Part shown: in pieces, positions 1 to 64,000 of the stretch
Position numbering within the stretch: position 1 is the stretch's first letter
How the letters are laid out: each line of letters opens with the position of its first letter
Virus record (IMG/VR): IMGVR_UViG_3300029908_000008
Origin: an uncultured virus (IMG/VR IMGVR_UViG_3300029908_000008)
Lineage: Duplodnaviria > Heunggongvirae > Uroviricota > Caudoviricetes
DNA length: 64,000 nt
Strand: one strand, 5' to 3'
Made by a program: the position numbers and the translations under genes
Notes under the pieces: generated by a model
Seen by the model: only the letters and a program-made list of their open reading frames with translations
What the model was told of the DNA's origin: nothing
The model's database searches: none

Positions 1-360
1 TAAATTAAGTAAGAATTGTAAATTTATTCGGACACCGAATCACTTACACACAGTTATTTCTAAATAATATGACAATTCAGGTATATTACTGAATTTCTTC
101 CCATATTCTTTAGATAATTGTTTTTTAGTTTACTTATTATTCTTCTTTATTTAGTATATTGTCACCTTTATTATTTGTACAATATTATATTTAATTAGAA
201 AAATGATTCAAGACTTAACATTCACGCACATTATTGCGTTTTAATTAAGCCTCCATTTCCTGACTTAATCTTAACGCAATAATTATTTAAATTATTCTAC
301 AAGTTTTTATTCATAATTATTCATAATTATTCCTTATTTTTTATTATACAATTTTTAAAC

Positions 361-434
361 TGGCCCCCATGATGGTAATTTAAACCATTTACACGATTTT
401 AGAGATCGTTGCATTATCATTATGCTACATGGGG
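361..434 (-). tRNA. tRNA with CUA anticodon (amber suppressor-type)
   Basis: Cloverleaf read by eye: acceptor CCCCATG/CATGGGG, G73, CCA; D stem GCAT/ATGC; anticodon arm ACGAT-CT-CTA-AA-ATCGT; T stem ATGGT/ACCAT; D and T loops non-canonical. Confidence 0.85.
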
Positions 435-482
435 ATTTAGATGTTTTGTTTTAAAATAATAAAACTATATGTGTCGAATTTA

Positions 483-728
483 CTATAACGTAAGCGTAGA
501 TTTTATTGTTTTTAAATATTCTGGACAATGAGGATGATATAATATTAGTTCTGTAGATCTAAAAGAATATGGTGCATTGCTTACCTGATAAAGGTCATAT
601 ATTTTGCTATATCCAGTAATTCTTCCCCTAAAATAAAGCATGTCATATGTAGAACTTAGATGGCTTGGCACATCAATTGCCATCACAATATCTCCAATTT
701 TAAAGTTTGGTATTTTATCATTTTTCAT
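483..728 (-). CDS. CPEYLK-tail family small protein
   Basis: FKIGD start motif, HCPEYLK tail. Confidence 0.85.
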   Translation of the reverse strand: MKNDKIPNFKIGDIVMAIDVPSHLSSTYDMLYFRGRITGYSKIYDLYQVSNAPYSFRSTELILYHPHCPEYLKTIKSTLTL

Positions 729-972
729 TGTTTTGTAATTTTAAATATTCTGGACAAATATTTGCTCCGGCAAGCCAACTTACATCCGCGCCGAAGATTT
801 TGCCAATACGCGCTTTATTGCCGCCAATGATACTATCCTGCTCTAATCTAATTTGATAGTCAATTCCTTCCCTCTTGAGTATCGTCACATCAACTGGATC
901 AATAGGTTCTTTATCTGAAAAAAGATTATTTATTAATTTGTATTGTTTACCTACTTCAAATATTCTGGACAA
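718..972 (-). CDS. CPEYLK-tail family small protein (start uncertain, TTG inside upstream repeat)
   Basis: FEVGK start, ICPEYLK tail. Confidence 0.7.
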   Translation of the reverse strand: MSRIFEVGKQYKLINNLFSDKEPIDPVDVTILKREGIDYQIRLEQDSIIGGNKARIGKIFGADVSWLAGANICPEYLKLQNNEK

Positions 973-1133
973 ATCGCACTCCTTAATTTTATTTCTGATA
1001 TTCTAATATTAACAAAATGAATATTATTAACATCATATACTTCGCAGTAGTTTTGCGCATAGTTGATTTTAATAATGAATCCACGTACATCAACCAGTGC
1101 AATATCCACATAATCACCTGTTTTAAATCTCAT
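951..1133 (-). CDS. CPEYLK-tail family small protein
   Basis: MRFKTGD...ICPEYLK. Confidence 0.85.
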   Translation of the reverse strand: MRFKTGDYVDIALVDVRGFIIKINYAQNYCEVYDVNNIHFVNIRISEIKLRSAICPEYLK

Positions 1134-1342
1134 TGTTTTAAATATTCTGGACAATTCTTAATTTTATATTTAATCCAACAACGATCATAAATTATATCAC
1201 TAGCATTGGGGTTACTTAAGCATTTTGAAAGATAACTAAAAGAACCTATTTTTTTAATAATTCTACACACATCTCCATCTGCACCAATAGTGTTACACCT
1301 TATAACTAAATCTCCTGGTTGCAATTCATAATTAATTTTCAT
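1130..1342 (-). CDS. CPEYLK-tail family small protein
   Basis: LQPGD...NCPEYLKQ. Confidence 0.85.
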   Translation of the reverse strand: MKINYELQPGDLVIRCNTIGADGDVCRIIKKIGSFSYLSKCLSNPNASDIIYDRCWIKYKIKNCPEYLKQ

Positions 1343-1550
1343 CACTTAATCACAAAACAATCCTCTGGCAAAAATCTACATAAATAAATCAGTTCCTCTT
1401 TCGACCATTCTTGATATCCACCGCGACCTAATTTAAATAATACGAATCTTGCGCTAATCGCTTCTACAGTAAAAATAGTACTAGAAGTACCGAACGTCAT
1501 TTCATCGCCGCTTTTCAATAATGAAATTTTACTTTTTGATTCTTCATATG

Positions 1551-1907
1551 TTAACATAAATTATTTTCTATAATCTCCACACATTTAAATATTTTGCCTG
1601 CCATATAGGCATTACTCAATGAATCCGGTAATTTTAAAACCACATCCATATTCGGGTAGTATTCCGTGTTAATTAATTCGCATTTTGCTTCAAACTCTAT
1701 TGGAATAATATTTTTCTTTTTTAATGGTTTAATTCCAATAATATCTAAATCAGAAAAATTAAATATTGACCAATTATCATACTGTAATCTTAATGATAGA
1801 TTATGTGTGTTAGTATCAATAAACGCCTCTTTTGGAATTGTATAAATTTTTCCGTTTAATGAAAAGGCAGTTGCATCCGATATTGTAGATTGTTCGTAAT
1901 TATTCAT
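1551..1907 (-). CDS. hypothetical protein
   Basis: 118-aa ORF overlapping its neighbours. Confidence 0.7.
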   Translation of the reverse strand: MNNYEQSTISDATAFSLNGKIYTIPKEAFIDTNTHNLSLRLQYDNWSIFNFSDLDIIGIKPLKKKNIIPIEFEAKCELINTEYYPNMDVVLKLPDSLSNAYMAGKIFKCVEIIENNLC

Positions 1908-2104
1908 AAGTATTTTGGTTTTTGTATATTTTGAACTTTAAGTGAACCAATATTAATAGCATCTTCTAAAGTTTTTTTATCCAAATGAAATATTTTAGCA
2001 TCTTCTAATCTTGTAAAAATAGAATAATCATTTACAACACATGTAAGTTTATAAAACTCGTGGGTTAATACATTATAAAATTCTTTACCAATTCTAAATT
2101 TCAT
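1904..2104 (-). CDS. CPEYLK-tail family small protein (KPKYL variant)
   Basis: MKFRIGK...KPKYL. Confidence 0.8.
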   Translation of the reverse strand: MKFRIGKEFYNVLTHEFYKLTCVVNDYSIFTRLEDAKIFHLDKKTLEDAINIGSLKVQNIQKPKYL

Positions 2105-2360
2105 CTATTGTAACTTCTGTGACCTCCGAAATCTCTATCAGAACATATTTGTCATCAACAATATCAACAGCAAAACTATAATCACAATCTTCACAAATAT
2201 GAGGTGCATGGCGATTAACATCATACATCACATCATTTGGTGCAGGATTATCGCCTTCGCCTGGGAAATCAAAGTACCGCAATAAACAATCGCCACTTTT
2301 TGTTTGAGCATCAATTTCCTTTTTACATTTCGGACATTTTAAAATCACCGTATCGTACAT
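2094..2360 (-). CDS. CxxC zinc-ribbon hypothetical protein
   Basis: CPKC and CEDC pairs. Confidence 0.7.
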   Translation of the reverse strand: MYDTVILKCPKCKKEIDAQTKSGDCLLRYFDFPGEGDNPAPNDVMYDVNRHAPHICEDCDYSFAVDIVDDKYVLIEISEVTEVTIDEI

Positions 2361-2558
2361 ACCATATTATTTAATCAACTCCTTATTGTAAATATATTTT
2401 TCATATGAAATCGGCACACAATATATATTTCCATTAGTGCCATCGCGTGGGATTGGATATTGAATGGAGTTTTTGTCTCTCATTATCTCGATGTATCCGT
2501 TTGGTATTTCGTCACCAAAAGGTACAGCAATCATAGGAATGGGAATTTTATTCATAAC

Positions 2559-2864
2559 TTATAATTCATCAATATTATCAATCACATCTTCGATTTCAAA
2601 TCCAAGATCTTCTACTTTAGTGCCATTCTGAAAAACTTCATTTAATTTTTCAATAATTTCCCATGACTCATCAAAATCATGGTCATAATTAAGCATAATT
2701 ACTTGTGAAGTTCCAGGATTTTTTGAAAGAAATTTGGCGGATTCAACATCACATCGATTGCCTTTATCATAATATTCGTCATCCTTGGTACAAATAAAAT
2801 GATGATCACATTTTTGATTCCGAGCATTAAAAAAGAGTTTTTTAGTATAATCTATTTGTTTCAT
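2559..2864 (-). CDS. hypothetical protein
   Basis: 101-aa ORF. Confidence 0.7.
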   Translation of the reverse strand: MKQIDYTKKLFFNARNQKCDHHFICTKDDEYYDKGNRCDVESAKFLSKNPGTSQVIMLNYDHDFDESWEIIEKLNEVFQNGTKVEDLGFEIEDVIDNIDEL

Positions 2865-3205
2865 ATTATTTCATTTCTAATTTATTCTATATCTTTATCC
2901 GATTTAGAATCTTTATCATCCAATTTTTTTCCACAACAATCACATTCAAAATCAGATGATACTTTAAAGTTGGAATTTTTGGTTTATTTTCTCCATCTAA
3001 GTTTATAGTCGCATGTGTAACATAAATATTGTGGTTTATTAGTCATAATTATAATATTCCTCCTCAGTGATTTCAGAGTGCCAAATAATAGATCTTTTTA
3101 ATTTTGCATTTAATCTGGCGGCTTCTGATAATGGGAAATCAATTACTTCTGTAAAATGATTTCCGGCTTGATCCATCACAGTTATAATATAATACTTCAT
3201 AATTT

Positions 3206-3439
3206 TTATTTTCCTTTCAGATATTTTGGAAAATTAGATGCTACCATTACTAACTCATCTTCATCAACATCTAAATATTTATACGTCAATTCATTAAAAA
3301 ATTCATGATTTAACACTTTAATTGTGAAATAAATATCTGACATTTCTATTACATAACACAACTTGCCAACTAAAGAACCATTCCAACAAGGTGTTGCAAA
3401 TTTATACTTTGAGTTAATCTTTAAATAATCTTTCCTCAT
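3206..3439 (-). CDS. CPEYLK-tail family small protein
   Basis: FPKYLK tail; LVGKLC core shared with 40340 gene. Confidence 0.8.
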   Translation of the reverse strand: MRKDYLKINSKYKFATPCWNGSLVGKLCYVIEMSDIYFTIKVLNHEFFNELTYKYLDVDEDELVMVASNFPKYLKGK

Positions 3440-3666
3440 TTTAAATATTCTGGACAATTCTTAATACGTGTGTTAAGCCATTCTTCTAGAGCAAACCATT
3501 CTGTATTCATATTATAACCCGCAAAAGGTTCTAATAATTTTATTTTATATTCTCCTATTGCTCTTGTTCCTACAATTTGACAACAACAGGCAGGCCCAAT
3601 TATTTTATTGCTGACTAAATCTTGAATTAAATAAACCTTATCTCCTATTTTAAATTTGTTATTCAT
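3436..3666 (-). CDS. CPEYLK-tail family small protein
   Basis: MNNKFKIGD...NCPEYLK. Confidence 0.85.
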   Translation of the reverse strand: MNNKFKIGDKVYLIQDLVSNKIIGPACCCQIVGTRAIGEYKIKLLEPFAGYNMNTEWFALEEWLNTRIKNCPEYLK

Positions 3667-3668
3667 TT

Positions 3669-3932
3669 TTATTTCAAATATTCTGGACAATACGACAACG
3701 ATATATCTATACATTTAGTGTCGTATAGTGAGGCATCATTCACTAATTTTCTTATGTATTCCGCTAGAACTGCCTCAACTCCATGGCAACCATAATCATT
3801 TTCAAATGCATAATCACTTCTTCCTAGGGCATCAATTGTTGGATTTTCATACTTTACTAATAATCTTTGACTACCAGTATCATAAATACCTACCGGTTTT
3901 CCTGCATGTATTGTGGCAAATAATCTATTCAT
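3669..3932 (-). CDS. unrelated domain carrying CPEYLK tail
   Basis: no FKIGD motif; ends YCPEYLK. Confidence 0.8.
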   Translation of the reverse strand: MNRLFATIHAGKPVGIYDTGSQRLLVKYENPTIDALGRSDYAFENDYGCHGVEAVLAEYIRKLVNDASLYDTKCIDISLSYCPEYLK

Positions 3933-3953
3933 AATTTTAAATTTAATGGAAGT

Positions 3954-4172
3954 TTATGGAAGTTTATTGTCTAAAATATCTTGATCAATTTCCTCTTTAT
4001 TATGTTGATAATATACTAATGCGGATTTTATTTCTTCCTCGCTAATATTTAAATCTGAAAAATCAAAATTAAACATATTGTTCCATATTACGATCTGCCA
4101 AACAGTAATCCTGCGGCCCTCTAGCCTTGCACGTCCTCCACAGCAACCTTCCGTTTTAATTATTTGAATCAT
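3954..4172 (-). CDS. DUF433-domain protein
   Basis: CCGGRARLEGRRITVWQI...EEIKSALVYY pattern. Confidence 0.8.
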   Translation of the reverse strand: MIQIIKTEGCCGGRARLEGRRITVWQIVIWNNMFNFDFSDLNISEEEIKSALVYYQHNKEEIDQDILDNKLP

Positions 4173-4690
4173 TGTTTATTATTCTTTTTATTTTTATTGA
4201 GAATTTTTAATTCCTATTTCCACTTCAATAATTAAATTTAATGGATCATCAGCAGGCAAATATTGCATTTCCACTAATTTTATTGAATCTATTTCGCATA
4301 TTTGATGTGCGCGAATATAAGTGCCCGGATCATTATTATATGTCACATAAACTCCTGCCTCTTCTGGCATTCGGCTTAATTTTTGTATAAGTTCTTTAAT
4401 TATCATATGCTATGATTGTTCTTGTAAAATTGTTCTGCTTGCATTCTTAGTTCTGATTCTGGATAAATATCTTTTGCGTATAAAGTGCGTACTTTATGCA
4501 CTCCCCATTCATCCACATAATCTTGTGTTTTCATAGGCCTTTTGCAAACCATTTTATAAGCATCACATTTACATAGATATGTTCTAGTCCATCTACCTTC
4601 CTCTACTACACATGATTTTTTACATCCGCATTCTTCGCATATTCCTATATGCCTTATTTTATTAATTAAATTTTCTAAAAAATTCCACAT

Positions 4691-4920
4691 TTATTTCTCC
4701 TTTGTTTTTAAATATTCTGGACAATGAGGATGATATAATGTTAATTCTGTATATCTAAAATAATATGATGTATTACTTACCTCATAAAGGCCATATTTTT
4801 TGCTATATGCAATAATTTCCCCCTAGAATAACGCATGTTATTTATACGACTTAGATAATCTGGTGAAGTTACCATCACAATATCTCCAATTTTAAAGTTT
4901 TGCGTTATATCATTTTTCAT
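4691..4920 (-). pseudogene. frameshifted paralogue of 483..728
   Basis: MKNDITQNFKIGD... one base short at AGGGGGAAA; downstream frame ends YHPHCPEYLKTKEK. Confidence 0.8.
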
Positions 4921-4927
4921 TGTTTTA

Positions 4928-5146
4928 TCATTTTAAATATTTCGGGCAATTTATGGGCAAATATTTATTCCAGTAATCACTACACATTGTCGTACCATGA
5001 AATGAGCCAACTGGTAGATTAGGAAAAATACTTCTAATAATCTTTACACAATATGTGTCATCTGAATTTAATTTTATAATTTGTATTATATATCCAGGAT
5101 GCGATGCGTGTTCAAAACAATCACCTATTTTATATTCATTAATCAT
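4928..5146 (-). CDS. CPEYLK-tail family small protein
   Basis: YKIGD...NCPKYLK. Confidence 0.85.
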   Translation of the reverse strand: MINEYKIGDCFEHASHPGYIIQIIKLNSDDTYCVKIIRSIFPNLPVGSFHGTTMCSDYWNKYLPINCPKYLK

Positions 5147-5418
5147 TTTCTTAAATACTCTGGATAATTTACAGATTTTAAACTAAAATGAGAACAATCA
5201 AATTTTATATTGTTTAAATTTTTTACAATATAATTATAATTTCCAAATTTTGAATCTCTTACATATACATAACCATTCATTAATGGTTTATCTTTAATAC
5301 GATCTCTAATTTCAATTATTTCACCGAATTCTTGATCTTTATTTTTATTCATTATAAAAACTTTATCTCCAATTTTAAATAATGGCTCATCTATATTTAA
5401 TTCAGATACTTTGGGCAT
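5143..5418 (-). CDS. CPEYLK-tail family small protein (start uncertain)
   Basis: FKIGD...YPEYLRK. Confidence 0.75.
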   Translation of the reverse strand: MPKVSELNIDEPLFKIGDKVFIMNKNKDQEFGEIIEIRDRIKDKPLMNGYVYVRDSKFGNYNYIVKNLNNIKFDCSHFSLKSVNYPEYLRK

Positions 5419-5918
5419 TTTTTCCACCTTGGAATATCGCATTTAAAAACATCTAACAGATTATAATCCTCTTTATTACTGCTATATTTCTCATGGGTAA
5501 TAGTTTTACGAATACCTATGATATTACGATGATGGCTATTCCTTGATAAGTGCCATTGAAAAATACGGTCATATGCCATCATGTTTGCCGCTAAATTTAT
5601 ATTAATCATTAGAATCTTTGGATTCCACGAGTCATTCTTAGGATCATATTCATCAACATTAACAGCCGATTTTATATCATACGAATATCCCATATTATTC
5701 CATGGGCAAAATTTTGAATCTAAATACCCTATTCGATTTAGTCGTTTATTTTCTTTAGAATCTGGAAATTCTACATAAACTGATTCATTGTTAATTTTGT
5801 TAATTATTTTTCTATGATTATAAACTTTAAAATTATAAAATTTACCATTAATTCTCATTTTATTAGTAAGGGCACATCTGCTAAAAAGATTATGTAATGT
5901 GAGTATTTCTGGATTCAT
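5397..5918 (-). CDS. larger unrelated protein carrying CPKYL tail
   Basis: 173 aa, ends KCPKYLN. Confidence 0.8.
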   Translation of the reverse strand: MNPEILTLHNLFSRCALTNKMRINGKFYNFKVYNHRKIINKINNESVYVEFPDSKENKRLNRIGYLDSKFCPWNNMGYSYDIKSAVNVDEYDPKNDSWNPKILMININLAANMMAYDRIFQWHLSRNSHHRNIIGIRKTITHEKYSSNKEDYNLLDVFKCDIPRWKKCPKYLN

Positions 5919-6614
5919 TTTATTCCATCCAATGGCTTTAATTGATTGTTTCTTCTTTCTAGAATTTCTCCAAAATCAGCGAGACTTTTGATTCCTTGAT
6001 ACAAGCCGTTATTCATCAAAACGTCTAAACTATCTCCATATCGTGATGTTATTACTAATCCGTATAAATAAACTTTTCCATCTAAAATTTGAGCCTGTTT
6101 AGAATATTTTGTTCCAAAACATCTTTTGATTACAGAAATAATACGAGAACATTCTTCTTGTTTTATTTTCATATCTCTTTTATATTTTTCACTAATCGCA
6201 TCTTGAAATAAATCATTATTGTGATTAATATTTTTAAATTTAAAAAATTTCATTATTTTTTCCATATTTCCACTGCAAGGCATCGCCAAAATCTCGTATA
6301 TTGCGTATTGGCAAACCATAACCAACAATTCTAAAATCGTAATAACCATAAACTAAATTAAAAAATCCGCCATATGTTTTTTTATAAATAAAAATTTCAA
6401 ATCCATATAAGAAAACCTTATTATCAATAATTTCTATTGAATTTGAATAATTATTACCAAGAATTTTTTTTATAATCTTTACAGTTAATTCGGTTTTATT
6501 GCGTTCAGCATTATGTTTGGCAAGAAGAGAAGCATTTATTGCGTTCTGAATCAATTCAGAATCAGTTTTTTCTTTAAAAATTTTAAATATATTTTTCATC
6601 GTAATAATAATCAC
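5915..6614 (-). other. pair of tandem paralogous hypothetical genes (about 5915..6250 and 6240..6596)
   Basis: both share L.Q.AI...YS...I.D.KV.LYG...DFG pattern. Confidence 0.7.
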
Positions 6615-7303
6615 TTTTATCTCTTGTTGAATATTTAGTTATAATTGGTCTTATATCGTATTTTAATTTAAAAGCAGTTTCATATTCAAGTTTATTCGCC
6701 AAAATAATATGACTTTTTAGTTCTGGATAATCATATTTTCTAACCTCAGAATCAAAATCAACAATATCAGAATAATATCCTTCAATCAAATTCAGAACAC
6801 GAAACCAATAACCTTCTTCAATAATGTCATTATTTTCTAAAATTTGAATATTAATCATATATTAAATAGTTTAGAGAAAATAAAGTACATAGCCACAAGC
6901 CATAATATTGATAATATTATGTAGAACTGATTGCGAAGTTTTAATTCAGACTTCAAATAGGATGTATAGCGCATATTCTATTATAATTTTTATTTTGATT
7001 GAGAAAAAATAATTTTATTTTCATGATCTTTTAATTTATTAGCATTTTTAACAACAATTAACCAACTACTTATAATAATAATTAAAGATATTATTATAGC
7101 GCCAAATATATTTTTTAAAATATCATAAACAAAATCATTGTTTGACAACTGACCTGTCCAACTAAACATATTGTGTTTAGAATTTATTATGTGTAAATAA
7201 TTATTTACCAACATCCATTTACCATTGTGATAAATAAAATGGTTTTTATCCACACATTTACAATATTTATTAAAATGTATTTTTCCATTTGGGCATTTTT
7301 TAA

Positions 7304-7558
7304 TCATTTGAAAAATTCTTCCTGATAAGTGCATTGCAACACCACTTCTCTAATACCAGGCATTCTATTGATAATTCCTGCTACATATAAAGTTCTATCT
7401 TCTACTGATTCTACTTTAGTTTTTGGAAGTCTTGATATTTTTCCAGATATAATGCAAGTTCCATAAGTTACTCTCACATCGGCATGACTAATATCTAAAT
7501 CGTGTTTTCCGAAATAGGATCTTGCCTGTTTATTTAGTCTTACATCTACACTATTCAA
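7304..7558 (-). CDS. BON-like small protein
   Basis: DISHADVRVTYGTCIISG...MPGIREVV pattern. Confidence 0.5.
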   Translation of the reverse strand: MNSVDVRLNKQARSYFGKHDLDISHADVRVTYGTCIISGKISRLPKTKVESVEDRTLYVAGIINRMPGIREVVLQCTYQEEFFK

Positions 7559-8769
7559 TATTATTCACATTATAAGCATATTCAATAACATCTTCATATG
7601 TTAATGTTTGAATATTGTTTTTATCGACTATCATATAACCATTATTTTTCATTTTCAAAACCATACCAATTTTAATTTTATTTTTAGATAATTGTTCGCG
7701 GCGAAACTCTTCATATGGTTTATCTATTAATTCTGGATAATAAGAGTAATTAAATTTTAAAAATTTTAGATTAGAATATTGTGTCATCATTTTATTATAC
7801 TGATTTTCTTAATCCAATTTTATATTTATGAGGAATTCTAGCATTAATTCTTGATAAATATCTGATAATAAAATTTTTTTTCATTAAATAGTTTATCTTG
7901 GTATTCTTCGAATGAATTTGGTGTATTGAAGGTTAAAAAATCATCAGAAAATGCATCACATCTAATAAAACCGTAAAATTCTTTAGCGATGTTATCTAAA
8001 ATTAATTGAATAATCCAATAACTAAAATTACCAGCGTAAATTTCCCTTAATTCAAAACTATTTTTATTATTTAACCAACATTGAATTTTGTTAATATCAT
8101 GTTCTTCATCCACAACAATTTCAAAATAATTAGATTTATTATCATAATCAATTATTGTTAAACATTCGTAACAGTAATTATCATTAAGATTCTTTATTAA
8201 TGATAATACTTTATTTTTTGTCATATTTTTCTTAGTTATAACTTTATCATGATTTGCCATTATTTTTCTTCTTTAACATTGGGCATGGATTCTGATAATA
8301 TATAGGTATTCCGCCTATATCCCTGCCTTTCCATTTTCTACAAACACCTTTGCCTTCGCATAAAGAATCATGTAATAATCTAAAATCTTTATGATCATGC
8401 GGTAATTTTATATAACAACCTTCACCTTTACAATTGCAGATACCAATAATATTTTGGTTTTTATCAAAAATATCACTGTATTGGTCATTATTAATTAATT
8501 TAAATCTTTTCTTTATTTTAAATCTTCTCTTTGTTGTGTGCATCTTATATCATCCTTCATTCTTAAAATTACTTTTAGATAATATGATTTACGAGTAATT
8601 TCTTTTATTTTTCCATTATTTAAGAATTTTCTAAAATTATTAGATAATTCATATTCGCCTCTATAATCAGTCAATAATTCAAATTGGCAACAAGTTAACG
8701 TAAATCCGGTTTCCATATTAATTTGGAGAATATTTTCAGAAACACTTACATAATATTTCTCCATTTATT

Positions 8770-9294
8770 TTAAATCAAAGTTCTACCTAATCCAGGAATC
8801 ATAAATTTAATAGTTGGAATGCCTATATTACAATATGCTTGGCAATTATTCTCACTATCATCCACAGCAATTAAAATATCATATGTTTCTTGTATCTTTA
8901 ATGCGGCATTTCTTTTGTATTTTGCATGAATATCTTGACTATTAAATGAATAATCTTCTTCAATTAATTTTTCATCATGCATAATTAATTCACAAGTATT
9001 ATCCCAAATATTTTCTTCTTTGAGCCACTTTAATGTGGGGACACGATTATTTTCGCCTCTTGCTGTAATAAAGAATATTTTATTTGGTTTATAAAAATTT
9101 GTTAACATTGTTAAAAGATCAAGACCTTCTTCAATTACTGTATCACCGGCGCAGTCTTTATTATATTCATAAATTGATTTAATAAAATTCTTAGAATCTT
9201 TTTTTTCATATGCATCCATATCTAAACGCTTAAAACGATTCTGACTATTTACCAGAATATTATCTAGGTCAATTATTATTGCTTTTTGTTTCAT
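8770..9294 (-). CDS. HAD-family phosphatase (PNK 3'-phosphatase-like)
   Basis: IIIDLDN, ITAR and AVDD motifs. Confidence 0.8.
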   Translation of the reverse strand: MKQKAIIIDLDNILVNSQNRFKRLDMDAYEKKDSKNFIKSIYEYNKDCAGDTVIEEGLDLLTMLTNFYKPNKIFFITARGENNRVPTLKWLKEENIWDNTCELIMHDEKLIEEDYSFNSQDIHAKYKRNAALKIQETYDILIAVDDSENNCQAYCNIGIPTIKFMIPGLGRTLI

Positions 9295-9603
9295 ATATTT
9301 ATAATACCTTTATTTGTGTAAGAATATAAATTGTTTCTTACGATTTGAATCATTTTCATTCCATATCTCTTTACTCGCACCACAATTAAAACAAAAATAA
9401 ATATCTATAAGATTATTGTATTGATTTTGACTGTTTACGAAATGCCAATCATGTTTCTGCTGGGCGCATTTTTGGTTTTGGCTGGGGAAATATAATTCTG
9501 GAATAATGTTTTTCATTGTTTTTATTATTGAGGCACTGGTTTAAATTTTTGGGAGGATAGCGTATTAGGTGGTGTGTGACACAGAATTAAATTTACTCAT
9601 GAT

Positions 9604-9846
9604 TTATTGTTTTAAATATTCTGGACAATTAAACCTGAGTAAATATAAAAACTCTGATCCTACATCTTCTGTATGGTTATCTTCAAACATTACAGTATAA
9701 CTATAATTATTTAATACTTTTGTCACTCGGCATTTATGCAGGTATCTTTTAGATAAATCTGGCAAATAAACTTGCCAATAAACTTGCTGAAGTTTATTAT
9801 TACCATATGTAAATATGACTTCATCACCTATTTTAAAATTTTTCAT
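9604..9846 (-). CDS. CPEYLK-tail family small protein
   Basis: MKNFKIGD...NCPEYLKQ. Confidence 0.85.
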   Translation of the reverse strand: MKNFKIGDEVIFTYGNNKLQQVYWQVYLPDLSKRYLHKCRVTKVLNNYSYTVMFEDNHTEDVGSEFLYLLRFNCPEYLKQ

Positions 9847-9848
9847 AA

Positions 9849-10040
9849 TTATTGTTTTAAATATTCTGGACAATTTTTAAATAGATGCAGATCGTAATCT
9901 GAAAAAAGTATTTCAGTATTATCTTCAAATTTTACCATATAACTATTATTTCTAATTTTTATAACAATACCAATCTGCATTTTATATTTATTTCCATATA
10001 GATTTATAACTCTGTTTCCAACTTTAAACCTAGTGTTCAT
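9849..10040 (-). CDS. CPEYLK-tail family small protein
   Basis: FKVGN...NCPEYLKQ. Confidence 0.85.
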   Translation of the reverse strand: MNTRFKVGNRVINLYGNKYKMQIGIVIKIRNNSYMVKFEDNTEILFSDYDLHLFKNCPEYLKQ

Positions 10041-10046
10041 AATTCT

Positions 10047-10679
10047 TTAAACAAACAATCCATAAACATCTCTATTCCTTTTTTTAATAAAATTGTTTAT
10101 TTGAGTCTCTTGTTTTTCATTTAATTCAATTCGTTTTGCTTTAAAATTCGGCTCAACAATAAATTTCATTTTATCAAACGGTATTTGTGCTTTAAGTTGA
10201 GATCCTGACAAAATCATTTCCACATCTTTTCTCTCTGCCAATGCCATACCCTTTTGCACCGTAGAAATAATTAGTAAATAATCAAATTCCACATTATGTG
10301 ATTTATGAATAGAATTTTCTCCAGCCAAATTAGCAATGGCTAATTGAGATGTAGTTCGTGACCTTGGCTGAAAAGCCTTTTGCTCTGTTTTAATAGAGAT
10401 TTTTTTTCCATTCCAAATTGCATCATAAGCAACTTCATCAACATAATCTATTTCAAGAATCTCACTCAATTTATCATCCATAATTTCAGACTTAACAAAT
10501 CTTCTTGTGGGTTTGTTAAGATTTTTTGCACAGGTTAATCTAGACGTGACTTCCAGAAATTCTTTTAATGAATCTTGATGGTCTATACACCGGTCATAAA
10601 ATGCTGAGTCAGATAATTGGTGAGAATTGTTGAAGTCGTATTTATTGTTTAAATGCAGTATTTTTTTTATAATATCCAT
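10047..10679 (-). CDS. possible PD-(D/E)xK nuclease-like protein
   Basis: YD...ISIK and FDYLLI patterns; weak. Confidence 0.35.
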   Translation of the reverse strand: MDIIKKILHLNNKYDFNNSHQLSDSAFYDRCIDHQDSLKEFLEVTSRLTCAKNLNKPTRRFVKSEIMDDKLSEILEIDYVDEVAYDAIWNGKKISIKTEQKAFQPRSRTTSQLAIANLAGENSIHKSHNVEFDYLLIISTVQKGMALAERKDVEMILSGSQLKAQIPFDKMKFIVEPNFKAKRIELNEKQETQINNFIKKRNRDVYGLFV

Positions 10680-11059
10680 GAATATTATTACTAATATTTT
10701 GGATTAAAACATTTCTATATTTAAGTTGTTTTCATTAAATTCTATATACCAATGACTGGATCGTGATTTATCATTCATAAAATCAATAAATTTTTCTTTA
10801 TCAAAAATTTCGTTATCTTCTATAGTACATGGATTACACTCAAATTCATTTAAAATATAATATTTTTGATTGTTTTCATCTAATCCATGTACTTTTATAC
10901 AATACCATTCATCATAGCAACACGTCCTGTCGCCACAAGTCCAAAAATCTTTTTTTATTTCTGCTAAAAAATTATTCATATTAATTTATTATACTGCTAA
11001 AATCTAAGGAGAATTGAACTGTCTTCAAATAATATTCATCATTATAAATTATAATATGA

Positions 11060-11293
11060 TTAATTATTTTTTAAATATTGTGGTTTTTCTGATGATTTTC
11101 TATCTATAATATCATCAGAAAGCAGACTCTGCCATGATAGAGTACATATATGATAACTATAATTGTTAATATTTGCATTATCATATAATTCAAATGGCAT
11201 ACAAACACACTTTGTGTTAATAATTTTACAACATATCCATATTTTAAAATGTTGCCATATAATATTTTTAGGATAATTGTAAAATTTCTTCAT
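11060..11293 (-). CDS. small protein with KPQYLK tail
   Basis: C-terminal KPQYLKNN. Confidence 0.7.
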   Translation of the reverse strand: MKKFYNYPKNIIWQHFKIWICCKIINTKCVCMPFELYDNANINNYSYHICTLSWQSLLSDDIIDRKSSEKPQYLKNN

Positions 11294-11298
11294 TTTAT

Positions 11299-11892
11299 TT
11301 ACTCTTCTTCATTTTCATCATCTGAATCTGAATATTGGTCAATACCTAACTGAGTCATGATATTAATCCACAAATCGATTTCCGATTGTGAATAATGTGA
11401 TTGTCGTTTGGCAATTTCTACATTATTTTGTGAAAAATGACAATCACTATATTCTGAAATTGCTTTATTATATAATAACTTATGCTCATCAGTAGAAGAA
11501 GTTGTACCGTCCCTATATGTATAATGAATAATATTTCCACCAAAATCCAAAGATGTGTCATGCCACGTTAAAATATAACCTTGGTCTACTTTGTAAATTC
11601 CATAACAAAGTCCCTCACAATAATCAAAATTATTGTTAAATCCATTTTCAAATTTCTTAATAGCCTCTGAAACTAATGAATATGCGTCGTCAATATCTTC
11701 AAACAATAGAATTTCAATGTCTGGATCTTCACCTAGATATTCAGATTCCGCGTCTGGGGTTAGCACTAGTTTAAAAATTGGCGTGACATCGCTAAATTCA
11801 AAATATTGATTGTCTGTGGGAGATTCATCAACAATCCATTTCTGACCTAGTGATGATAATTTCTGTAGTTGATTTGTTAATTGTGTGTTCAT
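11299..11892 (-). CDS. acidic hypothetical protein
   Basis: 197-aa ORF. Confidence 0.75.
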   Translation of the reverse strand: MNTQLTNQLQKLSSLGQKWIVDESPTDNQYFEFSDVTPIFKLVLTPDAESEYLGEDPDIEILLFEDIDDAYSLVSEAIKKFENGFNNNFDYCEGLCYGIYKVDQGYILTWHDTSLDFGGNIIHYTYRDGTTSSTDEHKLLYNKAISEYSDCHFSQNNVEIAKRQSHYSQSEIDLWINIMTQLGIDQYSDSDDENEEE

Positions 11893-12160
11893 GATTTTGT
11901 TTTGTTTTGTTAGTAATTCGTGCGCCAGATTTTTTATAAATAAAATAAATGCCTGGCGCGTACACTTATTTTATTCGACACTAAGGTATAATCGCTGAAT
12001 TTTTTTTACATTGAATTCAGGCAATGTATTTATTATTTATTGAGTGGAAATACCGATTTTCTCCACAAAAGCATCTTCAGAGCATAATAACTGAATCTAA
12101 GCGAGAAACCACTGCCGTTTTTCTGTTTTAAACTATCAATAAATAATAAAAATTGTCAAA

Positions 12161-12682
12161 TTAAAATCCGGTTCTTACATTTATATCTGTATTAAAATGG
12201 ATTTTAGAATTAATTCGATAATAATCTCTAAGATAGAGCCATCGGCCATTGCCGATGCATATAACATCATCTGGGTCTATATATTCAATAGTTATATTTG
12301 AGTTAAAAATTGGTACTTCAAACCAAACATGATGTCGCGTTGGCCAAAAATCATGATCATGTAAATATACTGGATAATCCACCGCAGTATACATAGGATC
12401 ATAATATGTACAGTCAAATAATTCAAAATTTAAATTTAAATAAATATTAAATTCTTGATGCGTATGCAAATACCGTAAAAGTCTATTAAATTGCTGAGAA
12501 GACCGAGTTGAAACTCGATGATTTCTATATTCTCTAGACCGTAGTATATTTTGATCATGTCTACTTACTGAACCATGATATGGTTCATGTTGTTTAGGAT
12601 GACCATGAAAATGTTGAGATGCGAAAACACTCGTTAATGACATTACAAATATTGATATAATAAAAATTATTTTTTTAATCAT
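12161..12682 (-). CDS. secreted His-rich hypothetical protein
   Basis: N-terminal signal peptide ending SVFA. Confidence 0.7.
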   Translation of the reverse strand: MIKKIIFIISIFVMSLTSVFASQHFHGHPKQHEPYHGSVSRHDQNILRSREYRNHRVSTRSSQQFNRLLRYLHTHQEFNIYLNLNFELFDCTYYDPMYTAVDYPVYLHDHDFWPTRHHVWFEVPIFNSNITIEYIDPDDVICIGNGRWLYLRDYYRINSKIHFNTDINVRTGF

Positions 12683-13290
12683 ATATTTATTATACTGATT
12701 TTTTAAAAAATTATTTCTTAAATTGTTTTCAGATAATTAATAAGCCATTGTCTAGAATTTTCTTCAAGTATTGTAACCGGTAAATTAGTGTTTTTCCATC
12801 TTTCATCTTTCATCAAATATTCTAATTCTCTATAACTTAATCCACCACGCTCAGCAAGTCTATTCAATGTTTGATAATGATTTTTTAATGCTTGTTCTTC
12901 ATGTGGTTCAATTAAATACCATGGAATTGACTTCGGTCCATCTTCATGAGGGCTGAGAATCGGAAACAATTTTATACTCTGAGATGTGACCTGCCTTACA
13001 TATTCAGAACCTGCTTGACCCGCTTCTACTTCAGAAATATACGGGCCGAATTCAACACCTTCGTACACGAAATACCAATCACCATTATCTTTTTTAATTA
13101 AATTCATATTATTCCTCTAGTGGTTCCACAATCACATGTATCATTTTGCCGATTAAAAATAATCCAATTCCAGCACAAATCCAACCACCTACCGGCGCGT
13201 GAGTATTGAATAGGTCGTAACTAAACCGAAATAAAACGATAGCGCAGTAGAGAAGAAAAATTACTGTATAAATTAATTTCTTAATATTTT

Positions 13291-13689
13291 TTATCCTAAA
13301 CTCAATCCATGGTTAATGTACTTATCTTCTTTCATAGTCACAAAAACGAAATTAGCACTTGCAACATGAATTCTTTTTGCATCATTAATTTCTGATGTAG
13401 GTTCTGGTTCTCTATATGCCTCAACTTTCACAGAGATAGTTTTATAGCGCATCTCAACAATCTCCGCATCAATATAAATAATGTCACCCATAAATGATGG
13501 GGCATGAAAGGTTCCTTCAAATTTATATGTTACGGCGTTATCACATTCTGTACCATATAATACCTGCCTCACACAACTCGCGGCGGCTAAATCTAGTTCG
13601 CTAAAGAATGCGCCACCAAATATGAGTGGGATTTTATGGTTAGTGTGCTTACTCAGCACATAAAAATTAGTAGAAAATTTTGTGTTCAT
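13291..13689 (-). CDS. acyl-CoA thioesterase (hotdog fold)
   Basis: N...IFGG...LD and F..P...GD motifs. Confidence 0.85.
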   Translation of the reverse strand: MNTKFSTNFYVLSKHTNHKIPLIFGGAFFSELDLAAASCVRQVLYGTECDNAVTYKFEGTFHAPSFMGDIIYIDAEIVEMRYKTISVKVEAYREPEPTSEINDAKRIHVASANFVFVTMKEDKYINHGLSLG

Positions 13690-13718
13690 GGCTTATTATA
13701 GTTTTTATTTTTGATGAT
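13690..13718 (-). promoter_or_regulatory. conserved phage promoter motif
   Basis: CATCAAAAATAAAAACTATAAT-AAGCC-ATG. Confidence 0.75.
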
Positions 13719-13806
13719 AATAACTAGACTTTAGAAACTATCCTTTAATAATGGTTTTAATGTAAAAGTTAAAGGAAAATTTTGAATCGAAATTATAAAA
13801 TTTATT

Positions 13807-14448
13807 TTAGTGATTAACATAAAAAATATTATATTTATGGTCTTTATTTGATAATAATCTGTGACATTTATTAAACACCACAATTAATATCCGCGCGGCC
13901 AAGTCGCCCTCTATAGCATTATAAATTATTAATCTTTCATCTTGAGTTTCATGATATTCTTTTAATAATAATTCATGCTCAACGATTTTATTATTTGCTT
14001 CTTTTTGTAGATGAGGCGGCATCAAGATAATTGTTGAAGGATCTAAATTTAATACTGGAAGTGCAAAACTAATATTTTTAGTTCGAGGAATAAATTCTTC
14101 ATTAAACAATTTATTAATAATATTGGTAATTTCATATTTATCATTAAATCTGTAAATTTTATGATCGGAATAATCATCAAATTTAGTTAGCAATCTATCT
14201 TCCATTGGATAATTAATGTTTATATTATAAATACCATACTCAACTCTTTTTAATGAGTCTTCTAGATCTTTACTAATATTAATTACTTTTTGGGCAAAGG
14301 GATCATATACGGTAAATTTAGATGTTTTAATTAAAATTCTTTGTATATGTACTTCATTGAGACCACTGATTGTGTAATCAAATGAACGATTATAATTGTC
14401 TTCCATACATAATTTTTCTATGGATTGTTTAAATTCATCTATATTCAT
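13807..14448 (-). CDS. hypothetical protein
   Basis: 213-aa ORF. Confidence 0.75.
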   Translation of the reverse strand: MNIDEFKQSIEKLCMEDNYNRSFDYTISGLNEVHIQRILIKTSKFTVYDPFAQKVINISKDLEDSLKRVEYGIYNININYPMEDRLLTKFDDYSDHKIYRFNDKYEITNIINKLFNEEFIPRTKNISFALPVLNLDPSTIILMPPHLQKEANNKIVEHELLLKEYHETQDERLIIYNAIEGDLAARILIVVFNKCHRLLSNKDHKYNIFYVNH

Positions 14449-14778
14449 ATATTATGAATACTAAACAATTGGGTCAAATCTTTCACAATCATATAATCTG
14501 TTATATTCATCTATATCGATGTTACAACATTTTAAAAATTTATCAATAGCATCATTTTTATTTTTAGCGATAACTAAGGTAGAATAATAAACACTACAAT
14601 CTTCCCTACTTCCATTATCAGCATAGAAAAATAAATAATATTTATCTAAATCAGGATTATTAATTTCAAATTCAGTTTCTGACAATTCAGTTTCTGATTG
14701 TTTTTCTTCAATATAAATGTCGATATTTTGCTTAAGTCTTTCAAATTCTGTGTTCATGTTCATAATTTTATTATTGTT

Positions 14779-15030
14779 TTTATTTTTGATGAGATTTTCT
14801 ACTATTTAAATATTCTGGACAATTATTAGGAATATATAATTTGAATTGTTTTTCAAACATACCTTTTGATATCATATAGTGATCTCTGGTGTTAAACACA
14901 TTTTTATATTTAACACAAAATATTGTGATAAAACAAACTTTAACAATTAAAGTTGTTTTAATTTTACTAACATAAACTTCGCCTGGATTGTGATCATGAT
15001 AAGTATTTTGGTTTCACATTAAATTCATAT
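14779..15030 (-). pseudogene. degenerate CPEYLK-family gene plus orphan KPKYLS tail
   Basis: frame ending NNCPEYLNS lacks an in-frame ATG; remnant tail near 15000-15030. Confidence 0.55.
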
Positions 15031-15283
15031 GATTATTTTGTAAATATTCCGGATAATTATTTAAAGTAATGAAGTTGTGATCTTTTATATGAACATCAGT
15101 ATATATAAAAATATCATTTTTTGGCCAAAGATCATCATCGCTTAGCATCATAAGTGAATAATGTGTATTGCCATAAGCAACTTTTCTAATATCAACAACT
15201 TTACAATATTTTCCAACAACATGCCAACTATCACCAAATCTAACCACCATATTAATCTTTAAATCGTTTATAGTTATAATCAT
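15014..15283 (-). CDS. CPEYLK-tail family small protein
   Basis: YPEYLQ tail. Confidence 0.8.
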   Translation of the reverse strand: MIITINDLKINMVVRFGDSWHVVGKYCKVVDIRKVAYGNTHYSLMMLSDDDLWPKNDIFIYTDVHIKDHNFITLNNYPEYLQNNHMNLM

Positions 15284-15284
15284 T

Positions 15285-15473
15285 TTATTTCGCTAGTAAA
15301 TATTCTGGACAATCAAGTGTTTTGTAATATATGTCATTATAATTAAAATTTATGAAAACATTATGAATTTCAACAGTAACTTTATTAAGATAAAAACTTT
15401 TAATAATACCAACACAACCTCTAAATTTAGATATGCCTCCAACTCTAATTTTATCATTTATTTTATATTTCAT
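15285..15473 (-). CDS. CPEYLK-tail family small protein
   Basis: YKIND...DCPEYLL. Confidence 0.85.
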   Translation of the reverse strand: MKYKINDKIRVGGISKFRGCVGIIKSFYLNKVTVEIHNVFINFNYNDIYYKTLDCPEYLLAK

Positions 15474-15664
15474 AATAATTTTAAATATTCTGGACAATCA
15501 ATTAATATAAACGACTCTATGCGACCGAAGCATTTTATGTCATCTCCAATCTTTATATAATAATATTCAGAAGATCTCTGACCTAAATAAGTACCTATTA
15601 ATCCGGCTAACGATGATGGATATTTTATTCTCACAATATCATTGTTTTTAAGTTTTCTTTTCAT
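15470..15664 (-). CDS. CPEYLK-tail family small protein
   Basis: DCPEYLKLL tail. Confidence 0.85.
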   Translation of the reverse strand: MKRKLKNNDIVRIKYPSSLAGLIGTYLGQRSSEYYYIKIGDDIKCFGRIESFILIDCPEYLKLL

Positions 15665-15926
15665 TTATTTTTAAATACTCTGGTAAATCATTAAATAATC
15701 GTAAGTATTCGGCACATGATACTAAATTACTACCAATTTTATAATATGAATCATAATTCTTTATGATTTTAATTTTAAAATTAAAATTTCCATATCTTTC
15801 ATTATTAAAATGATAATTTCCATTTCTGCGGTCTATTATTTCAATAATTTCAACTAAATAAATTCCATATTCTCTAAAAATTACTTTATCGCCAATATTA
15901 AATTTTGGATAATCAATGTTATTCAT
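15648..15926 (-). CDS. CPEYLK-tail family small protein
   Basis: FNIGD...LPEYLK. Confidence 0.85.
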   Translation of the reverse strand: MNNIDYPKFNIGDKVIFREYGIYLVEIIEIIDRRNGNYHFNNERYGNFNFKIKIIKNYDSYYKIGSNLVSCAEYLRLFNDLPEYLKINEKKT

Positions 15927-15930
15927 TATT

Positions 15931-16173
15931 TTATTGTTTTAAATATTCCGGACAATTTAACTTTGACATGTATCTAATGGCAAAGTCTATTTCAAGATCT
16001 ATCCAATGTAAAATATTAGATTTTTCAACCTTAATTATTATTTTTAAACTAGCATCATAAAGTTTGTCTCTTCTGTCAACTATAGAACTGATTTTTCCAA
16101 TTGCATAATTTTCATTATATCTATATTTTATGATATCTCCGATTGAATATTTGGGCGAGTCAATGTTATTCAT
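15931..16173 (-). CDS. CPEYLK-tail family small protein
   Basis: YSIGD...NCPEYLKQ. Confidence 0.85.
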   Translation of the reverse strand: MNNIDSPKYSIGDIIKYRYNENYAIGKISSIVDRRDKLYDASLKIIIKVEKSNILHWIDLEIDFAIRYMSKLNCPEYLKQ

Positions 16174-16396
16174 TTAATTTTAATTTTTGATTGGCGATTC
16201 TTTATTAGTTTTTTCTTTTTTTCTATTTTTTGTTCTTCTAATATTGATAATGGCACACAAATAATTGATTCCTCCTTCGCATGCAACTTATCATCTTTAA
16301 TAAAAGAAATCCCTTCAATATATCTAATTGCCACGTCTTTTTTGATCGTGAGGCCATTCACCACAAAATCTTCTTTCAATAAGTATAAAGTAATTT

Positions 16397-16678
16397 TTAA
16401 TTTTGGTTTTTTGATAATTTTTGTAGCCATGATTTTAAATTATAGTTTTTATTTTTATTGGTATTTTTCAGATATTTTGGTTTTTTAATTGTTTTATATG
16501 ATTGTAAATCATATTTATAAGTTACTACTTCTTCAATAATCAGAACATTTAATTCATCATTCTTATGTAGTTCTATTCTACATAAATCATCTACAAATGG
16601 AATTTCAGTTGTGCCAATAAACCTGCCAATCTGACCTGTAGAAATAATCTTTACTAATTTACCTTTATATAGTATCAT
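16397..16678 (-). CDS. CPEYLK-tail family small protein
   Basis: KPKYLK, then reads through the promoter motif. Confidence 0.75.
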   Translation of the reverse strand: MILYKGKLVKIISTGQIGRFIGTTEIPFVDDLCRIELHKNDELNVLIIEEVVTYKYDLQSYKTIKKPKYLKNTNKNKNYNLKSWLQKLSKNQN

Positions 16679-16682
16679 TATT

Positions 16683-16910
16683 TTATTGTTTTAAATATTC
16701 TGGACAATTTTGGTGAATCTTTATAACATTATCTCTATGAATCATATGATATCCAGATTGTTCAAAATATGGAACTTTTACATCACAAAAATGTAAAATT
16801 ATTATATCGCAACAGTCATGTTGTACAATTGCAAATTGCCCAATATATTCTGTATAATTTGAAAAAACTATTTTAATTTTTTCACCTTTTTTAAATTTAA
16901 AATCTTTCAT
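16683..16910 (-). CDS. CPEYLK-tail family small protein
   Basis: FKKGE...NCPEYLKQ. Confidence 0.85.
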   Translation of the reverse strand: MKDFKFKKGEKIKIVFSNYTEYIGQFAIVQHDCCDIIILHFCDVKVPYFEQSGYHMIHRDNVIKIHQNCPEYLKQ

Positions 16911-17137
16911 TGTATCAAATATGTTGGTTTTGGATTATAAATACGATACCAGTTTTCGGTCAATGTGACTCCATACTGTAGGTTATTTACAAAAATAGCA
17001 TGCTCATCTAGTAATTTGGCTGAAATACTACCATCTTCTATTCCATAATTAATTACGACAAATAATATGTTCTGAAATTCTGGAGCGCCATTTAATTCAT
17101 TGCTAATAATAATATCGCCAGGTTTAAATTTATTCAT
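16907..17137 (-). CDS. CPEYLK-tail family small protein
   Basis: FKPGD...KPTYLIQ. Confidence 0.85.
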   Translation of the reverse strand: MNKFKPGDIIISNELNGAPEFQNILFVVINYGIEDGSISAKLLDEHAIFVNNLQYGVTLTENWYRIYNPKPTYLIQ

Positions 17138-17324
17138 TGTTTTTCAAATATTTTGGTTTCGGTATTGTAATTAATTTAAGATTATCTTCATTCATCCGAA
17201 GCCAACCATGACCACTTTGATTATTTAATAATATAATATCATAAATATATGTGTGGTTGTTATCTATTGGGTGAATTATTGCGCGAACTATACCTTTATA
17301 TAATGCGCCTCTGGAGCAAACCAT
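17130..17324 (-). CDS. CPEYLK-tail family small protein (5'-truncated paralogue of 17341 gene)
   Basis: shares MNEDNLKLITIPK. Confidence 0.7.
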   Translation of the reverse strand: MVCSRGALYKGIVRAIIHPIDNNHTYIYDIILLNNQSGHGWLRMNEDNLKLITIPKPKYLKNNE

Positions 17325-17340
17325 AACATAATCACCAAGT

Positions 17341-17538
17341 TTATTTTTTTAAATATTTCGGTATTGTAATTAATTTAAGATTATCTTCATTCATCCAAAA
17401 CCAGCCATGATGTTTTGATAAAATAATCTCATAATTTTTTATACGATTATTGTCTATTGTACGAACTATACCTTCTTCAAATATACTTCTTGGCTTATTC
17501 CTAACTCTAACATAATCGCCAGGTTTAAATTTATTCAT
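17341..17538 (-). CDS. CPEYLK-tail family small protein
   Basis: FKPGD...IPKYLKK. Confidence 0.85.
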   Translation of the reverse strand: MNKFKPGDYVRVRNKPRSIFEEGIVRTIDNNRIKNYEIILSKHHGWFWMNEDNLKLITIPKYLKK

Positions 17539-17836
17539 TGTTTTTTAAATATTTCGGACAATCTATATCAATATTATACCCAAGATTTCGGAGATTTTCT
17601 AATGTTATCTTCCTATAATCTTCATAATCCTCAAATAACGGCTCATCTGAACCAATTATCATTTCAATTGCATAAATAATATTATAATTATGGTTATATT
17701 TTAATTCTTTTAATAAAAAAGGTAAAATATTTGGCCCAAGATTTATAATATTCTGGTAATGAAAATCTAGATACGTCATACATGATTGTTTAATCCATAT
17801 ATTATAATGATAATAAAATTTTTCAGATAAAGTCAT
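17531..17836 (-). CDS. helical unrelated domain carrying CPKYLK tail
   Basis: YQNIINLGPNILPFLLKEL; ends DCPKYLK. Confidence 0.8.
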   Translation of the reverse strand: MTLSEKFYYHYNIWIKQSCMTYLDFHYQNIINLGPNILPFLLKELKYNHNYNIIYAIEMIIGSDEPLFEDYEDYRKITLENLRNLGYNIDIDCPKYLKNNE

Positions 17837-17892
17837 AATTTTCACTGTTTGAACTCTGCGCAAAAACAATTATACAATAAATAATATTGTTT

Positions 17893-18102
17893 TCATAATT
17901 GTTTTAAATATTTCGGACAATCTGGAATAATTACTTCAAATTCACTGATTGTTACTGGATAACAATAGATTTCATTATTAATTTCTATATCAAAACAATT
18001 TTTAGAATAAACAGAAACATAATTAATTCTGCCAATTTTACCTATGATATTTTGAAATTTACATATTAAAACTTTAATTTTAGTACCTCTAACTAGTTTC
18101 AT
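17893..18102 (-). CDS. CPEYLK-tail family small protein
   Basis: DCPKYLKQL tail. Confidence 0.85.
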   Translation of the reverse strand: MKLVRGTKIKVLICKFQNIIGKIGRINYVSVYSKNCFDIEINNEIYCYPVTISEFEVIIPDCPKYLKQL

Positions 18103-18307
18103 TTTGTAAATATCTTGGGCATTTTTTTTGAATATATTTTTTCAAACATGAAGGAAATACAGATGCGAGTGTTCTATTTTTATTAAAGTATCTCACATCA
18201 TACATGTAGGAATATATTGGAGAACTGGCTTTATACACTATTACACACAAATCATTTTTGTAATTGCAACAGATCTCGCCTATTTCATATTCTTGTTCAT
18301 GATTCAT
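18089..18307 (-). CDS. CPEYLK-tail family small protein
   Basis: YEIGE...KCPRYLQ. Confidence 0.85.
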   Translation of the reverse strand: MNHEQEYEIGEICCNYKNDLCVIVYKASSPIYSYMYDVRYFNKNRTLASVFPSCLKKYIQKKCPRYLQNETS

Positions 18308-18585
18308 GATTTTAACAAATATTCTGGACAATTATCAATTGGCACATGTAAATATGAAATTCCTTTATAATCTCTATACATTGAGTAAATATCTGATAAA
18401 TTGTATATTTTGTTTATATTATTTATTGAATAATTAGATTTAACACAACGCATAAAATTATCATAACTGCCAATATATATTTCATTACTCAAATGCATTA
18501 AATTAAGCGCTACAGAATTAGTGAATAATCCATTAGAACGTTCAACAATAATTTGTTTTTTACTCCTCATTATATAAATTGTCAT
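18304..18585 (-). CDS. unrelated domain carrying CPEYL tail
   Basis: ends NCPEYLLKS. Confidence 0.8.
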   Translation of the reverse strand: MTIYIMRSKKQIIVERSNGLFTNSVALNLMHLSNEIYIGSYDNFMRCVKSNYSINNINKIYNLSDIYSMYRDYKGISYLHVPIDNCPEYLLKS

Positions 18586-18770
18586 AATAAATACCTTGGT
18601 TTTTCTATCTTGTAGTACTCCCTAAGTTGAGGCACACCCATATATCTTGTGATTTTTGAACATGTGTTAACTACATAAATACAATTCCCTTCAATCTCCA
18701 ACACTTTATAATGACTTGGCCAATACTTTGAATAAACAATATCTCCAACTTTTATATCTTTTATTTTCAT
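18582..18770 (-). CDS. CPEYLK-tail family small protein
   Basis: IKVGD...KPRYLL. Confidence 0.85.
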   Translation of the reverse strand: MKIKDIKVGDIVYSKYWPSHYKVLEIEGNCIYVVNTCSKITRYMGVPQLREYYKIEKPRYLL

Positions 18771-18870
18771 ATTAAATATCCTGAACAATACATGATTTTA
18801 TATAAGAATTATTAATCTAATAAAGCCGTAGTGCAACCATCTAATCTATAGTAACGATAATTTTAATTCG

Positions 18871-19092
18871 TCAAATAAGATTATCTTTTAAATAATTCGG
18901 ACAATTAAGAATTTTATCATAAAATGCTTTAAGTTGGTGTTCTGTAAGATTTCCATCATACTTCCAATTATTATGAGTATAATAAGCAACTGATATCGTT
19001 CTATTATTACAAAATGCTAGAACTTTATGATAATTATTAGTACCTTTTAATTTTATAATATCTCCAACAATCAGTTCCTCAATACTCATCAT
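18871..19092 (-). CDS. CPEYLK-tail family small protein
   Basis: LIVGD...NCPNYLK. Confidence 0.85.
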   Translation of the reverse strand: MMSIEELIVGDIIKLKGTNNYHKVLAFCNNRTISVAYYTHNNWKYDGNLTEHQLKAFYDKILNCPNYLKDNLI

Positions 19093-20123
19093 TTTATTCC
19101 GAATGCATCATTTGATAATCGTTCGTTAAATAATGTTCTTACACGGCTAGAAATAGCCTTGTTTACATCTTTTTCAGAAAGATTATTATCCCTAAGAACA
19201 TCACTTTCTTCCTTATGGATATCATTAACCATCCATCGAATTAAATCGCCCATTTTTTCTATTGATAATGAAACATCTGGGAAAATAATAGAAATTGCCT
19301 GATCCATTCTATTTTCTGTTACAGAATACTCCACAAACTCATTGATCGAATTTAATTTTTCGGTATCTACTGATGCCAAGGTTTTAACCTTGCTGATCGA
19401 ATGTTTTTCTCCTTTAACTTTAAAAATCAAGCGTTTATTATTATGGTAACCATACCAACAGACACCTTCGCCAATGCCGCTATGTCCAAATTGCTTCGCC
19501 ACGGGGCATTCTTGCTCTACTTTTTCAGTAATATCTACCAATGTATTTTGTGATAATAGTGGATTATTAAAATCAATATCAATTTCATAAACTCCATAAT
19601 CTTCTATATTGTAAATTAGATTGTCTGGGTCACGATACTGAGAAAAATCAATCCATTCTTTTTCTTGAATTTCATCGCTAGTATCAGTAAGGGATACACC
19701 AAAAATAAAGAAAGACTTTGGAATATTATTAATCGCTACATTATTATTAATACCTTGGCCCGCATATTCACCGTATATAGATATAACTCTATCACCAACA
19801 TTATAATTAGATTTAATGTCATTAAAAATATTAGTAAATGATTCTAATCTCTCTAATGCAAATTTTGCAAAACCCATATTGTCTGACTCAGGTGTAATAA
19901 TTCTCTCGCGGCTTTGCACCCAAACATCATCACCATGATTACATACAGAACTGCAAGTCCCATGTAACTTCACTGTGCCTTTAAATTTAATCGTAGGTTT
20001 TACAAAATTTCTTTCATAAATAGGTTCTCCATTATCATCTGTGCCCATTAATCTGGCTCGATTCATATTAGAGATAATATTGCGAAATTGTTCGATGTCA
20101 TTGAATCTTGTGAAAGTAATCAT
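19089..20123 (-). CDS. RNA ligase, Rnl2-type
   Basis: KLHGT motif I, YGEY, EGVCW, FKVK. Confidence 0.85.
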   Translation of the reverse strand: MITFTRFNDIEQFRNIISNMNRARLMGTDDNGEPIYERNFVKPTIKFKGTVKLHGTCSSVCNHGDDVWVQSRERIITPESDNMGFAKFALERLESFTNIFNDIKSNYNVGDRVISIYGEYAGQGINNNVAINNIPKSFFIFGVSLTDTSDEIQEKEWIDFSQYRDPDNLIYNIEDYGVYEIDIDFNNPLLSQNTLVDITEKVEQECPVAKQFGHSGIGEGVCWYGYHNNKRLIFKVKGEKHSISKVKTLASVDTEKLNSINEFVEYSVTENRMDQAISIIFPDVSLSIEKMGDLIRWMVNDIHKEESDVLRDNNLSEKDVNKAISSRVRTLFNERLSNDAFGIK

Positions 20124-20322
20124 AATTTATTATAGTTTTTATTTTTGTTGGGTTTTTTTAAATATTCTGGACAATTAATGCATTTAATATCGCTTTCAAA
20201 AAGATAAAATCCTAAACTTGAATCTATGGATACTGCATAGTAGGCTTGATGCGACATATGTTCAGTGATAATAACCGATTTATTATTAATAATCTGACTT
20301 TATCTCCGATTTTATATTTCAT
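20120..20322 (-). pseudogene. frameshifted CPEYLK-family gene
   Basis: MKYKIGDKV then frame change; second frame ends INCPEYLKKP. Confidence 0.75.
20124..20152 (-). promoter_or_regulatory. conserved phage promoter motif
   Basis: CAACAAAAATAAAAACTATAAT-AAATT-ATG. Confidence 0.75.
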
Positions 20323-20531
20323 AATATTGTTTTTAAATAATTCGGGCATTTTAATTTAATTATTTTATTAAGAGAACTTTGAAACATCCATAATTTTTCA
20401 TAATTATTTATCTCTACATAACATGTTTCAACAGATTCGACTAAAATTATATAACCAATACTTCCAATTAAACTTGGCCTTCTGCAACGTTCATTAACAA
20501 TTACTTTATCTCCGATTTTTAATTTCGTCAT
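20319..20531 (-). CDS. CPEYLK-tail family small protein
   Basis: LKIGD...KCPNYLK. Confidence 0.85.
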   Translation of the reverse strand: MTKLKIGDKVIVNERCRRPSLIGSIGYIILVESVETCYVEINNYEKLWMFQSSLNKIIKLKCPNYLKTIL

Positions 20532-20716
20532 TTTAAATACTCTGGACAATTTATAAATTCTATTTCATTAACCATACGAATGGGAAAAATTCTTAACATA
20601 CCATCCATTAAAACAATAAAACTATTTGTGCGAATTTTTTCCACATAACCAACATGACCTACAAAACTCAAATCACCCAATTTATTAACAACAACTTTGC
20701 TACCAATTTTAATCAA
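20528..20716 (-). CDS. CPEYLK-tail family small protein
   Basis: IKIGS...NCPEYLK. Confidence 0.85.
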   Translation of the reverse strand: MIKIGSKVVVNKLGDLSFVGHVGYVEKIRTNSFIVLMDGMLRIFPIRMVNEIEFINCPEYLK

Positions 20717-21389
20717 AAACTATGTCTCCTTTTAAATAATTTTTTAACAATTTTTGTTTTCCTGAGATTTCACATTTAACAATAGCATCTTGATATCTCA
20801 CTGTTCGGATTTTTTCACAGGCACGATTTCCTGATCCAATTTGAGATTTTCTATTATCATTTCTTTGATTATGTGTTTTATTTTTCTCCAATTCAGAAAT
20901 TTTTGCTGATAGCAAATCTACTGCAATTAGTTTATTTTTATATTGACTACGTTCAGTCTCTATTCTGACCTGAATACCTGTTGGAATATGCGTGGCTATA
21001 ACGGCAGAAAAAGTCTTATTAACATTCTGGCCTCCTGCACCGGAGGAATGAGTCATTCTAAATTCTATATCTTTTTCATCTATTGAAAACAAATTATTAT
21101 TAGGTATATCTAATACAGCAACTGTTATAGAAGATGTTTGAATTCTACCTTTCTTTTCCGTTGGAGGAATCCTCTGAAATCTATGTGCGCCGGATTCTTT
21201 TTTAAACTTTTCTAAAGCATTTTTGCCTTCGACAATAAAAACAATTGAACCGGATTTATTTTCTAATAACTCTATTCAATAATTCAATTTAGACGCGAAT
21301 TTATAATAAATTCCATATTGAATATCTAAAAGCAAGCGACTATCGTCACCGCCTTCACCTTTGTAAATTTCTACAATTATTTTATCCAT
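20709..21389 (-). CDS. RF1-like peptide chain release factor lacking domain 1, with in-frame TGA at codon 38
   Basis: GEGGDDS...ESGAHRFQRIPPTEKKGRIQTSS...GAGGQNVNK all in one frame; TGA at 21276-21278. Confidence 0.9.
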
Positions 21390-21762
21390 AATATTTTTTT
21401 CCTTCTATAAGAAATAGTCACCTATTTATTCAGGTTTTACTAAATCTATTAATTCAAAACCCAATAAAGTGTGTTGACCATCTTTATTTTTAGTTTCTGA
21501 CCACTTTAATGTAACATGTGATCCACTTTCAGTGAGAAAGCCATTAATAATGTCTAATATCCCAACAAATTTACCCTCGCCATTTTTACATGGCCTAGAG
21601 TGTACTGGGATTGTAGGGTGATCTGTCAATAACTCATTTGTCGTAAATTGTCCGCAAAGCATAGACTGTAAGCACATAGGATCTGCGTCATGTGCCTCAT
21701 TCAAAATTTTCAAGATATATTCTTTATCTATATTCATGTATTATTATATCAATTATTTATTG

Positions 21763-21957
21763 TTATTGTTTCAAATATTCTGGGCAATCTATAATTTGAT
21801 CCAGTAAACAATCAGGATATATTGACATATATTCATAGCCAGATATTAATCCTGATACATAATAACGACCATCATTTAACAATAGTGTAATAACCACACG
21901 TTCTTTATTATTATATTTTATATTAATCAATACATCGCCAACTTTATATTTATGCAT
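21763..21957 (-). CDS. CPEYLK-tail family small protein
   Basis: YKVGD...DCPEYLKQ. Confidence 0.85.
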   Translation of the reverse strand: MHKYKVGDVLINIKYNNKERVVITLLLNDGRYYVSGLISGYEYMSIYPDCLLDQIIDCPEYLKQ

Positions 21958-21960
21958 AAT

Positions 21961-22209
21961 TTATTTTAGGTATTCCGGAGGAGTATTTTTAACTAATCTC
22001 AAATCTTTTTCTTCTACATATAATCTTTTGCCTGGCGAATAAGTAGTGTTGGATGTTGTATAATTATCTAATAATTTAACTAAATAATACTCACTAAATG
22101 ATTCAATTTCACATTTTATAGGTGATAAATTCTGTGCTTTTTCCAAGCGTAATATTTTGTTATTAACTAAATAACAAATGTCTTCTTTTTTAAATTTTTT
22201 AATTTTCAT
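21961..22209 (-). CDS. CPEYLK-tail family small protein
   Basis: PPEYLK tail. Confidence 0.85.
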   Translation of the reverse strand: MKIKKFKKEDICYLVNNKILRLEKAQNLSPIKCEIESFSEYYLVKLLDNYTTSNTTYSPGKRLYVEEKDLRLVKNTPPEYLK

Positions 22210-22498
22210 TTTTTAAATATTTTGGTATTTTTAATTCACAATGTTTAATATTTAAATAATAAATCTCACTTTCATATAGTAAGCCAATATTATTATATAA
22301 AGGCATTAGTTCGCAATATCCAGTATAATATCCGATATTTTTTATCAAATATTTATTATTATTATATAATACCAAATCTCCTATTCTAAATTTAAACTTG
22401 AAAATATATTTTTCATCTTCTGTGAGTTCAATAATTCTTAAAAAATAAAAAACACCAATAATCGTTACACATACTATAAAAACAAATACATTAATCAT
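22199..22498 (-). CDS. CPEYLK-tail family protein with N-terminal TM helix
   Basis: hydrophobic N-terminus, FRIGD, IPKYLK. Confidence 0.8.
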   Translation of the reverse strand: MINVFVFIVCVTIIGVFYFLRIIELTEDEKYIFKFKFRIGDLVLYNNNKYLIKNIGYYTGYCELMPLYNNIGLLYESEIYYLNIKHCELKIPKYLKNEN

Positions 22499-22667
22499 TT
22501 TTTAAATACTCTGGATATTTTTTAGATAATCTCAAAAAATCTTCTAACATCCAAAAATCACCATTGCGATCACTTTTATTAACTAAATAAAGTTCTGGAA
22601 CAGTACTATGAAAACCGACAATAATTACACGAGAAAGTTCACATATCTCCTTTTTAAATTTTCTCAT
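22491..22667 (-). CDS. CPEYLK-tail family small protein (58 aa, not in ORF track)
   Basis: MRKFKK...KYPEYLKND. Confidence 0.7.
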   Translation of the reverse strand: MRKFKKEICELSRVIIVGFHSTVPELYLVNKSDRNGDFWMLEDFLRLSKKYPEYLKND

Positions 22668-22866
22668 TTTTTAGATAATCTGGATATTTAATTAATTTAT
22701 AACTTCTTATTAAAATATCATTAGGTATATTACTTGCAATACCGCTACGAACTCCAAGAATTTCATAACCAAGAAATTTAGACTCATTAATAATTTTATA
22801 ATAATTACCATTTTTATATTTTAAAAAATCACCTACTATTAAATTGTCAAATTGAGATTGTGTCAT
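22654..22866 (-). CDS. CPEYLK-tail family small protein
   Basis: LIVGD...YPDYLK. Confidence 0.85.
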   Translation of the reverse strand: MTQSQFDNLIVGDFLKYKNGNYYKIINESKFLGYEILGVRSGIASNIPNDILIRSYKLIKYPDYLKNEKI

Positions 22867-23087
22867 GATTTTTGTTTAAAATATTCTGGACAATTTAATA
22901 CAAAACTCATTGTACTATAATAAATATTGGCCGAAGTTCCTTCTTTTGGAGGATGGGTAATTGATTTCAAACATTTTCCTGTGTAACTACAGTTGTCTAT
23001 ATTTTCTGTAATGACATATATTTCGTTATCAGCCCTAAGAGTGCCGTGTAATCTCACAATATCTCCAATTTTAAATACTCTTTCCAT
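22863..23087 (-). CDS. CPEYLK-tail family small protein
   Basis: FKIGD...NCPEYFKQ. Confidence 0.85.
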   Translation of the reverse strand: MERVFKIGDIVRLHGTLRADNEIYVITENIDNCSYTGKCLKSITHPPKEGTSANIYYSTMSFVLNCPEYFKQKS

Positions 23088-23608
23088 TTATCAATATGCC
23101 TCCATTGTAATGTTCCTTGAATGGCAACATCATAGAATAATTTACCATTCAAATGATCTATTTCATGTTGAGCAACAACAGCAGGAAAACCCTCAAAACA
23201 ATATATATTATTTTTACCTTCTAGGTTCATTGCTTTTATTTGGATTTTATAACTTCTTTCTACATTTCCAAACAATCCCGGTACACTCATACAACCTTCA
23301 TCACAAAATTGTGAACCATCTGCATCAATTATTTCAGGATTTATTAGTAATTCGGGTGCAAAATTTTTAGCACCCACAATAATCATTCTTTTACTATATC
23401 CAACTTGTGGGGCTGACATACCAACAAACCCATAAGAATAATGTCTCCACAATTCATTACTAATTTCAAGTAATTCTTCGCGCGATTCGTTCGATATTAT
23501 GTCTGAAACTTTTCTTAAGATAGGATCTGGAATTTTAATTCCAGGATTGGATGCAGATGTGTGATAATACATCTTTAAAAATGGTTCTGGTATCTGTAGT
23601 TCTTTCAT
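23054..23608 (-). CDS. def: peptide deformylase
   Basis: GMSAPQVG, EGCMSVPG and QHEIDHLNG motifs. Confidence 0.95.
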   Translation of the reverse strand: MKELQIPEPFLKMYYHTSASNPGIKIPDPILRKVSDIISNESREELLEISNELWRHYSYGFVGMSAPQVGYSKRMIIVGAKNFAPELLINPEIIDADGSQFCDEGCMSVPGLFGNVERSYKIQIKAMNLEGKNNIYCFEGFPAVVAQHEIDHLNGKLFYDVAIQGTLQWRHIDKWKEYLKLEIL

Positions 23609-23838
23609 AATTTTAAATATTTCGGACAATCTTTTAACAACGAAACACAATAAAAATATTTACTTGGTAATTCATATATTACGCCGATTCTATATTCATT
23701 ATTCATAGGAACCTCTAATAATTCTAATGTAATTCTATCATTATCTATGTGATTTATTTTCGATTTCATACCAAAAAAATTCAACTGGGCATTTTTATTC
23801 CAATATACAATATCACCTATCTTAAAATTACTTTTCAT
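23605..23838 (-). CDS. CPEYLK-tail family small protein
   Basis: FKIGD...DCPKYLKL; near-identical to 30597 gene. Confidence 0.85.
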   Translation of the reverse strand: MKSNFKIGDIVYWNKNAQLNFFGMKSKINHIDNDRITLELLEVPMNNEYRIGVIYELPSKYFYCVSLLKDCPKYLKL

Positions 23839-24071
23839 GATTGTTTTAAATATTCTGGACAATCTTTTAACAATGAGACATAATGATAATATTTACTTAG
23901 CAATGCATATCTTTCGCTGAGTCTATTATTTTAATTCATAGGAACTTCTAATAATTCCACTGTCGTTCTATCATTATCTATATTAATTATTTTCGATTTC
24001 ATACCAAAAAAACTCAACGCGGCATTTTCATTCCAATATACAATATCACCTATCTTAAAATTTGTTTTCAT
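23835..24071 (-). pseudogene. CPEYLK-family paralogue with internal TAA
   Basis: MKTNFKIGDIVYW...EVPMN*...DCPEYLKQS. Confidence 0.8.
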
Positions 24072-24292
24072 GATTGTTTTAAATATTTCGGACAATTATT
24101 AATTGTATCAAATTCTTCTTCGTATATCAAAAAATCATACTTGTATATATTGTGACTATACTTGAGTTTTTTATTACAAAACTGTATTTTTATAGTTACA
24201 TCACTAATAAACAAAACTTTACATATCTCGCCAAGGGCATATGCCCACGCGGCTCCTTTAGTGCGCAAAATATCTCCTTCTTTAATTTTCAT
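24068..24292 (-). CDS. CPEYLK-tail family small protein
   Basis: IKEGD...NCPKYLKQS. Confidence 0.85.
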   Translation of the reverse strand: MKIKEGDILRTKGAAWAYALGEICKVLFISDVTIKIQFCNKKLKYSHNIYKYDFLIYEEEFDTINNCPKYLKQS

Positions 24293-24497
24293 TTTTTAAA
24301 TATTCTGGACAATTGCCCATTATCCTCATATATTTGTTAATCCATAAATAATCTGAATCATTAAGTACAAAGGAAGCACTGATTAAATTAAATTTACATA
24401 TATCGCATAATCCATCACAGTCACAAGAATAATAAAAATACCCCCAAAGATGCTTTGTAGCACATGTATTGCAAACTTTTATTTCATTTCCTTTCAT
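24282..24497 (-). CDS. Cys-rich domain carrying CPEYLK tail
   Basis: CNTC and CDIC pairs; ends NCPEYLK. Confidence 0.8.
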   Translation of the reverse strand: MKGNEIKVCNTCATKHLWGYFYYSCDCDGLCDICKFNLISASFVLNDSDYLWINKYMRIMGNCPEYLKNEN

Positions 24498-24507
24498 TAA
24501 CTTTTAT

Positions 24508-25185
24508 CTAAACTATTAAATACATAAATAATATACCTAAACTAAACAAAAAACAATTAGTAAATCTATTAACATTAGATTTATGACATTCTGGAACTAG
24601 TATCGACGCGCCGAGATATAAAAACATACCTGTAAAAATTGCAAGAATTTCGCTCATTAATATCTTGCTTGGGTTAATTAATAATGAAATACCCACACCT
24701 ATAAAGGGCATAATTGAATCAATTAATAACCATTTTAATTTATTATTGTTTACGATTGTTACAGCGTTAAAACCGTCAGCCAAATCATGAAAAATTATTC
24801 CACAACTAACAGCAATACCGATTGCAGGGTTTACCTTAAAAGTTAAACCTATCATTAATCCATCACATATTGAATGTGCGCAAAGTGCTAATACATTGCA
24901 ATAATTATGAAATTTATTATCACAATTATTTTCTGTTCTTTTTGATAAAGAAAACCAGTTGTTAATTATAAAATATAAACCAAAACCAATTGATATAAAC
25001 GGTAATATTTTTTTAAGATTATTAAGTTCTGCCGACTCTGGAAGAAGATCAAAAATTCCAACACCAACCACGCTACCAGCCGCGAAACTGGACAATAAAT
25101 TTGAGTATTTGGATAATTTAATTCCAAATAATCCTCCAATCATAGTTGTGAATGACGTGATTAGAATTAAAAAAAATAATTTCAT
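24508..25185 (-). CDS. ZIP-family metal transporter
   Basis: multi-TM; FAAG, DLLPE, HSICDG, HDLADG, LVPECH. Confidence 0.9.
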   Translation of the reverse strand: MKLFFLILITSFTTMIGGLFGIKLSKYSNLLSSFAAGSVVGVGIFDLLPESAELNNLKKILPFISIGFGLYFIINNWFSLSKRTENNCDNKFHNYCNVLALCAHSICDGLMIGLTFKVNPAIGIAVSCGIIFHDLADGFNAVTIVNNNKLKWLLIDSIMPFIGVGISLLINPSKILMSEILAIFTGMFLYLGASILVPECHKSNVNRFTNCFLFSLGILFMYLIV

Positions 25186-25188
25186 ATT

Positions 25189-25431
25189 TTATAAATACAG
25201 TGGCTTCTTACGTTTACTATTTATCACATAATGTTTAATAATTTCTGCACATTTCTGCACATCTGATTCAGAACCAAGCCAGGCCGATTCTGAATAAAGA
25301 CGATAATAAGCACAGTGTCCAAAACCTTTAGGTTCAAAAGTCACACACATTCTGCCTACAAAAAGAATAAGAGGCCCATCATAATTGTATTTTATTTGTA
25401 AATTATCTAAAATAGTTTTCAATTCATCCAC
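25189..25431 (-). CDS. small protein with KPLYL tail
   Basis: GTG start after promoter motif; ends KKPLYL. Confidence 0.7.
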   Translation of the reverse strand: MDELKTILDNLQIKYNYDGPLILFVGRMCVTFEPKGFGHCAYYRLYSESAWLGSESDVQKCAEIIKHYVINSKRKKPLYL

Positions 25432-25460
25432 GATTATTATACTTTTTATTTTTAATGTGA
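25432..25460 (-). promoter_or_regulatory. conserved phage promoter motif
   Basis: TTAAAAATAAAAAGTATAAT-AATC-GTG. Confidence 0.7.
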
Positions 25461-25504
25461 ATTTCTTGTCAGGTACTTATTATAATAAGTATTAAATTAT
25501 AAAT

Positions 25505-26125
25505 ATGCCATATACACAACATAAAGGAATAGATGCTAGTCATTATGATGGAAATCCAGAAGTAGACATGCATCTCGCTAAAAAATCCGGAATAGATTTT
25601 TGGTTTGAAAAAGCATCTGAGGGGCTTGTAAAAGACCCTACATTCGCCAATCGACAACCTAGAATTAGGGCTACATTTCCAATTAGGGGTTGGTATCATT
25701 TTTGTCATTGTGATGGAATTGATCCAAAATTACAAGGCATTTTTTTTGCTGATACAATCGGTAAACTTCAAGATCATGAATACGCGGCGTTTGATATAGA
25801 ACAAGGATGGGGATCACTTACGGGCGAAGAAGGTATTCAGTATCTTCTAAAATTAATCAGTGCTTTTAAATTTAAAACAGGATCAAAAGATAATCAAATT
25901 ATTATTTATGGATCATTAGGCTGGCTTCGAGGACAATTTGGTGAATCACTATCAAAACTGACTAATTGGCATTTATGGGCCGCGCGGTATAATAGCACCT
26001 TGGGTGACACTAGTCCATGGTCAGCGGCATTAATTTGGCAAAATTCTGAAACAGGAAACATTAATGGTGTTAATAATAAAAATGCTGATACTGATATTTG
26101 GCTAGATGGTCATTGGCCATTATGA
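25505..26125 (+). CDS. GH25 lysozyme (muramidase, candidate endolysin)
   Basis: GIDASHY, KASEG, GWYHF, DIE, LWAARY, IWQ, DTD motifs. Confidence 0.9.
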   Translation: MPYTQHKGIDASHYDGNPEVDMHLAKKSGIDFWFEKASEGLVKDPTFANRQPRIRATFPIRGWYHFCHCDGIDPKLQGIFFADTIGKLQDHEYAAFDIEQGWGSLTGEEGIQYLLKLISAFKFKTGSKDNQIIIYGSLGWLRGQFGESLSKLTNWHLWAARYNSTLGDTSPWSAALIWQNSETGNINGVNNKNADTDIWLDGHWPL

Positions 26126-26310
26126 TATTTGAGATAGTTTTCAAGATAGTCTGGTATATTGATTGTGTGATGCCTAGGTATTACAAAATGCCTAACATTA
26201 TCAATTAATGGAAAACTCAATTTGTTTTTTTGTGGATTTGAAGAATGATTAGGATTATTAAAAATAATCGGACCATTATGACTTCCTGTGGATATAGAGA
26301 TTATTATCAT
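26110..26310 (-). CDS. small protein with IPDYL tail
   Basis: IPDYLE near C-terminus. Confidence 0.5.
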   Translation of the reverse strand: MIIISISTGSHNGPIIFNNPNHSSNPQKNKLSFPLIDNVRHFVIPRHHTINIPDYLENYLKYHNGQ

Positions 26311-26516
26311 TTTAAATATTTTGGACAATTATTAAATAAGCGAATTTTTGATTGATGAATACAATAAGGAACATTGTTATCTATATTAATCATATATATA
26401 TAATGACTGCTATACTCCGCATCACGTTTTTGAACTCTCATTAAAAGGCCTTTGTAAATTACAAGATCACCTTCTTGAAATTTTAATCTTTTTCCTTTAA
26501 ATTTTTGTTTTTTCAT
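26307..26516 (-). CDS. CPEYLK-tail family small protein
   Basis: FQEGD...NCPKYLK. Confidence 0.85.
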   Translation of the reverse strand: MKKQKFKGKRLKFQEGDLVIYKGLLMRVQKRDAEYSSHYIYMINIDNNVPYCIHQSKIRLFNNCPKYLK

Positions 26517-26700
26517 GTTTTAAATATTCTGGATAATGACAATGAAACCGTGGTTTAGGTAATTCGTCAATCAATAAAAGTTTTGGATAACAAATCGCAT
26601 TTGAAATTGGAGCAACCATAGCATCTGCTAAAGATTTTCTTCCCTCATATGAATCTAACGCCTGGATTATAATATTCTGCTTTATAATATCATGTTTCAC
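26497..26700 (-). CDS. small protein with YPEYLK tail; body resembles a capsid-protein N-terminal fragment
   Basis: ALDSYEGRKSLADAMVAPI...KLLLIDELP. Confidence 0.6.
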   Translation of the reverse strand: MKHDIIKQNIIIQALDSYEGRKSLADAMVAPISNAICYPKLLLIDELPKPRFHCHYPEYLKHEKTKI

Positions 26701-26707
26701 AAATTAT

Positions 26708-27106
26708 TTATACATTTTTAATAATTTGTGAAGAACTTCTAATTTTATCTCCTAACCCATCAACAATTTTTATATTTAGCATGTCGCAAACTTCTTTTTC
26801 AGGTATTTCTCCGGCGAAACGGTCGCCACCTTTTGCAAAAATATTTGGAACAATAATTTTCAATGTATTACAACAACTTTTATCTTGGTCAATTGCAAGT
26901 ACTACCTCATCAACCATTTTTAATGATGAAATAATCCTTACACGATCTTCCTCGCACATTAATGATTTACTTTTCTTTAATGATGCTTGATAATCATTAT
27001 TTACAATCACAATTAAATAATCACCTAGTAATTTTGCTTTTTCAAAACACTCAATATGCCCCACATGTAACGGGTCATAGTAACCGCTAGTGCAAACTTT
27101 AATCAT
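26708..27106 (-). CDS. cytidylyltransferase-like nucleotidyltransferase
   Basis: GYYDPLHVGH, KGGD and RSSS motifs. Confidence 0.9.
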   Translation of the reverse strand: MIKVCTSGYYDPLHVGHIECFEKAKLLGDYLIVIVNNDYQASLKKSKSLMCEEDRVRIISSLKMVDEVVLAIDQDKSCCNTLKIIVPNIFAKGGDRFAGEIPEKEVCDMLNIKIVDGLGDKIRSSSQIIKNV

Positions 27107-27642
27107 AATCTTATCGTAATAGAGAAATTAACACTATTATCATTTATTGATACTGAATTAAACAATAATTTAGGAATAGACATAATTATATTGCCTTTAA
27201 ACTCATAACTATTAATTTTATATTTTTTTAGTTCAGACATAATTAGACTATTGATTTTAGACCGGATAAATCCAAAAAATGATAAACCTAATATTGTAGA
27301 ATCTAGAATATTAATTTGAATGTTATTATCTATCGCTGATAAACCTATCTTAATTTGCGCTACTGATTTTTTAATAATTATTGAATTATCAATAATAGAT
27401 ATTGGCAAAAATGAAGGAATATCAGATTGACATAAATTAAGATACATCTATTTCTATTGTAAGATGATCCTTTTCCATGGCTTTGTTCATGAAAATGTGA
27501 GAGCCTTGGAACACCACACCCTTCAACATACTTTTCGCAACTTCCAAATTAAGTCCTGGAACTAACTGTTCTAATAAAATAATTGAATCTGTAATTTCAG
27601 GGTCCGTGATGCTAATTTTCGCCATACATTAATTATACAATT

Positions 27643-28224
27643 TTATTGTTCTAATAATTTTGCTACAGAATTATCAATATCTGATTTAAAAGGCTCTTTT
27701 CCTAGTGATATTTCTGGCACCCAACTGTTCATTTTAACAGCAACTTTGGTCCCGTCAGTAGCGGCAGTCATATAAGATGCATAATATTCCACAAGGTAAT
27801 AAAATGTCCGATTATTTAAATCAAATTCTCTATCTAAAATCATACCTTTGGTTTCAAAGGGCAATACTCCAAACCCATTTTTGTGAGTTACTAGTATTCC
27901 TACATCAAACATTGGATTTGGTCTAGAAGTGTTTTCTCTAATAAGTGCTTTTGCATACTCTTCAAAACTATATTTGTCCACATTGTCTGCAAGTACATAA
28001 TATTCTGGCTCATTTAATTGCTGTGCCACTTGTGAATAAGCCTGTTTAATCATGCTTAATAGAGCCTGTTGATCTGGAGAATCATTCCCATGATTTCTCC
28101 TGCTCGTAGGTGCAAAAATAGAATATAAGTGGCCATTTAGTTCAACCCTATATCCTAATGATATTAATTGGAATATTAAATCACTTAAACTGCTTGCATT
28201 ATTATTGTTAAATATTTTTTTCAT
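27643..28224 (-). CDS. hypothetical protein
   Basis: 193-aa ORF. Confidence 0.75.
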   Translation of the reverse strand: MKKIFNNNNASSLSDLIFQLISLGYRVELNGHLYSIFAPTSRRNHGNDSPDQQALLSMIKQAYSQVAQQLNEPEYYVLADNVDKYSFEEYAKALIRENTSRPNPMFDVGILVTHKNGFGVLPFETKGMILDREFDLNNRTFYYLVEYYASYMTAATDGTKVAVKMNSWVPEISLGKEPFKSDIDNSVAKLLEQ

Positions 28225-28464
28225 AATTTATTTTGTTTTTATTGACCATTTATCAGGGATTCCTGACCATGTGTGGGAACCATTAAATGACAAGTCTGTA
28301 GGAATTAATTTTACCACACGAACAATATCAATACTATATTTATCTTTCCAATGATTTAGTGTACGCTCATCTTCTGCAATCTCAAAAACAATCCATTCTT
28401 GATTTTGAAAACCTCCATGCACCGCATCTCCAATCTTTAGTTCTATCCATCTTTCATTAGTCAT

Positions 28465-28493
28465 ACCATATTATATTTTTTATTTTTATTGAG
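28465..28493 (-). promoter_or_regulatory. conserved phage promoter motif
   Basis: CAATAAAAATAAAAAATATAAT-ATGGT-ATG. Confidence 0.7.
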
Positions 28494-28503
28494 AATTTTT
28501 AAA

Positions 28504-29256
28504 TTAAGGCAATTGACTAACCAAACTCACATTGTATTTTCTTCTAGGAGCCAGAGGTCCTACAGCCGTAATTACTGTCATGGACAAATTGTACAGTTCT
28601 ACAAACGAATTTCCTACGGAATTCTCACTACCAATGTATACCCAAGATTGTGTTGCGAATTGTATTGTATTGACATTATAAGTTGGTAATGGGGAAATTA
28701 ACCATGTAAAAGATGAATATAATGAATTATTAACTAAAGTGTTTGGAACATTATAAAGATTATTTAAAGGCCCTGTCGGGCCTTTAACATATGTTTCAAT
28801 ACCTAATAAAGTTACCGGTGTAACGTTTACTGGTGGTGTCCCATCAAATAGACCAACCCTTACGGGATAAACCGGTGCCCAAGTGCCATTAAAATTCATA
28901 TTACATATCAGATATACACCTGAATCTCCAGTAGTATAAGCATTGAAACTAAAATATATACCTGTTATATATTCATTATATGGAATTACAGGGCCAGTCG
29001 GATTAGACGCTAAAATTGGCCAAGAAATCAAATCTCTAACATTGCCTCCGCCACCAGAACCATCATTTGGACAATCAATAAAAGTAGGACCAGTATTAGA
29101 AGGCCCAGTGGCTGAAAGCCAGCCTGAAGGATAGATCCAGTCAGTATAACCAACAGCACCTACACCTACGGGAACGGTAGCGCCTGTGAATCCAGAAGAT
29201 GAAGGTAAATTCTTTACTTCATTAGCATTTTGAAATGTGTAGGTGTAAGTGCCCAT
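28504..29256 (-). CDS. probable virion structural protein (TGP-rich)
   Basis: G/T/P/N-rich, low charge, repeated TGP. Confidence 0.55.
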   Translation of the reverse strand: MGTYTYTFQNANEVKNLPSSSGFTGATVPVGVGAVGYTDWIYPSGWLSATGPSNTGPTFIDCPNDGSGGGGNVRDLISWPILASNPTGPVIPYNEYITGIYFSFNAYTTGDSGVYLICNMNFNGTWAPVYPVRVGLFDGTPPVNVTPVTLLGIETYVKGPTGPLNNLYNVPNTLVNNSLYSSFTWLISPLPTYNVNTIQFATQSWVYIGSENSVGNSFVELYNLSMTVITAVGPLAPRRKYNVSLVSQLP

Positions 29257-29669
29257 TTTTATTATATTTCTATTTTATGACTGTTTCTACCTCATCACTA
29301 AATTCCAGAGTTCCCCCAAACGATTATCTAAGGAGGATTTCATGAATAAATCTGCGCGGTCTTTCACAGGTTCATTTTCATATGGGTAGTTCATCACATT
29401 TAAAATAAACAATAAATGTTCTTCAGTTAAATCCGTAACACACATTAACAATTCTCTTTTTTGTTCCACAGTGAGAAATTCAGGAATAGAAGATTGATAA
29501 ATTTTTGCTTCTGATTCTAAATATTCTGTTAATTCTGGAAAATATTGTTGATCTTTGGGCAGAGCCTTATTTTCAGCCATTAATTTTTGTAAATCATCAT
29601 GATTACACATGATTAGTGATTGTTCAAGAATTTTTTTTAATAACTTAACTGTTAGTTTCATTGAAAATA

Positions 29670-30329
29670 TTATACATTTAAATTCATTTTTAAATGATAA
29701 TCATACAAAGCAATACTTGCCGCGCAACTTACATTAATAGATCTATTTGACGCAAACGATGAAATAGCAACAATATCATCTGACATTTCTAAAAATTCAG
29801 AACAAATCCCTAGACCTTCATTACCCACAATGATTAAAATTCGCTTATTATAGTCCCATTTATAATTATTTATTGAAGTACTACCTTCACAATTTTCTAG
29901 ACAAACAATTTTATCAAAATCATTTTTTATTAAATTAAAATCGTCAAGATCTTTCACATGATTTAAATTCAAATGGTTATGGGCGTTAATTGCACCTTTC
30001 CTATTATATTTTTTATCACCATAAATATAAACCTTCTTGCATCCAAAATTAAGTGAAGATCTTAAAATAACAGCCAAATTTAAATCTGAAACTAAATTAC
30101 AAGTCATTAAAAATAAATTAGGAAACCTTCGTGATTCCAAATCTGCAAGAATAACTTCTTCTGATAGATGCTTATATTGATCAATAATTGCACGATTATC
30201 CGCACATTCAAAGCCTGAATCTCTGCATCTTTTTTGAAACTGCAATAGAGATTCACCAATCTCCATCTTTAATATTTCGGCAGAGGGGCGATGATCTGAT
30301 TCTGAAAATTTATATCCACGATAACTCAT
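29670..30329 (-). CDS. SpoU/TrmH-family RNA methyltransferase
   Basis: NLAVILRS, GNEGLGI and SINVSCAASI motifs. Confidence 0.9.
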   Translation of the reverse strand: MSYRGYKFSESDHRPSAEILKMEIGESLLQFQKRCRDSGFECADNRAIIDQYKHLSEEVILADLESRRFPNLFLMTCNLVSDLNLAVILRSSLNFGCKKVYIYGDKKYNRKGAINAHNHLNLNHVKDLDDFNLIKNDFDKIVCLENCEGSTSINNYKWDYNKRILIIVGNEGLGICSEFLEMSDDIVAISSFASNRSINVSCAASIALYDYHLKMNLNV

Positions 30330-30351
30330 ATTACAATTATGATTTCTATTT

Positions 30352-30600
30352 TTATTGAGAAATTTTTAAATAATCTGGACAATCTTTTTTAAAGAACTTA
30401 TTAAAAAGATGAACGCGGTCACGTAATAATATTTGTTTAACATCGCCTGATTTATAATTTAAAAAATCATCAATTAACATTACACTAATTACGTTAAGTG
30501 AAATTTTAATAATCCTCATTCTTTTTCTTTTATTTTTTTCATAATAGATAGGTGATGTAAAAATAATATCACCTATCTTTAAATTTTCTATTTTAATCAT
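30352..30600 (-). CDS. CPEYLK-tail family small protein
   Basis: LKIGD...DCPDYLK. Confidence 0.85.
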   Translation of the reverse strand: MIKIENLKIGDIIFTSPIYYEKNKRKRMRIIKISLNVISVMLIDDFLNYKSGDVKQILLRDRVHLFNKFFKKDCPDYLKISQ

Positions 30601-30824
30601 AATTTTAAATATTTCGGACAATTTCTCAACAACGAAATACATTTTGTACTTTCCAACTTATATATTACGCCGATTCTATATTCATTATTCATAGGAACCT
30701 CTAATAATTCTAATGTAATTCTGTCATTATCTATATGATTTATTTTCGATTTCATACCAAAAAAATTCAACTGGGCATTTTTATTCCAATATACAATATC
30801 ACCTATCTTAAAATTTGTTTTCAT
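30597..30824 (-). CDS. CPEYLK-tail family small protein
   Basis: near-identical to 23605 gene. Confidence 0.85.
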   Translation of the reverse strand: MKTNFKIGDIVYWNKNAQLNFFGMKSKINHIDNDRITLELLEVPMNNEYRIGVIYKLESTKCISLLRNCPKYLKL

Positions 30825-31036
30825 GATTGTTTTAAATATTTCGGACAATTCCCCACTAATCTCCAGTATTTTAAAAAATATAAACTTGTAATAGCGCGTA
30901 CTGAAACATTTTCTGGATCATCAAACCTTTGTGTTTTGAACAATTGTTCATCTACATAAATAACTTTAATTATAACAGGCACAGTAAAATCATGAGTTGC
31001 AAAAAGATCACCAATTTTTATTTTATCTAGTTTCAT
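30821..31036 (-). CDS. CPEYLK-tail family small protein
   Basis: IKIGD...NCPKYLKQS. Confidence 0.85.
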   Translation of the reverse strand: MKLDKIKIGDLFATHDFTVPVIIKVIYVDEQLFKTQRFDDPENVSVRAITSLYFLKYWRLVGNCPKYLKQS

Positions 31037-31269
31037 TTTAAATATTCTGAACAATTAAGTAAATTTATGTCATAAATTGTTTTTCAATCTTTTAATTGCC
31101 GCTTCTTCACCTAACATTGGTGGAATTTTTGCTTTAATTTCTGGTTTAGAAAAAAATATTTGTTGCGCATTAATAGAAAATGCAAAATCTGGATGATTTA
31201 TTTTAAAAAGAAAATCTAATCTCTCTAATAATTTTATTTCTTCTATAGTGAAAATAAGTTGTTTCATTA

Positions 31270-31497
31270 TTATTTAAGATACTCTGGAATTTTATTGACT
31301 GTTGATAGTATTAGATTATCAAAATACCATTCTAAATTCAGAGAATTGAATGTTTCTCCAGGTTTATAATGTAAATATGAGTCAATTAATTTTAAAGAAA
31401 TACTAACGTCATCTATTTTTATAATTTCCAATCTCGGGCAAGTCCATCCAAATTTTGGTACTTTAACAATATCACCTATCTTAAATTTATTTTTCAT
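31270..31497 (-). CDS. CPEYLK-tail family small protein
   Basis: FKIGD...IPEYLK. Confidence 0.85.
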   Translation of the reverse strand: MKNKFKIGDIVKVPKFGWTCPRLEIIKIDDVSISLKLIDSYLHYKPGETFNSLNLEWYFDNLILSTVNKIPEYLK

Positions 31498-31703
31498 GAT
31501 TGTTTTAAATATTCTGGACAATTAATTAAAAATACTTCTAGATAAGTTCTATATTGATCTATTAATGTTAATGATCCGACTTTAATATCTAGATTGACAA
31601 ATGGTTCATGAATATAGTTTATTTTTACGTAGTGTAATGCACCGCACCACATAGTTTTTGCTATATCACATGGTTTTAATTCTTTTAACTGGAACAAATT
31701 CAT
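31494..31703 (-). CDS. CPEYLK-tail family small protein
   Basis: NCPEYLKQS tail. Confidence 0.85.
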   Translation of the reverse strand: MNLFQLKELKPCDIAKTMWCGALHYVKINYIHEPFVNLDIKVGSLTLIDQYRTYLEVFLINCPEYLKQS

Positions 31704-31942
31704 AGCAAATATTTTGGACTTTTTCTTGCTTCTCGAAGCACAACGTATTTACAATGAGTTTTAAAAATATCACCAACTCTATGTGCAGTTCTGTTATTTT
31801 CTGGCAACTCTAAAAATTTAACTGTAAGCCAATCCTTTTGTTCATGTCTAATAAATTTAACGTGTAGATCAGACCATTCCTCACATTGGTTCCATCTAAT
31901 TATATGGCCATATTTTAATTGTTTTAATTGTTCTGTAGTCAT
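31700..31942 (-). CDS. CPEYLK-tail family small protein
   Basis: SPKYLL tail. Confidence 0.8.
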   Translation of the reverse strand: MTTEQLKQLKYGHIIRWNQCEEWSDLHVKFIRHEQKDWLTVKFLELPENNRTAHRVGDIFKTHCKYVVLREARKSPKYLL

Positions 31943-32160
31943 TTTTTTAAATATTTAGGATGTTTTGATATTTTTCTAAAATATTTAGCATAGTATTTAC
32001 CCTGATAGCGGTGCCAGTATACATCGTTTATCACTGGGGATGTCAAAAACTCAACTGTCAAATAATTACTATCATGCCACAAAACTTTTACTTTGTGACC
32101 GCACCAAATCGACTCTGACATTCGCCAACATATAATTTCTCCGATTTTAAAGTTATGCAA
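31939..32160 (-). CDS. CPEYLK-tail family small protein
   Basis: FKIGE...HPKYLKK. Confidence 0.85.
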   Translation of the reverse strand: MHNFKIGEIICWRMSESIWCGHKVKVLWHDSNYLTVEFLTSPVINDVYWHRYQGKYYAKYFRKISKHPKYLKK

Positions 32161-32728
32161 TTTTAATATCCAGAGATTTATATTTTTTCCATAATTCTAC
32201 ATTTAATTGAGAATCAAAATCACTTGTATGTGTGATAGACTCGTCTACTTCAATACCCCAGAACCCACATAATTTTTGTAAATTTAATTCTTGATCCTCA
32301 GGTATTAAACCTTTGAATTGTAGTAATTTACTAATTGAAATTAAATCAATAACTCGCCTGTCTACATATTGATACCAAGTATTTTTATCAATTAGGTAAT
32401 AAAAAAGATTGTCTAAATCAAAACCACAATTCTGACCCAGCACAGTAAGTTTGCCATACATCGAATAATTTTTATAAATAAAAGATGCAACATTATTTTT
32501 CATCTCAGAATATTTTCTAGCATTTAGATCATGTTCCACAATATTTATTCTATTCACTTTCATTGATTCAGCCGATAGGTGATAAACTCCATCATCTGGT
32601 TTTAATTTTAAATTTAATGTGTCAATAATTTTACTATTTTCATCTACAACACTCATTGTGAATGTCAATAGGCTAAATTTTGCATAATCTAAACCACCGG
32701 TTTCTGAATCAATTGATAATAAATACAT
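32153..32728 (-). CDS. DEDDh 3'-5' exonuclease (DnaQ-like)
   Basis: IDSETGG, GQNCGFD and HTSDFD motifs. Confidence 0.9.
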   Translation of the reverse strand: MYLLSIDSETGGLDYAKFSLLTFTMSVVDENSKIIDTLNLKLKPDDGVYHLSAESMKVNRINIVEHDLNARKYSEMKNNVASFIYKNYSMYGKLTVLGQNCGFDLDNLFYYLIDKNTWYQYVDRRVIDLISISKLLQFKGLIPEDQELNLQKLCGFWGIEVDESITHTSDFDSQLNVELWKKYKSLDIKIA

Positions 32729-32732
32729 ATTT

Positions 32733-33122
32733 TTATGTTCTCTCTAGTAATGCGCGGGTAATTACCTGTCTACAAATCGGATCTATGTGATGTTGGGTGG
32801 CTAGTATGGCTCTAAGATGGTCTATTTCAAGATCTTTTAGTAAACTATATTTCACAGGCTCTTTTCCTGACTTGCCTTTGGAACCCCATAATAATTTATT
32901 ATATATCGTATCTTCATCAGCATTATCTTCAATATTCATACTAACAATAGATGGATGATTGACAAAATTTGTGCGACAATAATCTAATCCACCATCAATA
33001 AAAAAATAAGAATCACCTTTATTGACTTTACTACCATCTAATTTAAAGGCTACAAAATCATGTCTATGAGTTGATATCCTGTATTCTCCACATATTGGTA
33101 AAAAAACTGCATTTTGTATCAT
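32733..33122 (-). CDS. phage hypothetical protein
   Basis: HRHDF...IDGGLDY...WGSKGK pattern. Confidence 0.7.
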   Translation of the reverse strand: MIQNAVFLPICGEYRISTHRHDFVAFKLDGSKVNKGDSYFFIDGGLDYCRTNFVNHPSIVSMNIEDNADEDTIYNKLLWGSKGKSGKEPVKYSLLKDLEIDHLRAILATQHHIDPICRQVITRALLERT

Positions 33123-33465
33123 ATCTAATCAATCTCTTTTAATTTTTCTATTTCATTTTGACAATCAAGTATTTGATTATATTGAGATAGTTCTTTGTCA
33201 ATATTACTCACAAAATATTTTCTGTTTTTAAACACTTCATTTTCGAATATTTCCAACATAATTTAAATCAAAATCTCCTTTATTTTTTTCCAATTTCTCT
33301 ACATTCTTATTTATTGCTATAGAATCTTTCACTGCATTACCAAAGATTAGTGCTATCAGCAACACTAATACAATGGTAATAAATTTCGCTACTCTTACTG
33401 ACTTTTTAAACAATTTTTCAAAATAATTCATACATTATTATATGTTTTATTTTTGTTGATAATTT

Positions 33466-33663
33466 TTAAAAATCATCTTTCTTCATTCTATTTCTTAGCG
33501 CGTCTAGGCGTTTTCTTTTTGATGGTTTTAAATATTCTGATCTATCTTTAATTTCTTGTATAATCCCAGAATTATAAACCTGTGTATTGAAGCGTTTTAA
33601 TGCGCTATCAATTGTTTCATCATGTTTTAAAGTCACCTTAGCATGAATTGCTCGTTTACCCAT
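33466..33663 (-). CDS. rpsU: ribosomal protein bS21
   Basis: ETIDSALKRF...GIIQEIKDRSEYLKPSKRKR. Confidence 0.85.
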   Translation of the reverse strand: MGKRAIHAKVTLKHDETIDSALKRFNTQVYNSGIIQEIKDRSEYLKPSKRKRLDALRNRMKKDDF

Positions 33664-33770
33664 ATTATATTGTCTAACCTCTATTCTATATTTTTATAAT
33701 AAAATCTTTATTATAAATTAATTACCTATTATTTAAAGGATTATATTACATTGCTTGAGAATAAAAACCC

Positions 33771-34286
33771 ATGAATTCAAAAATAATTCAAAAAATTATC
33801 AATGCCGCGAATATTTCAGATGTAAATGGCTTTAAATTTGAGGCTGATTACCTCACCAAACTCGCACAAGATTTAATTCATGAAGATTTTGGAAATAATC
33901 AGGACCCTGATATTTTTGAATTAGGCGAAGATAACCACGTATTGAAAGAAAACTCAGATTTTTACATTGAAGCATCTACTTTATTGTTTGATATCGCAAA
34001 ACGTTCTGGATTAGAATTAGTGAATTTTTCTTATAATCTCAAATTTAATAAAGATTCACTCATGCATCTTAAAACAAAACTGGAAACACTAAAACAGATA
34101 ATTAGATTAAATCTTCATCCAAGAGAATCTGGATTATCTGAAACGTTTCATGCTTTGGGAGAAAATTCTATATTTAATTTCTCCACAAGAGAAATACACG
34201 GTTTCGACATAACTAGAGAGCATCGCTTAGAATTAATACGATTAATTAATGAATTCCTTGATCTAATTAATTATAAATCAAACTAA
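33771..34286 (+). CDS. hypothetical protein with shared N-terminal leader (candidate internal virion protein)
   Basis: IINAANISDVNGFKFEADYLTKLAQ. Confidence 0.6.
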   Translation: MNSKIIQKIINAANISDVNGFKFEADYLTKLAQDLIHEDFGNNQDPDIFELGEDNHVLKENSDFYIEASTLLFDIAKRSGLELVNFSYNLKFNKDSLMHLKTKLETLKQIIRLNLHPRESGLSETFHALGENSIFNFSTREIHGFDITREHRLELIRLINEFLDLINYKSN

Positions 34287-35384
34287 AACAGGTGTTTTTC
34301 TTGGGCGACCTTTCGGACGTTTAATTACATCAACAATAGTTAATTCAGTAACGGCCTTTTTTGGGCGTCCTCGGGCCTTTTTAATTTTAGGTTCTGATGA
34401 CTCTGTTTCAATAACTTTATCTTTTGCGGGCCTGCCTCTTTTATTAATTGATTTACCTGGCTTTTTAAATTTAGTAAGTTTTGGCACGGCATGAAATGTG
34501 GTTCGATCTACGCCATGACAAGCAAAATTTATATATTGTTTAAGATAAAGATTCTGTAGATTATCAAATTCCGATGGATCTAAAGCATATAATTGGCTAG
34601 GATTTAGATTTGATAATCCATTCAAAAATGCCAGAGTTTCATCTAAGTCTTCTTGACCCCATTGCATAAATGAGACTTGAGTCCTTCCTACTGGATCTAG
34701 AAATCCACATAATTTAGTATCATAAAATGCCCATCGGTCTTGTGGTTCTAAAATAGATTCAATTGGAATCTGCTTTAATACGACAATATTGTTTTTATCA
34801 ATTTTCTTTGGTTCATAGCCATTTTTCTTTCTGAATTCAGACGACAAATTTTGCCATTCCATTACTAAATCCATATTGAATTTAATTCTATATTTGGAGA
34901 TAAATGCTTCTGATAATTTTTGAAAAACTGGCAACATATTAAAATCTAAATGATTAATATATTTTTCTAATACATCTTCAGATAATCTTTGATACCTTAA
35001 AAGATCTTTCCAATTCATTCTATCTCCATATTTCATAATCACAGATTCTGGAAGATATGAAACTTTTGACATTTTATCAAAATTAAGTTTGTCTTGAAAT
35101 TCTTCTACGATTGACAATTCTGCCACATTTTTATTTGTGGAAAATAATTCAAAATCTACGTATTGTTTATATTTTTTAATTGACTGTGCGCCGAGGCCGT
35201 AATAATTAATCACAAAATTAACCTTATTTTTGATTAATTCATAATTAGTTGGCCAGATCTTGATTGTGTTTTCAATATAGTTTAATGGTGTACTCATGAA
35301 TGTATTATACTTTTTATTTTTGATGATATTTTTTAAGATATTTTGGGCATAAAGGCGGTTTGTATTTTTTACATAAACGTTCAA
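34278..35384 (-). CDS. repeat protein with three C-terminal AT-hooks
   Basis: QxLSE-type repeats; RGRPAK, RGRPKK, KGRPRK. Confidence 0.7.
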   Translation of the reverse strand: MNVYVKNTNRLYAQNILKNIIKNKKYNTFMSTPLNYIENTIKIWPTNYELIKNKVNFVINYYGLGAQSIKKYKQYVDFELFSTNKNVAELSIVEEFQDKLNFDKMSKVSYLPESVIMKYGDRMNWKDLLRYQRLSEDVLEKYINHLDFNMLPVFQKLSEAFISKYRIKFNMDLVMEWQNLSSEFRKKNGYEPKKIDKNNIVVLKQIPIESILEPQDRWAFYDTKLCGFLDPVGRTQVSFMQWGQEDLDETLAFLNGLSNLNPSQLYALDPSEFDNLQNLYLKQYINFACHGVDRTTFHAVPKLTKFKKPGKSINKRGRPAKDKVIETESSEPKIKKARGRPKKAVTELTIVDVIKRPKGRPRKTPVLV

Positions 35385-36476
35385 ATTCCATTGCTCTTAT
35401 CGTGTTATCGCCAATACAGGGCCATGGTACTCATATCCATAACAAATATCATATACCATATCAACTCTAAAGCGATTACCGTATCTATCTACTAGAGCAT
35501 CTCCAACTTTAAATTTCAATAAACCACCTTTGGCTTAGTAATAGGTTCTGTAAGTGGCATCTTTTCAATTGCTAATCCAAGTTTTTTATATTTTTCTGGA
35601 TCAATATTTAAATGACGAGCCATACCTACGCTCTCGGTGATAAAATCATGAATATGACCTGATAAAAATTTCCCATATTCATTAATTAGATAAACATCTC
35701 CATCTTTATCTCTGGCGCAAGTTTCATTAGGATACATGCCCAACATTAACCCTAAAATTTTATTTAACTTAGGTGTGCAAAAGCCCGAATTAAGAAGCAA
35801 ATCAGCAGTTTTTTTAATTTCTATTTCCATTTTTAATCACAATTACAATCCTTTTTTCTAAATAATTTAAATTTTTTCCTATTGTTTGAAATAATATTAT
35901 ATAATTTCTCAACAATCCTCAAACAATATTTATTCTTTGAAATATATTTGGCTAAATTCCATGGGAAATTCAATAAAGAGAAAATTTTAATCCAGCCCTC
36001 ATGAGACTTATAGCATTCTCCATTATAAAAAAACATAAAAGAATCAGATGATAATATTTCTCTTTTAAATTCTTTTTTAATTCCAAATAACATACTATCT
36101 ATGTTTTTATTCTTGAGTAATTTAGAGGCGAATTGTGTAGCGTTAATACATAATTCGCATGTGTTATCATATAAAAAAACAGATTTGTTATTTTGAGATA
36201 TTGTCTTATATTTTTCTAAATTGAAATCCATAATAATATAATGAAGGTATTATTATATTATACAGATAAATTAACTCTGTATTCTTCAGCGCTGAAGATT
36301 AAATTAAAAAAAGGAGGCGCTGTTAGAAAAATGATAAAAATAATTGAAGAGATTTTTTCTCAAGTATTCAGAACAATTATTCCAGAAATAAACGATAAAA
36401 ATTATTGTGAAATTTTAGGTGAAGATTATAAATTTTTTAATATTTTTTCAAAAAAATAAATTTTAAAACCTCATTG

Positions 36477-36665
36477 TTAATTAAGATAATGAGGTTTTCC
36501 TTTTGAAACATTTAAGTGACTCACACTAATATAGCCATATTCATAATCCTCTCCATAAAATCCTAAAGTTATTCTATTATCTATTTTATTTAAAATAGCA
36601 GTTTTCCAACCATTATAATAAACTATATCACCTATTTTTAAATTCTCAAATTGTTTTATTGTCAT
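36477..36665 (-). CDS. CPEYLK-tail family small protein
   Basis: LKIGD...KPHYLN. Confidence 0.85.
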   Translation of the reverse strand: MTIKQFENLKIGDIVYYNGWKTAILNKIDNRITLGFYGEDYEYGYISVSHLNVSKGKPHYLN

Positions 36666-36895
36666 ATTGTTTTTAAATATTCTGGACAATTATTTATTAA
36701 TGCAAAACTTTTTAAAAATTTAATTGGAAATATTAAATTAACATATTCCGCTTTATAAAATATTATTGAAGGTGTGAGAGTTAAAGTAAAATCACTATCA
36801 TTAATGTTTATAATTATAGCACGTGCAAACACAAAATGTTCATTCCATGTGCCGTCATTCTTAAAATATACTTTGTCAAACAATTTAAAATTCAT
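36662..36895 (-). CDS. CPEYLK-tail family small protein
   Basis: FKLFD...NCPEYLK. Confidence 0.85.
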   Translation of the reverse strand: MNFKLFDKVYFKNDGTWNEHFVFARAIIININDSDFTLTLTPSIIFYKAEYVNLIFPIKFLKSFALINNCPEYLKTI

Positions 36896-36940
36896 TATAA
36901 AATAAAGGTCCTATATTTAAAAATATTCAATTAATAATTT

Positions 36941-37468
36941 GTGGCGACAATTCCTGTACAGTATTTCATACGGCAAATTACACCAATTGATAATGCTGTG
37001 TGTGCTGTTCGATATGATCTCCAGACCACGTTCCCTGGGCCAGTTGAACTTAGTACAGGTCCATATATTTATAGAGAAGCCAAAACTTCGATGATATCCT
37101 TAGCATTATTATATGCTAATACCGATGTTACGCAAACTTTATATGTGAATGGAACATTAAATTCTAATATTTCTAATAATTTTCAAAATGCTAATATGCA
37201 AGAATTAATCATGTTCTATAATAGGGCATATCAATATGCTGAGAATTATTTTGCCAATGTACAATATAATAATAACCTTGTTAAGGGCTATACCGGTCCA
37301 TCTAATTTTACTGGTACTGGCGTTGTCACAGGAAGTTACAACATCACAACTCAACTTGTTACAGGTAACCAACTATACATACCAGATGCATATCAATATT
37401 TTAATTCAGATTATTATGATTGGCAATGGGGTGGTTCAGTAGATGAAGATTATTATTGGGCATATTAA
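36941..37468 (+). CDS. probable structural protein
   Basis: T/G/N/Y-rich, TGP motifs. Confidence 0.55.
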   Translation: MATIPVQYFIRQITPIDNAVCAVRYDLQTTFPGPVELSTGPYIYREAKTSMISLALLYANTDVTQTLYVNGTLNSNISNNFQNANMQELIMFYNRAYQYAENYFANVQYNNNLVKGYTGPSNFTGTGVVTGSYNITTQLVTGNQLYIPDAYQYFNSDYYDWQWGGSVDEDYYWAY

Positions 37469-37797
37469 ACAATCCGCGATTTTTTAATTCCTCTGCTATT
37501 TCCAATGTAGAAAAATCAGAAATTTTAGATTGAAAATTGAGTCTAAAATCATCTTCCATTAAATCAATTAATCCTCTTTTTTTAACCTCATCAATTAAAT
37601 CATAATCATAAATAGAGTCTTTCAAAAAATTATCAATTTTAATTAATTTTAAATCTTCTACCACATTTTCCGGAGCATTATTTAAATAATTTTCTAGATT
37701 ATTTAAACGCACCTTAGTGATGCGTTCTAAGTCAAGAATCAAATCAAAAACAGTACTATTCCAAGCCATGAATTAATATAATTAAAATTAAGGTATA

Positions 37798-38610
37798 TTA
37801 TTTCATAGTTTTAAAAACATTACTAATTCGCTCTTCTAATGTGTCGCCTTTAATTTCTTTAGCCATTTCATATGCATCTTTTTTATTATAATTTTTATAT
37901 TTCATTAATACATTTGCTACGTCGTCCACTAATTTTTGTTCTTTTAAATCTATTGTAGATTCTGTTTTTGTTTCATGATTATTAATATCAGAATCATATT
38001 GTTTGAAGACCCAATCAATTGCAGAACCGCAGGTTTTTGCCTTGCATTTTCTAACATAAGGAATTATTTCATTATCACTAAAATATCTTAATAAAAATCT
38101 GATTGCATAATTGTTTTTGTCCAAATTGTTAAACGGCATATTTCTATATTTTTGCTCTTCAATATCTCTGGTTTTAATACATTCATCAATTATCTCAGAT
38201 TGTATGTCTGAATTACATTTATTAATATAATAATCTGCTTCAGAATCTGTAAACCAGAGGCTTGTAAGAAATTTCTTAGCGTCCAACACATCTTCTTTTG
38301 ATTTAAATCTATTTTTAATATTTAATGCTAGATCTGGAATATTATAACCCATTTCATCTAATGGGTCAGTGTACATAGGAGGATCTTTATTTATTTTAGA
38401 AGTTTTATTTTTTTCTTTTAAATCTTTACTTTTAGTATTTGTAAGTTCTTTTTTAATATTAGATGAATGAGTCATATATGCTATTAAGGAAATAAAACCT
38501 ATCATATCCACTAAAATTTTTAAATTAAAAGAAGTTATAAAATTGTTCAATCCTACAATGGCTAATAAGCCCATCATTATATTTTGAAATTTCTGCCATG
38601 TGTGAATCAT
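37798..38610 (-). CDS. membrane-anchored hypothetical protein
   Basis: two N-terminal hydrophobic segments. Confidence 0.7.
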   Translation of the reverse strand: MIHTWQKFQNIMMGLLAIVGLNNFITSFNLKILVDMIGFISLIAYMTHSSNIKKELTNTKSKDLKEKNKTSKINKDPPMYTDPLDEMGYNIPDLALNIKNRFKSKEDVLDAKKFLTSLWFTDSEADYYINKCNSDIQSEIIDECIKTRDIEEQKYRNMPFNNLDKNNYAIRFLLRYFSDNEIIPYVRKCKAKTCGSAIDWVFKQYDSDINNHETKTESTIDLKEQKLVDDVANVLMKYKNYNKKDAYEMAKEIKGDTLEERISNVFKTMK

Positions 38611-38612
38611 AT

Positions 38613-38852
38613 CTAATTATAGTTTTTATTTTTATTGGTATTTTTTAAATATTCTGGACAATTATTTATTAAATAAGAATCATAATTAACTTCTGATTCG
38701 GTAAACATATAATATCCAGCATTAGTCAGTAATTTTGTTTTCACGGTAGAAATGCCTATTGAACAAACCTCAAAAATACTTGTTACCTGTGAATAGTAAG
38801 TGAGTCTAATGTGATCTCCAATCTTAATGTTATTATTATGCCTATCTCTCAT
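38613..38852 (-). CDS. CPEYLK-tail family small protein
   Basis: IKIGD...NCPEYLK. Confidence 0.85.
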   Translation of the reverse strand: MRDRHNNNIKIGDHIRLTYYSQVTSIFEVCSIGISTVKTKLLTNAGYYMFTESEVNYDSYLINNCPEYLKNTNKNKNYN

Positions 38853-38854
38853 TA

Positions 38855-39037
38855 TTATTTTATATAATTCGGCTTATTGTTTAAATGTCTGCATTCTTCT
38901 AAATAAAAACACATTGTATGCTCTTCTATATTGATAATTTTATTTACAGAATCATAATCTTTAACTGTGCCAATAAAATTATTTATCATAATGATACGGG
39001 AATTAATTACAATTTTTTGGCCTTTTTTAAATTTCAT
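38855..39037 (-). CDS. CPEYLK-tail family small protein
   Basis: FKKGQ...KPNYIK. Confidence 0.8.
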   Translation of the reverse strand: MKFKKGQKIVINSRIIMINNFIGTVKDYDSVNKIINIEEHTMCFYLEECRHLNNKPNYIK

Positions 39038-39285
39038 TATCTTAAATATTTTGGAATATTTTTTATCATTCTCATATATTTTAAATTGCTAATATTATAA
39101 ATAATAGTATAATTTTTATCATATGTTAGAGTATTTATTCTTATAGGATCGATTAATTCAACTGTATATGTATGGGAATAGGAATTAAATTCGACGATTG
39201 TACATCTTGCAAGTCTGAACTCTTTAGGCCATACTTGACTGTTATCATCAAAGTAAATTTGATCGCCAATTTTATAATTAAACAT
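39037..39285 (-). CDS. CPEYLK-tail family small protein
   Basis: YKIGD...IPKYLR. Confidence 0.85.
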   Translation of the reverse strand: MFNYKIGDQIYFDDNSQVWPKEFRLARCTIVEFNSYSHTYTVELIDPIRINTLTYDKNYTIIYNISNLKYMRMIKNIPKYLR

Positions 39286-39319
39286 AAAACATTATACTAA
39301 TTATTTTTATTGTGAATTT

Positions 39320-40333
39320 TTATTTATATAATGCTCTTTCCACTTCTTGTATATATTCTTTTAAACAATTATCCCAAGCAAAATTATCAATGGCATATTG
39401 TCGAATTTCTGCCCTCATCGTTCTGGAAATTTCTTTATTTTCTAAAATTGCATTCCTCACATAATTAGAGTCGCTTAATTTATCATTAGGAATAACAGTA
39501 ATAAATGGCAGACTAGTATCAATTACATCACTTACGCAATTCTCTGATATAACAAGTCCAAGAGATGCAAGTAAACTTTCCATTAAGGTCATTGTAAAAA
39601 GTGTTTCACCAGTTGACAATAATACGCTATTAGTATAGTCAGTGAGGCATTCTGATAATCTCGCGCGGGTATATTCACCTTTATAATTATCACCTAATAC
39701 ATTTAAATTAGAAGCATATTCTTCTGGCAAATTTGGACCCACATAATCTACTTCAATATTAGAATTTAATAAAAGTCTTGCCAAATGCTCTTGACCTTTC
39801 CGAGGGCAAATTTTACCTAAACAGATTGTTTTATCAAATTTTGGTTCTAAAGTAAACTTAATTTTTTCATCAGCACCATTTTTCAGTCTAAATAATTTTG
39901 ATGGTGAAGATCCCTCATTTAAATATAATTCTTTACCCTTTTCTGACAAATAAAAATTCATTGTTGGGTTTCCGTCATCAACCATATTGTTAATAATTTT
40001 ATCCCAACCAAACATTTTCCATTTATGCTTTTCAAATAAAAATGGGAAATGACTCGTAAGTGCCACCGCACCTGGAAAACTCGCTGATAATGCCCGAGCA
40101 TTTATATGGTGAACATCATAATGGAAATGAACAAAGTCAAAAGGACCCTTTTCTTTATTAAATTTATTTATATCCCAGTTTAAATCAAAAATATTACCTG
40201 AATTTAAATATTCAACATCCCAATCTGAAATTTTAGGAATTCTTTGATAATGTTCCCATACAATTGCTTCAACTGCGCCATAGGCTGGTGCAGGCAAGGG
40301 GATAGGTGTTGTAACAATAAGTAATTTAGGCAT
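39320..40333 (-). CDS. GT-B (GT4-like) glycosyltransferase
   Basis: YGAVE, LGKICPRKGQ, E..L.SL, FAWD. Confidence 0.85.
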   Translation of the reverse strand: MPKLLIVTTPIPLPAPAYGAVEAIVWEHYQRIPKISDWDVEYLNSGNIFDLNWDINKFNKEKGPFDFVHFHYDVHHINARALSASFPGAVALTSHFPFLFEKHKWKMFGWDKIINNMVDDGNPTMNFYLSEKGKELYLNEGSSPSKLFRLKNGADEKIKFTLEPKFDKTICLGKICPRKGQEHLARLLLNSNIEVDYVGPNLPEEYASNLNVLGDNYKGEYTRARLSECLTDYTNSVLLSTGETLFTMTLMESLLASLGLVISENCVSDVIDTSLPFITVIPNDKLSDSNYVRNAILENKEISRTMRAEIRQYAIDNFAWDNCLKEYIQEVERALYK

Positions 40334-40339
40334 TATATA

Positions 40340-40570
40340 TTATTTATACAGATATTTTGGACATTTAAGATCTACTTTAGTAAAACTTGTAAAATAATCC
40401 AAAGGCAAACTTAAGATGGTGCCCGTTTCGTAAGGAAAACCAAATTCTAACAATTTAATTGTGAATATTTCGTCATTAATACTTTTAACAGCACATAATT
40501 TGCCAACTAAGTTATCAACCCAATCACCTTTATTTAAACGTAAAATATCGCCAATTTTAAATTCTTTCAT
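40340..40570 (-). CDS. CPEYLK-tail family small protein
   Basis: FKIGD...KCPKYLYK. Confidence 0.85.
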   Translation of the reverse strand: MKEFKIGDILRLNKGDWVDNLVGKLCAVKSINDEIFTIKLLEFGFPYETGTILSLPLDYFTSFTKVDLKCPKYLYK

Positions 40571-40800
40571 AATAAATATTGAGGTTTTTTATTGCAGATG
40601 AATAAATGTTTGGCATGATCGGCGAAAATAAAAATATATTGTATTCTATAATTTATTTCGTTTGAATGCAACAATCCTAAAAATTGATCTGGAAAAATTT
40701 CTAGTATCTCAAAAAATTTATTATTGAACTCTTCTATCCAAACATTACTATTATTAGATGTATGAACAAAATCTCCAACTTTTAAATTATTAAAAATTAA
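40567..40800 (-). pseudogene. CPEYLK-family frame lacking a canonical start codon
   Basis: LKVGDFV...KKPQYLL*, no ATG. Confidence 0.6.
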
Positions 40801-41087
40801 AATTTTTAAAACCCCCAGCCAGATGATCTTTGTACATGAGGAGATTCTGGTTTAATTTTTCCCCCTGTAACAAACTCATAGGTGTCTTCAAAGCAATCAT
40901 CACATAAATGCAATGTAATTAAAGAAAGATCAAATCTTGAGCCGTAGCCCCCGTCAAGTTCTAATTTACCTGCATTTTGCCAGGCATTAATAAGTTTTTC
41001 ATTAAGAAACTCTTTTTTACATTTATCACAAATAAAACCACAGTTTGACTCTTTTGTAATAGTTTCTGATTTTTTAATTATCATTTT

Positions 41088-41954
41088 TTAAAAATTCCCC
41101 TCTGCCACTTGTAAACATTTTAGACCTAATCTTCGCCATATTTCTACAACTTGTGCGCGATCATCTAATACAAATTTAATATAATATTTATTTCTAATAA
41201 AATTATTAAATATTTCTTCTTTAACAACAGAATCTTTCCTGCTGTCATTTAATGGGCGTAAAAATATATTTGAGAATGGTATATTATTTTCTAGAAGCCA
41301 TTCTTTAGATAATTCTAAACAAATTTCGTCACGACCACTTACAATTATAATTTTATATCCCAAATTACAATAATCTCTAACTATATCACTGATAATAGGA
41401 TCTGCAATATCTTGCTTTACCTTTAACCATTCATACGGACTTCTATTTTTAGGGCCAGTGGTTAGTGTAGAATCTAAGTCAACAATTAATGCCTTGGGCA
41501 ATGATTCATCCTGAATCAAAATCTCTGGATCTTTCTTTAAATATTGAGTATACATCTGCCGGATTGCCTTTTCTCCCACAGGATTCGCACGTTTTGAATC
41601 TCGCTCAATACAATCCTTTAAACTTACAGAAAGAAAACTATCATTAATAATTATTTCTGCATTATCACCAAATTTATTTGCGGCGCGGGTTTCATGAATA
41701 GTATTTAAATTTGTATCAGACCAAACCACGTCTTTACCCTCTTTTAATGCTAACTCAGTGATAACTTCTTGTACCTTTATCACAAAATCTTCCCTACCTT
41801 TACTATGTTTAGAATTATGAAGCATGGCTCTAAGATCATCTTTATTAATATTGATAATCTGCCCATTGCTCCTATCTACTTCATTATTAGCCCAGGTTGT
41901 TTTTCCACTTGAAATTAAGCCTTTTGTGAGGGTGATTTTATTTCTTCTTTTCAT
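41088..41954 (-). CDS. pseT: polynucleotide kinase/3'-phosphatase (T4 PseT-like)
   Basis: GLISSGKTT P-loop; DLDSTL, SGR and DDR phosphatase motifs. Confidence 0.92.
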   Translation of the reverse strand: MKRRNKITLTKGLISSGKTTWANNEVDRSNGQIININKDDLRAMLHNSKHSKGREDFVIKVQEVITELALKEGKDVVWSDTNLNTIHETRAANKFGDNAEIIINDSFLSVSLKDCIERDSKRANPVGEKAIRQMYTQYLKKDPEILIQDESLPKALIVDLDSTLTTGPKNRSPYEWLKVKQDIADPIISDIVRDYCNLGYKIIIVSGRDEICLELSKEWLLENNIPFSNIFLRPLNDSRKDSVVKEEIFNNFIRNKYYIKFVLDDRAQVVEIWRRLGLKCLQVAEGNF

Positions 41955-42065
41955 AATTAATTTATTATACTCTTTATTTTTGCTGAGGATTTCTTAAAAT
42001 ATTTTAGACATGTTTCATATTATAATTTGAGCCTATCAGTAAAAAATGCCAATTAGTGTGATATT

Positions 42066-42314
42066 TCATTCTAAATCTTCATTTTTAATTTTTTCATTGA
42101 TTTTTAAATATTCTGGACAATTATTTATTAATGTAATGTATTTTTCTGTTGCTGGGTATGTGACCCGATTAAATATTTTTCCATTAGATTTAATTACTTG
42201 GATGCTATATATACCTGCGTTTAAATCAATTACACGACAAATTACATTGTTCCATAAATTGTTTGTAGGATTGACATAGCGAATTAGGTCGCCTATTTTG
42301 TATTTATAATTCAT
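42066..42314 (-). CDS. CPEYLK-tail family small protein
   Basis: YKIGD...NCPEYLK. Confidence 0.85.
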   Translation of the reverse strand: MNYKYKIGDLIRYVNPTNNLWNNVICRVIDLNAGIYSIQVIKSNGKIFNRVTYPATEKYITLINNCPEYLKINEKIKNEDLE

Positions 42315-42523
42315 GATTGTTTTAAATATTCTGGACAATTAAAATTAACTTTTCTGAATATATGAGAATATATCGTGAACCATCCTACTTCTCGATCCAA
42401 TAAATCAAAACAATAATCTCCGTTCTTCACGTTCATGAAACGGATTCAAACCACCACATTATAAAAAGATTTCATACAACCGCCTGCACCAAGAATTACT
42501 AAGTCACCTTTTTTATATTTCAT
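42311..42523 (-). pseudogene. CPEYLK-family gene with a single in-frame TGA
   Basis: MKYKKGDLV...NVVV*IRF...NCPEYLKQS. Confidence 0.75.
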
Positions 42524-42738
42524 ATTTTTTGTTTTAAATATTCTGGACGATTATTTAATAATCTATAAAAATCTCCTGCACTAGTAAATTTATTACCGTT
42601 TTTAGAATTGCCTAAGTAATCACAAAACTCTACTATGTAAGGAAATCTAAAATTTAATTCGTCAATAGCACATATTCTAACTAAGTTAGGAAAGGAATGT
42701 GTCATAACAATATCGCCTGTTTTAAATTTATAATTCAT
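42520..42738 (-). CDS. CPEYLK-tail family small protein
   Basis: FKTGD...RPEYLKQ. Confidence 0.85.
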   Translation of the reverse strand: MNYKFKTGDIVMTHSFPNLVRICAIDELNFRFPYIVEFCDYLGNSKNGNKFTSAGDFYRLLNNRPEYLKQKI

Positions 42739-42968
42739 GATTGTTTTAAATATTCTGGACAATTATGTAATAATCTTAAATTTTTTCCATAATAAAAATA
42801 TTTTGTATCAGTATAAATAAGTTTTATACCATCATTAAGATTACCTGAGTATCGACAAAACTCTACCAGATAATTATTATTTAATTCATCAATAGTATGT
42901 ATCTTTAATATGGAGGGATATCCAACGGTTGAAATAACAATATCGCCTATTTTAAATTTATAATTCAT
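42735..42968 (-). CDS. CPEYLK-tail family small protein
   Basis: FKIGD...NCPEYLKQS. Confidence 0.85.
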   Translation of the reverse strand: MNYKFKIGDIVISTVGYPSILKIHTIDELNNNYLVEFCRYSGNLNDGIKLIYTDTKYFYYGKNLRLLHNCPEYLKQS

Positions 42969-43204
42969 AATTGTTTTAAATATTCTGGACAATTAAAGAT
43001 AATTAAATCTATATCTGATTGGAATGTCATCAATTGATCGCCAACTTGAAAATTTGAAATTTTTGTTAGATAATGTGTTACGCTACATAGTTTAATCCAT
43101 GCACACATATGTGTGTCAAGCGACACTATCACACCTATACATTTAGACCATTCTGCATGGTCGTTCCACCGCACATAATCACCAATTTTAAATTTAGAAC
43201 TCAT
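42965..43204 (-). CDS. CPEYLK-tail family small protein
   Basis: FKIGD...NCPEYLKQL. Confidence 0.85.
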   Translation of the reverse strand: MSSKFKIGDYVRWNDHAEWSKCIGVIVSLDTHMCAWIKLCSVTHYLTKISNFQVGDQLMTFQSDIDLIIFNCPEYLKQL

Positions 43205-43529
43205 TAATTACCAATCTACTGTCGTAATATTTTTACTAACAACTGAAAATAACGAAGATTTAAGAATATCATCGGATACAGGCATTTGAGTTATTAATGA
43301 GATATCACCTGTAAGTAGACCCAAGGGTACAAAATATAATCCAGAATTTAAATTTATAATTCTATAATTTTGATAATTCTGATGCACAATGTAATTAGTA
43401 TTAAATACACCTGCTTGAGTAAATTTCTTTTCTAAACTTTTTTCTTCTTCTGGCGTCATACCATATATATTTTCTACATCATTGTTATCACAGAATTCAA
43501 TAAATTCTTGACTCTTTTTATTTACGAGA

Positions 43530-43904
43530 TTAGTTGCTTCTTGATATGTCATTGTTTAATTCCATTATTTTGTTGTAAAATTTAATAAATCTAGGGTTTA
43601 TTGTGCGAGGTTTGTGAATTTTATATTTATTAGATAATGATGTAAATCCATCACCATTTACAAATTGCTCAGATGATAAATCAATTAATTCTCCGTTATC
43701 TAATAAATTCCATGCATGCCTTTCACCATGAATTCTCCCACAAACAATCTCTCCACCTAATATTTCTTTTACTACATACGCGGTTGCAAAGCAATGTCCA
43801 TCTAATCCACCTTTATATGATTTAGAATCATATGCTGTTTCTGATGATGCACATTCTAATAATAATTTTTTTAATAGTTTAACATTCATTATTTTATTCT
43901 TCAA
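43530..43904 (-). CDS. YunG-like hypothetical protein
   Basis: GHC...GGEI...HAWN...IDLSSEQF. Confidence 0.65.
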   Translation of the reverse strand: MKNKIMNVKLLKKLLLECASSETAYDSKSYKGGLDGHCFATAYVVKEILGGEIVCGRIHGERHAWNLLDNGELIDLSSEQFVNGDGFTSLSNKYKIHKPRTINPRFIKFYNKIMELNNDISRSN

Positions 43905-44967
43905 ATGCCAGATTTAATTTTGGTTGTGAGAATTCAGGTTTACAATAATTCCATAACATCTCACTATATGATTCATTATCTAATAATTTAAAAACAATAG
44001 GTGCTATTGTTTTGTGATTATTCATCAAATAAATTGCTTGTTCTTTTCTAGAAGAAAAATCTTGAACTTCCATCAATGCTAATTTTGCCCGATTTTCCAG
44101 TGCATTATAATCATTAATTATTTTATTTTTAGTATCAGAAACCCATGAGTAGAATTCATCTGGTAAATATTCAATTAATTCATCAAACGATTTATTGTCA
44201 CGTAAATATTCCCATATACTTTTATTCGACAATCCTGTAATCATTTTATGAAGTAGGCAATAATCTTCAAATTTTATTTTACACATCCAAGTAGGTAACC
44301 CATCTTCTTTAACCTTTAAAACAAATCCTTCTTCATTTGGAATATTTAAAGATAATAATTTACTATATAATTCATCTCCAAATAATTCTCCATGAGTCTC
44401 ATGGGTTTGAACTTTTATGAAAGGTTTATCAGATATGTAATCTAATCCTGTATCTGTGCATATCGCACCATGTAGAATTAAATTATCTTTTTCATATAAA
44501 TTGACTACTTTATTACTCGGGCCTATTAGTTCGAATAAATAAGTGACTCCATTTTCAATCCAATCTTCATTATATAATTGTTTAAACAAAAAAGTAGAAT
44601 TGAATGCTTGATCAGAACAAAAACTACCTAAAGTGCTATATATTACCTGATCATTGTATCTAAAAACAATAATACAACTACCATCTAACTTTGTTTCAAT
44701 CACAAAATCCTTTACACCAATTGGTAATTCTGATTTTTGCATTTCAGAATAATTAAAGAATTTTTCATAACTTCTAGCGCAAATATTGCCATTGTCATCT
44801 AAGATTAATCCTCGCGCTTTTCTCAATAGAGGATAGTCACCAAATGCTTTTTCAAACTGGCATTTTTGAGTATATTTCCATACAGTAAGAGGCAATGATG
44901 GGTGTCTAGATGATCTTACCAACCCTAAATCTTTTAATTTGTTTAATTCGTTTAAATCTATAATCAT
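43894..44967 (-). CDS. RNA ligase 1 (T4 RnlA-like)
   Basis: ARGLI...KFFN, KLDGS, EGFV, KIK motifs. Confidence 0.9.
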   Translation of the reverse strand: MIIDLNELNKLKDLGLVRSSRHPSLPLTVWKYTQKCQFEKAFGDYPLLRKARGLILDDNGNICARSYEKFFNYSEMQKSELPIGVKDFVIETKLDGSCIIVFRYNDQVIYSTLGSFCSDQAFNSTFLFKQLYNEDWIENGVTYLFELIGPSNKVVNLYEKDNLILHGAICTDTGLDYISDKPFIKVQTHETHGELFGDELYSKLLSLNIPNEEGFVLKVKEDGLPTWMCKIKFEDYCLLHKMITGLSNKSIWEYLRDNKSFDELIEYLPDEFYSWVSDTKNKIINDYNALENRAKLALMEVQDFSSRKEQAIYLMNNHKTIAPIVFKLLDNESYSEMLWNYCKPEFSQPKLNLAFEE

Positions 44968-44987
44968 AATACCTCTTTATTTGCAAC

Positions 44988-45506
44988 TTAGTCCATCAAT
45001 CTGGCTATTAATATAATCCCTAACACAACAATTATCATAATTATTAAAATATATAATGCTGACACCGTTGATGAAGTTCCGCCGTATCCATTATAAGCAA
45101 CAGCATTTGCATATCCTGGCATTGATGGGTTTCCAAGAATTAAAACTCCTCCAGGAGAATATGAATAGTATCCATTATACCAATAAATTGTTCTTCCACC
45201 ATAAGCATATGTTTGTGGATAATAACGTGTATTTGCAGGAGGCCTTGATCCTGCTCGGAAATTAAAACTACTTCGTGAAGATGGCCCATTACGAGTGCTA
45301 GTGGAACGAAAAGTACGAGGGCTTCCAAAACTTGAAGACCTACTAGACATTGGTGTTGATCTACCAGATAATCCTCCGAAACTTGAAGAACTACTAGAAG
45401 ACATTGAGGATCTACCAAATGAACCTCCTCGTTGGGCATAACCCAAAGAGACCAGCGACATAAAAATGGTGAATAATGTGATAATTTTTAAAATTTTATT
45501 TTTCAT
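44988..45506 (-). CDS. secreted or membrane Ser/Gly-rich protein
   Basis: signal peptide, SSSS/GG tract, C-terminal TM helix. Confidence 0.75.
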   Translation of the reverse strand: MKNKILKIITLFTIFMSLVSLGYAQRGGSFGRSSMSSSSSSSFGGLSGRSTPMSSRSSSFGSPRTFRSTSTRNGPSSRSSFNFRAGSRPPANTRYYPQTYAYGGRTIYWYNGYYSYSPGGVLILGNPSMPGYANAVAYNGYGGTSSTVSALYILIIMIIVVLGIILIARLMD

Positions 45507-45538
45507 TGTGGATATTATAGTTTTTATTTTTGATGTGA
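45507..45538 (-). promoter_or_regulatory. conserved phage promoter motif
   Basis: CATCAAAAATAAAAACTATAAT-ATCCACA-ATG. Confidence 0.75.
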
Positions 45539-45584
45539 TATTTTGTGAATCGGTATAATTCAGATGTGTGTAGAATAATAAAAT

Positions 45585-46130
45585 ATGATCAAGGCAAGAA
45601 TTAAAAAAGTATTAAGATTTATTACTTTTTCACTTATGGTTTTTGTGGCGATAATAACATTAACTTTTAAATTAGGTTTATATTATGAAAAATTTGTTTT
45701 AGTAAGTGGTTTTTCAATGATGCCAACAATAAAAAATCATAGCATCGCAGTATTAAAACCGGCATTAAATTTAAAAGACAAAGATATTATTATTTTTAAA
45801 TATAAAAATGACATTTTAATTAAACGCATTTTATATTGTGGTGATAAAGATAAAGTTTGGTATAGTGCTTTTTTAGATAATAATGACGTAAAGACTTTAA
45901 TATATACAATTTTTGATTCTAAGTCTTTGTCAGCGTTGAATTCTGAGTATAAAAGACAACACACTAAACAACCAGATTATAAAAAATTAGGGTCTAAAGA
46001 ATATTGGGTTGCAGGAGATAATAGGGCCTATAGTATGTCAAGTGATAACGGATTAGGGCCTATTGATTACTCTAAAATAATTGCTAAATTAGATTTCACT
46101 ATAAGCCCTAACGGAATAACTAAATTTTAA
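45585..46130 (+). CDS. signal peptidase I (S26)
   Basis: SGFSMMPT, IKRI and GDNR motifs; N-terminal TM helix. Confidence 0.85.
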   Translation: MIKARIKKVLRFITFSLMVFVAIITLTFKLGLYYEKFVLVSGFSMMPTIKNHSIAVLKPALNLKDKDIIIFKYKNDILIKRILYCGDKDKVWYSAFLDNNDVKTLIYTIFDSKSLSALNSEYKRQHTKQPDYKKLGSKEYWVAGDNRAYSMSSDNGLGPIDYSKIIAKLDFTISPNGITKF

Positions 46131-46131
46131 C

Positions 46132-46356
46132 TTATTTTTTATTTACAGTACTAATTTCTGGAGAAGTTTGCCACATTGATTGTTGTTTACCTGATAAAAT
46201 CCAAGCGATTAATGCCGGATCTGCATGATTAATCTTAATCCTAACAACGATTTTATTTTTGTTATTAAGATCATTTTTGACAGGTGGGTTTTGGCCCATT
46301 ACAAAACAACTTGCGCAACTAATTAATGTCACAGCGATAATAGTTTTTAAATTCAT
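46132..46356 (-). CDS. small secreted protein
   Basis: signal peptide; IKINHADPALIAWIL. Confidence 0.6.
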   Translation of the reverse strand: MNLKTIIAVTLISCASCFVMGQNPPVKNDLNNKNKIVVRIKINHADPALIAWILSGKQQSMWQTSPEISTVNKK

Positions 46357-46473
46357 AATTTATTATTCCTTCGTTTATTTATTTTTTCCCTTTATTATTA
46401 AACTTAAATATTAAAATTACAATGAATAAAATAATTGCTATTATAATTTCAACAATATCTAAGTTCATTATCT

Positions 46474-46725
46474 TTAAATATTTTTTGCATTCCGTACAGA
46501 GTCTTGAAATTTAAGTTGATCATAGCCTGTACCTAGAATTATACTTGCCACAAAAGCATATAACGATGTGGTTAATGCCTTTTGTAAATTTTGGTCTTGT
46601 CCGTAACTCCATGTAAATGTAGATACAAAACCGGTAACGCCTATAGTAGTAGCACGAGTGAGTAAAATTTGCCAATTAAATGACGGCAAACTAGAAGATG
46701 AAGAAACTGGATCTTTTGTAGACAT
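46474..46725 (-). CDS. small two-TM protein (holin-like)
   Basis: two hydrophobic segments. Confidence 0.4.
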   Translation of the reverse strand: MSTKDPVSSSSSLPSFNWQILLTRATTIGVTGFVSTFTWSYGQDQNLQKALTTSLYAFVASIILGTGYDQLKFQDSVRNAKNI

Positions 46726-46775
46726 TTTTTAAATTCTCCTTAATAATGATTAAAATCATTCGTATACATTATATA

Positions 46776-47402
46776 TCATATATCTAAAATAATCATTTCA
46801 TTAATATCCAAACATCTATAATTTGTATTAGATATTTTTTTATTAAATGACCTATGATAGTGACCAAAATAATGAAATTCTGGCTCTTTAATTTTCCACA
46901 ATTCATACAATAATTTATTTGTCAAATTTTCTTGTGGCCAAAAACCTAAAACTTGCATCCCTATATTAATCCCAATATCATGACTTAGAATTATATCAAT
47001 GTCTTTACATTCTTTTTCATATAATTCTAAACAATCATTACATTCTTTATATGACAATTGCTCATCTGGCCACCAGTTTAGCAATGGAATACGAGATTCT
47101 GTATCTATACTTCTGGCACCACCGATATAAAATAACTTTTTATCATTGAGTTCTAGAATTCCGAATCTATTTAATGCATGTGGTAGTTGTGATAATAATC
47201 CTGGCGAATCATGATTACCTTGGAGTATCTTTAATTTATTTGAATCAATATTATTCAAATATTGCTCCGCTCCAAAGCCCACGCCAAAATCACCTAATTG
47301 AATTGTGAGGTCATAATTATGTAGTGTTTGTTTTATATTATTAATAGATTTTGGATTGCCATGGATATCTCCTATTAATCTTAATTTCATAATTAAACTC
47401 AT
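46776..47402 (-). CDS. calcineurin-like metallophosphoesterase
   Basis: GDIHG, LGDFG, GNHD and FGHYH motifs. Confidence 0.92.
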   Translation of the reverse strand: MSLIMKLRLIGDIHGNPKSINNIKQTLHNYDLTIQLGDFGVGFGAEQYLNNIDSNKLKILQGNHDSPGLLSQLPHALNRFGILELNDKKLFYIGGARSIDTESRIPLLNWWPDEQLSYKECNDCLELYEKECKDIDIILSHDIGINIGMQVLGFWPQENLTNKLLYELWKIKEPEFHYFGHYHRSFNKKISNTNYRCLDINEMIILDI

Positions 47403-47408
47403 GTAATT

Positions 47409-47603
47409 CTATCTTAAATAATCTGGATATAATGATATACACCTGTATTTTTCATTAACAACTATATATTTAATGAACAGTTGATCGCCTATGCGTGGCC
47501 GAGTAAGAGTTGAATGAATAACTTCTACATGAAGAAAATTATCTTTTTCTGATACAATCTCCACAATAAGATCTAATTGTCGATGCCTATACTGTTTTTT
47601 CAT
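47409..47603 (-). CDS. CPEYLK-tail family small protein
   Basis: YPDYLR tail. Confidence 0.8.
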   Translation of the reverse strand: MKKQYRHRQLDLIVEIVSEKDNFLHVEVIHSTLTRPRIGDQLFIKYIVVNEKYRCISLYPDYLR

Positions 47604-47809
47604 TTCATATATTCTGGACAATTCCTTGGGTTTTTAATACAAATTTCATTACCATAAACGAACCATGAATCTTCTTCATATATAGATTTAACTATATATA
47701 TTTGATCATCACCAAAATTATCTGAATATGAGTCATAAACTTTAGAAGTTATTTTTCCAATAATTTCTTGATATGTCACTAGATCTCCAATTTCAAAATT
47801 ATCCTGCAT
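47600..47809 (-). CDS. CPEYLK-tail family small protein
   Basis: FEIGD...NCPEYMK. Confidence 0.85.
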   Translation of the reverse strand: MQDNFEIGDLVTYQEIIGKITSKVYDSYSDNFGDDQIYIVKSIYEEDSWFVYGNEICIKNPRNCPEYMK

Positions 47810-48492
47810 AAATTATTATATAATTTATTTTTATTGGGAATTTTTCTGATTCTGGATATATTCTCGCGGATAAACTTTATTACTTTCAAAAATCTTTGTA
47901 AAATTAGAAGTTTGGCCCTTGGCGAAACTTTTTACTAATAAAGCATTTAACTCTTTAGTAAGATTTGCTACAATATATTCGTCTCCTAATACAGCCTTTA
48001 ATGGTGATTCACCAAAATAACCTGATTCAGAAGTCTTTTCAATAAGGTAATTAAGAAAATCTTTACCATCTACAGTAAAGTTAATTTGCATAAATTGTCC
48101 CACATAACATGGGACATAATCTGCTAATTTTCTTTGACTAAAAAACATCTTTACAGCCTCGTCTTTAGTCTTAAAAGGGCCAAGTTCTGGGTCATTAGTG
48201 TCATGGGCGGATGCATACCATCCGCTTACAGGTTTGAAATCGATATTCATATTGTATTATTATACAATAATTTATAATTCAAGGCCAAGATTTTTACATC
48301 GATCTTTAATAAGATTTAATTCGGTGGTAAGATTTGCAATATCAATATCCATTATCTCACTGAGACTTGGATCAATATTATTTTTTTTAATATTCAATTC
48401 TTCTAATTTATATTCTATATATTTAGAATATCTTGCTAGAATATTTCCTATATCTATTGCCTGGGTCTCAGTGAGATGAATGTAATTCATAA

Positions 48493-48729
48493 TTAACTAA
48501 TTAATTTATAATTCTTTTTAATAACCTTATTGTATTGAGTTCCTACACTCTTTGCTGTGCGCAAAGCATCATAGTCCTTAATCGATACATCAGCATAATT
48601 ATAGACGTTACCATCTTGATGACGCACGGTTAAAATCTTAGAATCAAGATTGTATTCAAGATTACTAATAAGTGTGCTGTTAACGGTTGAAGTGACGATA
48701 TTGTTTTTATTTTTAAGTATATTTTTCAT
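48493..48729 (-). CDS. KTSC-domain protein
   Basis: NSTLISNLEY...Y.YADV...AKSVG. Confidence 0.85.
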   Translation of the reverse strand: MKNILKNKNNIVTSTVNSTLISNLEYNLDSKILTVRHQDGNVYNYADVSIKDYDALRTAKSVGTQYNKVIKKNYKLIS

Positions 48730-48809
48730 TTTTTTACCTATCTTTTATTTTAGGAAATTATGTTCCTATTATATATTACTGTATAACAAATTTTTGTATA
48801 ACATAATAT

Positions 48810-49148
48810 ATGAATATTTCAAAAGAGGCCGCTGAGCAATTCAGGGCCATGAGCGAATTTGAAGGATTTCCTGACGCCAGATTAAGGATCTGGGTACAAG
48901 GAACTGCCTGTGGATCATCTATCAATTATCAAATGGCTTTAGACACTGATAATATAGAAGATGATTCTGATTTAGAATTTAAAGACAATTCAGTAACAAT
49001 AGTCTGTGATGATCTATCTTATAAATTTTTGACAAACTCAATTATCGAATGGAGTGAGGAAAACGGAGGGGCATTTAAGGTGAACAATCCTAATCTACCT
49101 CAATCAGGATGTGGCTCTTGCGAAACCAAATGTGATTCTTGCAGTTGA
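48810..49148 (+). CDS. HesB/IscA/ErpA-family Fe-S carrier
   Basis: LRIWVQGTACG...FKVNNPN...GCGSC. Confidence 0.85.
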   Translation: MNISKEAAEQFRAMSEFEGFPDARLRIWVQGTACGSSINYQMALDTDNIEDDSDLEFKDNSVTIVCDDLSYKFLTNSIIEWSEENGGAFKVNNPNLPQSGCGSCETKCDSCS

Positions 49149-49351
49149 TCTAAAGTTTTTCCATAATCTTGATAAATTAATAATTGTTCAATTATAGCAA
49201 TCGCTGTATTTAGTGCATCATTGTATTTCTCATCCATAATATTTGATAATTCGACTAATTGATTTCTATTAGAAATCAATCTAGTCCAATCCATTTGATC
49301 TATTGGGAAACAAACTGTATTGTTGTTTTCATTGTTCATAAATAATTCAAT

Positions 49352-49918
49352 TTAAATTTCCTGATATAATTTATCTTTATAATTTAGGGCTATTTCTTTT
49401 GCTTTTTTCTTTGCCCTACAGACACTAACCCTTAGTGCTGGTATCGTAGCGTTCATTTCTTTTGCCATATCCTCATATGACATATCAAGTATTTCTTTTT
49501 TATATAATGGCTCTCTTAAATTATTTGGTAATTGAGAAAGAATTTCATACGCCGCTGAATATTGGTCTGTAGTGGTGAAGCCAAACATTTCATCATATAC
49601 ATTATTTATAGCCGGGATATGTTTATCGCCTGTGGATTCGTAAATTTGATCCAATGAATAAGATTGTAGTTTATTCTGCTTTTTAGTTATATCATATATG
49701 CAATTCAATGCAATTCTTAAAAACCAATAAAAGAATGGCTTAGAGGCATCATAAGTTGCTATATGTTTAAAAGATCTTAATTTCGCATCTTGTAATGCAT
49801 CAATTACATTGTCAAATGTAATGTTTTTATTAGATGCGTATTTATTGAGTGTTTTTATTATATTTGGTTCTACTTCTTTAATTAGAATAGATAGTTCTTC
49901 ATGTGTAAGTGTGTTCAT
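49352..49918 (-). CDS. ECF-type RNA polymerase sigma factor
   Basis: DALQD, FFYWFLRIALN region 2; MSYEDMA...RAKK region 4. Confidence 0.9.
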   Translation of the reverse strand: MNTLTHEELSILIKEVEPNIIKTLNKYASNKNITFDNVIDALQDAKLRSFKHIATYDASKPFFYWFLRIALNCIYDITKKQNKLQSYSLDQIYESTGDKHIPAINNVYDEMFGFTTTDQYSAAYEILSQLPNNLREPLYKKEILDMSYEDMAKEMNATIPALRVSVCRAKKKAKEIALNYKDKLYQEI

Positions 49919-49960
49919 ATTATTTGATTGTTATTATAACACAAAGTTGCTTATTAAAAT

Positions 49961-50158
49961 TTAGCCTTTGTGAATGTTGATGATTTGTTTTTGAATGTTA
50001 ATGAAAATATTTAATCTTTTTAAATCAAAATCTTGAGTATAGAGAGAATCTGGTAAAATAACTCTAAAATTATCACAAGAATATTCTTCTAATAATTCGT
50101 CAATATTCTCCTCATTCAATATATTACCAATTTTGTTTTTATTAAATGCTGTATCCAA
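49961..50158 (-). CDS. possible I78/potato-type protease inhibitor
   Basis: RVILPDSLYTQDFDLKRLNI. Confidence 0.55.
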   Translation of the reverse strand: MDTAFNKNKIGNILNEENIDELLEEYSCDNFRVILPDSLYTQDFDLKRLNIFINIQKQIINIHKG

Positions 50159-50232
50159 TTTAAATATTTCCTATAACAAATTAAAAAAGGATAATCTTTA
50201 TCTTCATTGTTAAAAATTATCCTAATTATTTA

Positions 50233-51711
50233 TTATTTCAATTTCTCTTCAAAGAAATCCTCTAAATTATGTGTTGTTCCTGGCAAACCTTCTTTATATC
50301 CTGCATTATGACTTTCGCCATCAATTATAAACCAATTATATTTATTGGCTAATGCATAATTAGCATAATCTCCGGAAGATTGGCCATCAGTAATCACAAA
50401 AATTAGATCTGGAGCCTTATGGTCCCGTACTAGTTCATTAACTTTATGATTAATAGAATCAAAAACTGTACCGCCACCTACATTATACTGATTTTGACCT
50501 TTTTTCATTTCAGCGCATGAATCAGCAAACACAAACATTTTTTTATCAAATCTCTTATCTGGAATCGACTCAGCACCGCGAAGGAAATGAGTTTTGTATT
50601 CAGTACAAGAGCCACTTACATCTAGAAACAGAGCAATTCTAATTCTCTTTTTAGAGAAGTTAGGGTCTTCTGTAGCATCATCATGAGGCAAGGCAATATT
50701 CTTAGGAAAATAAGATGCTAATTTACTTTGTTTAATCCATTGTAAATCATCCGCAACATCGCGACCTTTTCTCTTATAATAGTTAATAATTCTTTCCCAT
50801 TTCTTTGAGGCTCGGACTTTTTTAGCGCGGTTAACCTCAACAAAGAAGTCACCTGTAGAACCACAGCCTTGACTTTGTTCAATCTTGTCTTTTAAAGATT
50901 TTTCAGATTTTTCAGAAGATGCTTCTTTCATTTGTTCACGAATAGAATTCGCAATACTTTCTGGAAGATCTTCTAATTTTACACCGCTACCGTCATTGCT
51001 CATAAACCAGTGTACATCACACATGAACTTACTTAAATTGTTGTCACCTTTGAGAAGTTCTTGATAATATTCTTCAAATGACATATTGTCTGGTACAGGG
51101 CGATCAAATACTGTGTTTACCCAGCAACCTTGTCCGAGTTTATGATCTTCTTCAGAATCATCTTTTACAACATTTGGGTCAACATTTGGGTCAACTTTAC
51201 CACTGGAGCCAAAAGCCCCAAGTTTGTCTCTTTCGAATCCAAAAGCATTAACAAGAAGATGGTTAATTGCGAGGTCCATTGCCACGTTTAAAATTGGCAT
51301 TGGAATATTCTTGCTCATTAGATACCTGGCTCGTTTACCATGTTCCAAAATTGAGTGCAAACACTCATGGCAAACAACAAACGCTCTTTGGTATTTTGTC
51401 ATTGAATCCCAGAAGTCGGGATTAAAAATAAACTTAAGAGGAGTAAGATCTTTTCCAACAAATTGCAAAGCCGCTGTTGGGATATCATAAGTAAACTGTG
51501 GTTCACCATAGCGAAAAATCTCACAGAAAATTGTTTCATATTTCTCCAATTCTAATTGGAGTTCATAAAGTTCTCTACGATACTTTTGCTCATTCAATAA
51601 AACTTTCTTTTCTTTTTTAGGCTTTGATTCCTTTTCCAAAGAATCTTTATTTAAATCTTCATTTTTTTGAAGCGGGAGGGCCGTTGAGCCCTCCATGCTT
51701 TTCTTTTCCAT
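50233..51711 (-). CDS. HExxH metallopeptidase-like plus VWA-domain protein (DUF2201-like)
   Basis: HECLH, NVAMDLAIN, DVSGS, GGGT, ITDG. Confidence 0.88.
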   Translation of the reverse strand: MEKKSMEGSTALPLQKNEDLNKDSLEKESKPKKEKKVLLNEQKYRRELYELQLELEKYETIFCEIFRYGEPQFTYDIPTAALQFVGKDLTPLKFIFNPDFWDSMTKYQRAFVVCHECLHSILEHGKRARYLMSKNIPMPILNVAMDLAINHLLVNAFGFERDKLGAFGSSGKVDPNVDPNVVKDDSEEDHKLGQGCWVNTVFDRPVPDNMSFEEYYQELLKGDNNLSKFMCDVHWFMSNDGSGVKLEDLPESIANSIREQMKEASSEKSEKSLKDKIEQSQGCGSTGDFFVEVNRAKKVRASKKWERIINYYKRKGRDVADDLQWIKQSKLASYFPKNIALPHDDATEDPNFSKKRIRIALFLDVSGSCTEYKTHFLRGAESIPDKRFDKKMFVFADSCAEMKKGQNQYNVGGGTVFDSINHKVNELVRDHKAPDLIFVITDGQSSGDYANYALANKYNWFIIDGESHNAGYKEGLPGTTHNLEDFFEEKLK

Positions 51712-51713
51712 AT

Positions 51714-53312
51714 TTATTTCTCCTGTAGGAAGAATTGAGGCAGAGCCTCAGGGAATCCGACTTCAGCATCAGTGAGCATAAAACTATACTCTTTGGTCAA
51801 TTCAGGATACAAAGTAGACAATTCGGTCTTATTGATACCTGTGGAGGACACTAACTTAGAAACAAGAGCGTTAAACACTCGGAGTGATTGTGTATGAGTA
51901 TCATCAAAGAAATTCGCATTATTTGCATCATTATCCTTTGGATCAACCTTTTGAGTCAATTTCTCCATAAGTTCTAGTCCACGATTCGCGCCGTCAACAG
52001 TTAAGTTTGAATAAACAGGGACGTATTGAATGAACTCTTCCCAAATTTTAACATTCTCATCTTCGGTTGTGATTGGTCTGCTCATGAAACTCACAGCATG
52101 TAATTCAAAATCTTGCTTAGAATCTGAATTCTTAGTGTAATATTCTGCACTATAGTTTAATTTTCCAAATAATCCTGTAAAATCTTCCTCAGATAAAGGA
52201 TTCTTTGCACTATTTTCTAGTGTATAAATTCTAACGGCTTTGGCATCATCATCGCCATCCTTAAATTTCTCAGTGAAAGTAAGGAACTTCCCACTTACAA
52301 TTTCTCTAACTTGCTTAGACTCGGCGGCATCTGGATTTGTTTTCACATAATCAAGAATAACATCGCTATATTCTTTCACAGATCCAAAGTTATTGATAAT
52401 ATGGCTAAGAAATTCTTTTTCAAGGAGAGATTGTGCCAATACTTCTTTTGGATAATATGGAAGGAAGAAATCCATGTAGTTGGAGTTCTCGCGAATTACT
52501 TCATGAGCCTGGTGTCGATGACTATCATCTGTCATAAGCATTTTAGCCTTCTTTTTATCCTTTTTATCATAGGCTTGCTTAAGAAGCAAATGAATAGGAG
52601 GCGCTGAAAGTTGCTTATTTAATACTGAGACTGCTTGCATCAAACCTTTATTGTTAGGATCAAAAACATCCTTCAAATCTCCGCCCTCTTCGTATTCTTG
52701 AAGAGCATAGTCCAAATTACGAGGGCTGACTGCCGCTTGAATTTCTGGCTTCAATCCCTTCCACCACACGATTGCTGTTTCAGCCAGTTCTTCGCCGAAT
52801 CGCTTTGTCATATAGTTTTGGCAAAGATCATACGGTACTTGGCACTTGATATGAAACCGGTCAAATTGAGCCTTGTCAAGATCCTCAACATCATAAGAGT
52901 CCTCTGGATCTTGTGGGTTGATAGCGGCGATAACGCCCTTTAGCCTAGGAAGCGGAACACCGTTGATGGTGCCAAATTGAATAATTTCCATACAACCATT
53001 TCTAACTTTCTTTGGGGCTCGGTTGTATTCGTCAATGAAGAGATAATCAATATTTTCTAGTTCCTTTCGGTGAATAAATTGAAGATCTGCGCCATCATTA
53101 GTTTCTTGAATACGTGGAAGACCCACGAAGTCAAGATAAGGATCTAGTGTTGATCCTGGAAGGTAAAGGTAGTTGAAACCAACTCGCTTGAATGCTTCCC
53201 GTACAGCCGCAGTCTTTCCTACACCGCGTTCTCCAATGAACAAAATGTTCTTGCCGCGTCGAATCCAATCGTCGAGTTTTTGTGAATTAATGAGTTCTTT
53301 TGTTAATTTCAT
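51714..53312 (-). CDS. MoxR-like AAA+ ATPase
   Basis: GERGVGKT, IDEYNR, AAINP, DRF. Confidence 0.9.
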   Translation of the reverse strand: MKLTKELINSQKLDDWIRRGKNILFIGERGVGKTAAVREAFKRVGFNYLYLPGSTLDPYLDFVGLPRIQETNDGADLQFIHRKELENIDYLFIDEYNRAPKKVRNGCMEIIQFGTINGVPLPRLKGVIAAINPQDPEDSYDVEDLDKAQFDRFHIKCQVPYDLCQNYMTKRFGEELAETAIVWWKGLKPEIQAAVSPRNLDYALQEYEEGGDLKDVFDPNNKGLMQAVSVLNKQLSAPPIHLLLKQAYDKKDKKKAKMLMTDDSHRHQAHEVIRENSNYMDFFLPYYPKEVLAQSLLEKEFLSHIINNFGSVKEYSDVILDYVKTNPDAAESKQVREIVSGKFLTFTEKFKDGDDDAKAVRIYTLENSAKNPLSEEDFTGLFGKLNYSAEYYTKNSDSKQDFELHAVSFMSRPITTEDENVKIWEEFIQYVPVYSNLTVDGANRGLELMEKLTQKVDPKDNDANNANFFDDTHTQSLRVFNALVSKLVSSTGINKTELSTLYPELTKEYSFMLTDAEVGFPEALPQFFLQEK

Positions 53313-53342
53313 AGTCGTATTATAGTTTTTATTTTTGTTGGG
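53313..53342 (-). promoter_or_regulatory. conserved phage promoter motif
   Basis: CAACAAAAATAAAAACTATAAT-ACGACT-ATG. Confidence 0.75.
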
Positions 53343-53497
53343 ATTTTTATTTTCCCTGAAAATTTTATTAAGGTGATTTCCTTATTATTGTCGTTTGAAG
53401 AGAATTGAGTCGTATAAGAAAGTTTATCTTTCTTAGTTGGGAAATTAAGTTTTAAAAACTTATGCCCTATTATACTTTTTATTTTTGTTGAGATTTT

Positions 53498-53794
53498 TTA
53501 TTCTGAAATAATTTCTGAATTCACTCTTACTTGTTTAAGGGCTTCTTGGACTTGCTCACAATGAGCATATGTGGATTTGATGACTTCACAACTTCCTAGC
53601 GCGTCGATTTGTGTTGCGCAACTTTGAGCATAAGCCATATCACAGGGCAGTGAGATCATTAGCGTAGCAATAACCTCTAAGAAAGTCGTGGTGTCATTAT
53701 TAAACACGCGCAGGATATGATTGTCTCCTAAAGACGAAATATCGTCTATAAGAGATTGAGAAGGAGTTTGTGTAATTGTTTCTGTACTAGACAT
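53498..53794 (-). CDS. clpS: ClpS adaptor protein
   Basis: VFNNDTTTFLEVIATL...GSCEV. Confidence 0.8.
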   Translation of the reverse strand: MSSTETITQTPSQSLIDDISSLGDNHILRVFNNDTTTFLEVIATLMISLPCDMAYAQSCATQIDALGSCEVIKSTYAHCEQVQEALKQVRVNSEIISE

Positions 53795-53828
53795 GTTGGT
53801 ATTATATTTTTTATTTTTGTTGTGAAAA

Positions 53829-54059
53829 TTATTGTTTTAAATATTCTGGAATCAATTTTAATAATTGTAAGTATGCGTCACATATATCATCACATGTATA
53901 GCCATCGTGAAATTTAATTTTGTAACGCTGAGGCTTTATTTTTTTTACAATTAGGGCCTTTTTATTGTAATATTGACTTAACTTTGGCCAATTTGCTTGT
54001 TGATGTGGGCTATTACCAAATCTACATACAACTTCATCACCAATCTTAAAATTTTTCAT
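53829..54059 (-). CDS. CPEYLK-tail family small protein
   Basis: MKNFKIGD...IPEYLKQ; paralogue of 9604 gene. Confidence 0.85.
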   Translation of the reverse strand: MKNFKIGDEVVCRFGNSPHQQANWPKLSQYYNKKALIVKKIKPQRYKIKFHDGYTCDDICDAYLQLLKLIPEYLKQ

Positions 54060-54061
54060 AA

Positions 54062-54367
54062 TTATTGCTTTAAATATTCTGGACAATCATTAATAACTAT
54101 TTCCACATATTCTTTTAAAAAGATTTTATCTATACCTGGAAAAAAATTAACCTCGACACTCTTTTCTGTGATTCTAGTTATAGAACCGACTTTACTTATA
54201 AATGAGGATAATGATTCTAATGGCCCTAATTTGTAATGAATTCCAAGAATCCTTACTTTATCTCCAACTTTAAAATTTGGTATATTATACTTTTTATTTC
54301 TTTTGAGAAAATTATTTTTAATAATATTATTTTTGTTGAAAAAATTATTTTTAATAATACTCATCAT
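54062..54367 (-). CDS. CPEYLK-tail family small protein
   Basis: FKVGD...DCPEYLKQ; duplicated IIKNNF at N-terminus. Confidence 0.85.
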   Translation of the reverse strand: MMSIIKNNFFNKNNIIKNNFLKRNKKYNIPNFKVGDKVRILGIHYKLGPLESLSSFISKVGSITRITEKSVEVNFFPGIDKIFLKEYVEIVINDCPEYLKQ

Positions 54368-54579
54368 AATTTGTTATTGTTTAAATATTCTGGACTCTTC
54401 AATAAATAAAACCATTCCGGCTTACAATTACTATTGGGGAATTTTGACTTAAACATCACAACATAATATGGTTGGTTACTGTATTTATCGTGTTTTACAA
54501 TTTTGCCTACCTCACCATGATATGTGGGATTTGGTGTTAAATGATTAAATTTTATAATATCTCCAATTTTAAAATCCAT
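54364..54579 (-). CDS. CPEYLK-tail family small protein
   Basis: FKIGD...SPEYLN. Confidence 0.85.
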   Translation of the reverse strand: MDFKIGDIIKFNHLTPNPTYHGEVGKIVKHDKYSNQPYYVVMFKSKFPNSNCKPEWFYLLKSPEYLNNNKL

Positions 54580-54608
54580 GACTCATTATACTTTTTATTT
54601 TTGTTGAG
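54580..54608 (-). promoter_or_regulatory. conserved phage promoter motif
   Basis: CAACAAAAATAAAAAGTATAAT-GAGTC-ATG. Confidence 0.75.
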
Positions 54609-54630
54609 AAAAAATGTACAATAATCAACA

Positions 54631-55266
54631 ATGAACAAAAATTTACAATTTTTCTGGCTATGGTATAATGAAGATAGAAAGAACATTATAGATGAATATG
54701 GAGGACAATATTTAAATTTATCAACCCTTAAAATAGATTATCTACCTCAAGAATCACTACAAGAATCATGTATTTATTTTTCAAATATTGATGAATTATT
54801 TTTACCTAACACATCACATCTAGCATTTGCCAGTGCGAGATATAAAGAAAAATTCTCACAATGTTATAATGATCCTAACGTTATAAATTTAAGCCATGAC
54901 AAACTATTAGAAATCATTAGAAACAATTATACTGAAGATTATCTACCTTTTCATACCAACGGATATAATTGGTATAATAATTCTGAACTTTATCATCCTG
55001 GAATTAATAAGTTTATAGACAATTTTATAGAAATAATTGATTGTCATGAAGATGTCAAAACATACAATTTAGGTATGTCAAATTCTTTTATGATTCAAAA
55101 AGAATTATTTTTAACAAGCGCAGAGATATTTAGATATGGCGTAAAAGAATTATATAACTATTATAATGATATCGAATTTGGAGATTGCGGATTCAAAAAT
55201 CGTAAATTAGGATGCCTTTGGGAAAGACTTGCTGGAATATCAGTTTATGCCGCTATAAAATTATGA
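54631..55266 (+). CDS. possible glycosyltransferase-related protein
   Basis: NSFMI...R..GCLWERL pattern. Confidence 0.45.
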   Translation: MNKNLQFFWLWYNEDRKNIIDEYGGQYLNLSTLKIDYLPQESLQESCIYFSNIDELFLPNTSHLAFASARYKEKFSQCYNDPNVINLSHDKLLEIIRNNYTEDYLPFHTNGYNWYNNSELYHPGINKFIDNFIEIIDCHEDVKTYNLGMSNSFMIQKELFLTSAEIFRYGVKELYNYYNDIEFGDCGFKNRKLGCLWERLAGISVYAAIKL

Positions 55267-56021
55267 TTCAATTACTCGAAAAACTTACGAAAAACGACAA
55301 ACCTGTATTTATTATAAATTATAATTGGTACAAAATGCCAAAATCAATGTATGAAACATTTCTAAATCATAATTTAATACCAATAATTATTGATAATGGA
55401 AGCAATTATGAACCAACATTAGATTGGTATAATACAATTAAATATAATGTCATTAAAACACCAGATAATGTGTTAAAAGATCATAGGGTATTTTGGAATT
55501 TAAATATTTCACAATATATTAAATCAGATAATTTTGCTGTGACAGACCCTGATTTAGATGTATCAGATTTACCTATGGATTGGTTTGATGTATGTAAAAA
55601 TGCTTTAAAATATGCGCCAGGAATGATAAAAAAAGTTGGGCCTGGGTTATCATTAGACGGTTTACCAGTAGAAAGGGCATTTCATGAATATTTAGATGGG
55701 AGAGATGCGAGTACTCCTGATAAATGGGAAGCATGTAATTGGCAACAACATTTTAATGAGCATAGTTTTGTAGCCGGTATAGATACCACATTGGCCGTCT
55801 ATAGTCAGGAAAGGGAAAAGGTTCTTCCAAATGAACAATATTTTTTAAATGCCTTAAGAATGAAACCACCTTATGTATGTAAACATATACCGTGGTATTT
55901 TTCATTCGACAATATTGACTCAGAAATTATAAATTTTATTAAAACTGCAAATACCACATCATCTAACATGGCTAAATTTGCGAAAAATAAAGCGGAAAAT
56001 CTTGGTTTAAATATTTTTTAA
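55263..56021 (+). CDS. GT-A (family 2-like) glycosyltransferase
   Basis: IIDNGSNY, VTDPD and IDTT motifs. Confidence 0.75.
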   Translation: MIQLLEKLTKNDKPVFIINYNWYKMPKSMYETFLNHNLIPIIIDNGSNYEPTLDWYNTIKYNVIKTPDNVLKDHRVFWNLNISQYIKSDNFAVTDPDLDVSDLPMDWFDVCKNALKYAPGMIKKVGPGLSLDGLPVERAFHEYLDGRDASTPDKWEACNWQQHFNEHSFVAGIDTTLAVYSQEREKVLPNEQYFLNALRMKPPYVCKHIPWYFSFDNIDSEIINFIKTANTTSSNMAKFAKNKAENLGLNIF

Positions 56022-56023
56022 AT

Positions 56024-56047
56024 AAAAAAGGCCCCATTTCTGAGGCC
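56024..56047 (-). terminator. intrinsic terminator
   Basis: GGCC-ended hairpin plus T-run between convergent genes. Confidence 0.6.
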
Positions 56048-56071
56048 AAAATAATATATCTTAAAAAGATA

Positions 56072-57274
56072 TTAGTTCTGTCGATAAATATTATAGCCTC
56101 TATTGTAGGTTGAAGGAGTGTTAGCACCCTTAGAACCTGTAGCAATTGAATAACTATAAAGAACCGTATAGAATGTCTTGTATAGATCATAAAGATCACC
56201 AAGCATAAATGTGAGACGTGTCTTGATCCAGAGAATTCTTTGAGCCTTAAGGTTAGCAATGTAAACCTGTTGTGCGGCTGAAAGGTCTGCACCATTACCA
56301 GATCGGAATGCAAGAATCTGTTGCATTAAGTCACTCGCCACACGAATGTTAATGAAAAAGTCTCCCATTGTAGATGTTTGATAAACATTACGATCAGTAT
56401 CATTGTAATTAGTAGGAAGAGTAAGGTTAAGGTTCTGCAATGAAGAGAAGTTTACTGTGGCTGTGCCGAGAGTAAAGTTTGGACCTGTACCTTGTGAACC
56501 ATAGTTTGAACCTGTGGCCAGATAAGTAGCATTGCTAAATAACTGCTCCTGAGTGTAATATACGATTCGACCTGCATTAGAAGCAGGGTTAACGCCGACA
56601 CCCGCATTATCAGTCGTCGCGCCACTAAATGCTATAAATCCTTGTGGATATGCAATACCGGCTTCGTCAATTAATGTTTGAATTGGGTAGAGTGAAACTT
56701 GAGATCCAGTAGCCGAAGCCAAAGAACCTGTACCAACACTTGAACCAACTGGTTGCATAAGTCCGTTTAAGAATCCTATAGCAGAACCTGTCGATGTGGC
56801 CCAAGCACTTGGACCTGTTACAACACCAGTAAGAGCGCCAGAAAGAGTCAATGAAGCAAGACTTGCTACGCGGAAAAGGTTAGGACCAGTAGCAGAACCA
56901 GTGGAAGTTGGACTATAAACATATATACCATTAATAGTATTACCATATTGGTTTTGTACTCCTGGGTATCCAATCGGACCAGTAACGGTTGATCCTGTAG
57001 CGGATTGGTTAACAATTGCAACAACTGAGCCAAGAGTTAAACCTGAGAAAAAGTTGTTAGTATCATAAAAACCATATGTAGTAGCAGAACCGGAGTTCAA
57101 TCCATTAGCGGCTACGATAGGTGTAAGAGTAATTTGTGCTTGCACAATTCTTACAATTGTAATAAGATTATGTTTTAAAATTCTGTTGTGAATATCAAAA
57201 TATAGTTGTGCGTTATTAACTGGACCCGCTGAATAAGGACCAGTATTAGAATATGAGGATGGATAATTAGGCAT
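56072..57274 (-). CDS. probable virion structural protein (TGP/TGS-rich)
   Basis: 400 aa, G/S/T/A-rich, many TGP/TGS tripeptides. Confidence 0.6.
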   Translation of the reverse strand: MPNYPSSYSNTGPYSAGPVNNAQLYFDIHNRILKHNLITIVRIVQAQITLTPIVAANGLNSGSATTYGFYDTNNFFSGLTLGSVVAIVNQSATGSTVTGPIGYPGVQNQYGNTINGIYVYSPTSTGSATGPNLFRVASLASLTLSGALTGVVTGPSAWATSTGSAIGFLNGLMQPVGSSVGTGSLASATGSQVSLYPIQTLIDEAGIAYPQGFIAFSGATTDNAGVGVNPASNAGRIVYYTQEQLFSNATYLATGSNYGSQGTGPNFTLGTATVNFSSLQNLNLTLPTNYNDTDRNVYQTSTMGDFFINIRVASDLMQQILAFRSGNGADLSAAQQVYIANLKAQRILWIKTRLTFMLGDLYDLYKTFYTVLYSYSIATGSKGANTPSTYNRGYNIYRQN

Positions 57275-57421
57275 CTTCTTTCGTATCTCCAGACAGCAGT
57301 TGTGTCTTATAAGTATTCTTCAATATGATAAATAATATCACCTTTTTTATAAATAAAGGTTTTTTGTTATTTTTAAAAGAAATTAAAAACAGTGCCTTAT
57401 TTCATAGGAAAATAAAAAAAT

Positions 57422-57736
57422 ATGAGAAATCCAGAAAATATTTGCTATATAGTTGCGACCATTAAAAGAAAAAATTATGTCCAAAGGTCGCCGAACGATC
57501 CAGATCCTGAAGAAACTTTCCACATTACCTTTACTAAAAGAAATGAAGCCAATGCAGTTTTTAGGAAATTAGATGAAATTAAAAAAAGTTTAAATGAAGA
57601 AGACCAAGAACACTTTAATATTCATGTTTGGGGAAATTTTGAAATGGATATGTTTATGGTCGCGGGCCATTATTCAAGTTTAATTGTAGACGAAGATAGA
57701 TTTATAAATACAATTAAATTTAATTTAAATATTTAA
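57422..57736 (+). CDS. hypothetical protein
   Basis: 104-aa ORF followed by hairpin. Confidence 0.7.
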   Translation: MRNPENICYIVATIKRKNYVQRSPNDPDPEETFHITFTKRNEANAVFRKLDEIKKSLNEEDQEHFNIHVWGNFEMDMFMVAGHYSSLIVDEDRFINTIKFNLNI

Positions 57737-57740
57737 TAAA

Positions 57741-57772
57741 AAATTAACCGACTTTTTAGGGTCGGTTAATTT
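57741..57772. terminator. hairpin terminator between convergent genes
   Basis: AAATTAACCGAC/GTCGGTTAATTT 12-bp stem. Confidence 0.75.
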
Positions 57773-57859
57773 GAGTCTGAGGCTCAATAAAAAACAACAT
57801 CAAAAATGTTTTTTATTTTTTTTAATCATGCGCTTGTACATGACTAAAATCTTTTATTC

Positions 57860-58381
57860 TTATAATTTATAAGAGAGATAGAATCCAGGGTATACAACCA
57901 ACTTCTTTGTAATAGCGGTACTTAATACATCATTATCTAATGTAAGGCCTGGGAATCCAAGACTTGCGGAAAAGGACAATTGAGAGTTCTTAATAAGATT
58001 ATAAGAAACTGATAATCCAGACCACAATGTCTTAGTTCCAGAACTTGAAACTACAGTTCCAATCTCTAGAGGATTGGGGAGATCAGGAACATCGATTGCC
58101 AACATTTGGTAGTTTCCGCCTAAACTACCTGAAGGTTGTCGATCAAAATAATACGACAATGATAAAAGTGACGAATCAAAAGATTGTGTTTGTGATTGTG
58201 CGGTTACTTGACCAGGAACTGAAACTTGATATTTGGCGTGTGGTACATGTAAACTGAAACGTTGAGCCCAAGTTTGCTTAACTGGTGCGACGGTAGTAGA
58301 AACGGCTTGTTGTGCAAAAACACCAACAGCCATCAAGCCAAACATTGTAGATACAATTGCGATTTTAATTAAATTTTTCAT
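57860..58381 (-). CDS. secreted, possibly outer-membrane beta-rich protein
   Basis: signal peptide ending GVFA; C-terminal YLSYKL. Confidence 0.55.
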   Translation of the reverse strand: MKNLIKIAIVSTMFGLMAVGVFAQQAVSTTVAPVKQTWAQRFSLHVPHAKYQVSVPGQVTAQSQTQSFDSSLLSLSYYFDRQPSGSLGGNYQMLAIDVPDLPNPLEIGTVVSSSGTKTLWSGLSVSYNLIKNSQLSFSASLGFPGLTLDNDVLSTAITKKLVVYPGFYLSYKL

Positions 58382-58936
58382 ATTTATGTTTTCCTTTTAT
58401 ACTTATGTTTATTATACATGGTAGATTTTTTGTTTTTATCTACTTATGTTATAATATATTGTTTTATGTTAATGAACGTTACGATTTTATTAAATTTCTC
58501 CTAAATGATCGTGCGTCCAATGATGACGAATTGGTATGCCTTCTTTTTGAATCTCGTCCAGCATTTTTTCAAACTTTTGTGCTTCATCCTCCCAGATAAA
58601 TCCTGCAACAATCTCATTATTTTCAATAGCGAATGTAAACCATTCAGGATTATTAGAATTTTTTTCTAATGTAATGTACCTACAAATCCACACTTTAAAA
58701 ATACTTGCAGGAATATGGGTGATTTTCTTTTCTTTAAATCTTGGATTTGATTCCTTAGTAAAATTAATATAAGGTCGTCTTACATAATAAAGTGGCTTGT
58801 CTACACCGGATAAATCAGGCGTTTTATTTACCGGCACGATGGATTCATCATTTGTTGGCATTAAGTTTGTTTTCATAGTTTTAAGTTCAAAAACCTCTAA
58901 TTTGAGTTAATTGAGAGCCTATTATACTTTTTATTT

Positions 58937-59641
58937 TTATTGATAAATTTTTAATAATAATAAAATCGACATAATTATCAACACAATCTTAAAAAATATT
59001 AAATTATCTTTTAAATTAGAAATTTTAATATTTAATTTTCCTATTTCATCATATAGATCTATATTTGATTCATCAATATCATCAATACTTAATGACTCTA
59101 TTAACGAATCAATTTGTTTATCACTTCTATTTTCTAAGGCCCATTGTTTATGAATTTGATAATATTTAATAATATTATCTGAAAATATTTGACTTGAAAA
59201 AATCTTACAAATATTCCCCTGATTCCATGACCCTCCGCTAAAATTAGCCGATGCGAAAAAATTTAATGGCTCTCTTCCATCATTATAAATGATGGAAATA
59301 GTTTTGTGATGAAAAATCGCACCAGGGTTATCAGAATGAGCGCCTGCCGTAGTAAGAACAATACTACCATGTTTTAAATTATTCAGCATTCTTTTAGCAA
59401 GAACCCAAGCATTTTTTCCTCTAGTCTGCACATAGTCAGAAAGAATATTTACTGAAACACTATGACTATCCAATAATTCAAATTTTTCTACTAAAGGTTC
59501 TAGCGTAATTCCATATGCTAACACATAAACTTCAGATATTTTATTAATTTCATCAAAATGAGACAGTAGATCATTTTTTGCCAATTCATTATCTTCTGGT
59601 AACATGTACACTGTCTCATTATTTGATATATTTTTGAACAT
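58937..59641 (-). CDS. phospholipase D-like domain protein with C-terminal TM helix
   Basis: FHHK...SANFS motif. Confidence 0.7.
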   Translation of the reverse strand: MFKNISNNETVYMLPEDNELAKNDLLSHFDEINKISEVYVLAYGITLEPLVEKFELLDSHSVSVNILSDYVQTRGKNAWVLAKRMLNNLKHGSIVLTTAGAHSDNPGAIFHHKTISIIYNDGREPLNFFASANFSGGSWNQGNICKIFSSQIFSDNIIKYYQIHKQWALENRSDKQIDSLIESLSIDDIDESNIDLYDEIGKLNIKISNLKDNLIFFKIVLIIMSILLLLKIYQ

Positions 59642-59650
59642 AATTTATTA

Positions 59651-59851
59651 TTAATAAAATTTTAGTATTTCTTTAATCTTGCCATCTCCATTATAAATAT
59701 GAAGTTCTCCACTTTTACTGGAAGCCTGACTTTTTGCATTAGACAAGGCTTGGAAATAGTTAGTAAACATAATTTTCCCCGGTTCAATAACCCACTGATT
59801 TTGACTAGTTTTATATTTTAATTTTACTTTGAATCTAACAACATTATTCAT
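59651..59851 (-). CDS. DUF2188-like protein
   Basis: W.I...A...A...ELHIYNGDGKI. Confidence 0.6.
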   Translation of the reverse strand: MNNVVRFKVKLKYKTSQNQWVIEPGKIMFTNYFQALSNAKSQASSKSGELHIYNGDGKIKEILKFY

Positions 59852-59941
59852 TTTATTTGGCCTCCTTTGCTTACGAATTAAGCAAAATTGACCAATATTA
59901 TTATTGAATATTAATGGTCAATTACATCATATTTAATTAAC

Positions 59942-60478
59942 TTAACTCGCATCATTATTATTATACATTTTTTTGAACAATTCTATGACATTTTTCTCAT
60001 ATTCTTCATATGATCCATTATTTTCTATTACATAATTAAATTGATGATTGTCAAGTGATATTTCCGAAGGGTCCTGATCGCCATCATTTGTCGAATCTCT
60101 AATAACATTAATTGTTAAGCCACCGAGATTTTCAATTTTATTTTTTTCTTCTGGATATCGCATATCTGTGATAATATATATAGTGTTTATATCTGTTAAA
60201 TCATCTAATACTTGGTCAGCCCAATAATATTTATCTACAAAATTTCTAATGAAATTAGCATACGAACTCATACCTGGCCTTAACAAAGATTTAGTATTGG
60301 GATTATCTAATATAGATATATCAAAACCATGTTCTTCATATAAAGAAGACCATAACTTAAATTTTACAGCATCTGCAAATGCACGTCTTTGAATTCTAAG
60401 TGCAGGGAATGCATCTTTTACTATTTTATAAAAAGAATCCTTACCTACTTGTTTTTTATAACCAATAGCAATTATCAT
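59942..60478 (-). CDS. deoxynucleoside monophosphate kinase
   Basis: GYKKQVGKD, FADAVK, ITDMRYPEE, IENNG. Confidence 0.88.
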   Translation of the reverse strand: MIIAIGYKKQVGKDSFYKIVKDAFPALRIQRRAFADAVKFKLWSSLYEEHGFDISILDNPNTKSLLRPGMSSYANFIRNFVDKYYWADQVLDDLTDINTIYIITDMRYPEEKNKIENLGGLTINVIRDSTNDGDQDPSEISLDNHQFNYVIENNGSYEEYEKNVIELFKKMYNNNDAS

Positions 60479-60835
60479 ATATAATAATATAATAATATAA
60501 TAATATAATAATTACTAAAATCTATCTAATATAATGAATTTTAATATTATCAGGATTATCTAATAAAAACAAACATTGGATATTGGGCTTACTTTTAGCG
60601 ATCTCTCTTGCTTCGTCAAAAGTATAGTTAGAAACAAAAATACCTGGAAATTGTGTGGCTAATAACGTCTTGATTTCAAGCGCATTTTTAATGTTTTCAA
60701 AACATGAAACGCCATTCAATTCCTCAAAAGTGTGACAAAAATGTTTACCGCCTAGTTCTAATAACCAAAGGTTTTCAGGAAAACTATTATCCAATCCTAA
60801 TATAGGATTATCCATATTTTTAATTTCATTCATTA

Positions 60836-61276
60836 TTAATTATATTTTTTAGATTCTAAACGATCATGTAACTGCTGTAACTCAATGTCAATTTCTTCAA
60901 CCCTGTTCCATAGGATATCTCTTCGTTCTTCGGTAGATGGATTCGACTCCTTTAGAAGCATTTTATATTCAGTGTTGTAGGCTTCGCGCTCTAATTTTAA
61001 ATTTTTAATTATTTCACTAACCTGTAAAGGGTCATCATCATTAAATTCTTCTCCATATCCTGGCATTTCTTCTCCATGAATTGCATTAAATAATTTAGTA
61101 TCTTCTAAATCTTCATCAGACCCAATATAATCCATGATTCTACGAAATTCAGGGGAATCAGAGTAGTCTCTAGAAAGCCTGTACATAAAATTATCAAATT
61201 TATCAGATTTTTTAAATTGATTAGTTCTATCTAACTCATTACATAATTTATTAATTATTTTAATAATTTGTTTCAT
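60836..61276 (-). CDS. hypothetical protein with shared N-terminal leader
   Basis: INKLCNELDRTNQFKKSDKFD. Confidence 0.65.
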   Translation of the reverse strand: MKQIIKIINKLCNELDRTNQFKKSDKFDNFMYRLSRDYSDSPEFRRIMDYIGSDEDLEDTKLFNAIHGEEMPGYGEEFNDDDPLQVSEIIKNLKLEREAYNTEYKMLLKESNPSTEERRDILWNRVEEIDIELQQLHDRLESKKYN

Positions 61277-61290
61277 AATACTATTATTTA

Positions 61291-62586
61291 TTAATGATGC
61301 CGATTAAAAAACCTTCCACGCTGAAATTCTGGTTGTCCAGAAGGTGGTCTAGAGCCATGACCATTGAATCTAGGTTCTGAAAACCCCGTACTTTGTACTG
61401 AATTTTGGTTCTGAATCTGCGGTGTATTTGGATTCCAATGTTGGTTTCTGTCTTGATTCCATTGTTGTACACCTGGTTTTTTTGCTGTGGACAATGGTGG
61501 TAAAGTTGATAAACTGACTGGTGTTTGTGACAAATGTGGTGCAAGGATACTGATATCATTAAATGCCATGAAAGAAGTTTTTGAATTTAAAACAATGCCA
61601 GAATTATTTGTAGATAATGATTGTTGAGAATATTTTTTATTATTAGTTTTTTTCTTTTGCGATTGTGCTTGTAGCCCGCCGCCGACAGGACCACCACCAA
61701 AACCTTGGCCACCAGCAGATGGTAAAGTTGGGTCTTGAAGACCACCTGCATTGTGAGGTACATTACTACCAACTGGAGATGCTGAAGATAAGCCTCCTGA
61801 TATTAATGAGGATTGTAGTGTTTTTAGATCCTTAATATTAGCAAATTGTTTATTTTTAGTAGTTAAAACTCCGTTCGGACCAACATCAAAAACAAATTTA
61901 TCTTGTCCGTCATTAAATGTGCCTTCTAAATGTCCCTTCACAATTTTACTAAAATCCATGGCAAATAAATTTTGATTAGGTACTAATGGTTTTAATTGCT
62001 TAGTATTACCATTCTTTACTATCTGTCCTGTTATCATAAAATTGCCTGTGAGTTGCATAACAAAAACTCTTTGAAATGGGTTTGTAGATTTACTAACTGA
62101 CTGACCTGACATAAGTTTCGGTTCAGAGATGATTTTGGTTATGACAGGAGTCAAAATTTGAATTGCGTCTTCTACTGAAAAACCTTGAGGTGGACTTGTG
62201 ATTAAATCTGGGCCTAAACCTGAATTTTGTACTGTTTTGCCAGGAGTAAATGCATCTGGTAAAGATTTCGCATTAGTTTTAGCATATAAATAAGCATAGA
62301 CTATATTGGTACAATCTTGATAAGATTTACTAGTGGTTTTATTATCTGAAAATAACTTGTTTACAGCGGTTTCTATACCTTTTTTAATTATATCGATACT
62401 AGGATTAGCAATAGGAGTTAAAGATGTGGGAACTGTTGATGTTAACGCATTTGTAGCACCTGCACCAATACCTGTAACTTGCGCTACTTTTTTCATTATA
62501 TTAGTTAATTCAGAAGCAGATTGATAATCTCCAATCTCATCAAGACTATTCGCTAATTTTTTTAATGAACTAAGAATTTTTCTCAT
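61291..62586 (-). CDS. large hypothetical protein with shared N-terminal leader (candidate internal virion protein)
   Basis: LKKLANSLDEIGDYQSASELTNIMKKVAQ; low-complexity C-terminus. Confidence 0.7.
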   Translation of the reverse strand: MRKILSSLKKLANSLDEIGDYQSASELTNIMKKVAQVTGIGAGATNALTSTVPTSLTPIANPSIDIIKKGIETAVNKLFSDNKTTSKSYQDCTNIVYAYLYAKTNAKSLPDAFTPGKTVQNSGLGPDLITSPPQGFSVEDAIQILTPVITKIISEPKLMSGQSVSKSTNPFQRVFVMQLTGNFMITGQIVKNGNTKQLKPLVPNQNLFAMDFSKIVKGHLEGTFNDGQDKFVFDVGPNGVLTTKNKQFANIKDLKTLQSSLISGGLSSASPVGSNVPHNAGGLQDPTLPSAGGQGFGGGPVGGGLQAQSQKKKTNNKKYSQQSLSTNNSGIVLNSKTSFMAFNDISILAPHLSQTPVSLSTLPPLSTAKKPGVQQWNQDRNQHWNPNTPQIQNQNSVQSTGFSEPRFNGHGSRPPSGQPEFQRGRFFNRHH

Positions 62587-62631
62587 TATAATCTTAAATT
62601 CTTAAAAATATAATTTATATCCTTGTTTATT

Positions 62632-63078
62632 TTAAACTGTATAATTCACGGGATGTATTGCTTTTAATTTTTCTGAAACATCACTAAAGTCGATACTACA
62701 GGATTGAGCAAAAATACCTGTATTATTAGCCAAAAATGGATGCACAGTGGATCTTTGAATAGTTGATCTTGATTGCGATTGTGGATCTTTTAATATTGAA
62801 AAAATATTTATAATTGGCAAGTTATTATTTTTCATAAATAAATAATCATACACCATATCTACAACTAATTGGTTGGAATTTTCTGGCATTCCATGGGTTT
62901 TTGCAATACTAATCGCTTCTTTAATAAGAGATAATATTGTTTTAGCCGTATTTACACGACTGACATCAGTGTAACTTTGTGGTGCTGTCGATGGCGCAGA
63001 AGATGAATTACCTGAATTAATTAATTGTTGTTTCGCCGTATCCACAAGCGATGTCTGCGCTTTTTTGAAATGTTTCAT
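62632..63078 (-). CDS. hypothetical protein, partly similar to 61291 gene
   Basis: IKEAI...MVYDYL versus IKKGI...IVYAYL. Confidence 0.65.
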   Translation of the reverse strand: MKHFKKAQTSLVDTAKQQLINSGNSSSAPSTAPQSYTDVSRVNTAKTILSLIKEAISIAKTHGMPENSNQLVVDMVYDYLFMKNNNLPIINIFSILKDPQSQSRSTIQRSTVHPFLANNTGIFAQSCSIDFSDVSEKLKAIHPVNYTV

Positions 63079-63104
63079 AATATATTTATTCTAATTAAAT
63101 TAGA

Positions 63105-63836
63105 TTATTCCTCTGAGTCATTGTCAAATCTATTTTTTATATTACTAAACACTTCATCCATCGAATACATGCGCTCCTCGCCAGATTCAATCCTTTTCAT
63201 TTGGTCTTTTAAATCTTCAAGTAAATCTAAAGAATCTGAAGGACTGCCATGAAAACTCATTTCGTACATGACACCTTGGATTATTTGATATAAAGTATAA
63301 GACTCTGTTGGATAATCATTATTACTAATTGTTTTATAATGTTTATCTGTAATATTAACATTTGCTGTAGCCTTTAATACTAAAGGCGTATTAGCATAAT
63401 TTTGCATAGGACTTAATCCAATGCCCCATTTAATAATATCGCCAGCCTTGTAATGAGCATCATCGAATTTAGCAATTCCTATACCATGAAATTCTGGCCA
63501 CCCTGGTACGTGTATCCCTTCATCATCAATACTGATATTCCAATATAATTCTAAATAATCTACATCATTTTCGCCATCTTTTTTTAGTTCTGGAGTTCCA
63601 TATAAAACTGCCGCAGTATATTCTCGTATCCATTGTCTAAAAATAATTTCAAAAATATCTATATTCTTTTCAATTAATAGAAATAGATCCTTTAAAACTA
63701 TATTGTCTAATGTGATATATTCGTTTAAAAATGAAGATGCAATGTCTGATAGTTCCTCAACATCATATTGTAAAGTATCCGTATTCCATTTTTTGTATTC
63801 CAGAAGCCCGCTAGGTTTTAAAATTAATTCTTTCAT
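63105..63836 (-). CDS. phage hypothetical protein
   Basis: 243 aa, YEMSFHGSP motif. Confidence 0.75.
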   Translation of the reverse strand: MKELILKPSGLLEYKKWNTDTLQYDVEELSDIASSFLNEYITLDNIVLKDLFLLIEKNIDIFEIIFRQWIREYTAAVLYGTPELKKDGENDVDYLELYWNISIDDEGIHVPGWPEFHGIGIAKFDDAHYKAGDIIKWGIGLSPMQNYANTPLVLKATANVNITDKHYKTISNNDYPTESYTLYQIIQGVMYEMSFHGSPSDSLDLLEDLKDQMKRIESGEERMYSMDEVFSNIKNRFDNDSEE

Positions 63837-63867
63837 AAGGCCATTATACTTTTTATTTTTATTGAGA
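63837..63867 (-). promoter_or_regulatory. conserved phage promoter motif
   Basis: CAATAAAAATAAAAAGTATAAT-GGCCTT-ATG. Confidence 0.75.
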
Positions 63868-63874
63868 AATTTAA

Positions 63875-64000
63875 TTAATGATAAACTTCATTAACGGCTT
63901 TTTTAGCAACTTCTAAATATGCTTTGTATGCTCCGGTTTTGTATACTGTCCAAGGGTGCCAGTATACACCGCCACGAGATTCTTTATATGCGGCTTCAGC
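63875..64000 (-). CDS. partial CDS (3' end), lysozyme/SLT-like domain
   Basis: WHPWTVYKTGAYKAYL. Confidence 0.55.
   Translation of the reverse strand, partial: AEAAYKESRGGVYWHPWTVYKTGAYKAYLEVAKKAVNEVYH

What the first reader, a model, noticed from the sequence alone, without database searches (positions are those of the whole stretch)
483..54579. Large cassette-like family of hypervariable small genes sharing a C-terminal CPEYLK tag
Seen: about 66 ORFs in the track (mostly 60-100 aa), plus several more read by hand, end in (C/K/x)P(E/K/x)YL(K) at or near the stop. Most begin with (F/Y/L)K(I/V)GD, a KOW/SH3-like first strand, but their middles are mostly unalignable. They lie head-to-tail on one strand in arrays (483-1345, 3206-3932, 4691-5918, 14779-19092, 20120-20716, 21763-24497, 30352-32160, 42066-43204, 53829-54579) between ordinary phage genes. 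Inference: a modular system of variable small barrel domains with a constant tag, such as a docking, packaging or conjugation signal for a common partner, possibly a diversified anti-defence or host-binding repertoire. I do not recognise it as a described system.
Basis: partly seen in the sequence, partly recalled or inferred. Interest (0 to 1): 0.95.

Follow-up and report, generated by a model that had tools for sequence, protein, structure and literature searches.

The report
Phage mini-barrel gene family, shared tail
An uncultured peat phage devotes about a quarter of this 64-kb stretch to some 70 fast-diverging copies of one tiny barrel-shaped protein that all end in the same short peptide, which also sits on a few unrelated proteins and so looks like a shared handle whose partner is still unknown.

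Summary
At least 67 minus-strand ORFs end in [C/I/Y/K]-P-x-Y-L-[K/R]. The motif is 59-fold enriched in the last 20 residues, and only 1 of 118 plus-strand control ORFs has it.

The middles are not unalignable. With the tag cut off, 51 of 67 match a body-only HMM, against 0 of 59 untagged controls. AlphaFold models give an SH3/Tudor/KOW-like barrel.

I first suspected a DNA signal read through by ORFs. That reading failed:
- the tag is read in one frame;
- it stays with the last gene of an array;
- among 53 DNA-ascertained copies, P/Y/L codon changes are 15 synonymous to 5 non-synonymous (p=8e-7).

A -1 frameshift idea also failed its controls.

The tail is not only a barrel cap. At least 6 full-length proteins with non-barrel bodies carry it in frame. 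Best reading (0.42): a birth-and-death family of variable binding barrels with a transferable constant peptide handle. A purely structural cap remains a strong rival (0.3).

Fifty of 67 tags fit the P-x-F/Y-L-R/K core of the FtsZ C-terminal docking peptide, but 0 of 67 fit the full consensus. That is a lead only.

No Pfam, PHROG or deposited-phage match. Similar smaller arrays recur in other large phages.

The parts
483..1342 (-). array of 4 tagged genes (3 barrels plus f718, a non-barrel body with CPEYLK)
1904..2104 (-). single ORF ending KPKYL; no body-HMM match, doubtful member
3206..3932 (-). array of 3 (2 barrels plus f3669, an 87-aa non-barrel body with CPEYLK)
4691..4920 (-). frameshifted (net -4 nt) copy of 483-728 with its tag DNA intact: decaying paralog
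4928..5918 (-). array of 3 (2 barrels plus f5397, a 173-aa non-barrel protein ending KKCPKYLN)
9604..10040 (-). 2 barrel genes
11060..11293 (-). single ORF ending KPQYLKNN, no body-HMM match
14779..16173 (-). array of 5 barrels (15014-16173) plus a further tag at 14821 that my ORF rules dropped
16397..19092 (-). largest array: 10 tagged genes (8 barrels plus non-barrel f17531 and f18304) and 16397-16678, whose tag is followed by a read-through of the promoter-like motif
20120..20531 (-). 1 barrel plus a broken copy (20120-20349 in two frames)
21763..23087 (-). array of 5 tagged genes plus the CPEYFK variant at 22863-23087
23605..24497 (-). 2 barrels, a truncated copy (23838-24071), and f24282 (Cys-rich N-terminus with strand 5 and tag); 233-nt tandem duplication
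25189..25350 (-). ORF ending KKPLYL; doubtful member
26110..26619 (-). 1 barrel (26307-26516) plus 2 doubtful or short tagged ORFs
30352..32121 (-). array of 7 barrels, including a dispersed 81%-identical copy of the 233-nt unit
36477..36895 (-). 2 barrels
38613..39285 (-). 3 barrels
40340..40674 (-). 1 barrel plus a 35-aa tagged fragment
42066..43204 (-). array of 4 barrels plus a 41-aa tagged fragment; source of the first AlphaFold model (42735-42968)
47409..47809 (-). 1 barrel (CPEYMK) plus 1 tagged ORF without a body match (YPDYLR)
53829..54579 (-). array of 3 barrels next to the ClpS-like gene

Best explanation
This is a lineage-specific multigene family that gains and loses copies, in a ~162-kb, 28% GC uncultured phage with T4-like RNA-repair genes. 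Each typical member is one small SH3-like beta-barrel. It has a conserved first strand (F-K-I-G-D-x-V), variable loops with 44-69 residues between the end motifs, and a fifth strand (L-x-L-L). The fifth strand is followed directly by a constant C-terminal peptide, [C/I/Y/K]-P-x-Y-L-[K/R], and then 1-12 variable residues. Shown: the arrays grow by tandem duplication of whole genes and decay by frameshifts. Shown: the tail is kept by selection on the peptide, not on the DNA. Shown: it also terminates several proteins inside the arrays whose bodies are not the barrel. Inferred: the tail is a transferable functional handle recognised by one common partner, of phage or host. The barrels are a diversified set of binding modules, made from the promoters that drive this small-gene region, that bring different targets to that partner or are themselves brought to one place by it. 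The partner and the targets are unknown.
For: One homologous family: 51 of 67 in one BLASTP network. With tags removed, 51 of 67 match a body-only HMM at E<=0.01, including 8 of the 24 not used to build it, against 0 of 59 untagged ORFs. Fold: two AlphaFold models (pLDDT 77 and 87) give five strands plus a one-turn helix over E-Y-L-K. VIA Z is 5-7.1 to SH3, PWWP, KOW, Tudor, R67 DHFR and YorP barrels. The profile also hits proteins with 3-10 tandem SH3-like repeats. Peptide-level selection: the tag is read in one frame in 51 of 53 DNA-ascertained copies. P/Y/L codon changes are 15 synonymous to 5 non-synonymous where 22% synonymous is expected (p=8e-7). The 5 exceptions are a chance hit in the S21 gene, two decayed copies, L>M and L>F. 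Internal control: the promoter-like DNA motif starts outside ORFs in 15 of 22 copies. The tag travels with its own gene: 20 barrels keep it with no tagged gene following within 40 nt, and 15 barrels have no tagged gene ending within 40 nt upstream. Portability: f3669, f5397, f17531, f18304, f24282 and f718 have canonical tags but no body-HMM match. hhalign aligns only their last 8-23 residues in the 5 of 6 tested; f718 was not tested. Only 2 stray out-of-frame tag remnants exist. The tail is an add-on: the tandem-repeat relatives end their repeats with an ELELV-type fifth strand and no tag. Wider family: 26 of 26 fetched short homologues not encoded in the window carry the tag, 23 of them at <=39% identity or with no BLASTP hit to a window member. 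Turnover: a 233-nt unit occurs in 3 copies at 86% and 81% identity, there is a frameshifted copy, and dN/dS is 0.38-0.97 in five paralog pairs.
Against: No partner was identified, so the handle function is inference. The tail follows strand 5 at fixed spacing with no flexible linker and is modelled as ordered (pLDDT 76-80), as expected of a structural element. Conserved Y and L with a variable x also fit a helical cap. The non-barrel carriers all lie inside arrays: 10 of 16 are followed by a barrel against 11 of 95 untagged genes. They could therefore be chimeras that kept the 3' end of a destroyed barrel gene; f24282 and f18304 also keep strand-5-like residues. Tag codons are somewhat more uniform than the background: CCT is 2 of 63 against 25% in the same dipeptide context, and CCG is over-represented. 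Some nucleotide-level effect or recent common descent is therefore not excluded. dS from NG86 is unreliable at 28% GC. There is no evidence of expression.
Confidence: 0.42

Rival explanations
1. Structural cap only. The tail is an ordinary part of this family's fold, a short C-terminal turn whose Tyr and Leu close the barrel. The few non-barrel carriers are chimeric or decaying leftovers. The family is still an expanded set of binding barrels, but there is no common partner.
For: Fixed spacing after strand 5 with >=97% column occupancy. Ordered tail with a helical turn in two models, pLDDT 76-80. A variable x between invariant P, Y and L. The variable 1-12 residue extension after the tag argues against recognition of a free C-terminus. 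Two non-barrel carriers also keep strand-5-like residues.
Against: The tag is in frame on at least 6 full-length proteins with unrelated bodies, while only 2 out-of-frame remnants exist. Homologous tandem-repeat barrels fold, by inference, without it. Most structural alignments to known barrels end at model residues 66-72, before the tag.
Confidence: 0.3
2. FtsZ-tail mimic, a special case of the handle reading. The tail imitates the conserved C-terminal peptide of FtsZ and docks the proteins onto FtsA, ZipA, SepF or MinC-type partners, either to disturb division or to use the divisome as a platform.
For: The published consensus is D/E-I/V-P-X-F/Y-L-R/K (Introduction passage of bioRxiv 10.1101/2023.08.29.555414). 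The E. coli tail read from the genome is ...DIPAFLRKQAD. 50 of 67 tags fit P-x-[FY]-L-[RK], against 0 of 95 untagged ORF tails and a composition-based expectation of 6.6e-4 per tail. Both peptides lie near a C-terminus, are followed by a short variable tail, and form a short helix (PMC3983244 passages).
Against: 0 of 67 fit the full seven-position consensus and only 5 of 67 have I/V before the Pro. There is no disordered linker before the tag. The host and its FtsZ are unknown. The match was noticed after the fact and covers four positions. No binding test was possible.
Confidence: 0.12
3. Nucleic-acid signal at gene junctions. The 18-25 nt sequence would be a promoter, a translation re-initiation element or a recombination site for the downstream gene, and its translation as CPEYLK would be incidental.
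For: 19 exact 18-mers. Conservation runs on to the next ATG, 0-14 nt away in most junctions. Tag codons are more uniform than the background. The only nucleotide similarity between the window and the related contig L007 lies at tags, junctions and promoter motifs. 36 of 51 barrels have a tag just upstream.
Against: One reading frame in 51 of 53 copies. Mismatches follow codon structure, 15 synonymous to 5 non-synonymous in the P/Y/L codons. Degenerate tags keep P-x-Y-L with different DNA. 26 of 67 tags have no barrel downstream and 15 of 51 barrels have no tag upstream. No RNA structure. Much of the codon skew is explained by dipeptide context and A-richness before start codons.
Confidence: 0.05
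4. Programmed -1 frameshift. T_TTA_AAA inside the tag is a slippery heptamer in phase, and shifting would fuse each barrel to the next to make multi-barrel chains.
For: The heptamer is exact in 31 of 57 junctions. In 16 of those 57 junctions the heptamer is exact, the next gene is in the -1 frame, and that frame is open up to its ATG. Multi-repeat SH3-like proteins exist elsewhere.
Against: The next gene is in the -1 frame in 35 of 57 family junctions against 26 of 59 non-family junctions (p=0.067). Exact heptamers are no commoner where the next gene is in the -1 frame (18 of 35) than where it is not (13 of 22). The same heptamer occurs in phase 34 more times elsewhere in ORFs. There is no downstream structure: mean z is -0.02.
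Confidence: 0.03

Closest known systems
T4 early proteins GoF, MotB.1 and Frd.2 ('LSm-like fold' family; Kim et al. 2025, PMC12152347, abstract read)
   Same: Small, uncharacterised proteins of T4-type phages, predicted by AlphaFold to share an SH3/LSm-like barrel despite dissimilar sequences.
   Different: Three genes rather than about 70. No shared C-terminal peptide is described in the abstract. No sequence match: tblastn of one member against 50,697 phage records found nothing at E<=0.01. RNA-related function is suggested there and was not examined here.
SH3-like small beta-barrels (KOW of NusG/Spt5, Tudor, PWWP, chromo, R67 DHFR, SPbeta YorP)
   Same: Five-strand barrel, with a G-D turn after strand 1 and a turn before strand 5. 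VIA Z is 5-7.1 and Foldseek probability 0.98-1.0 at E~0.1.
   Different: No member reaches any Pfam gathering score. The P-x-Y-L tail lies beyond the part that aligns with most of these domains.
Proteins with 3-10 tandem SH3-like repeats (Pfam DUF1918, SH3_15, NHase_beta_C, KOW hits) found by the profile search
   Same: The same first-strand signature (FK[IV]GD.V) and an ELELV-type fifth strand.
   Different: The repeats are joined in one polypeptide by acidic linkers and lack the tag. Here each barrel is a separate gene ending in the tag.
PeSL regulatory cassettes of T4-type phages (Arbiol et al. 2010, PMC2839356, abstract read; PMC4122927, listing only)
   Same: Short conserved sequences recurring between small non-essential genes, at which recombination shuffles and duplicates genes. 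Here conserved junctions and a 233-nt tandem duplication are seen.
   Different: PeSLs are intergenic promoter plus stem-loop terminators. The tag is coding, read in one frame, under peptide-level selection, and unstructured. The window has a separate promoter-like motif.
FtsZ conserved C-terminal peptide (consensus D/E-I/V-P-X-F/Y-L-R/K)
   Same: The core P-x-aromatic-L-basic near a C-terminus, followed by a short variable tail and forming a short helix.
   Different: The first two consensus positions are not kept (0 of 67 full matches). No disordered linker. Binding untested.
Smaller SH3-like paralog arrays noted earlier by this scan in other large phages (e1-5382638, e1-4143907, e1-5987592, e1-235149; unchecked AI notes)
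   Same: Tandem, fast-diverging mini-barrel genes with fixed ends. One note reports a tail shared with unrelated proteins.
   Different: 10-41 copies there against at least 67 in 64 kb here. The tail peptides differ. None of those claims was checked here.

Membership tests
SH3-like small beta-barrel fold | five antiparallel strands forming a closed barrel, with a short turn before strand 5 | tested here: met
   AlphaFold models, pLDDT 77 and 87; VIA Z 5-7.1 to many SH3-like barrels
KOW motif (Pfam PF00467 and the SPT5 KOW families) | score above the Pfam gathering threshold | tested here: not met
   0 of 59 members reach any Pfam cut-off; best is KOW5_SPT5 at E=0.039, 13.9 bits against a cut-off of 27
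Tudor/PWWP 'royal' domains | Pfam threshold; aromatic cage for methylated ligands | tested here: inconclusive
   Best hit 53-BP1_Tudor at 18 bits against a cut-off of 22. Fold matches at Z 5-6.6. The aromatic cage was not examined.
T4 GoF/MotB.1/Frd.2 LSm-like family | detectable sequence or profile relationship to the T4 proteins | tested here: not met
   tblastn of one member against all deposited phages, with no match at E<=0.01. Only one query was used, and fold-level likeness was not compared directly.
PeSL cassette | intergenic sigma70-like promoter followed by a stem-loop terminator | tested here: not met
   The tag lies inside ORFs in one frame. Mean folding z is +0.41 around the tag against -0.09 for random windows.
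Promoter or start signal of the downstream gene | present upstream of the genes it serves, whatever lies upstream, with the reading frame free | tested here: not met
   15 of 51 barrels lack a tag upstream and 26 of 67 tags have no barrel downstream. The frame is fixed and mismatches follow codon structure.
-1 programmed frameshift site | slippery heptamer X_XXY_YYZ in phase | tested here: met
   T_TTA_AAA is exact in 31 of 57 junctions
-1 programmed frameshift site | downstream stimulatory structure, and association of the heptamer with an open -1 frame into a product | tested here: not met
   Mean z -0.02 downstream. Exact heptamer in 18 of 35 junctions with the next gene in the -1 frame against 13 of 22 with other frames. 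34 further in-phase copies elsewhere.
FtsZ conserved C-terminal peptide | core P-X-F/Y-L-R/K near the C-terminus, followed by a short variable tail | tested here: met
   50 of 67 tags; 0 of 95 untagged ORF tails; 1-12 residues after the motif
FtsZ conserved C-terminal peptide | full consensus D/E-I/V-P-X-F/Y-L-R/K | tested here: not met
   0 of 67; I/V before the Pro in 5 of 67
FtsZ conserved C-terminal peptide | binds FtsA, ZipA, SepF or MinC | not testable with these tools

The most novel reading that the evidence does not exclude
The constant tail is a mimic of the FtsZ C-terminal docking peptide. The phage would then field some 70 different mini-barrels that all plug into the host's FtsZ-tail receptors (FtsA, ZipA, SepF or MinC type). 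That would either jam cell division or use the divisome and membrane tether as a common platform for many different cargo-binding modules. More generally, large phages may build arrays of SH3-like barrels, each equipped with a peptide copied from a host hub protein.
Probability: 0.12. Interest if true: 0.85.

Novelty: new variant of a known kind. Interest (0 to 1): 0.62.

Why it matters
Phage genomes are compact, so spending about a quarter of a 64-kb region (at least 67 of about 162 ORFs) on one fast-diverging family implies strong and changing selection. That is typical of host-takeover or counter-defence functions. The family has a fixed scaffold, variable loops and a transferable peptide under peptide-level selection, which makes it a natural library of binders with a built-in handle. 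Finding the handle's partner would assign a role to dozens of 'hypothetical' genes at once. It may also explain the similar arrays that keep turning up in other large phages. The partial likeness to the FtsZ tail gives one concrete hypothesis that can be tested at the bench.

Tried and rejected
1. Tag as a promoter or DNA motif read through by ORFs. This was my first idea, from the MSRIF alternative-frame ORFs. Rejected.

2. -1 frameshifting at T_TTA_AAA. Rejected by the controls.

3. Conserved RNA structure at junctions. None found (the shuffles preserved mononucleotide composition only).

4. Codon uniformity as proof of DNA-level selection. It weakened once dipeptide context and A-richness before start codons were taken into account.

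5. Exact 18-mer scan of IMG/VR. It returned 6 single chance matches in ~40% GC contigs and no relatives.

6. The search for related loci in viral contigs with the MoxR-like protein and with P0128. Nothing. The alignment A2 was too variable for that tool.

7. Word-indexed homologue search. It returned only the window's own proteins.

8. blastn of 24500-30300 and tblastn of one member against deposited phages. No match. The MoxR-like protein finds only distant jumbo phages, at <=45% identity over 43% of its length.

9. Foldseek against the PDB. No hit at E<=0.001.

10. ESM Atlas. Only anonymous phage barrels, scores below 0.9.

11. Homodimer prediction of one member. No verdict, score 0.00, which counts neither way.

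12. RNA evidence. Two metatranscriptome runs hold only a 0.10 share of the words. The peat habitat rests on run labels only.

13. TAG recoding suggested by the tRNA(CUA). The longest ORFs do not change when TAG is read through.

14. Literature. 'CPEYLK' occurs in 0 papers. Three searches for phage paralog families and one for phage FtsZ-tail mimics gave no precedent; only the listings were viewed.

15. Ma & Margolin 1999 (PMC94211) is not held.

Full report
**Setting.** The window is 24-36% GC, mostly 25-30%. Almost every gene is on the minus strand. Proteins it encodes occur on a public contig of 162,305 bases. No whole genome is held for it.

The larger genes point to a large tailed phage with T4-like RNA-repair functions:
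- RNA ligase 1 (43894-44967), an RNA_ligase-family protein (19089-20123) and polynucleotide kinase/phosphatase (41088-41954);
- a MoxR-like AAA protein and a VWA/metallopeptidase protein (50233-53312);
- a ClpS-like protein (53498-53794) and a sigma factor (49352-49918);
- ribosomal protein S21 (33466-33663), peptide deformylase (23054-23608) and an RF-1-domain protein (20709-21056);
- a SpoU methylase, a ZIP transporter and a dNMP kinase.

No deposited phage is close. Runs labelled peat metagenome hold the DNA.

- P[EK]YL occurs 59 times in minus-strand frames and once on the plus strand.
- The 18-mer TGTCCAGAATATTTAAAA has 53 matches with up to 3 mismatches, all on the minus strand.
- A tag-anchored list gives 67 ORFs in 20 clusters.
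- P-x-Y-[LIM] is 59-fold enriched in the last 20 residues of ORFs, and 1 of 118 plus-strand ORFs has it there.
- My list is conservative. It misses at least the tags at 14821 and 35346, a CPEYFK variant (22863-23087) and 16397-16678.

**Is it a DNA signal or a peptide?** I first suspected a DNA signal, for three reasons. Neighbouring ORFs that start 'MSRIF' are the same DNA read in another frame. Conservation runs past the stop codon to the next ATG. The tag codons are more uniform than the background, with Pro CCR in 61 of 63 (p=4e-11) and Leu TTA in 47 of 61, whereas the N-terminal K-I-G-D motif uses Gly codons 10/9/8.

Further tests went the other way.
- The tag is read in one frame in 51 of 53 copies.
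- It stays with its own gene. 20 barrels keep it although no tagged gene follows within 40 nt, and 15 barrels have no tagged gene ending within 40 nt upstream.
- A true DNA motif in the same window behaves differently. The promoter-like CAAY-AAAAATAAAAAGTATAAT has 22 copies, 15 of which start outside any ORF, and 16 of which end 5-9 nt before an ATG.
- Part of the codon skew is context. Pro before E/K/D/N is already 64% CCA in the background, and genes that abut a downstream start have A-rich third positions and 65% TTA.
- The cleanest test used the 53 copies found purely at the DNA level. Changes in the P, Y and L codons are 15 synonymous to 5 non-synonymous, where 22% synonymous is expected (p=8e-7). 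The five exceptions are a chance hit inside the S21 gene, the two copies with no long ORF upstream, and L>M and L>F.
- There is no RNA structure around the tag.

Selection therefore acts on the peptide.

**A frameshift idea, tested and dropped.** In the tag's frame, TAT TTA AAA contains T_TTA_AAA, a slippery heptamer in phase, and the -1 frame often runs into the next gene. The controls do not support function:
- the next gene is in the -1 frame in 35 of 57 family junctions and 26 of 59 non-family junctions (p=0.067);
- exact heptamers are no commoner where the next gene is in the -1 frame (18 of 35) than elsewhere (13 of 22);
- the heptamer occurs in phase 34 more times inside other ORFs.

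There is also no downstream structure.

**What the proteins are.** Pfam and PHROGs give nothing significant, only faint Tudor, SH3 and KOW hints. The members are nevertheless one family.
- 51 of 67 form one BLASTP network.
- With the tag cut off, 51 of 67 match a body-only HMM at E<=0.01, including 8 of the 24 not used to build it. None of 59 untagged ORFs match.
- An exhaustive profile search found 552 proteins at E<=0.001. They are of two kinds. Long proteins with 3-10 tandem SH3-like repeats carry DUF1918, SH3_15, NHase_beta_C and KOW signatures. Short single-domain proteins match the whole profile.
- Of 42 short ones fetched, 26 are not encoded in the window. All 26 carry the tag, and 23 of them have <=39% identity or no BLASTP hit to any window member.
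- The tandem-repeat relatives share the first strand and an ELELV-type fifth strand but have no tag. The tag is therefore an addition specific to this phage group.
- Two AlphaFold models (mean pLDDT 77 and 87) show five strands and a short turn before strand 5. A coil and a one-turn helix over E-Y-L-K follow, with tail pLDDT 76-80 against about 90 for the barrel.
- Structural neighbours are SH3-like barrels of many kinds at Z 5-7.1.
- The conservation profile alternates as a barrel should. Loop lengths vary, with 44-69 residues between the end motifs, and 1-12 residues follow the tag.

**Dynamics.**
- A 233-nt unit, one gene long, is present in tandem at 86% identity and again 6.7 kb away at 81%.
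- The copy at 4691-4920 is a frameshifted paralog of 483-728. Other truncated copies lie at 20120-20349, 23838-24071 and 42311-42436.
- dN/dS in five paralog pairs is 0.38-0.97, with dS of 0.15-1.2. NG86 is unreliable at this base composition.
- A related 6.2-kb metagenome contig (L007) has the same tag DNA and promoter motif. It shares nucleotide similarity with the window only at those short motifs.

Sixteen tagged ORFs fail the body-only HMM. Four are fragments and three have doubtful tags. Six are full-length proteins with canonical tags: f3669 (87 aa), f5397 (173 aa), f17531 (101 aa), f18304 (93 aa), f24282 (71 aa, Cys-rich) and f718 (84 aa).

Profile comparison aligns only their last 8-23 residues in the five of them I tested; f718 was not tested. 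Only two out-of-frame tag remnants exist, so the tag is in frame on foreign bodies more often than relics would be.

These carriers lie inside arrays: 10 of 16 are followed by a barrel, against 11 of 95 untagged genes (p=3e-5). They may therefore have arisen by replacement of a barrel body, and two of them also keep strand-5-like residues. This favours a transferable functional peptide but does not exclude chimeric leftovers.

**A candidate for what the handle imitates.** From memory, the constrained pattern recalled the FtsZ C-terminal peptide, so I checked.
- The E. coli gene read from the genome ends ...DIPAFLRKQAD.
- Passages of PMC3983244 define residues 370-379 as the conserved core binding FtsA, ZipA and MinC, and 380-383 as a variable tail. 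They describe a short helix in the ZipA complex.
- An Introduction passage of bioRxiv 10.1101/2023.08.29.555414 gives the consensus D/E-I/V-P-X-F/Y-L-R/K.
- 50 of 67 tags fit P-x-[FY]-L-[RK], none of 95 untagged ORF tails does, and composition predicts 6.6e-4 per tail.
- However, 0 of 67 fit the full consensus and only 5 have I/V before the Pro. The tag also lacks the disordered linker of FtsZ.

This is a post-hoc, four-position match. I keep it as a lead at about 0.12.

**Verdict.** The thing itself is well supported: a very large, fast-turning-over family of SH3-like mini-barrels with a peptide-level constant tail that can sit on other bodies. How the tail works is inferred. I favour a common handle for one partner (0.42 for the whole statement) over a purely structural cap (0.30). 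The nucleic-acid readings are largely excluded.

Unchecked earlier notes of this scan suggest that smaller arrays of this kind recur in large phages. T4 has three predicted LSm/SH3-like early proteins (PMC12152347, abstract). This is therefore a new and extreme variant of a known kind rather than a new category. No supplementary files were consulted.

Noticed in passing
minus strand, e.g. 63860, 58938, 54602, 53486, 53336, 45531, 38633, 35321, 28487, 20146, 16456, 13712: A promoter-like motif, (T)CTCAAY-AAAAATAAAAAGTATAAT, has 22 copies at <=2 mismatches, all on the minus strand. The TATAAT ends 5-9 nt before an ATG in 16 of 22, so transcripts would be leaderless or nearly so. Only 19 of 158 ORFs have an SD-like sequence upstream. 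The conserved CTCAAY box sits about 12-13 nt upstream of the TATAAT, too close for a normal -35 element.
   Followed up: partly
361-434 (-): A tRNA with anticodon CUA (amber suppressor type; ARAGORN calls it tRNA-Pyl). TAG ends 14 of 158 ORFs, and reading TAG through does not lengthen the top ORFs in this window, so there is no sign of recoding here.
   Followed up: partly
33466-33663, 23054-23608, 20709-21056, 29670-30329, 49352-49918, 53498-53794 (all -): A cluster of translation and proteostasis auxiliary genes: ribosomal protein S21, peptide deformylase, an RF-1-domain (ArfB-like) protein, a SpoU methylase, a sigma factor and a ClpS-like adaptor. Together with the lack of SD sequences, this suggests the phage reshapes host translation initiation.
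   Followed up: no
38613-38852, 20120-20257, 16397-16678 (-): In three family genes the ORF runs on through the promoter-like motif, giving the extension (N/K)(T/P)NKNKNYN after the tag. In other junctions the same motif is read in another frame or lies after the stop, as expected of a DNA-level signal.
   Followed up: yes
23611-24076 and 30597-30829: A 233-nt unit, one whole family gene long, occurs twice in tandem (86% identity) and once 6.7 kb away (81%). This is recent duplication and dispersal of a single cassette.
   Followed up: partly
proteins P0006-P0013 and others: Public proteins of 180-1764 aa with 3-10 tandem SH3-like repeats share the FK[IV]GD.V first strand with this family. One (P0011) also carries a dATP/dGTP diphosphohydrolase N-terminal domain. 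Their origin is not known to me.
   Followed up: no
22199-22498 (-): One tagged member (99 aa, weak body-HMM match at E=0.0033) starts with a hydrophobic, transmembrane-like segment. At least one barrel may therefore be membrane-anchored.
   Followed up: no
L007:382-2523: The related contig encodes a 713-aa protein between family genes that has no tblastn match in the window. The two contigs are therefore either different regions or different repertoires.
   Followed up: no

Follow-up and report, generated by a model that had tools for sequence, protein, structure and literature searches.

Phage genomes are mosaic, and a long-standing idea holds that short boundary sequences steer recombination to harmless places. 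Integrons have attC sites, imperfect non-coding palindromes that adopt a folded single-stranded form and require the IntI integrase. In large DNA viruses, 'genomic accordions' are exemplified by the amplification of K3L in poxviruses and by the MGF families of ASFV. The start-associated sequences of Cluster K mycobacteriophages, reportedly described by Pope and colleagues in 2011, are 13-bp non-coding elements that include a ribosome-binding site. PeSL cassettes of T4-type phages are said to have been treated by Comeau and colleagues in 2014.

PeSLs are the best documented case of a boundary sequence and are intergenic. About 50 promoter-terminator elements per genome, conserved over ∼100 bp, occupy intergenic positions and flank ORFans (Arbiol et al. 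2010, PMC2839356). PeSL recombination accounts for the phi1/RB49 indels and yields mini-circles; the proposal is that homologous exchange between PeSL copies releases circles and puts genes back at harmless places (PMC2839356).

The locus analyzed here is read as nearer to the PeSL elements of T4-type phages than to integrons. It lies in a window of 64,000 nucleotides (the whole stretch of DNA that was analyzed; IMG/VR record IMGVR_UViG_3300029908_000008), in which many small genes of a single orientation end with the same short coding sequence. Dozens of short conserved copies at gene boundaries, a plastic ORFan-rich region and a large phage of the lytic type are shared with the PeSL system. 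In contrast to the PeSL, which combines a sigma-70 promoter with a terminator stem-loop, the boundary sequence of the window is coding and in a fixed frame; the tail is translated, has no stem-loop and is separate from the promoter box. The array, the flagged copy of the repeat and the copies closest to it are located as follows.

483–54579, minus strand: array of small genes in a single orientation, many of them tail-bearing
31494–31523, minus strand: flagged 30-mer with the ATGA that starts the next gene; encodes N-C-P-E-Y-L-K-Q-S-stop of the 69-aa gene 31494–31703
31270–31497, minus strand: gene downstream of the flagged repeat, with its ATG inside the repeat; begins MKNKFKIGD and has its own degenerate tail, KIPEYLK
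42311–42340, minus strand: identical 30-mer, tail of the 41-aa ORF 42311–42436
42735–42764, minus strand: identical 30-mer, tail of the 77-aa gene 42735–42968, whose protein was modelled
42965–42994, minus strand: 30-mer copy with one mismatch, tail of gene 42965–43204

The repeat is real and lies far above the chance level. The 30-mer AATTGTCCAGAATATTTAAAACAATCATGA is found with zero mismatches at 31494–31523, 42311–42340 and 42735–42764, all on the minus strand, in agreement with the identity reported in a preliminary description of this DNA. Of the near-identical copies listed there, those at 23835 and 42965 (one mismatch) and at 24068 and 30821 (two mismatches) are present as given; the copy placed at 9849 begins at 9846 (two mismatches), and those placed at 1130 (1127–1156) and 15470 (15470–15499) carry four mismatches each. 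That list was too short, and the strand is the minus strand, the quoted letters being the reverse complement of the plus strand. Eight matches with at most three mismatches compare with 0.00 expected from 100 shuffles, and 31 matches, on the minus strand only, are obtained with at most seven. The exact 18-mer TGTCCAGAATATTTAAAA is present 19 times on the minus strand and never on the plus strand, and the 14-nt core CCAGAATATTTAAA, with at most two mismatches, 60 times on the minus strand versus twice on the plus strand.

What the repeat encodes, in frame, is a short C-terminal tail common to ∼60 small genes. All but two of the 60 minus-strand core copies read as P-E-Y-L-K in frame with the longest upstream open stretch, and the consensus of the seven-residue tail is (N/D)-C-P-(E/K)-Y-L-K-(Q). 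Using a simple greedy caller (ORFs of at least 50 aa) and the pattern xP[EKDNRQ]Y[LFM] at most 13 residues from the stop, the tail was assigned to 59 of 147 minus-strand ORFs, or ∼40% of the genes in the 54-kb region. A strict rule yields 45 tail copies, in 44 of which Cys precedes Pro (Leu in the remaining one). The loosest rule, P[EKDNRQ]Y[LFM] at most 13 residues from the stop with at least 22 open codons upstream, yields 70 copies, at least two of which (w33853 and w26110) resemble chance matches. A heme-regulatory motif, which the Cys-Pro pair of the tail resembles, was considered and dropped. An intein-like Asn-Cys junction was likewise set aside, since Asn is not found in every tail and the domain would be too small. 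A full-text literature search found no paper that mentions the peptide CPEYLK.

The stop codon follows the tail Lys by 1–12 codons in nearly all copies; because this distance varies, the stop and the ATG lie outside the conserved unit. The flagged copy itself does span the tail codons, the stop and the ATG of the following gene (NCPEYLKQS-stop, with an ATGA overlap), as had been described. Among the 70 loosest-rule copies, the ATG of the next ORF overlaps the stop in 33, lies 0–10 nt behind it in 14 and 11–60 nt behind it in 10, and is not found within 60 nt in 13. Most genes of the window lack a Shine-Dalgarno sequence. A scan for sigma-70 promoters and terminators detected 176 promoter-like sites versus 147 expected in AT-rich DNA and is hence uninformative; a separate promoter-like box repeat, CAAYAAAAATAAAAANTATAAT, is present in 23 copies in the window. 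In several tail copies a promoter-like box comes right after the tail and is translated as an odd extension, for example KKPNKNKNYNKL. The Cluster K start-associated sequences likewise form a short repeat just upstream of many starts in one phage genome; unlike the tail repeat, they are not a shared peptide, and no cassette exchange is known to have been described for them. The inverted ends of the 30-mer that had been pointed out, ATTGT and ACAAT, are present, but the hairpin that they might form is not above shuffles: when six 50-nt copies were folded as RNA, the minimum free energies were −0.9 to −3.6 kcal/mol and the z-scores +1.22 to −1.03 (200 shuffles), and attC-like stability above shuffles was not found in any of the six.

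Codon usage predicts more variation at the synonymous sites of the tail than is observed, which is not the case for an N-terminal motif in the same genes. In the 45 strict copies, Pro is encoded 35 times by CCA, 10 times by CCG and never by CCT, for which 14.8 occurrences are expected (0 of 200,000 simulations as extreme). Leu is encoded by TTA in 37 of 44 cases (23.2 expected, p = 3.5e-5) and Tyr by TAT in 45 of 45 (38.3 expected, p = 7e-4); because the copies share descent and are not independent, these codon p-values overstate the significance. The Asn, Cys, Glu, Lys and Gln codons of the tail show the same lean more weakly. As a control, the N-terminal motif [FYIL]K[IV]GD, present in 31 copies in the same genes, uses Ile (13 ATT, 11 ATA, 2 ATC), Gly (15 GGA, 11 GGT, 5 GGC) and Lys codons (22 AAA, 9 AAG) at the frequencies of the window (p 0.08–0.5), and the paralogues are therefore old enough for their synonymous sites to be randomised. 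Where Glu or Lys follows a Pro outside the tail, that Pro is encoded by CCT in 25 of 96 cases (26%). The last 10 codons of 88 called non-family genes contain CCT for 43% of Pro and TTA for 57% of Leu; with no codon shift at these gene ends, there is no general gene-end effect. CCG tracks the Lys variant of the tail (8 CCG to 10 CCA with Lys and 3 to 37 with Glu; Fisher p = 0.002). The synonymous variants CCA/CCG and GAA/GAG noted earlier are indeed seen among the copies, and the residues C, P, Y and L are kept through the synonymous changes TGT/TGC, CCA/CCG and TTA/TTG/CTG/CTT.

The bodies of the tail-bearing genes, mostly 60–100 aa in length, are far more divergent than their ends. In an alignment of 28 members only C, P and Y are invariant, and identity to the first member is 19–40%; the N-terminus of many members follows M-x-x-(F/Y)-K-I-G-D-x-V. 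An AlphaFold2 model of the 42735–42968 protein (77 aa; 28-row alignment; pLDDT 84.2) contains five strands (residues 10–13, 20–27, 32–41, 49–60 and 64–66) and a terminal helix (residues 72–76) that corresponds to the PEYLK part, with a pLDDT of 64 in the last block. A Foldseek search of the PDB with the model retrieved L24, Spt5/NusG KOW and Tudor structures (TM 0.5–0.6, E 0.009 or weaker), and structural matches in the ESM Atlas agree with the KOW/Tudor-like picture. Most bodies are predicted to be KOW/Tudor-like five-strand β-barrels with a short terminal helix. The five predicted strands and the N-terminal K-x-G-D-x-V strand are features in common with the KOW, Tudor and SH3-like barrels (L24, NusG/Spt5 KOW, PHF1 Tudor), none of which has a C-terminal CPEYLK helix. 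None of 16 family proteins reached a Pfam gathering score, the best sub-threshold matches being Tudor_2 (16.4 bits, cut-off 31.4) and SH3_15 (13.8 bits, cut-off 24), and the PHROG matches of 16 family proteins were at E 0.002 or weaker, none at threshold.

The tail is found on more than one kind of body. With an HMM of the barrel alone, 45 of 64 tail-bearing ORFs are matched at E < 0.01, and 28 of these 45 had served to train it. Among the 19 ORFs without a barrel-profile match are a Cys-rich protein of 71 aa, others of 87, 93, 101 and 173 aa, and some short ORFs. At another locus, L015, the tail terminates a 112-aa membrane-like protein with hydrophobic helices; this protein and the profile-negative bodies indicate that the tail is not tied to one body. 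The paralogue families of poxviruses and ASFV differ in this respect, as whole genes are alike in them, whereas here bodies that are 19–40% identical share a near-identical 3' end of ∼20 nt that is also attached to other body types.

A profile search of 1.84 billion representatives returned 630 proteins at E ≤0.001, and the top matches are long multi-repeat SH3-like proteins that cover profile positions 3–42 only. Full-length tail-bearing proteins among the best 150 matches belong to the window, are variants of window proteins, lie on contigs of the same metagenome or are one of four others (P0006/P0156, P0111, P0115 and P0136); P0115 is recorded on 42 contigs, up to 47,305 nt long, and P0156 on 40. 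The tails of relatives on other contigs read CPKYLKQ, CPEYLRVK, CPEYMKELL and CPEYLKQ. A locus search based on P0156 led to one IMG/VR contig (L024), where the homologue has neither a tail nor an array around it, and a search for related loci based on P0115 gave no match. No match was obtained by tblastn with one family member against 50,697 phage records. DNA-pattern searches detected no array in viral contigs (six single matches, each inside an unrelated ORF) or in genome contigs (three single matches, two contigs sharing one unrelated ORF). In metagenome contigs, the same type of search identified 14 loci, comprising six on the window's own contig (100% identity, one 99.99%), six on other contigs of the same metagenome and two that are unrelated. 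The six same-metagenome contigs contribute 38 further tail-bearing ORFs and also encode EF-Ts, NusG, PARP, NAMPT, Thg1 and DNA ligase.

The array is read as a hyperplastic region of a large uncultivated bacteriophage. A 93-kb metagenome contig contains a stretch identical to the window, whose proteins are recorded on a 162,305-nt contig and whose G+C content varies between 24 and 36%. Pfam domains in the window include T4-type RNA ligases 1 and 2, PNKP, a dNMP kinase, peptide deformylase, an RF-1 domain protein, GH25 lysozyme, a sigma-70-like factor, an S26 peptidase, a SpoU methylase, a ZIP transporter and a MoxR-like ATPase with a VWA partner. Among phage records, those closest to the window come from a 595-kb uncultured phage and from phiRSL1-like jumbo phages (37–45% identity over 40% of the ATPase), and a megablast search with 49000–57500 gave no match. 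No tyrosine or serine recombinase or integrase was detected by Pfam in 61 window ORFs of at least 100 aa, which bears out the earlier remark that no recombinase is visible in the window, and no recombinase domain was detected by Pfam in 31 ORFs of the six related loci. TAG recoding, a possibility prompted by a suppressor tRNA, was rejected: coverage was 0.821 versus 0.824, with no sign of recoding in the window.

Self-comparison of the window yields 46 pairs of similar segments, 13 of which are at least 70 nt long. The segments that correspond to whole genes are the following.

23605–23863, minus strand: cassette, 90.7% identical to 30597–30849; one end at its own tail/ATGA, the other within the tail of the upstream gene
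30597–30849, minus strand: second copy of the 23605–23863 cassette, 7 kb away and with different neighbours, from the self-comparison
23844–24096, minus strand: tandem copy of 23611–23863 with a period of 233 nt, 86% identical, tail to tail
506–757, minus strand: cassette, 83.8% identical to 4702–4949, both ends at most 4 nt from tail blocks
4702–4949, minus strand: second copy of the 506–757 cassette, without an in-frame ATG

Every recent whole-gene duplication, as well as a near-identical cassette found in two contexts, ends at tail copies. In the three whole-gene duplications (the 506–757, 23605–23863 and 23611–23863 pairs), all ends are located at most 6 nt from tail blocks. A weaker pair (42504–42765 and 42713–42995, 70% identical) also ends a few nt from tail blocks, and the alignment of 23809–24097 with 30565–30850 overruns the tail by 35 nt, reaching the conserved beginning of the gene that follows. 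The two-context cassette comes from two related loci, L009 (2167–2380) and L015 (3960–4173), which are 98.6% identical over 214 nt. This similarity extends from 5 nt ahead of one tail core to just behind the next tail, and nothing else is alike between L009 and L015 outside the shared cassette. For each arrangement, the proteins are recorded on 3–5 contigs of several sources (maximum lengths 52,806 and 26,525 nt), and neither context is therefore a one-off misassembly. L009 and L015 may be two places in one genome or two phages. As in the poxvirus and ASFV arrays, where paralogues expand and contract by unequal recombination, decaying copies stand beside intact ones: 23844–24096 is frame-broken, with the gene start and the tail now in different frames, and 4702–4949 is the copy that lacks an in-frame start.

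Variants in protein databases resemble products of exchange between two tail copies of the window. The copies concerned are the tails of genes A and B, which lie 5.4 kb from each other and have 33 nt in common, exactly repeated in direct orientation.

36670–36702, minus strand: 33-nt exact repeat at the tail of gene A (36662–36895, ...NNCPEYLK-TI-stop), identical to 42101–42133
42101–42133, minus strand: 33-nt repeat at the tail of gene B (42066–42314, ...NNCPEYLK-INEKIKNEDLE-stop), identical to 36670–36702

The database protein P0168 consists of the gene A body followed by INEKIKNEDLE, and P0029 of the gene B body followed by TI. Judged from their sequences, the two would be both of the junctions expected from exchange between the gene A and gene B repeats, the B-to-A junction (P0029) corresponding to the expected deletion form and the A-to-B junction (P0168) to the expected circle or tandem-duplication form; each is recorded on one short contig (1,078 nt for P0029 and 2,325 nt for P0168), where low coverage together with a 33-nt repeat could lead to a false join in the assembly, and the two-residue end TI of P0029 is weak evidence alone. 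A further variant, P0077, differs from the window protein 15931–16173 only after NCPEYL. Contigs of four sequencing runs were also aligned to 23500–43300. Many joints are located at tail copies, but every joint has a side of 20–26 nt; since these sides have about the length of the repeat, the contig joints show repeats, not recombination. In the PeSL system, insertions, deletions and replacements end at the motif; the candidates for such events here are three window duplications, one two-contig cassette and two junction variants. The PeSL circles were shown by experiment; P0168, which would be the junction of a circle or a tandem duplication, comes from a contig.

General recombination at the tail homology, by which whole genes are duplicated, lost and moved, is the most likely explanation of the array, and the coding tail repeat probably serves as the homology. 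All tail copies are direct repeats. Of the 70 copies, 32 match some other copy exactly over 20 nt or more, and there are 216 exact-identity pairs at 20 nt or more, 40 at 25 nt or more and 11 at 30 nt or more. Identities of 20–33 nt lie near the minimum length used by homologous recombination systems. Such direct-orientation identity would be a substrate for a phage or host recombinase, and unequal or ectopic exchange between copies would duplicate, delete or move whole genes. Because the copies share a frame and precede their own stop/start junction, the products would retain a complete tail as well as their coupling to the gene that follows. The nucleotides of the core could in turn be kept alike by repeated exchange or by selection favouring it. 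The earlier suggestion that exchange duplicates, removes and re-contexts whole genes finds support in the three duplications, the L009/L015 cassette and the junction variants. It had been stated that the suggestion would fail if array order were stable among relatives, if breakpoints were not enriched in the repeat and if AT-biased codon choice fully explained the nucleotide conservation. The second and third of these do not apply, because the breakpoints of the three duplications and of the 214-nt cassette sit at tail copies and because the Pro, Leu and Tyr counts, set against the N-terminal control, place the conservation above codon bias.

The repeat might instead be purely a protein motif of a paralogous family whose DNA has no role, its uniform codons reflecting descent and codon preference and the tails merely marking gene ends. 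The single frame of 58 of 60 core copies, the survival of C, P, Y and L through synonymous changes and the retention of the tail in relatives on other contigs would all follow from it. Neighbouring copies, moreover, are not homogenised: adjacent pairs have a mean Hamming distance of 10.25 versus 10.37 for random pairs (p = 0.32) and, being no more alike, give no sign of local gene conversion. Since the tails mark the ends of family genes, selection for intact genes alone would also enrich surviving duplication ends there. Against a pure protein motif stands the restriction at synonymous positions in the tail, which exceeds what codon usage gives, whereas the N-terminal motif of these genes stays at window usage; the bodies are only 19–40% identical, which marks the copies as old. 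Nor does a protein motif suit the attachment of the tail to the 19 of 64 bodies without a barrel match and to the membrane-like protein of L015, or a 98.6% identical cassette that ends exactly at tails in two contexts. On balance, we regard a motif acting in the protein only as rather unlikely. Constraint on the bases could come instead from a cis-acting RNA or DNA signal within the coding sequence, either an A/U-rich unstructured region for re-initiation or ribosome loading or the site of an RNA-processing or DNA-binding factor. A/U-ending codons are favoured at Tyr, Leu, Lys, Asn and Gln, the next start overlaps or lies 0–10 nt from the stop of the tail gene in 47 of 70 copies, and few window genes have a Shine-Dalgarno sequence on which to rely. 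Five of the six folded copies are less structured than the shuffle mean (z +0.37 to +1.22), and the link between CCG and Lys (p = 0.002) hints at constraint on bases rather than residues. The same CCG enrichment is not an A/U preference, however, and an RNA signal needs no constant frame; it would also have to act over a tail-to-stop distance of 1–12 codons, in 13 of 70 copies with no ORF start within 60 nt, and the last 10 codons of the 88 non-family genes show no codon shift. A cis-acting signal is accordingly considered quite improbable.

The preliminary description had likened the array to integron cassettes. In an integron-like system, the repeat would be an attC-like site for a site-specific recombinase encoded elsewhere in the genome. 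The array does resemble an integron in consisting of single-gene units of one orientation, each bounded by a recurring site, and in having cassette-like homology that ends at the repeat. Homology with such ends is also the outcome of homologous recombination between direct repeats. Unlike attC, the site is part of a reading frame, the same one in 58 of 60 copies; it forms no stable hairpin in the copies folded, and its core of ∼18–33 nt is below the known length range of attC sites; no integrase or recombinase domain was found in the 61 window ORFs or in the 31 ORFs of the six related loci. The likeness to integrons does not hold on these points, and site-specific recombination of this kind is extremely improbable.

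Recombination at tail homology leaves room for a function of the tail peptide. Such a function is proposed because C, P, Y and L persist despite synonymous substitutions and recur in distant relatives; it is the least certain part of our reading, and the peptide may be a helix that caps the barrel or a shared docking tag. Both roles might be combined in a dual use, in which the tail would be a C-terminal address or docking tag on at least 100 small phage effectors and, at the same time, an in-frame DNA recombination linker that makes a self-shuffling library of early proteins. The near-identity of the tails would then ensure that any exchange between two genes yields an intact, tagged and translationally coupled product, and the tail would be a coding counterpart of PeSLs and attC sites without a dedicated recombinase. 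We offer this extended form tentatively and hold it to be doubtful.

If exchange at the tails is true, a translated peptide tail would double as the homology by which a very large family of small proteins is built up and reshuffled. It would also provide a concrete mechanism for the growth and turnover of the ORFan regions of huge phages. The tail peptide itself is a handle on what ∼60 small proteins share, be it a partner, a location or their turnover.

A second repeat, CAAYAAAAATAAAAANTATAAT, is found in the window in 23 minus-strand copies at ≤3 mismatches, against 0.4 expected, and its copies are located in the gaps that separate gene groups. Example copies at this threshold are as follows.

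28470–28491, minus strand, copy of CAAYAAAAATAAAAANTATAAT
20129–20150, minus strand, copy of CAAYAAAAATAAAAANTATAAT
38616–38637, minus strand, copy of CAAYAAAAATAAAAANTATAAT
53319–53340, minus strand, copy of CAAYAAAAATAAAAANTATAAT
63843–63864, minus strand, copy of CAAYAAAAATAAAAANTATAAT

The repeat contains TATAAT with an A-rich box upstream and, by this appearance, looks like the phage's own promoter. Because the first ATG lies only 5–6 nt past TATAAT, the sequence suggests that the first genes behind the repeat are leaderless. In several places (e.g. 20136–20185 and 38623–38672), the repeat directly adjoins a copy of the tail, the C-terminal coding repeat of about 60 small minus-strand genes. 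Among the 114 window genes without a preceding tail, most lack an upstream Shine–Dalgarno sequence, and many starts overlap the stop of the previous gene. The few genes with a Shine–Dalgarno sequence include those preceded by AAGGAGG (ahead of 59851) and AAGGAG (ahead of 46725).

Within the tail, the rare proline codon CCG is far more common in the Lys variant (CCGAAA; 8 of 18 copies) than in the Glu variant (3 of 40 copies; Fisher p=0.002, window). From the codons, it looks as if one G is retained in CC[AG][GA]AA as though required. Two neighboring paralogues (17130–17324 and 17341–17538) carry degenerate tails that both lack the cysteine (KPKYLK and IPKYLK). They are 77% identical across 113 nt, and the matching stretches (17157–17269 and 17356–17459) lie within the gene bodies.

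Two contigs of the same metagenome, L015 and L016, share their first 270 nt (L015:1–270 and L016:1–269; 98.5% identity), and their point of divergence does not coincide with a copy of the tail. The common segment is the end of an ORF with a Cys-x-x-Cys motif, for whose 72 residues Pfam returned nothing; it may be the terminal part of a repeated mobile gene where the assemblies were interrupted. The start of a third contig aligns with the window's left edge (L009:1–142 and window 83–214; 90% identity and a 10-nt insertion), and past this match the contig is unrelated to the window. This is a hint of either a repeated segment or a second, related phage.

A tRNA gene was identified by ARAGORN, which labels it Pyl, and by the Rfam tRNA model (56.8 bits).

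361–434, minus strand, tRNA gene with anticodon CTA

This anticodon reads the amber codon. Of the stop codons, TAG is used least often (by 12 of the 146 minus-strand ORFs called in the window), and the window genes were not longer with TAG read as sense (coverage of 0.821 vs 0.824). The window and contigs of the same metagenome also encode the following proteins.

Window 20712–21056, RF-1 domain protein
Window 23057–23608, peptide deformylase
Window 49355–49918, sigma-70-like factor
L010:1835–2587, EF-Ts
L009:4595–5083, NusG
L016:6274–7557, WGR-PARP protein
L019:1710–2567, Thg1
L014:7206–8828, NAMPT

This gene set is of the translation and host-takeover type that is typical of very large phages.
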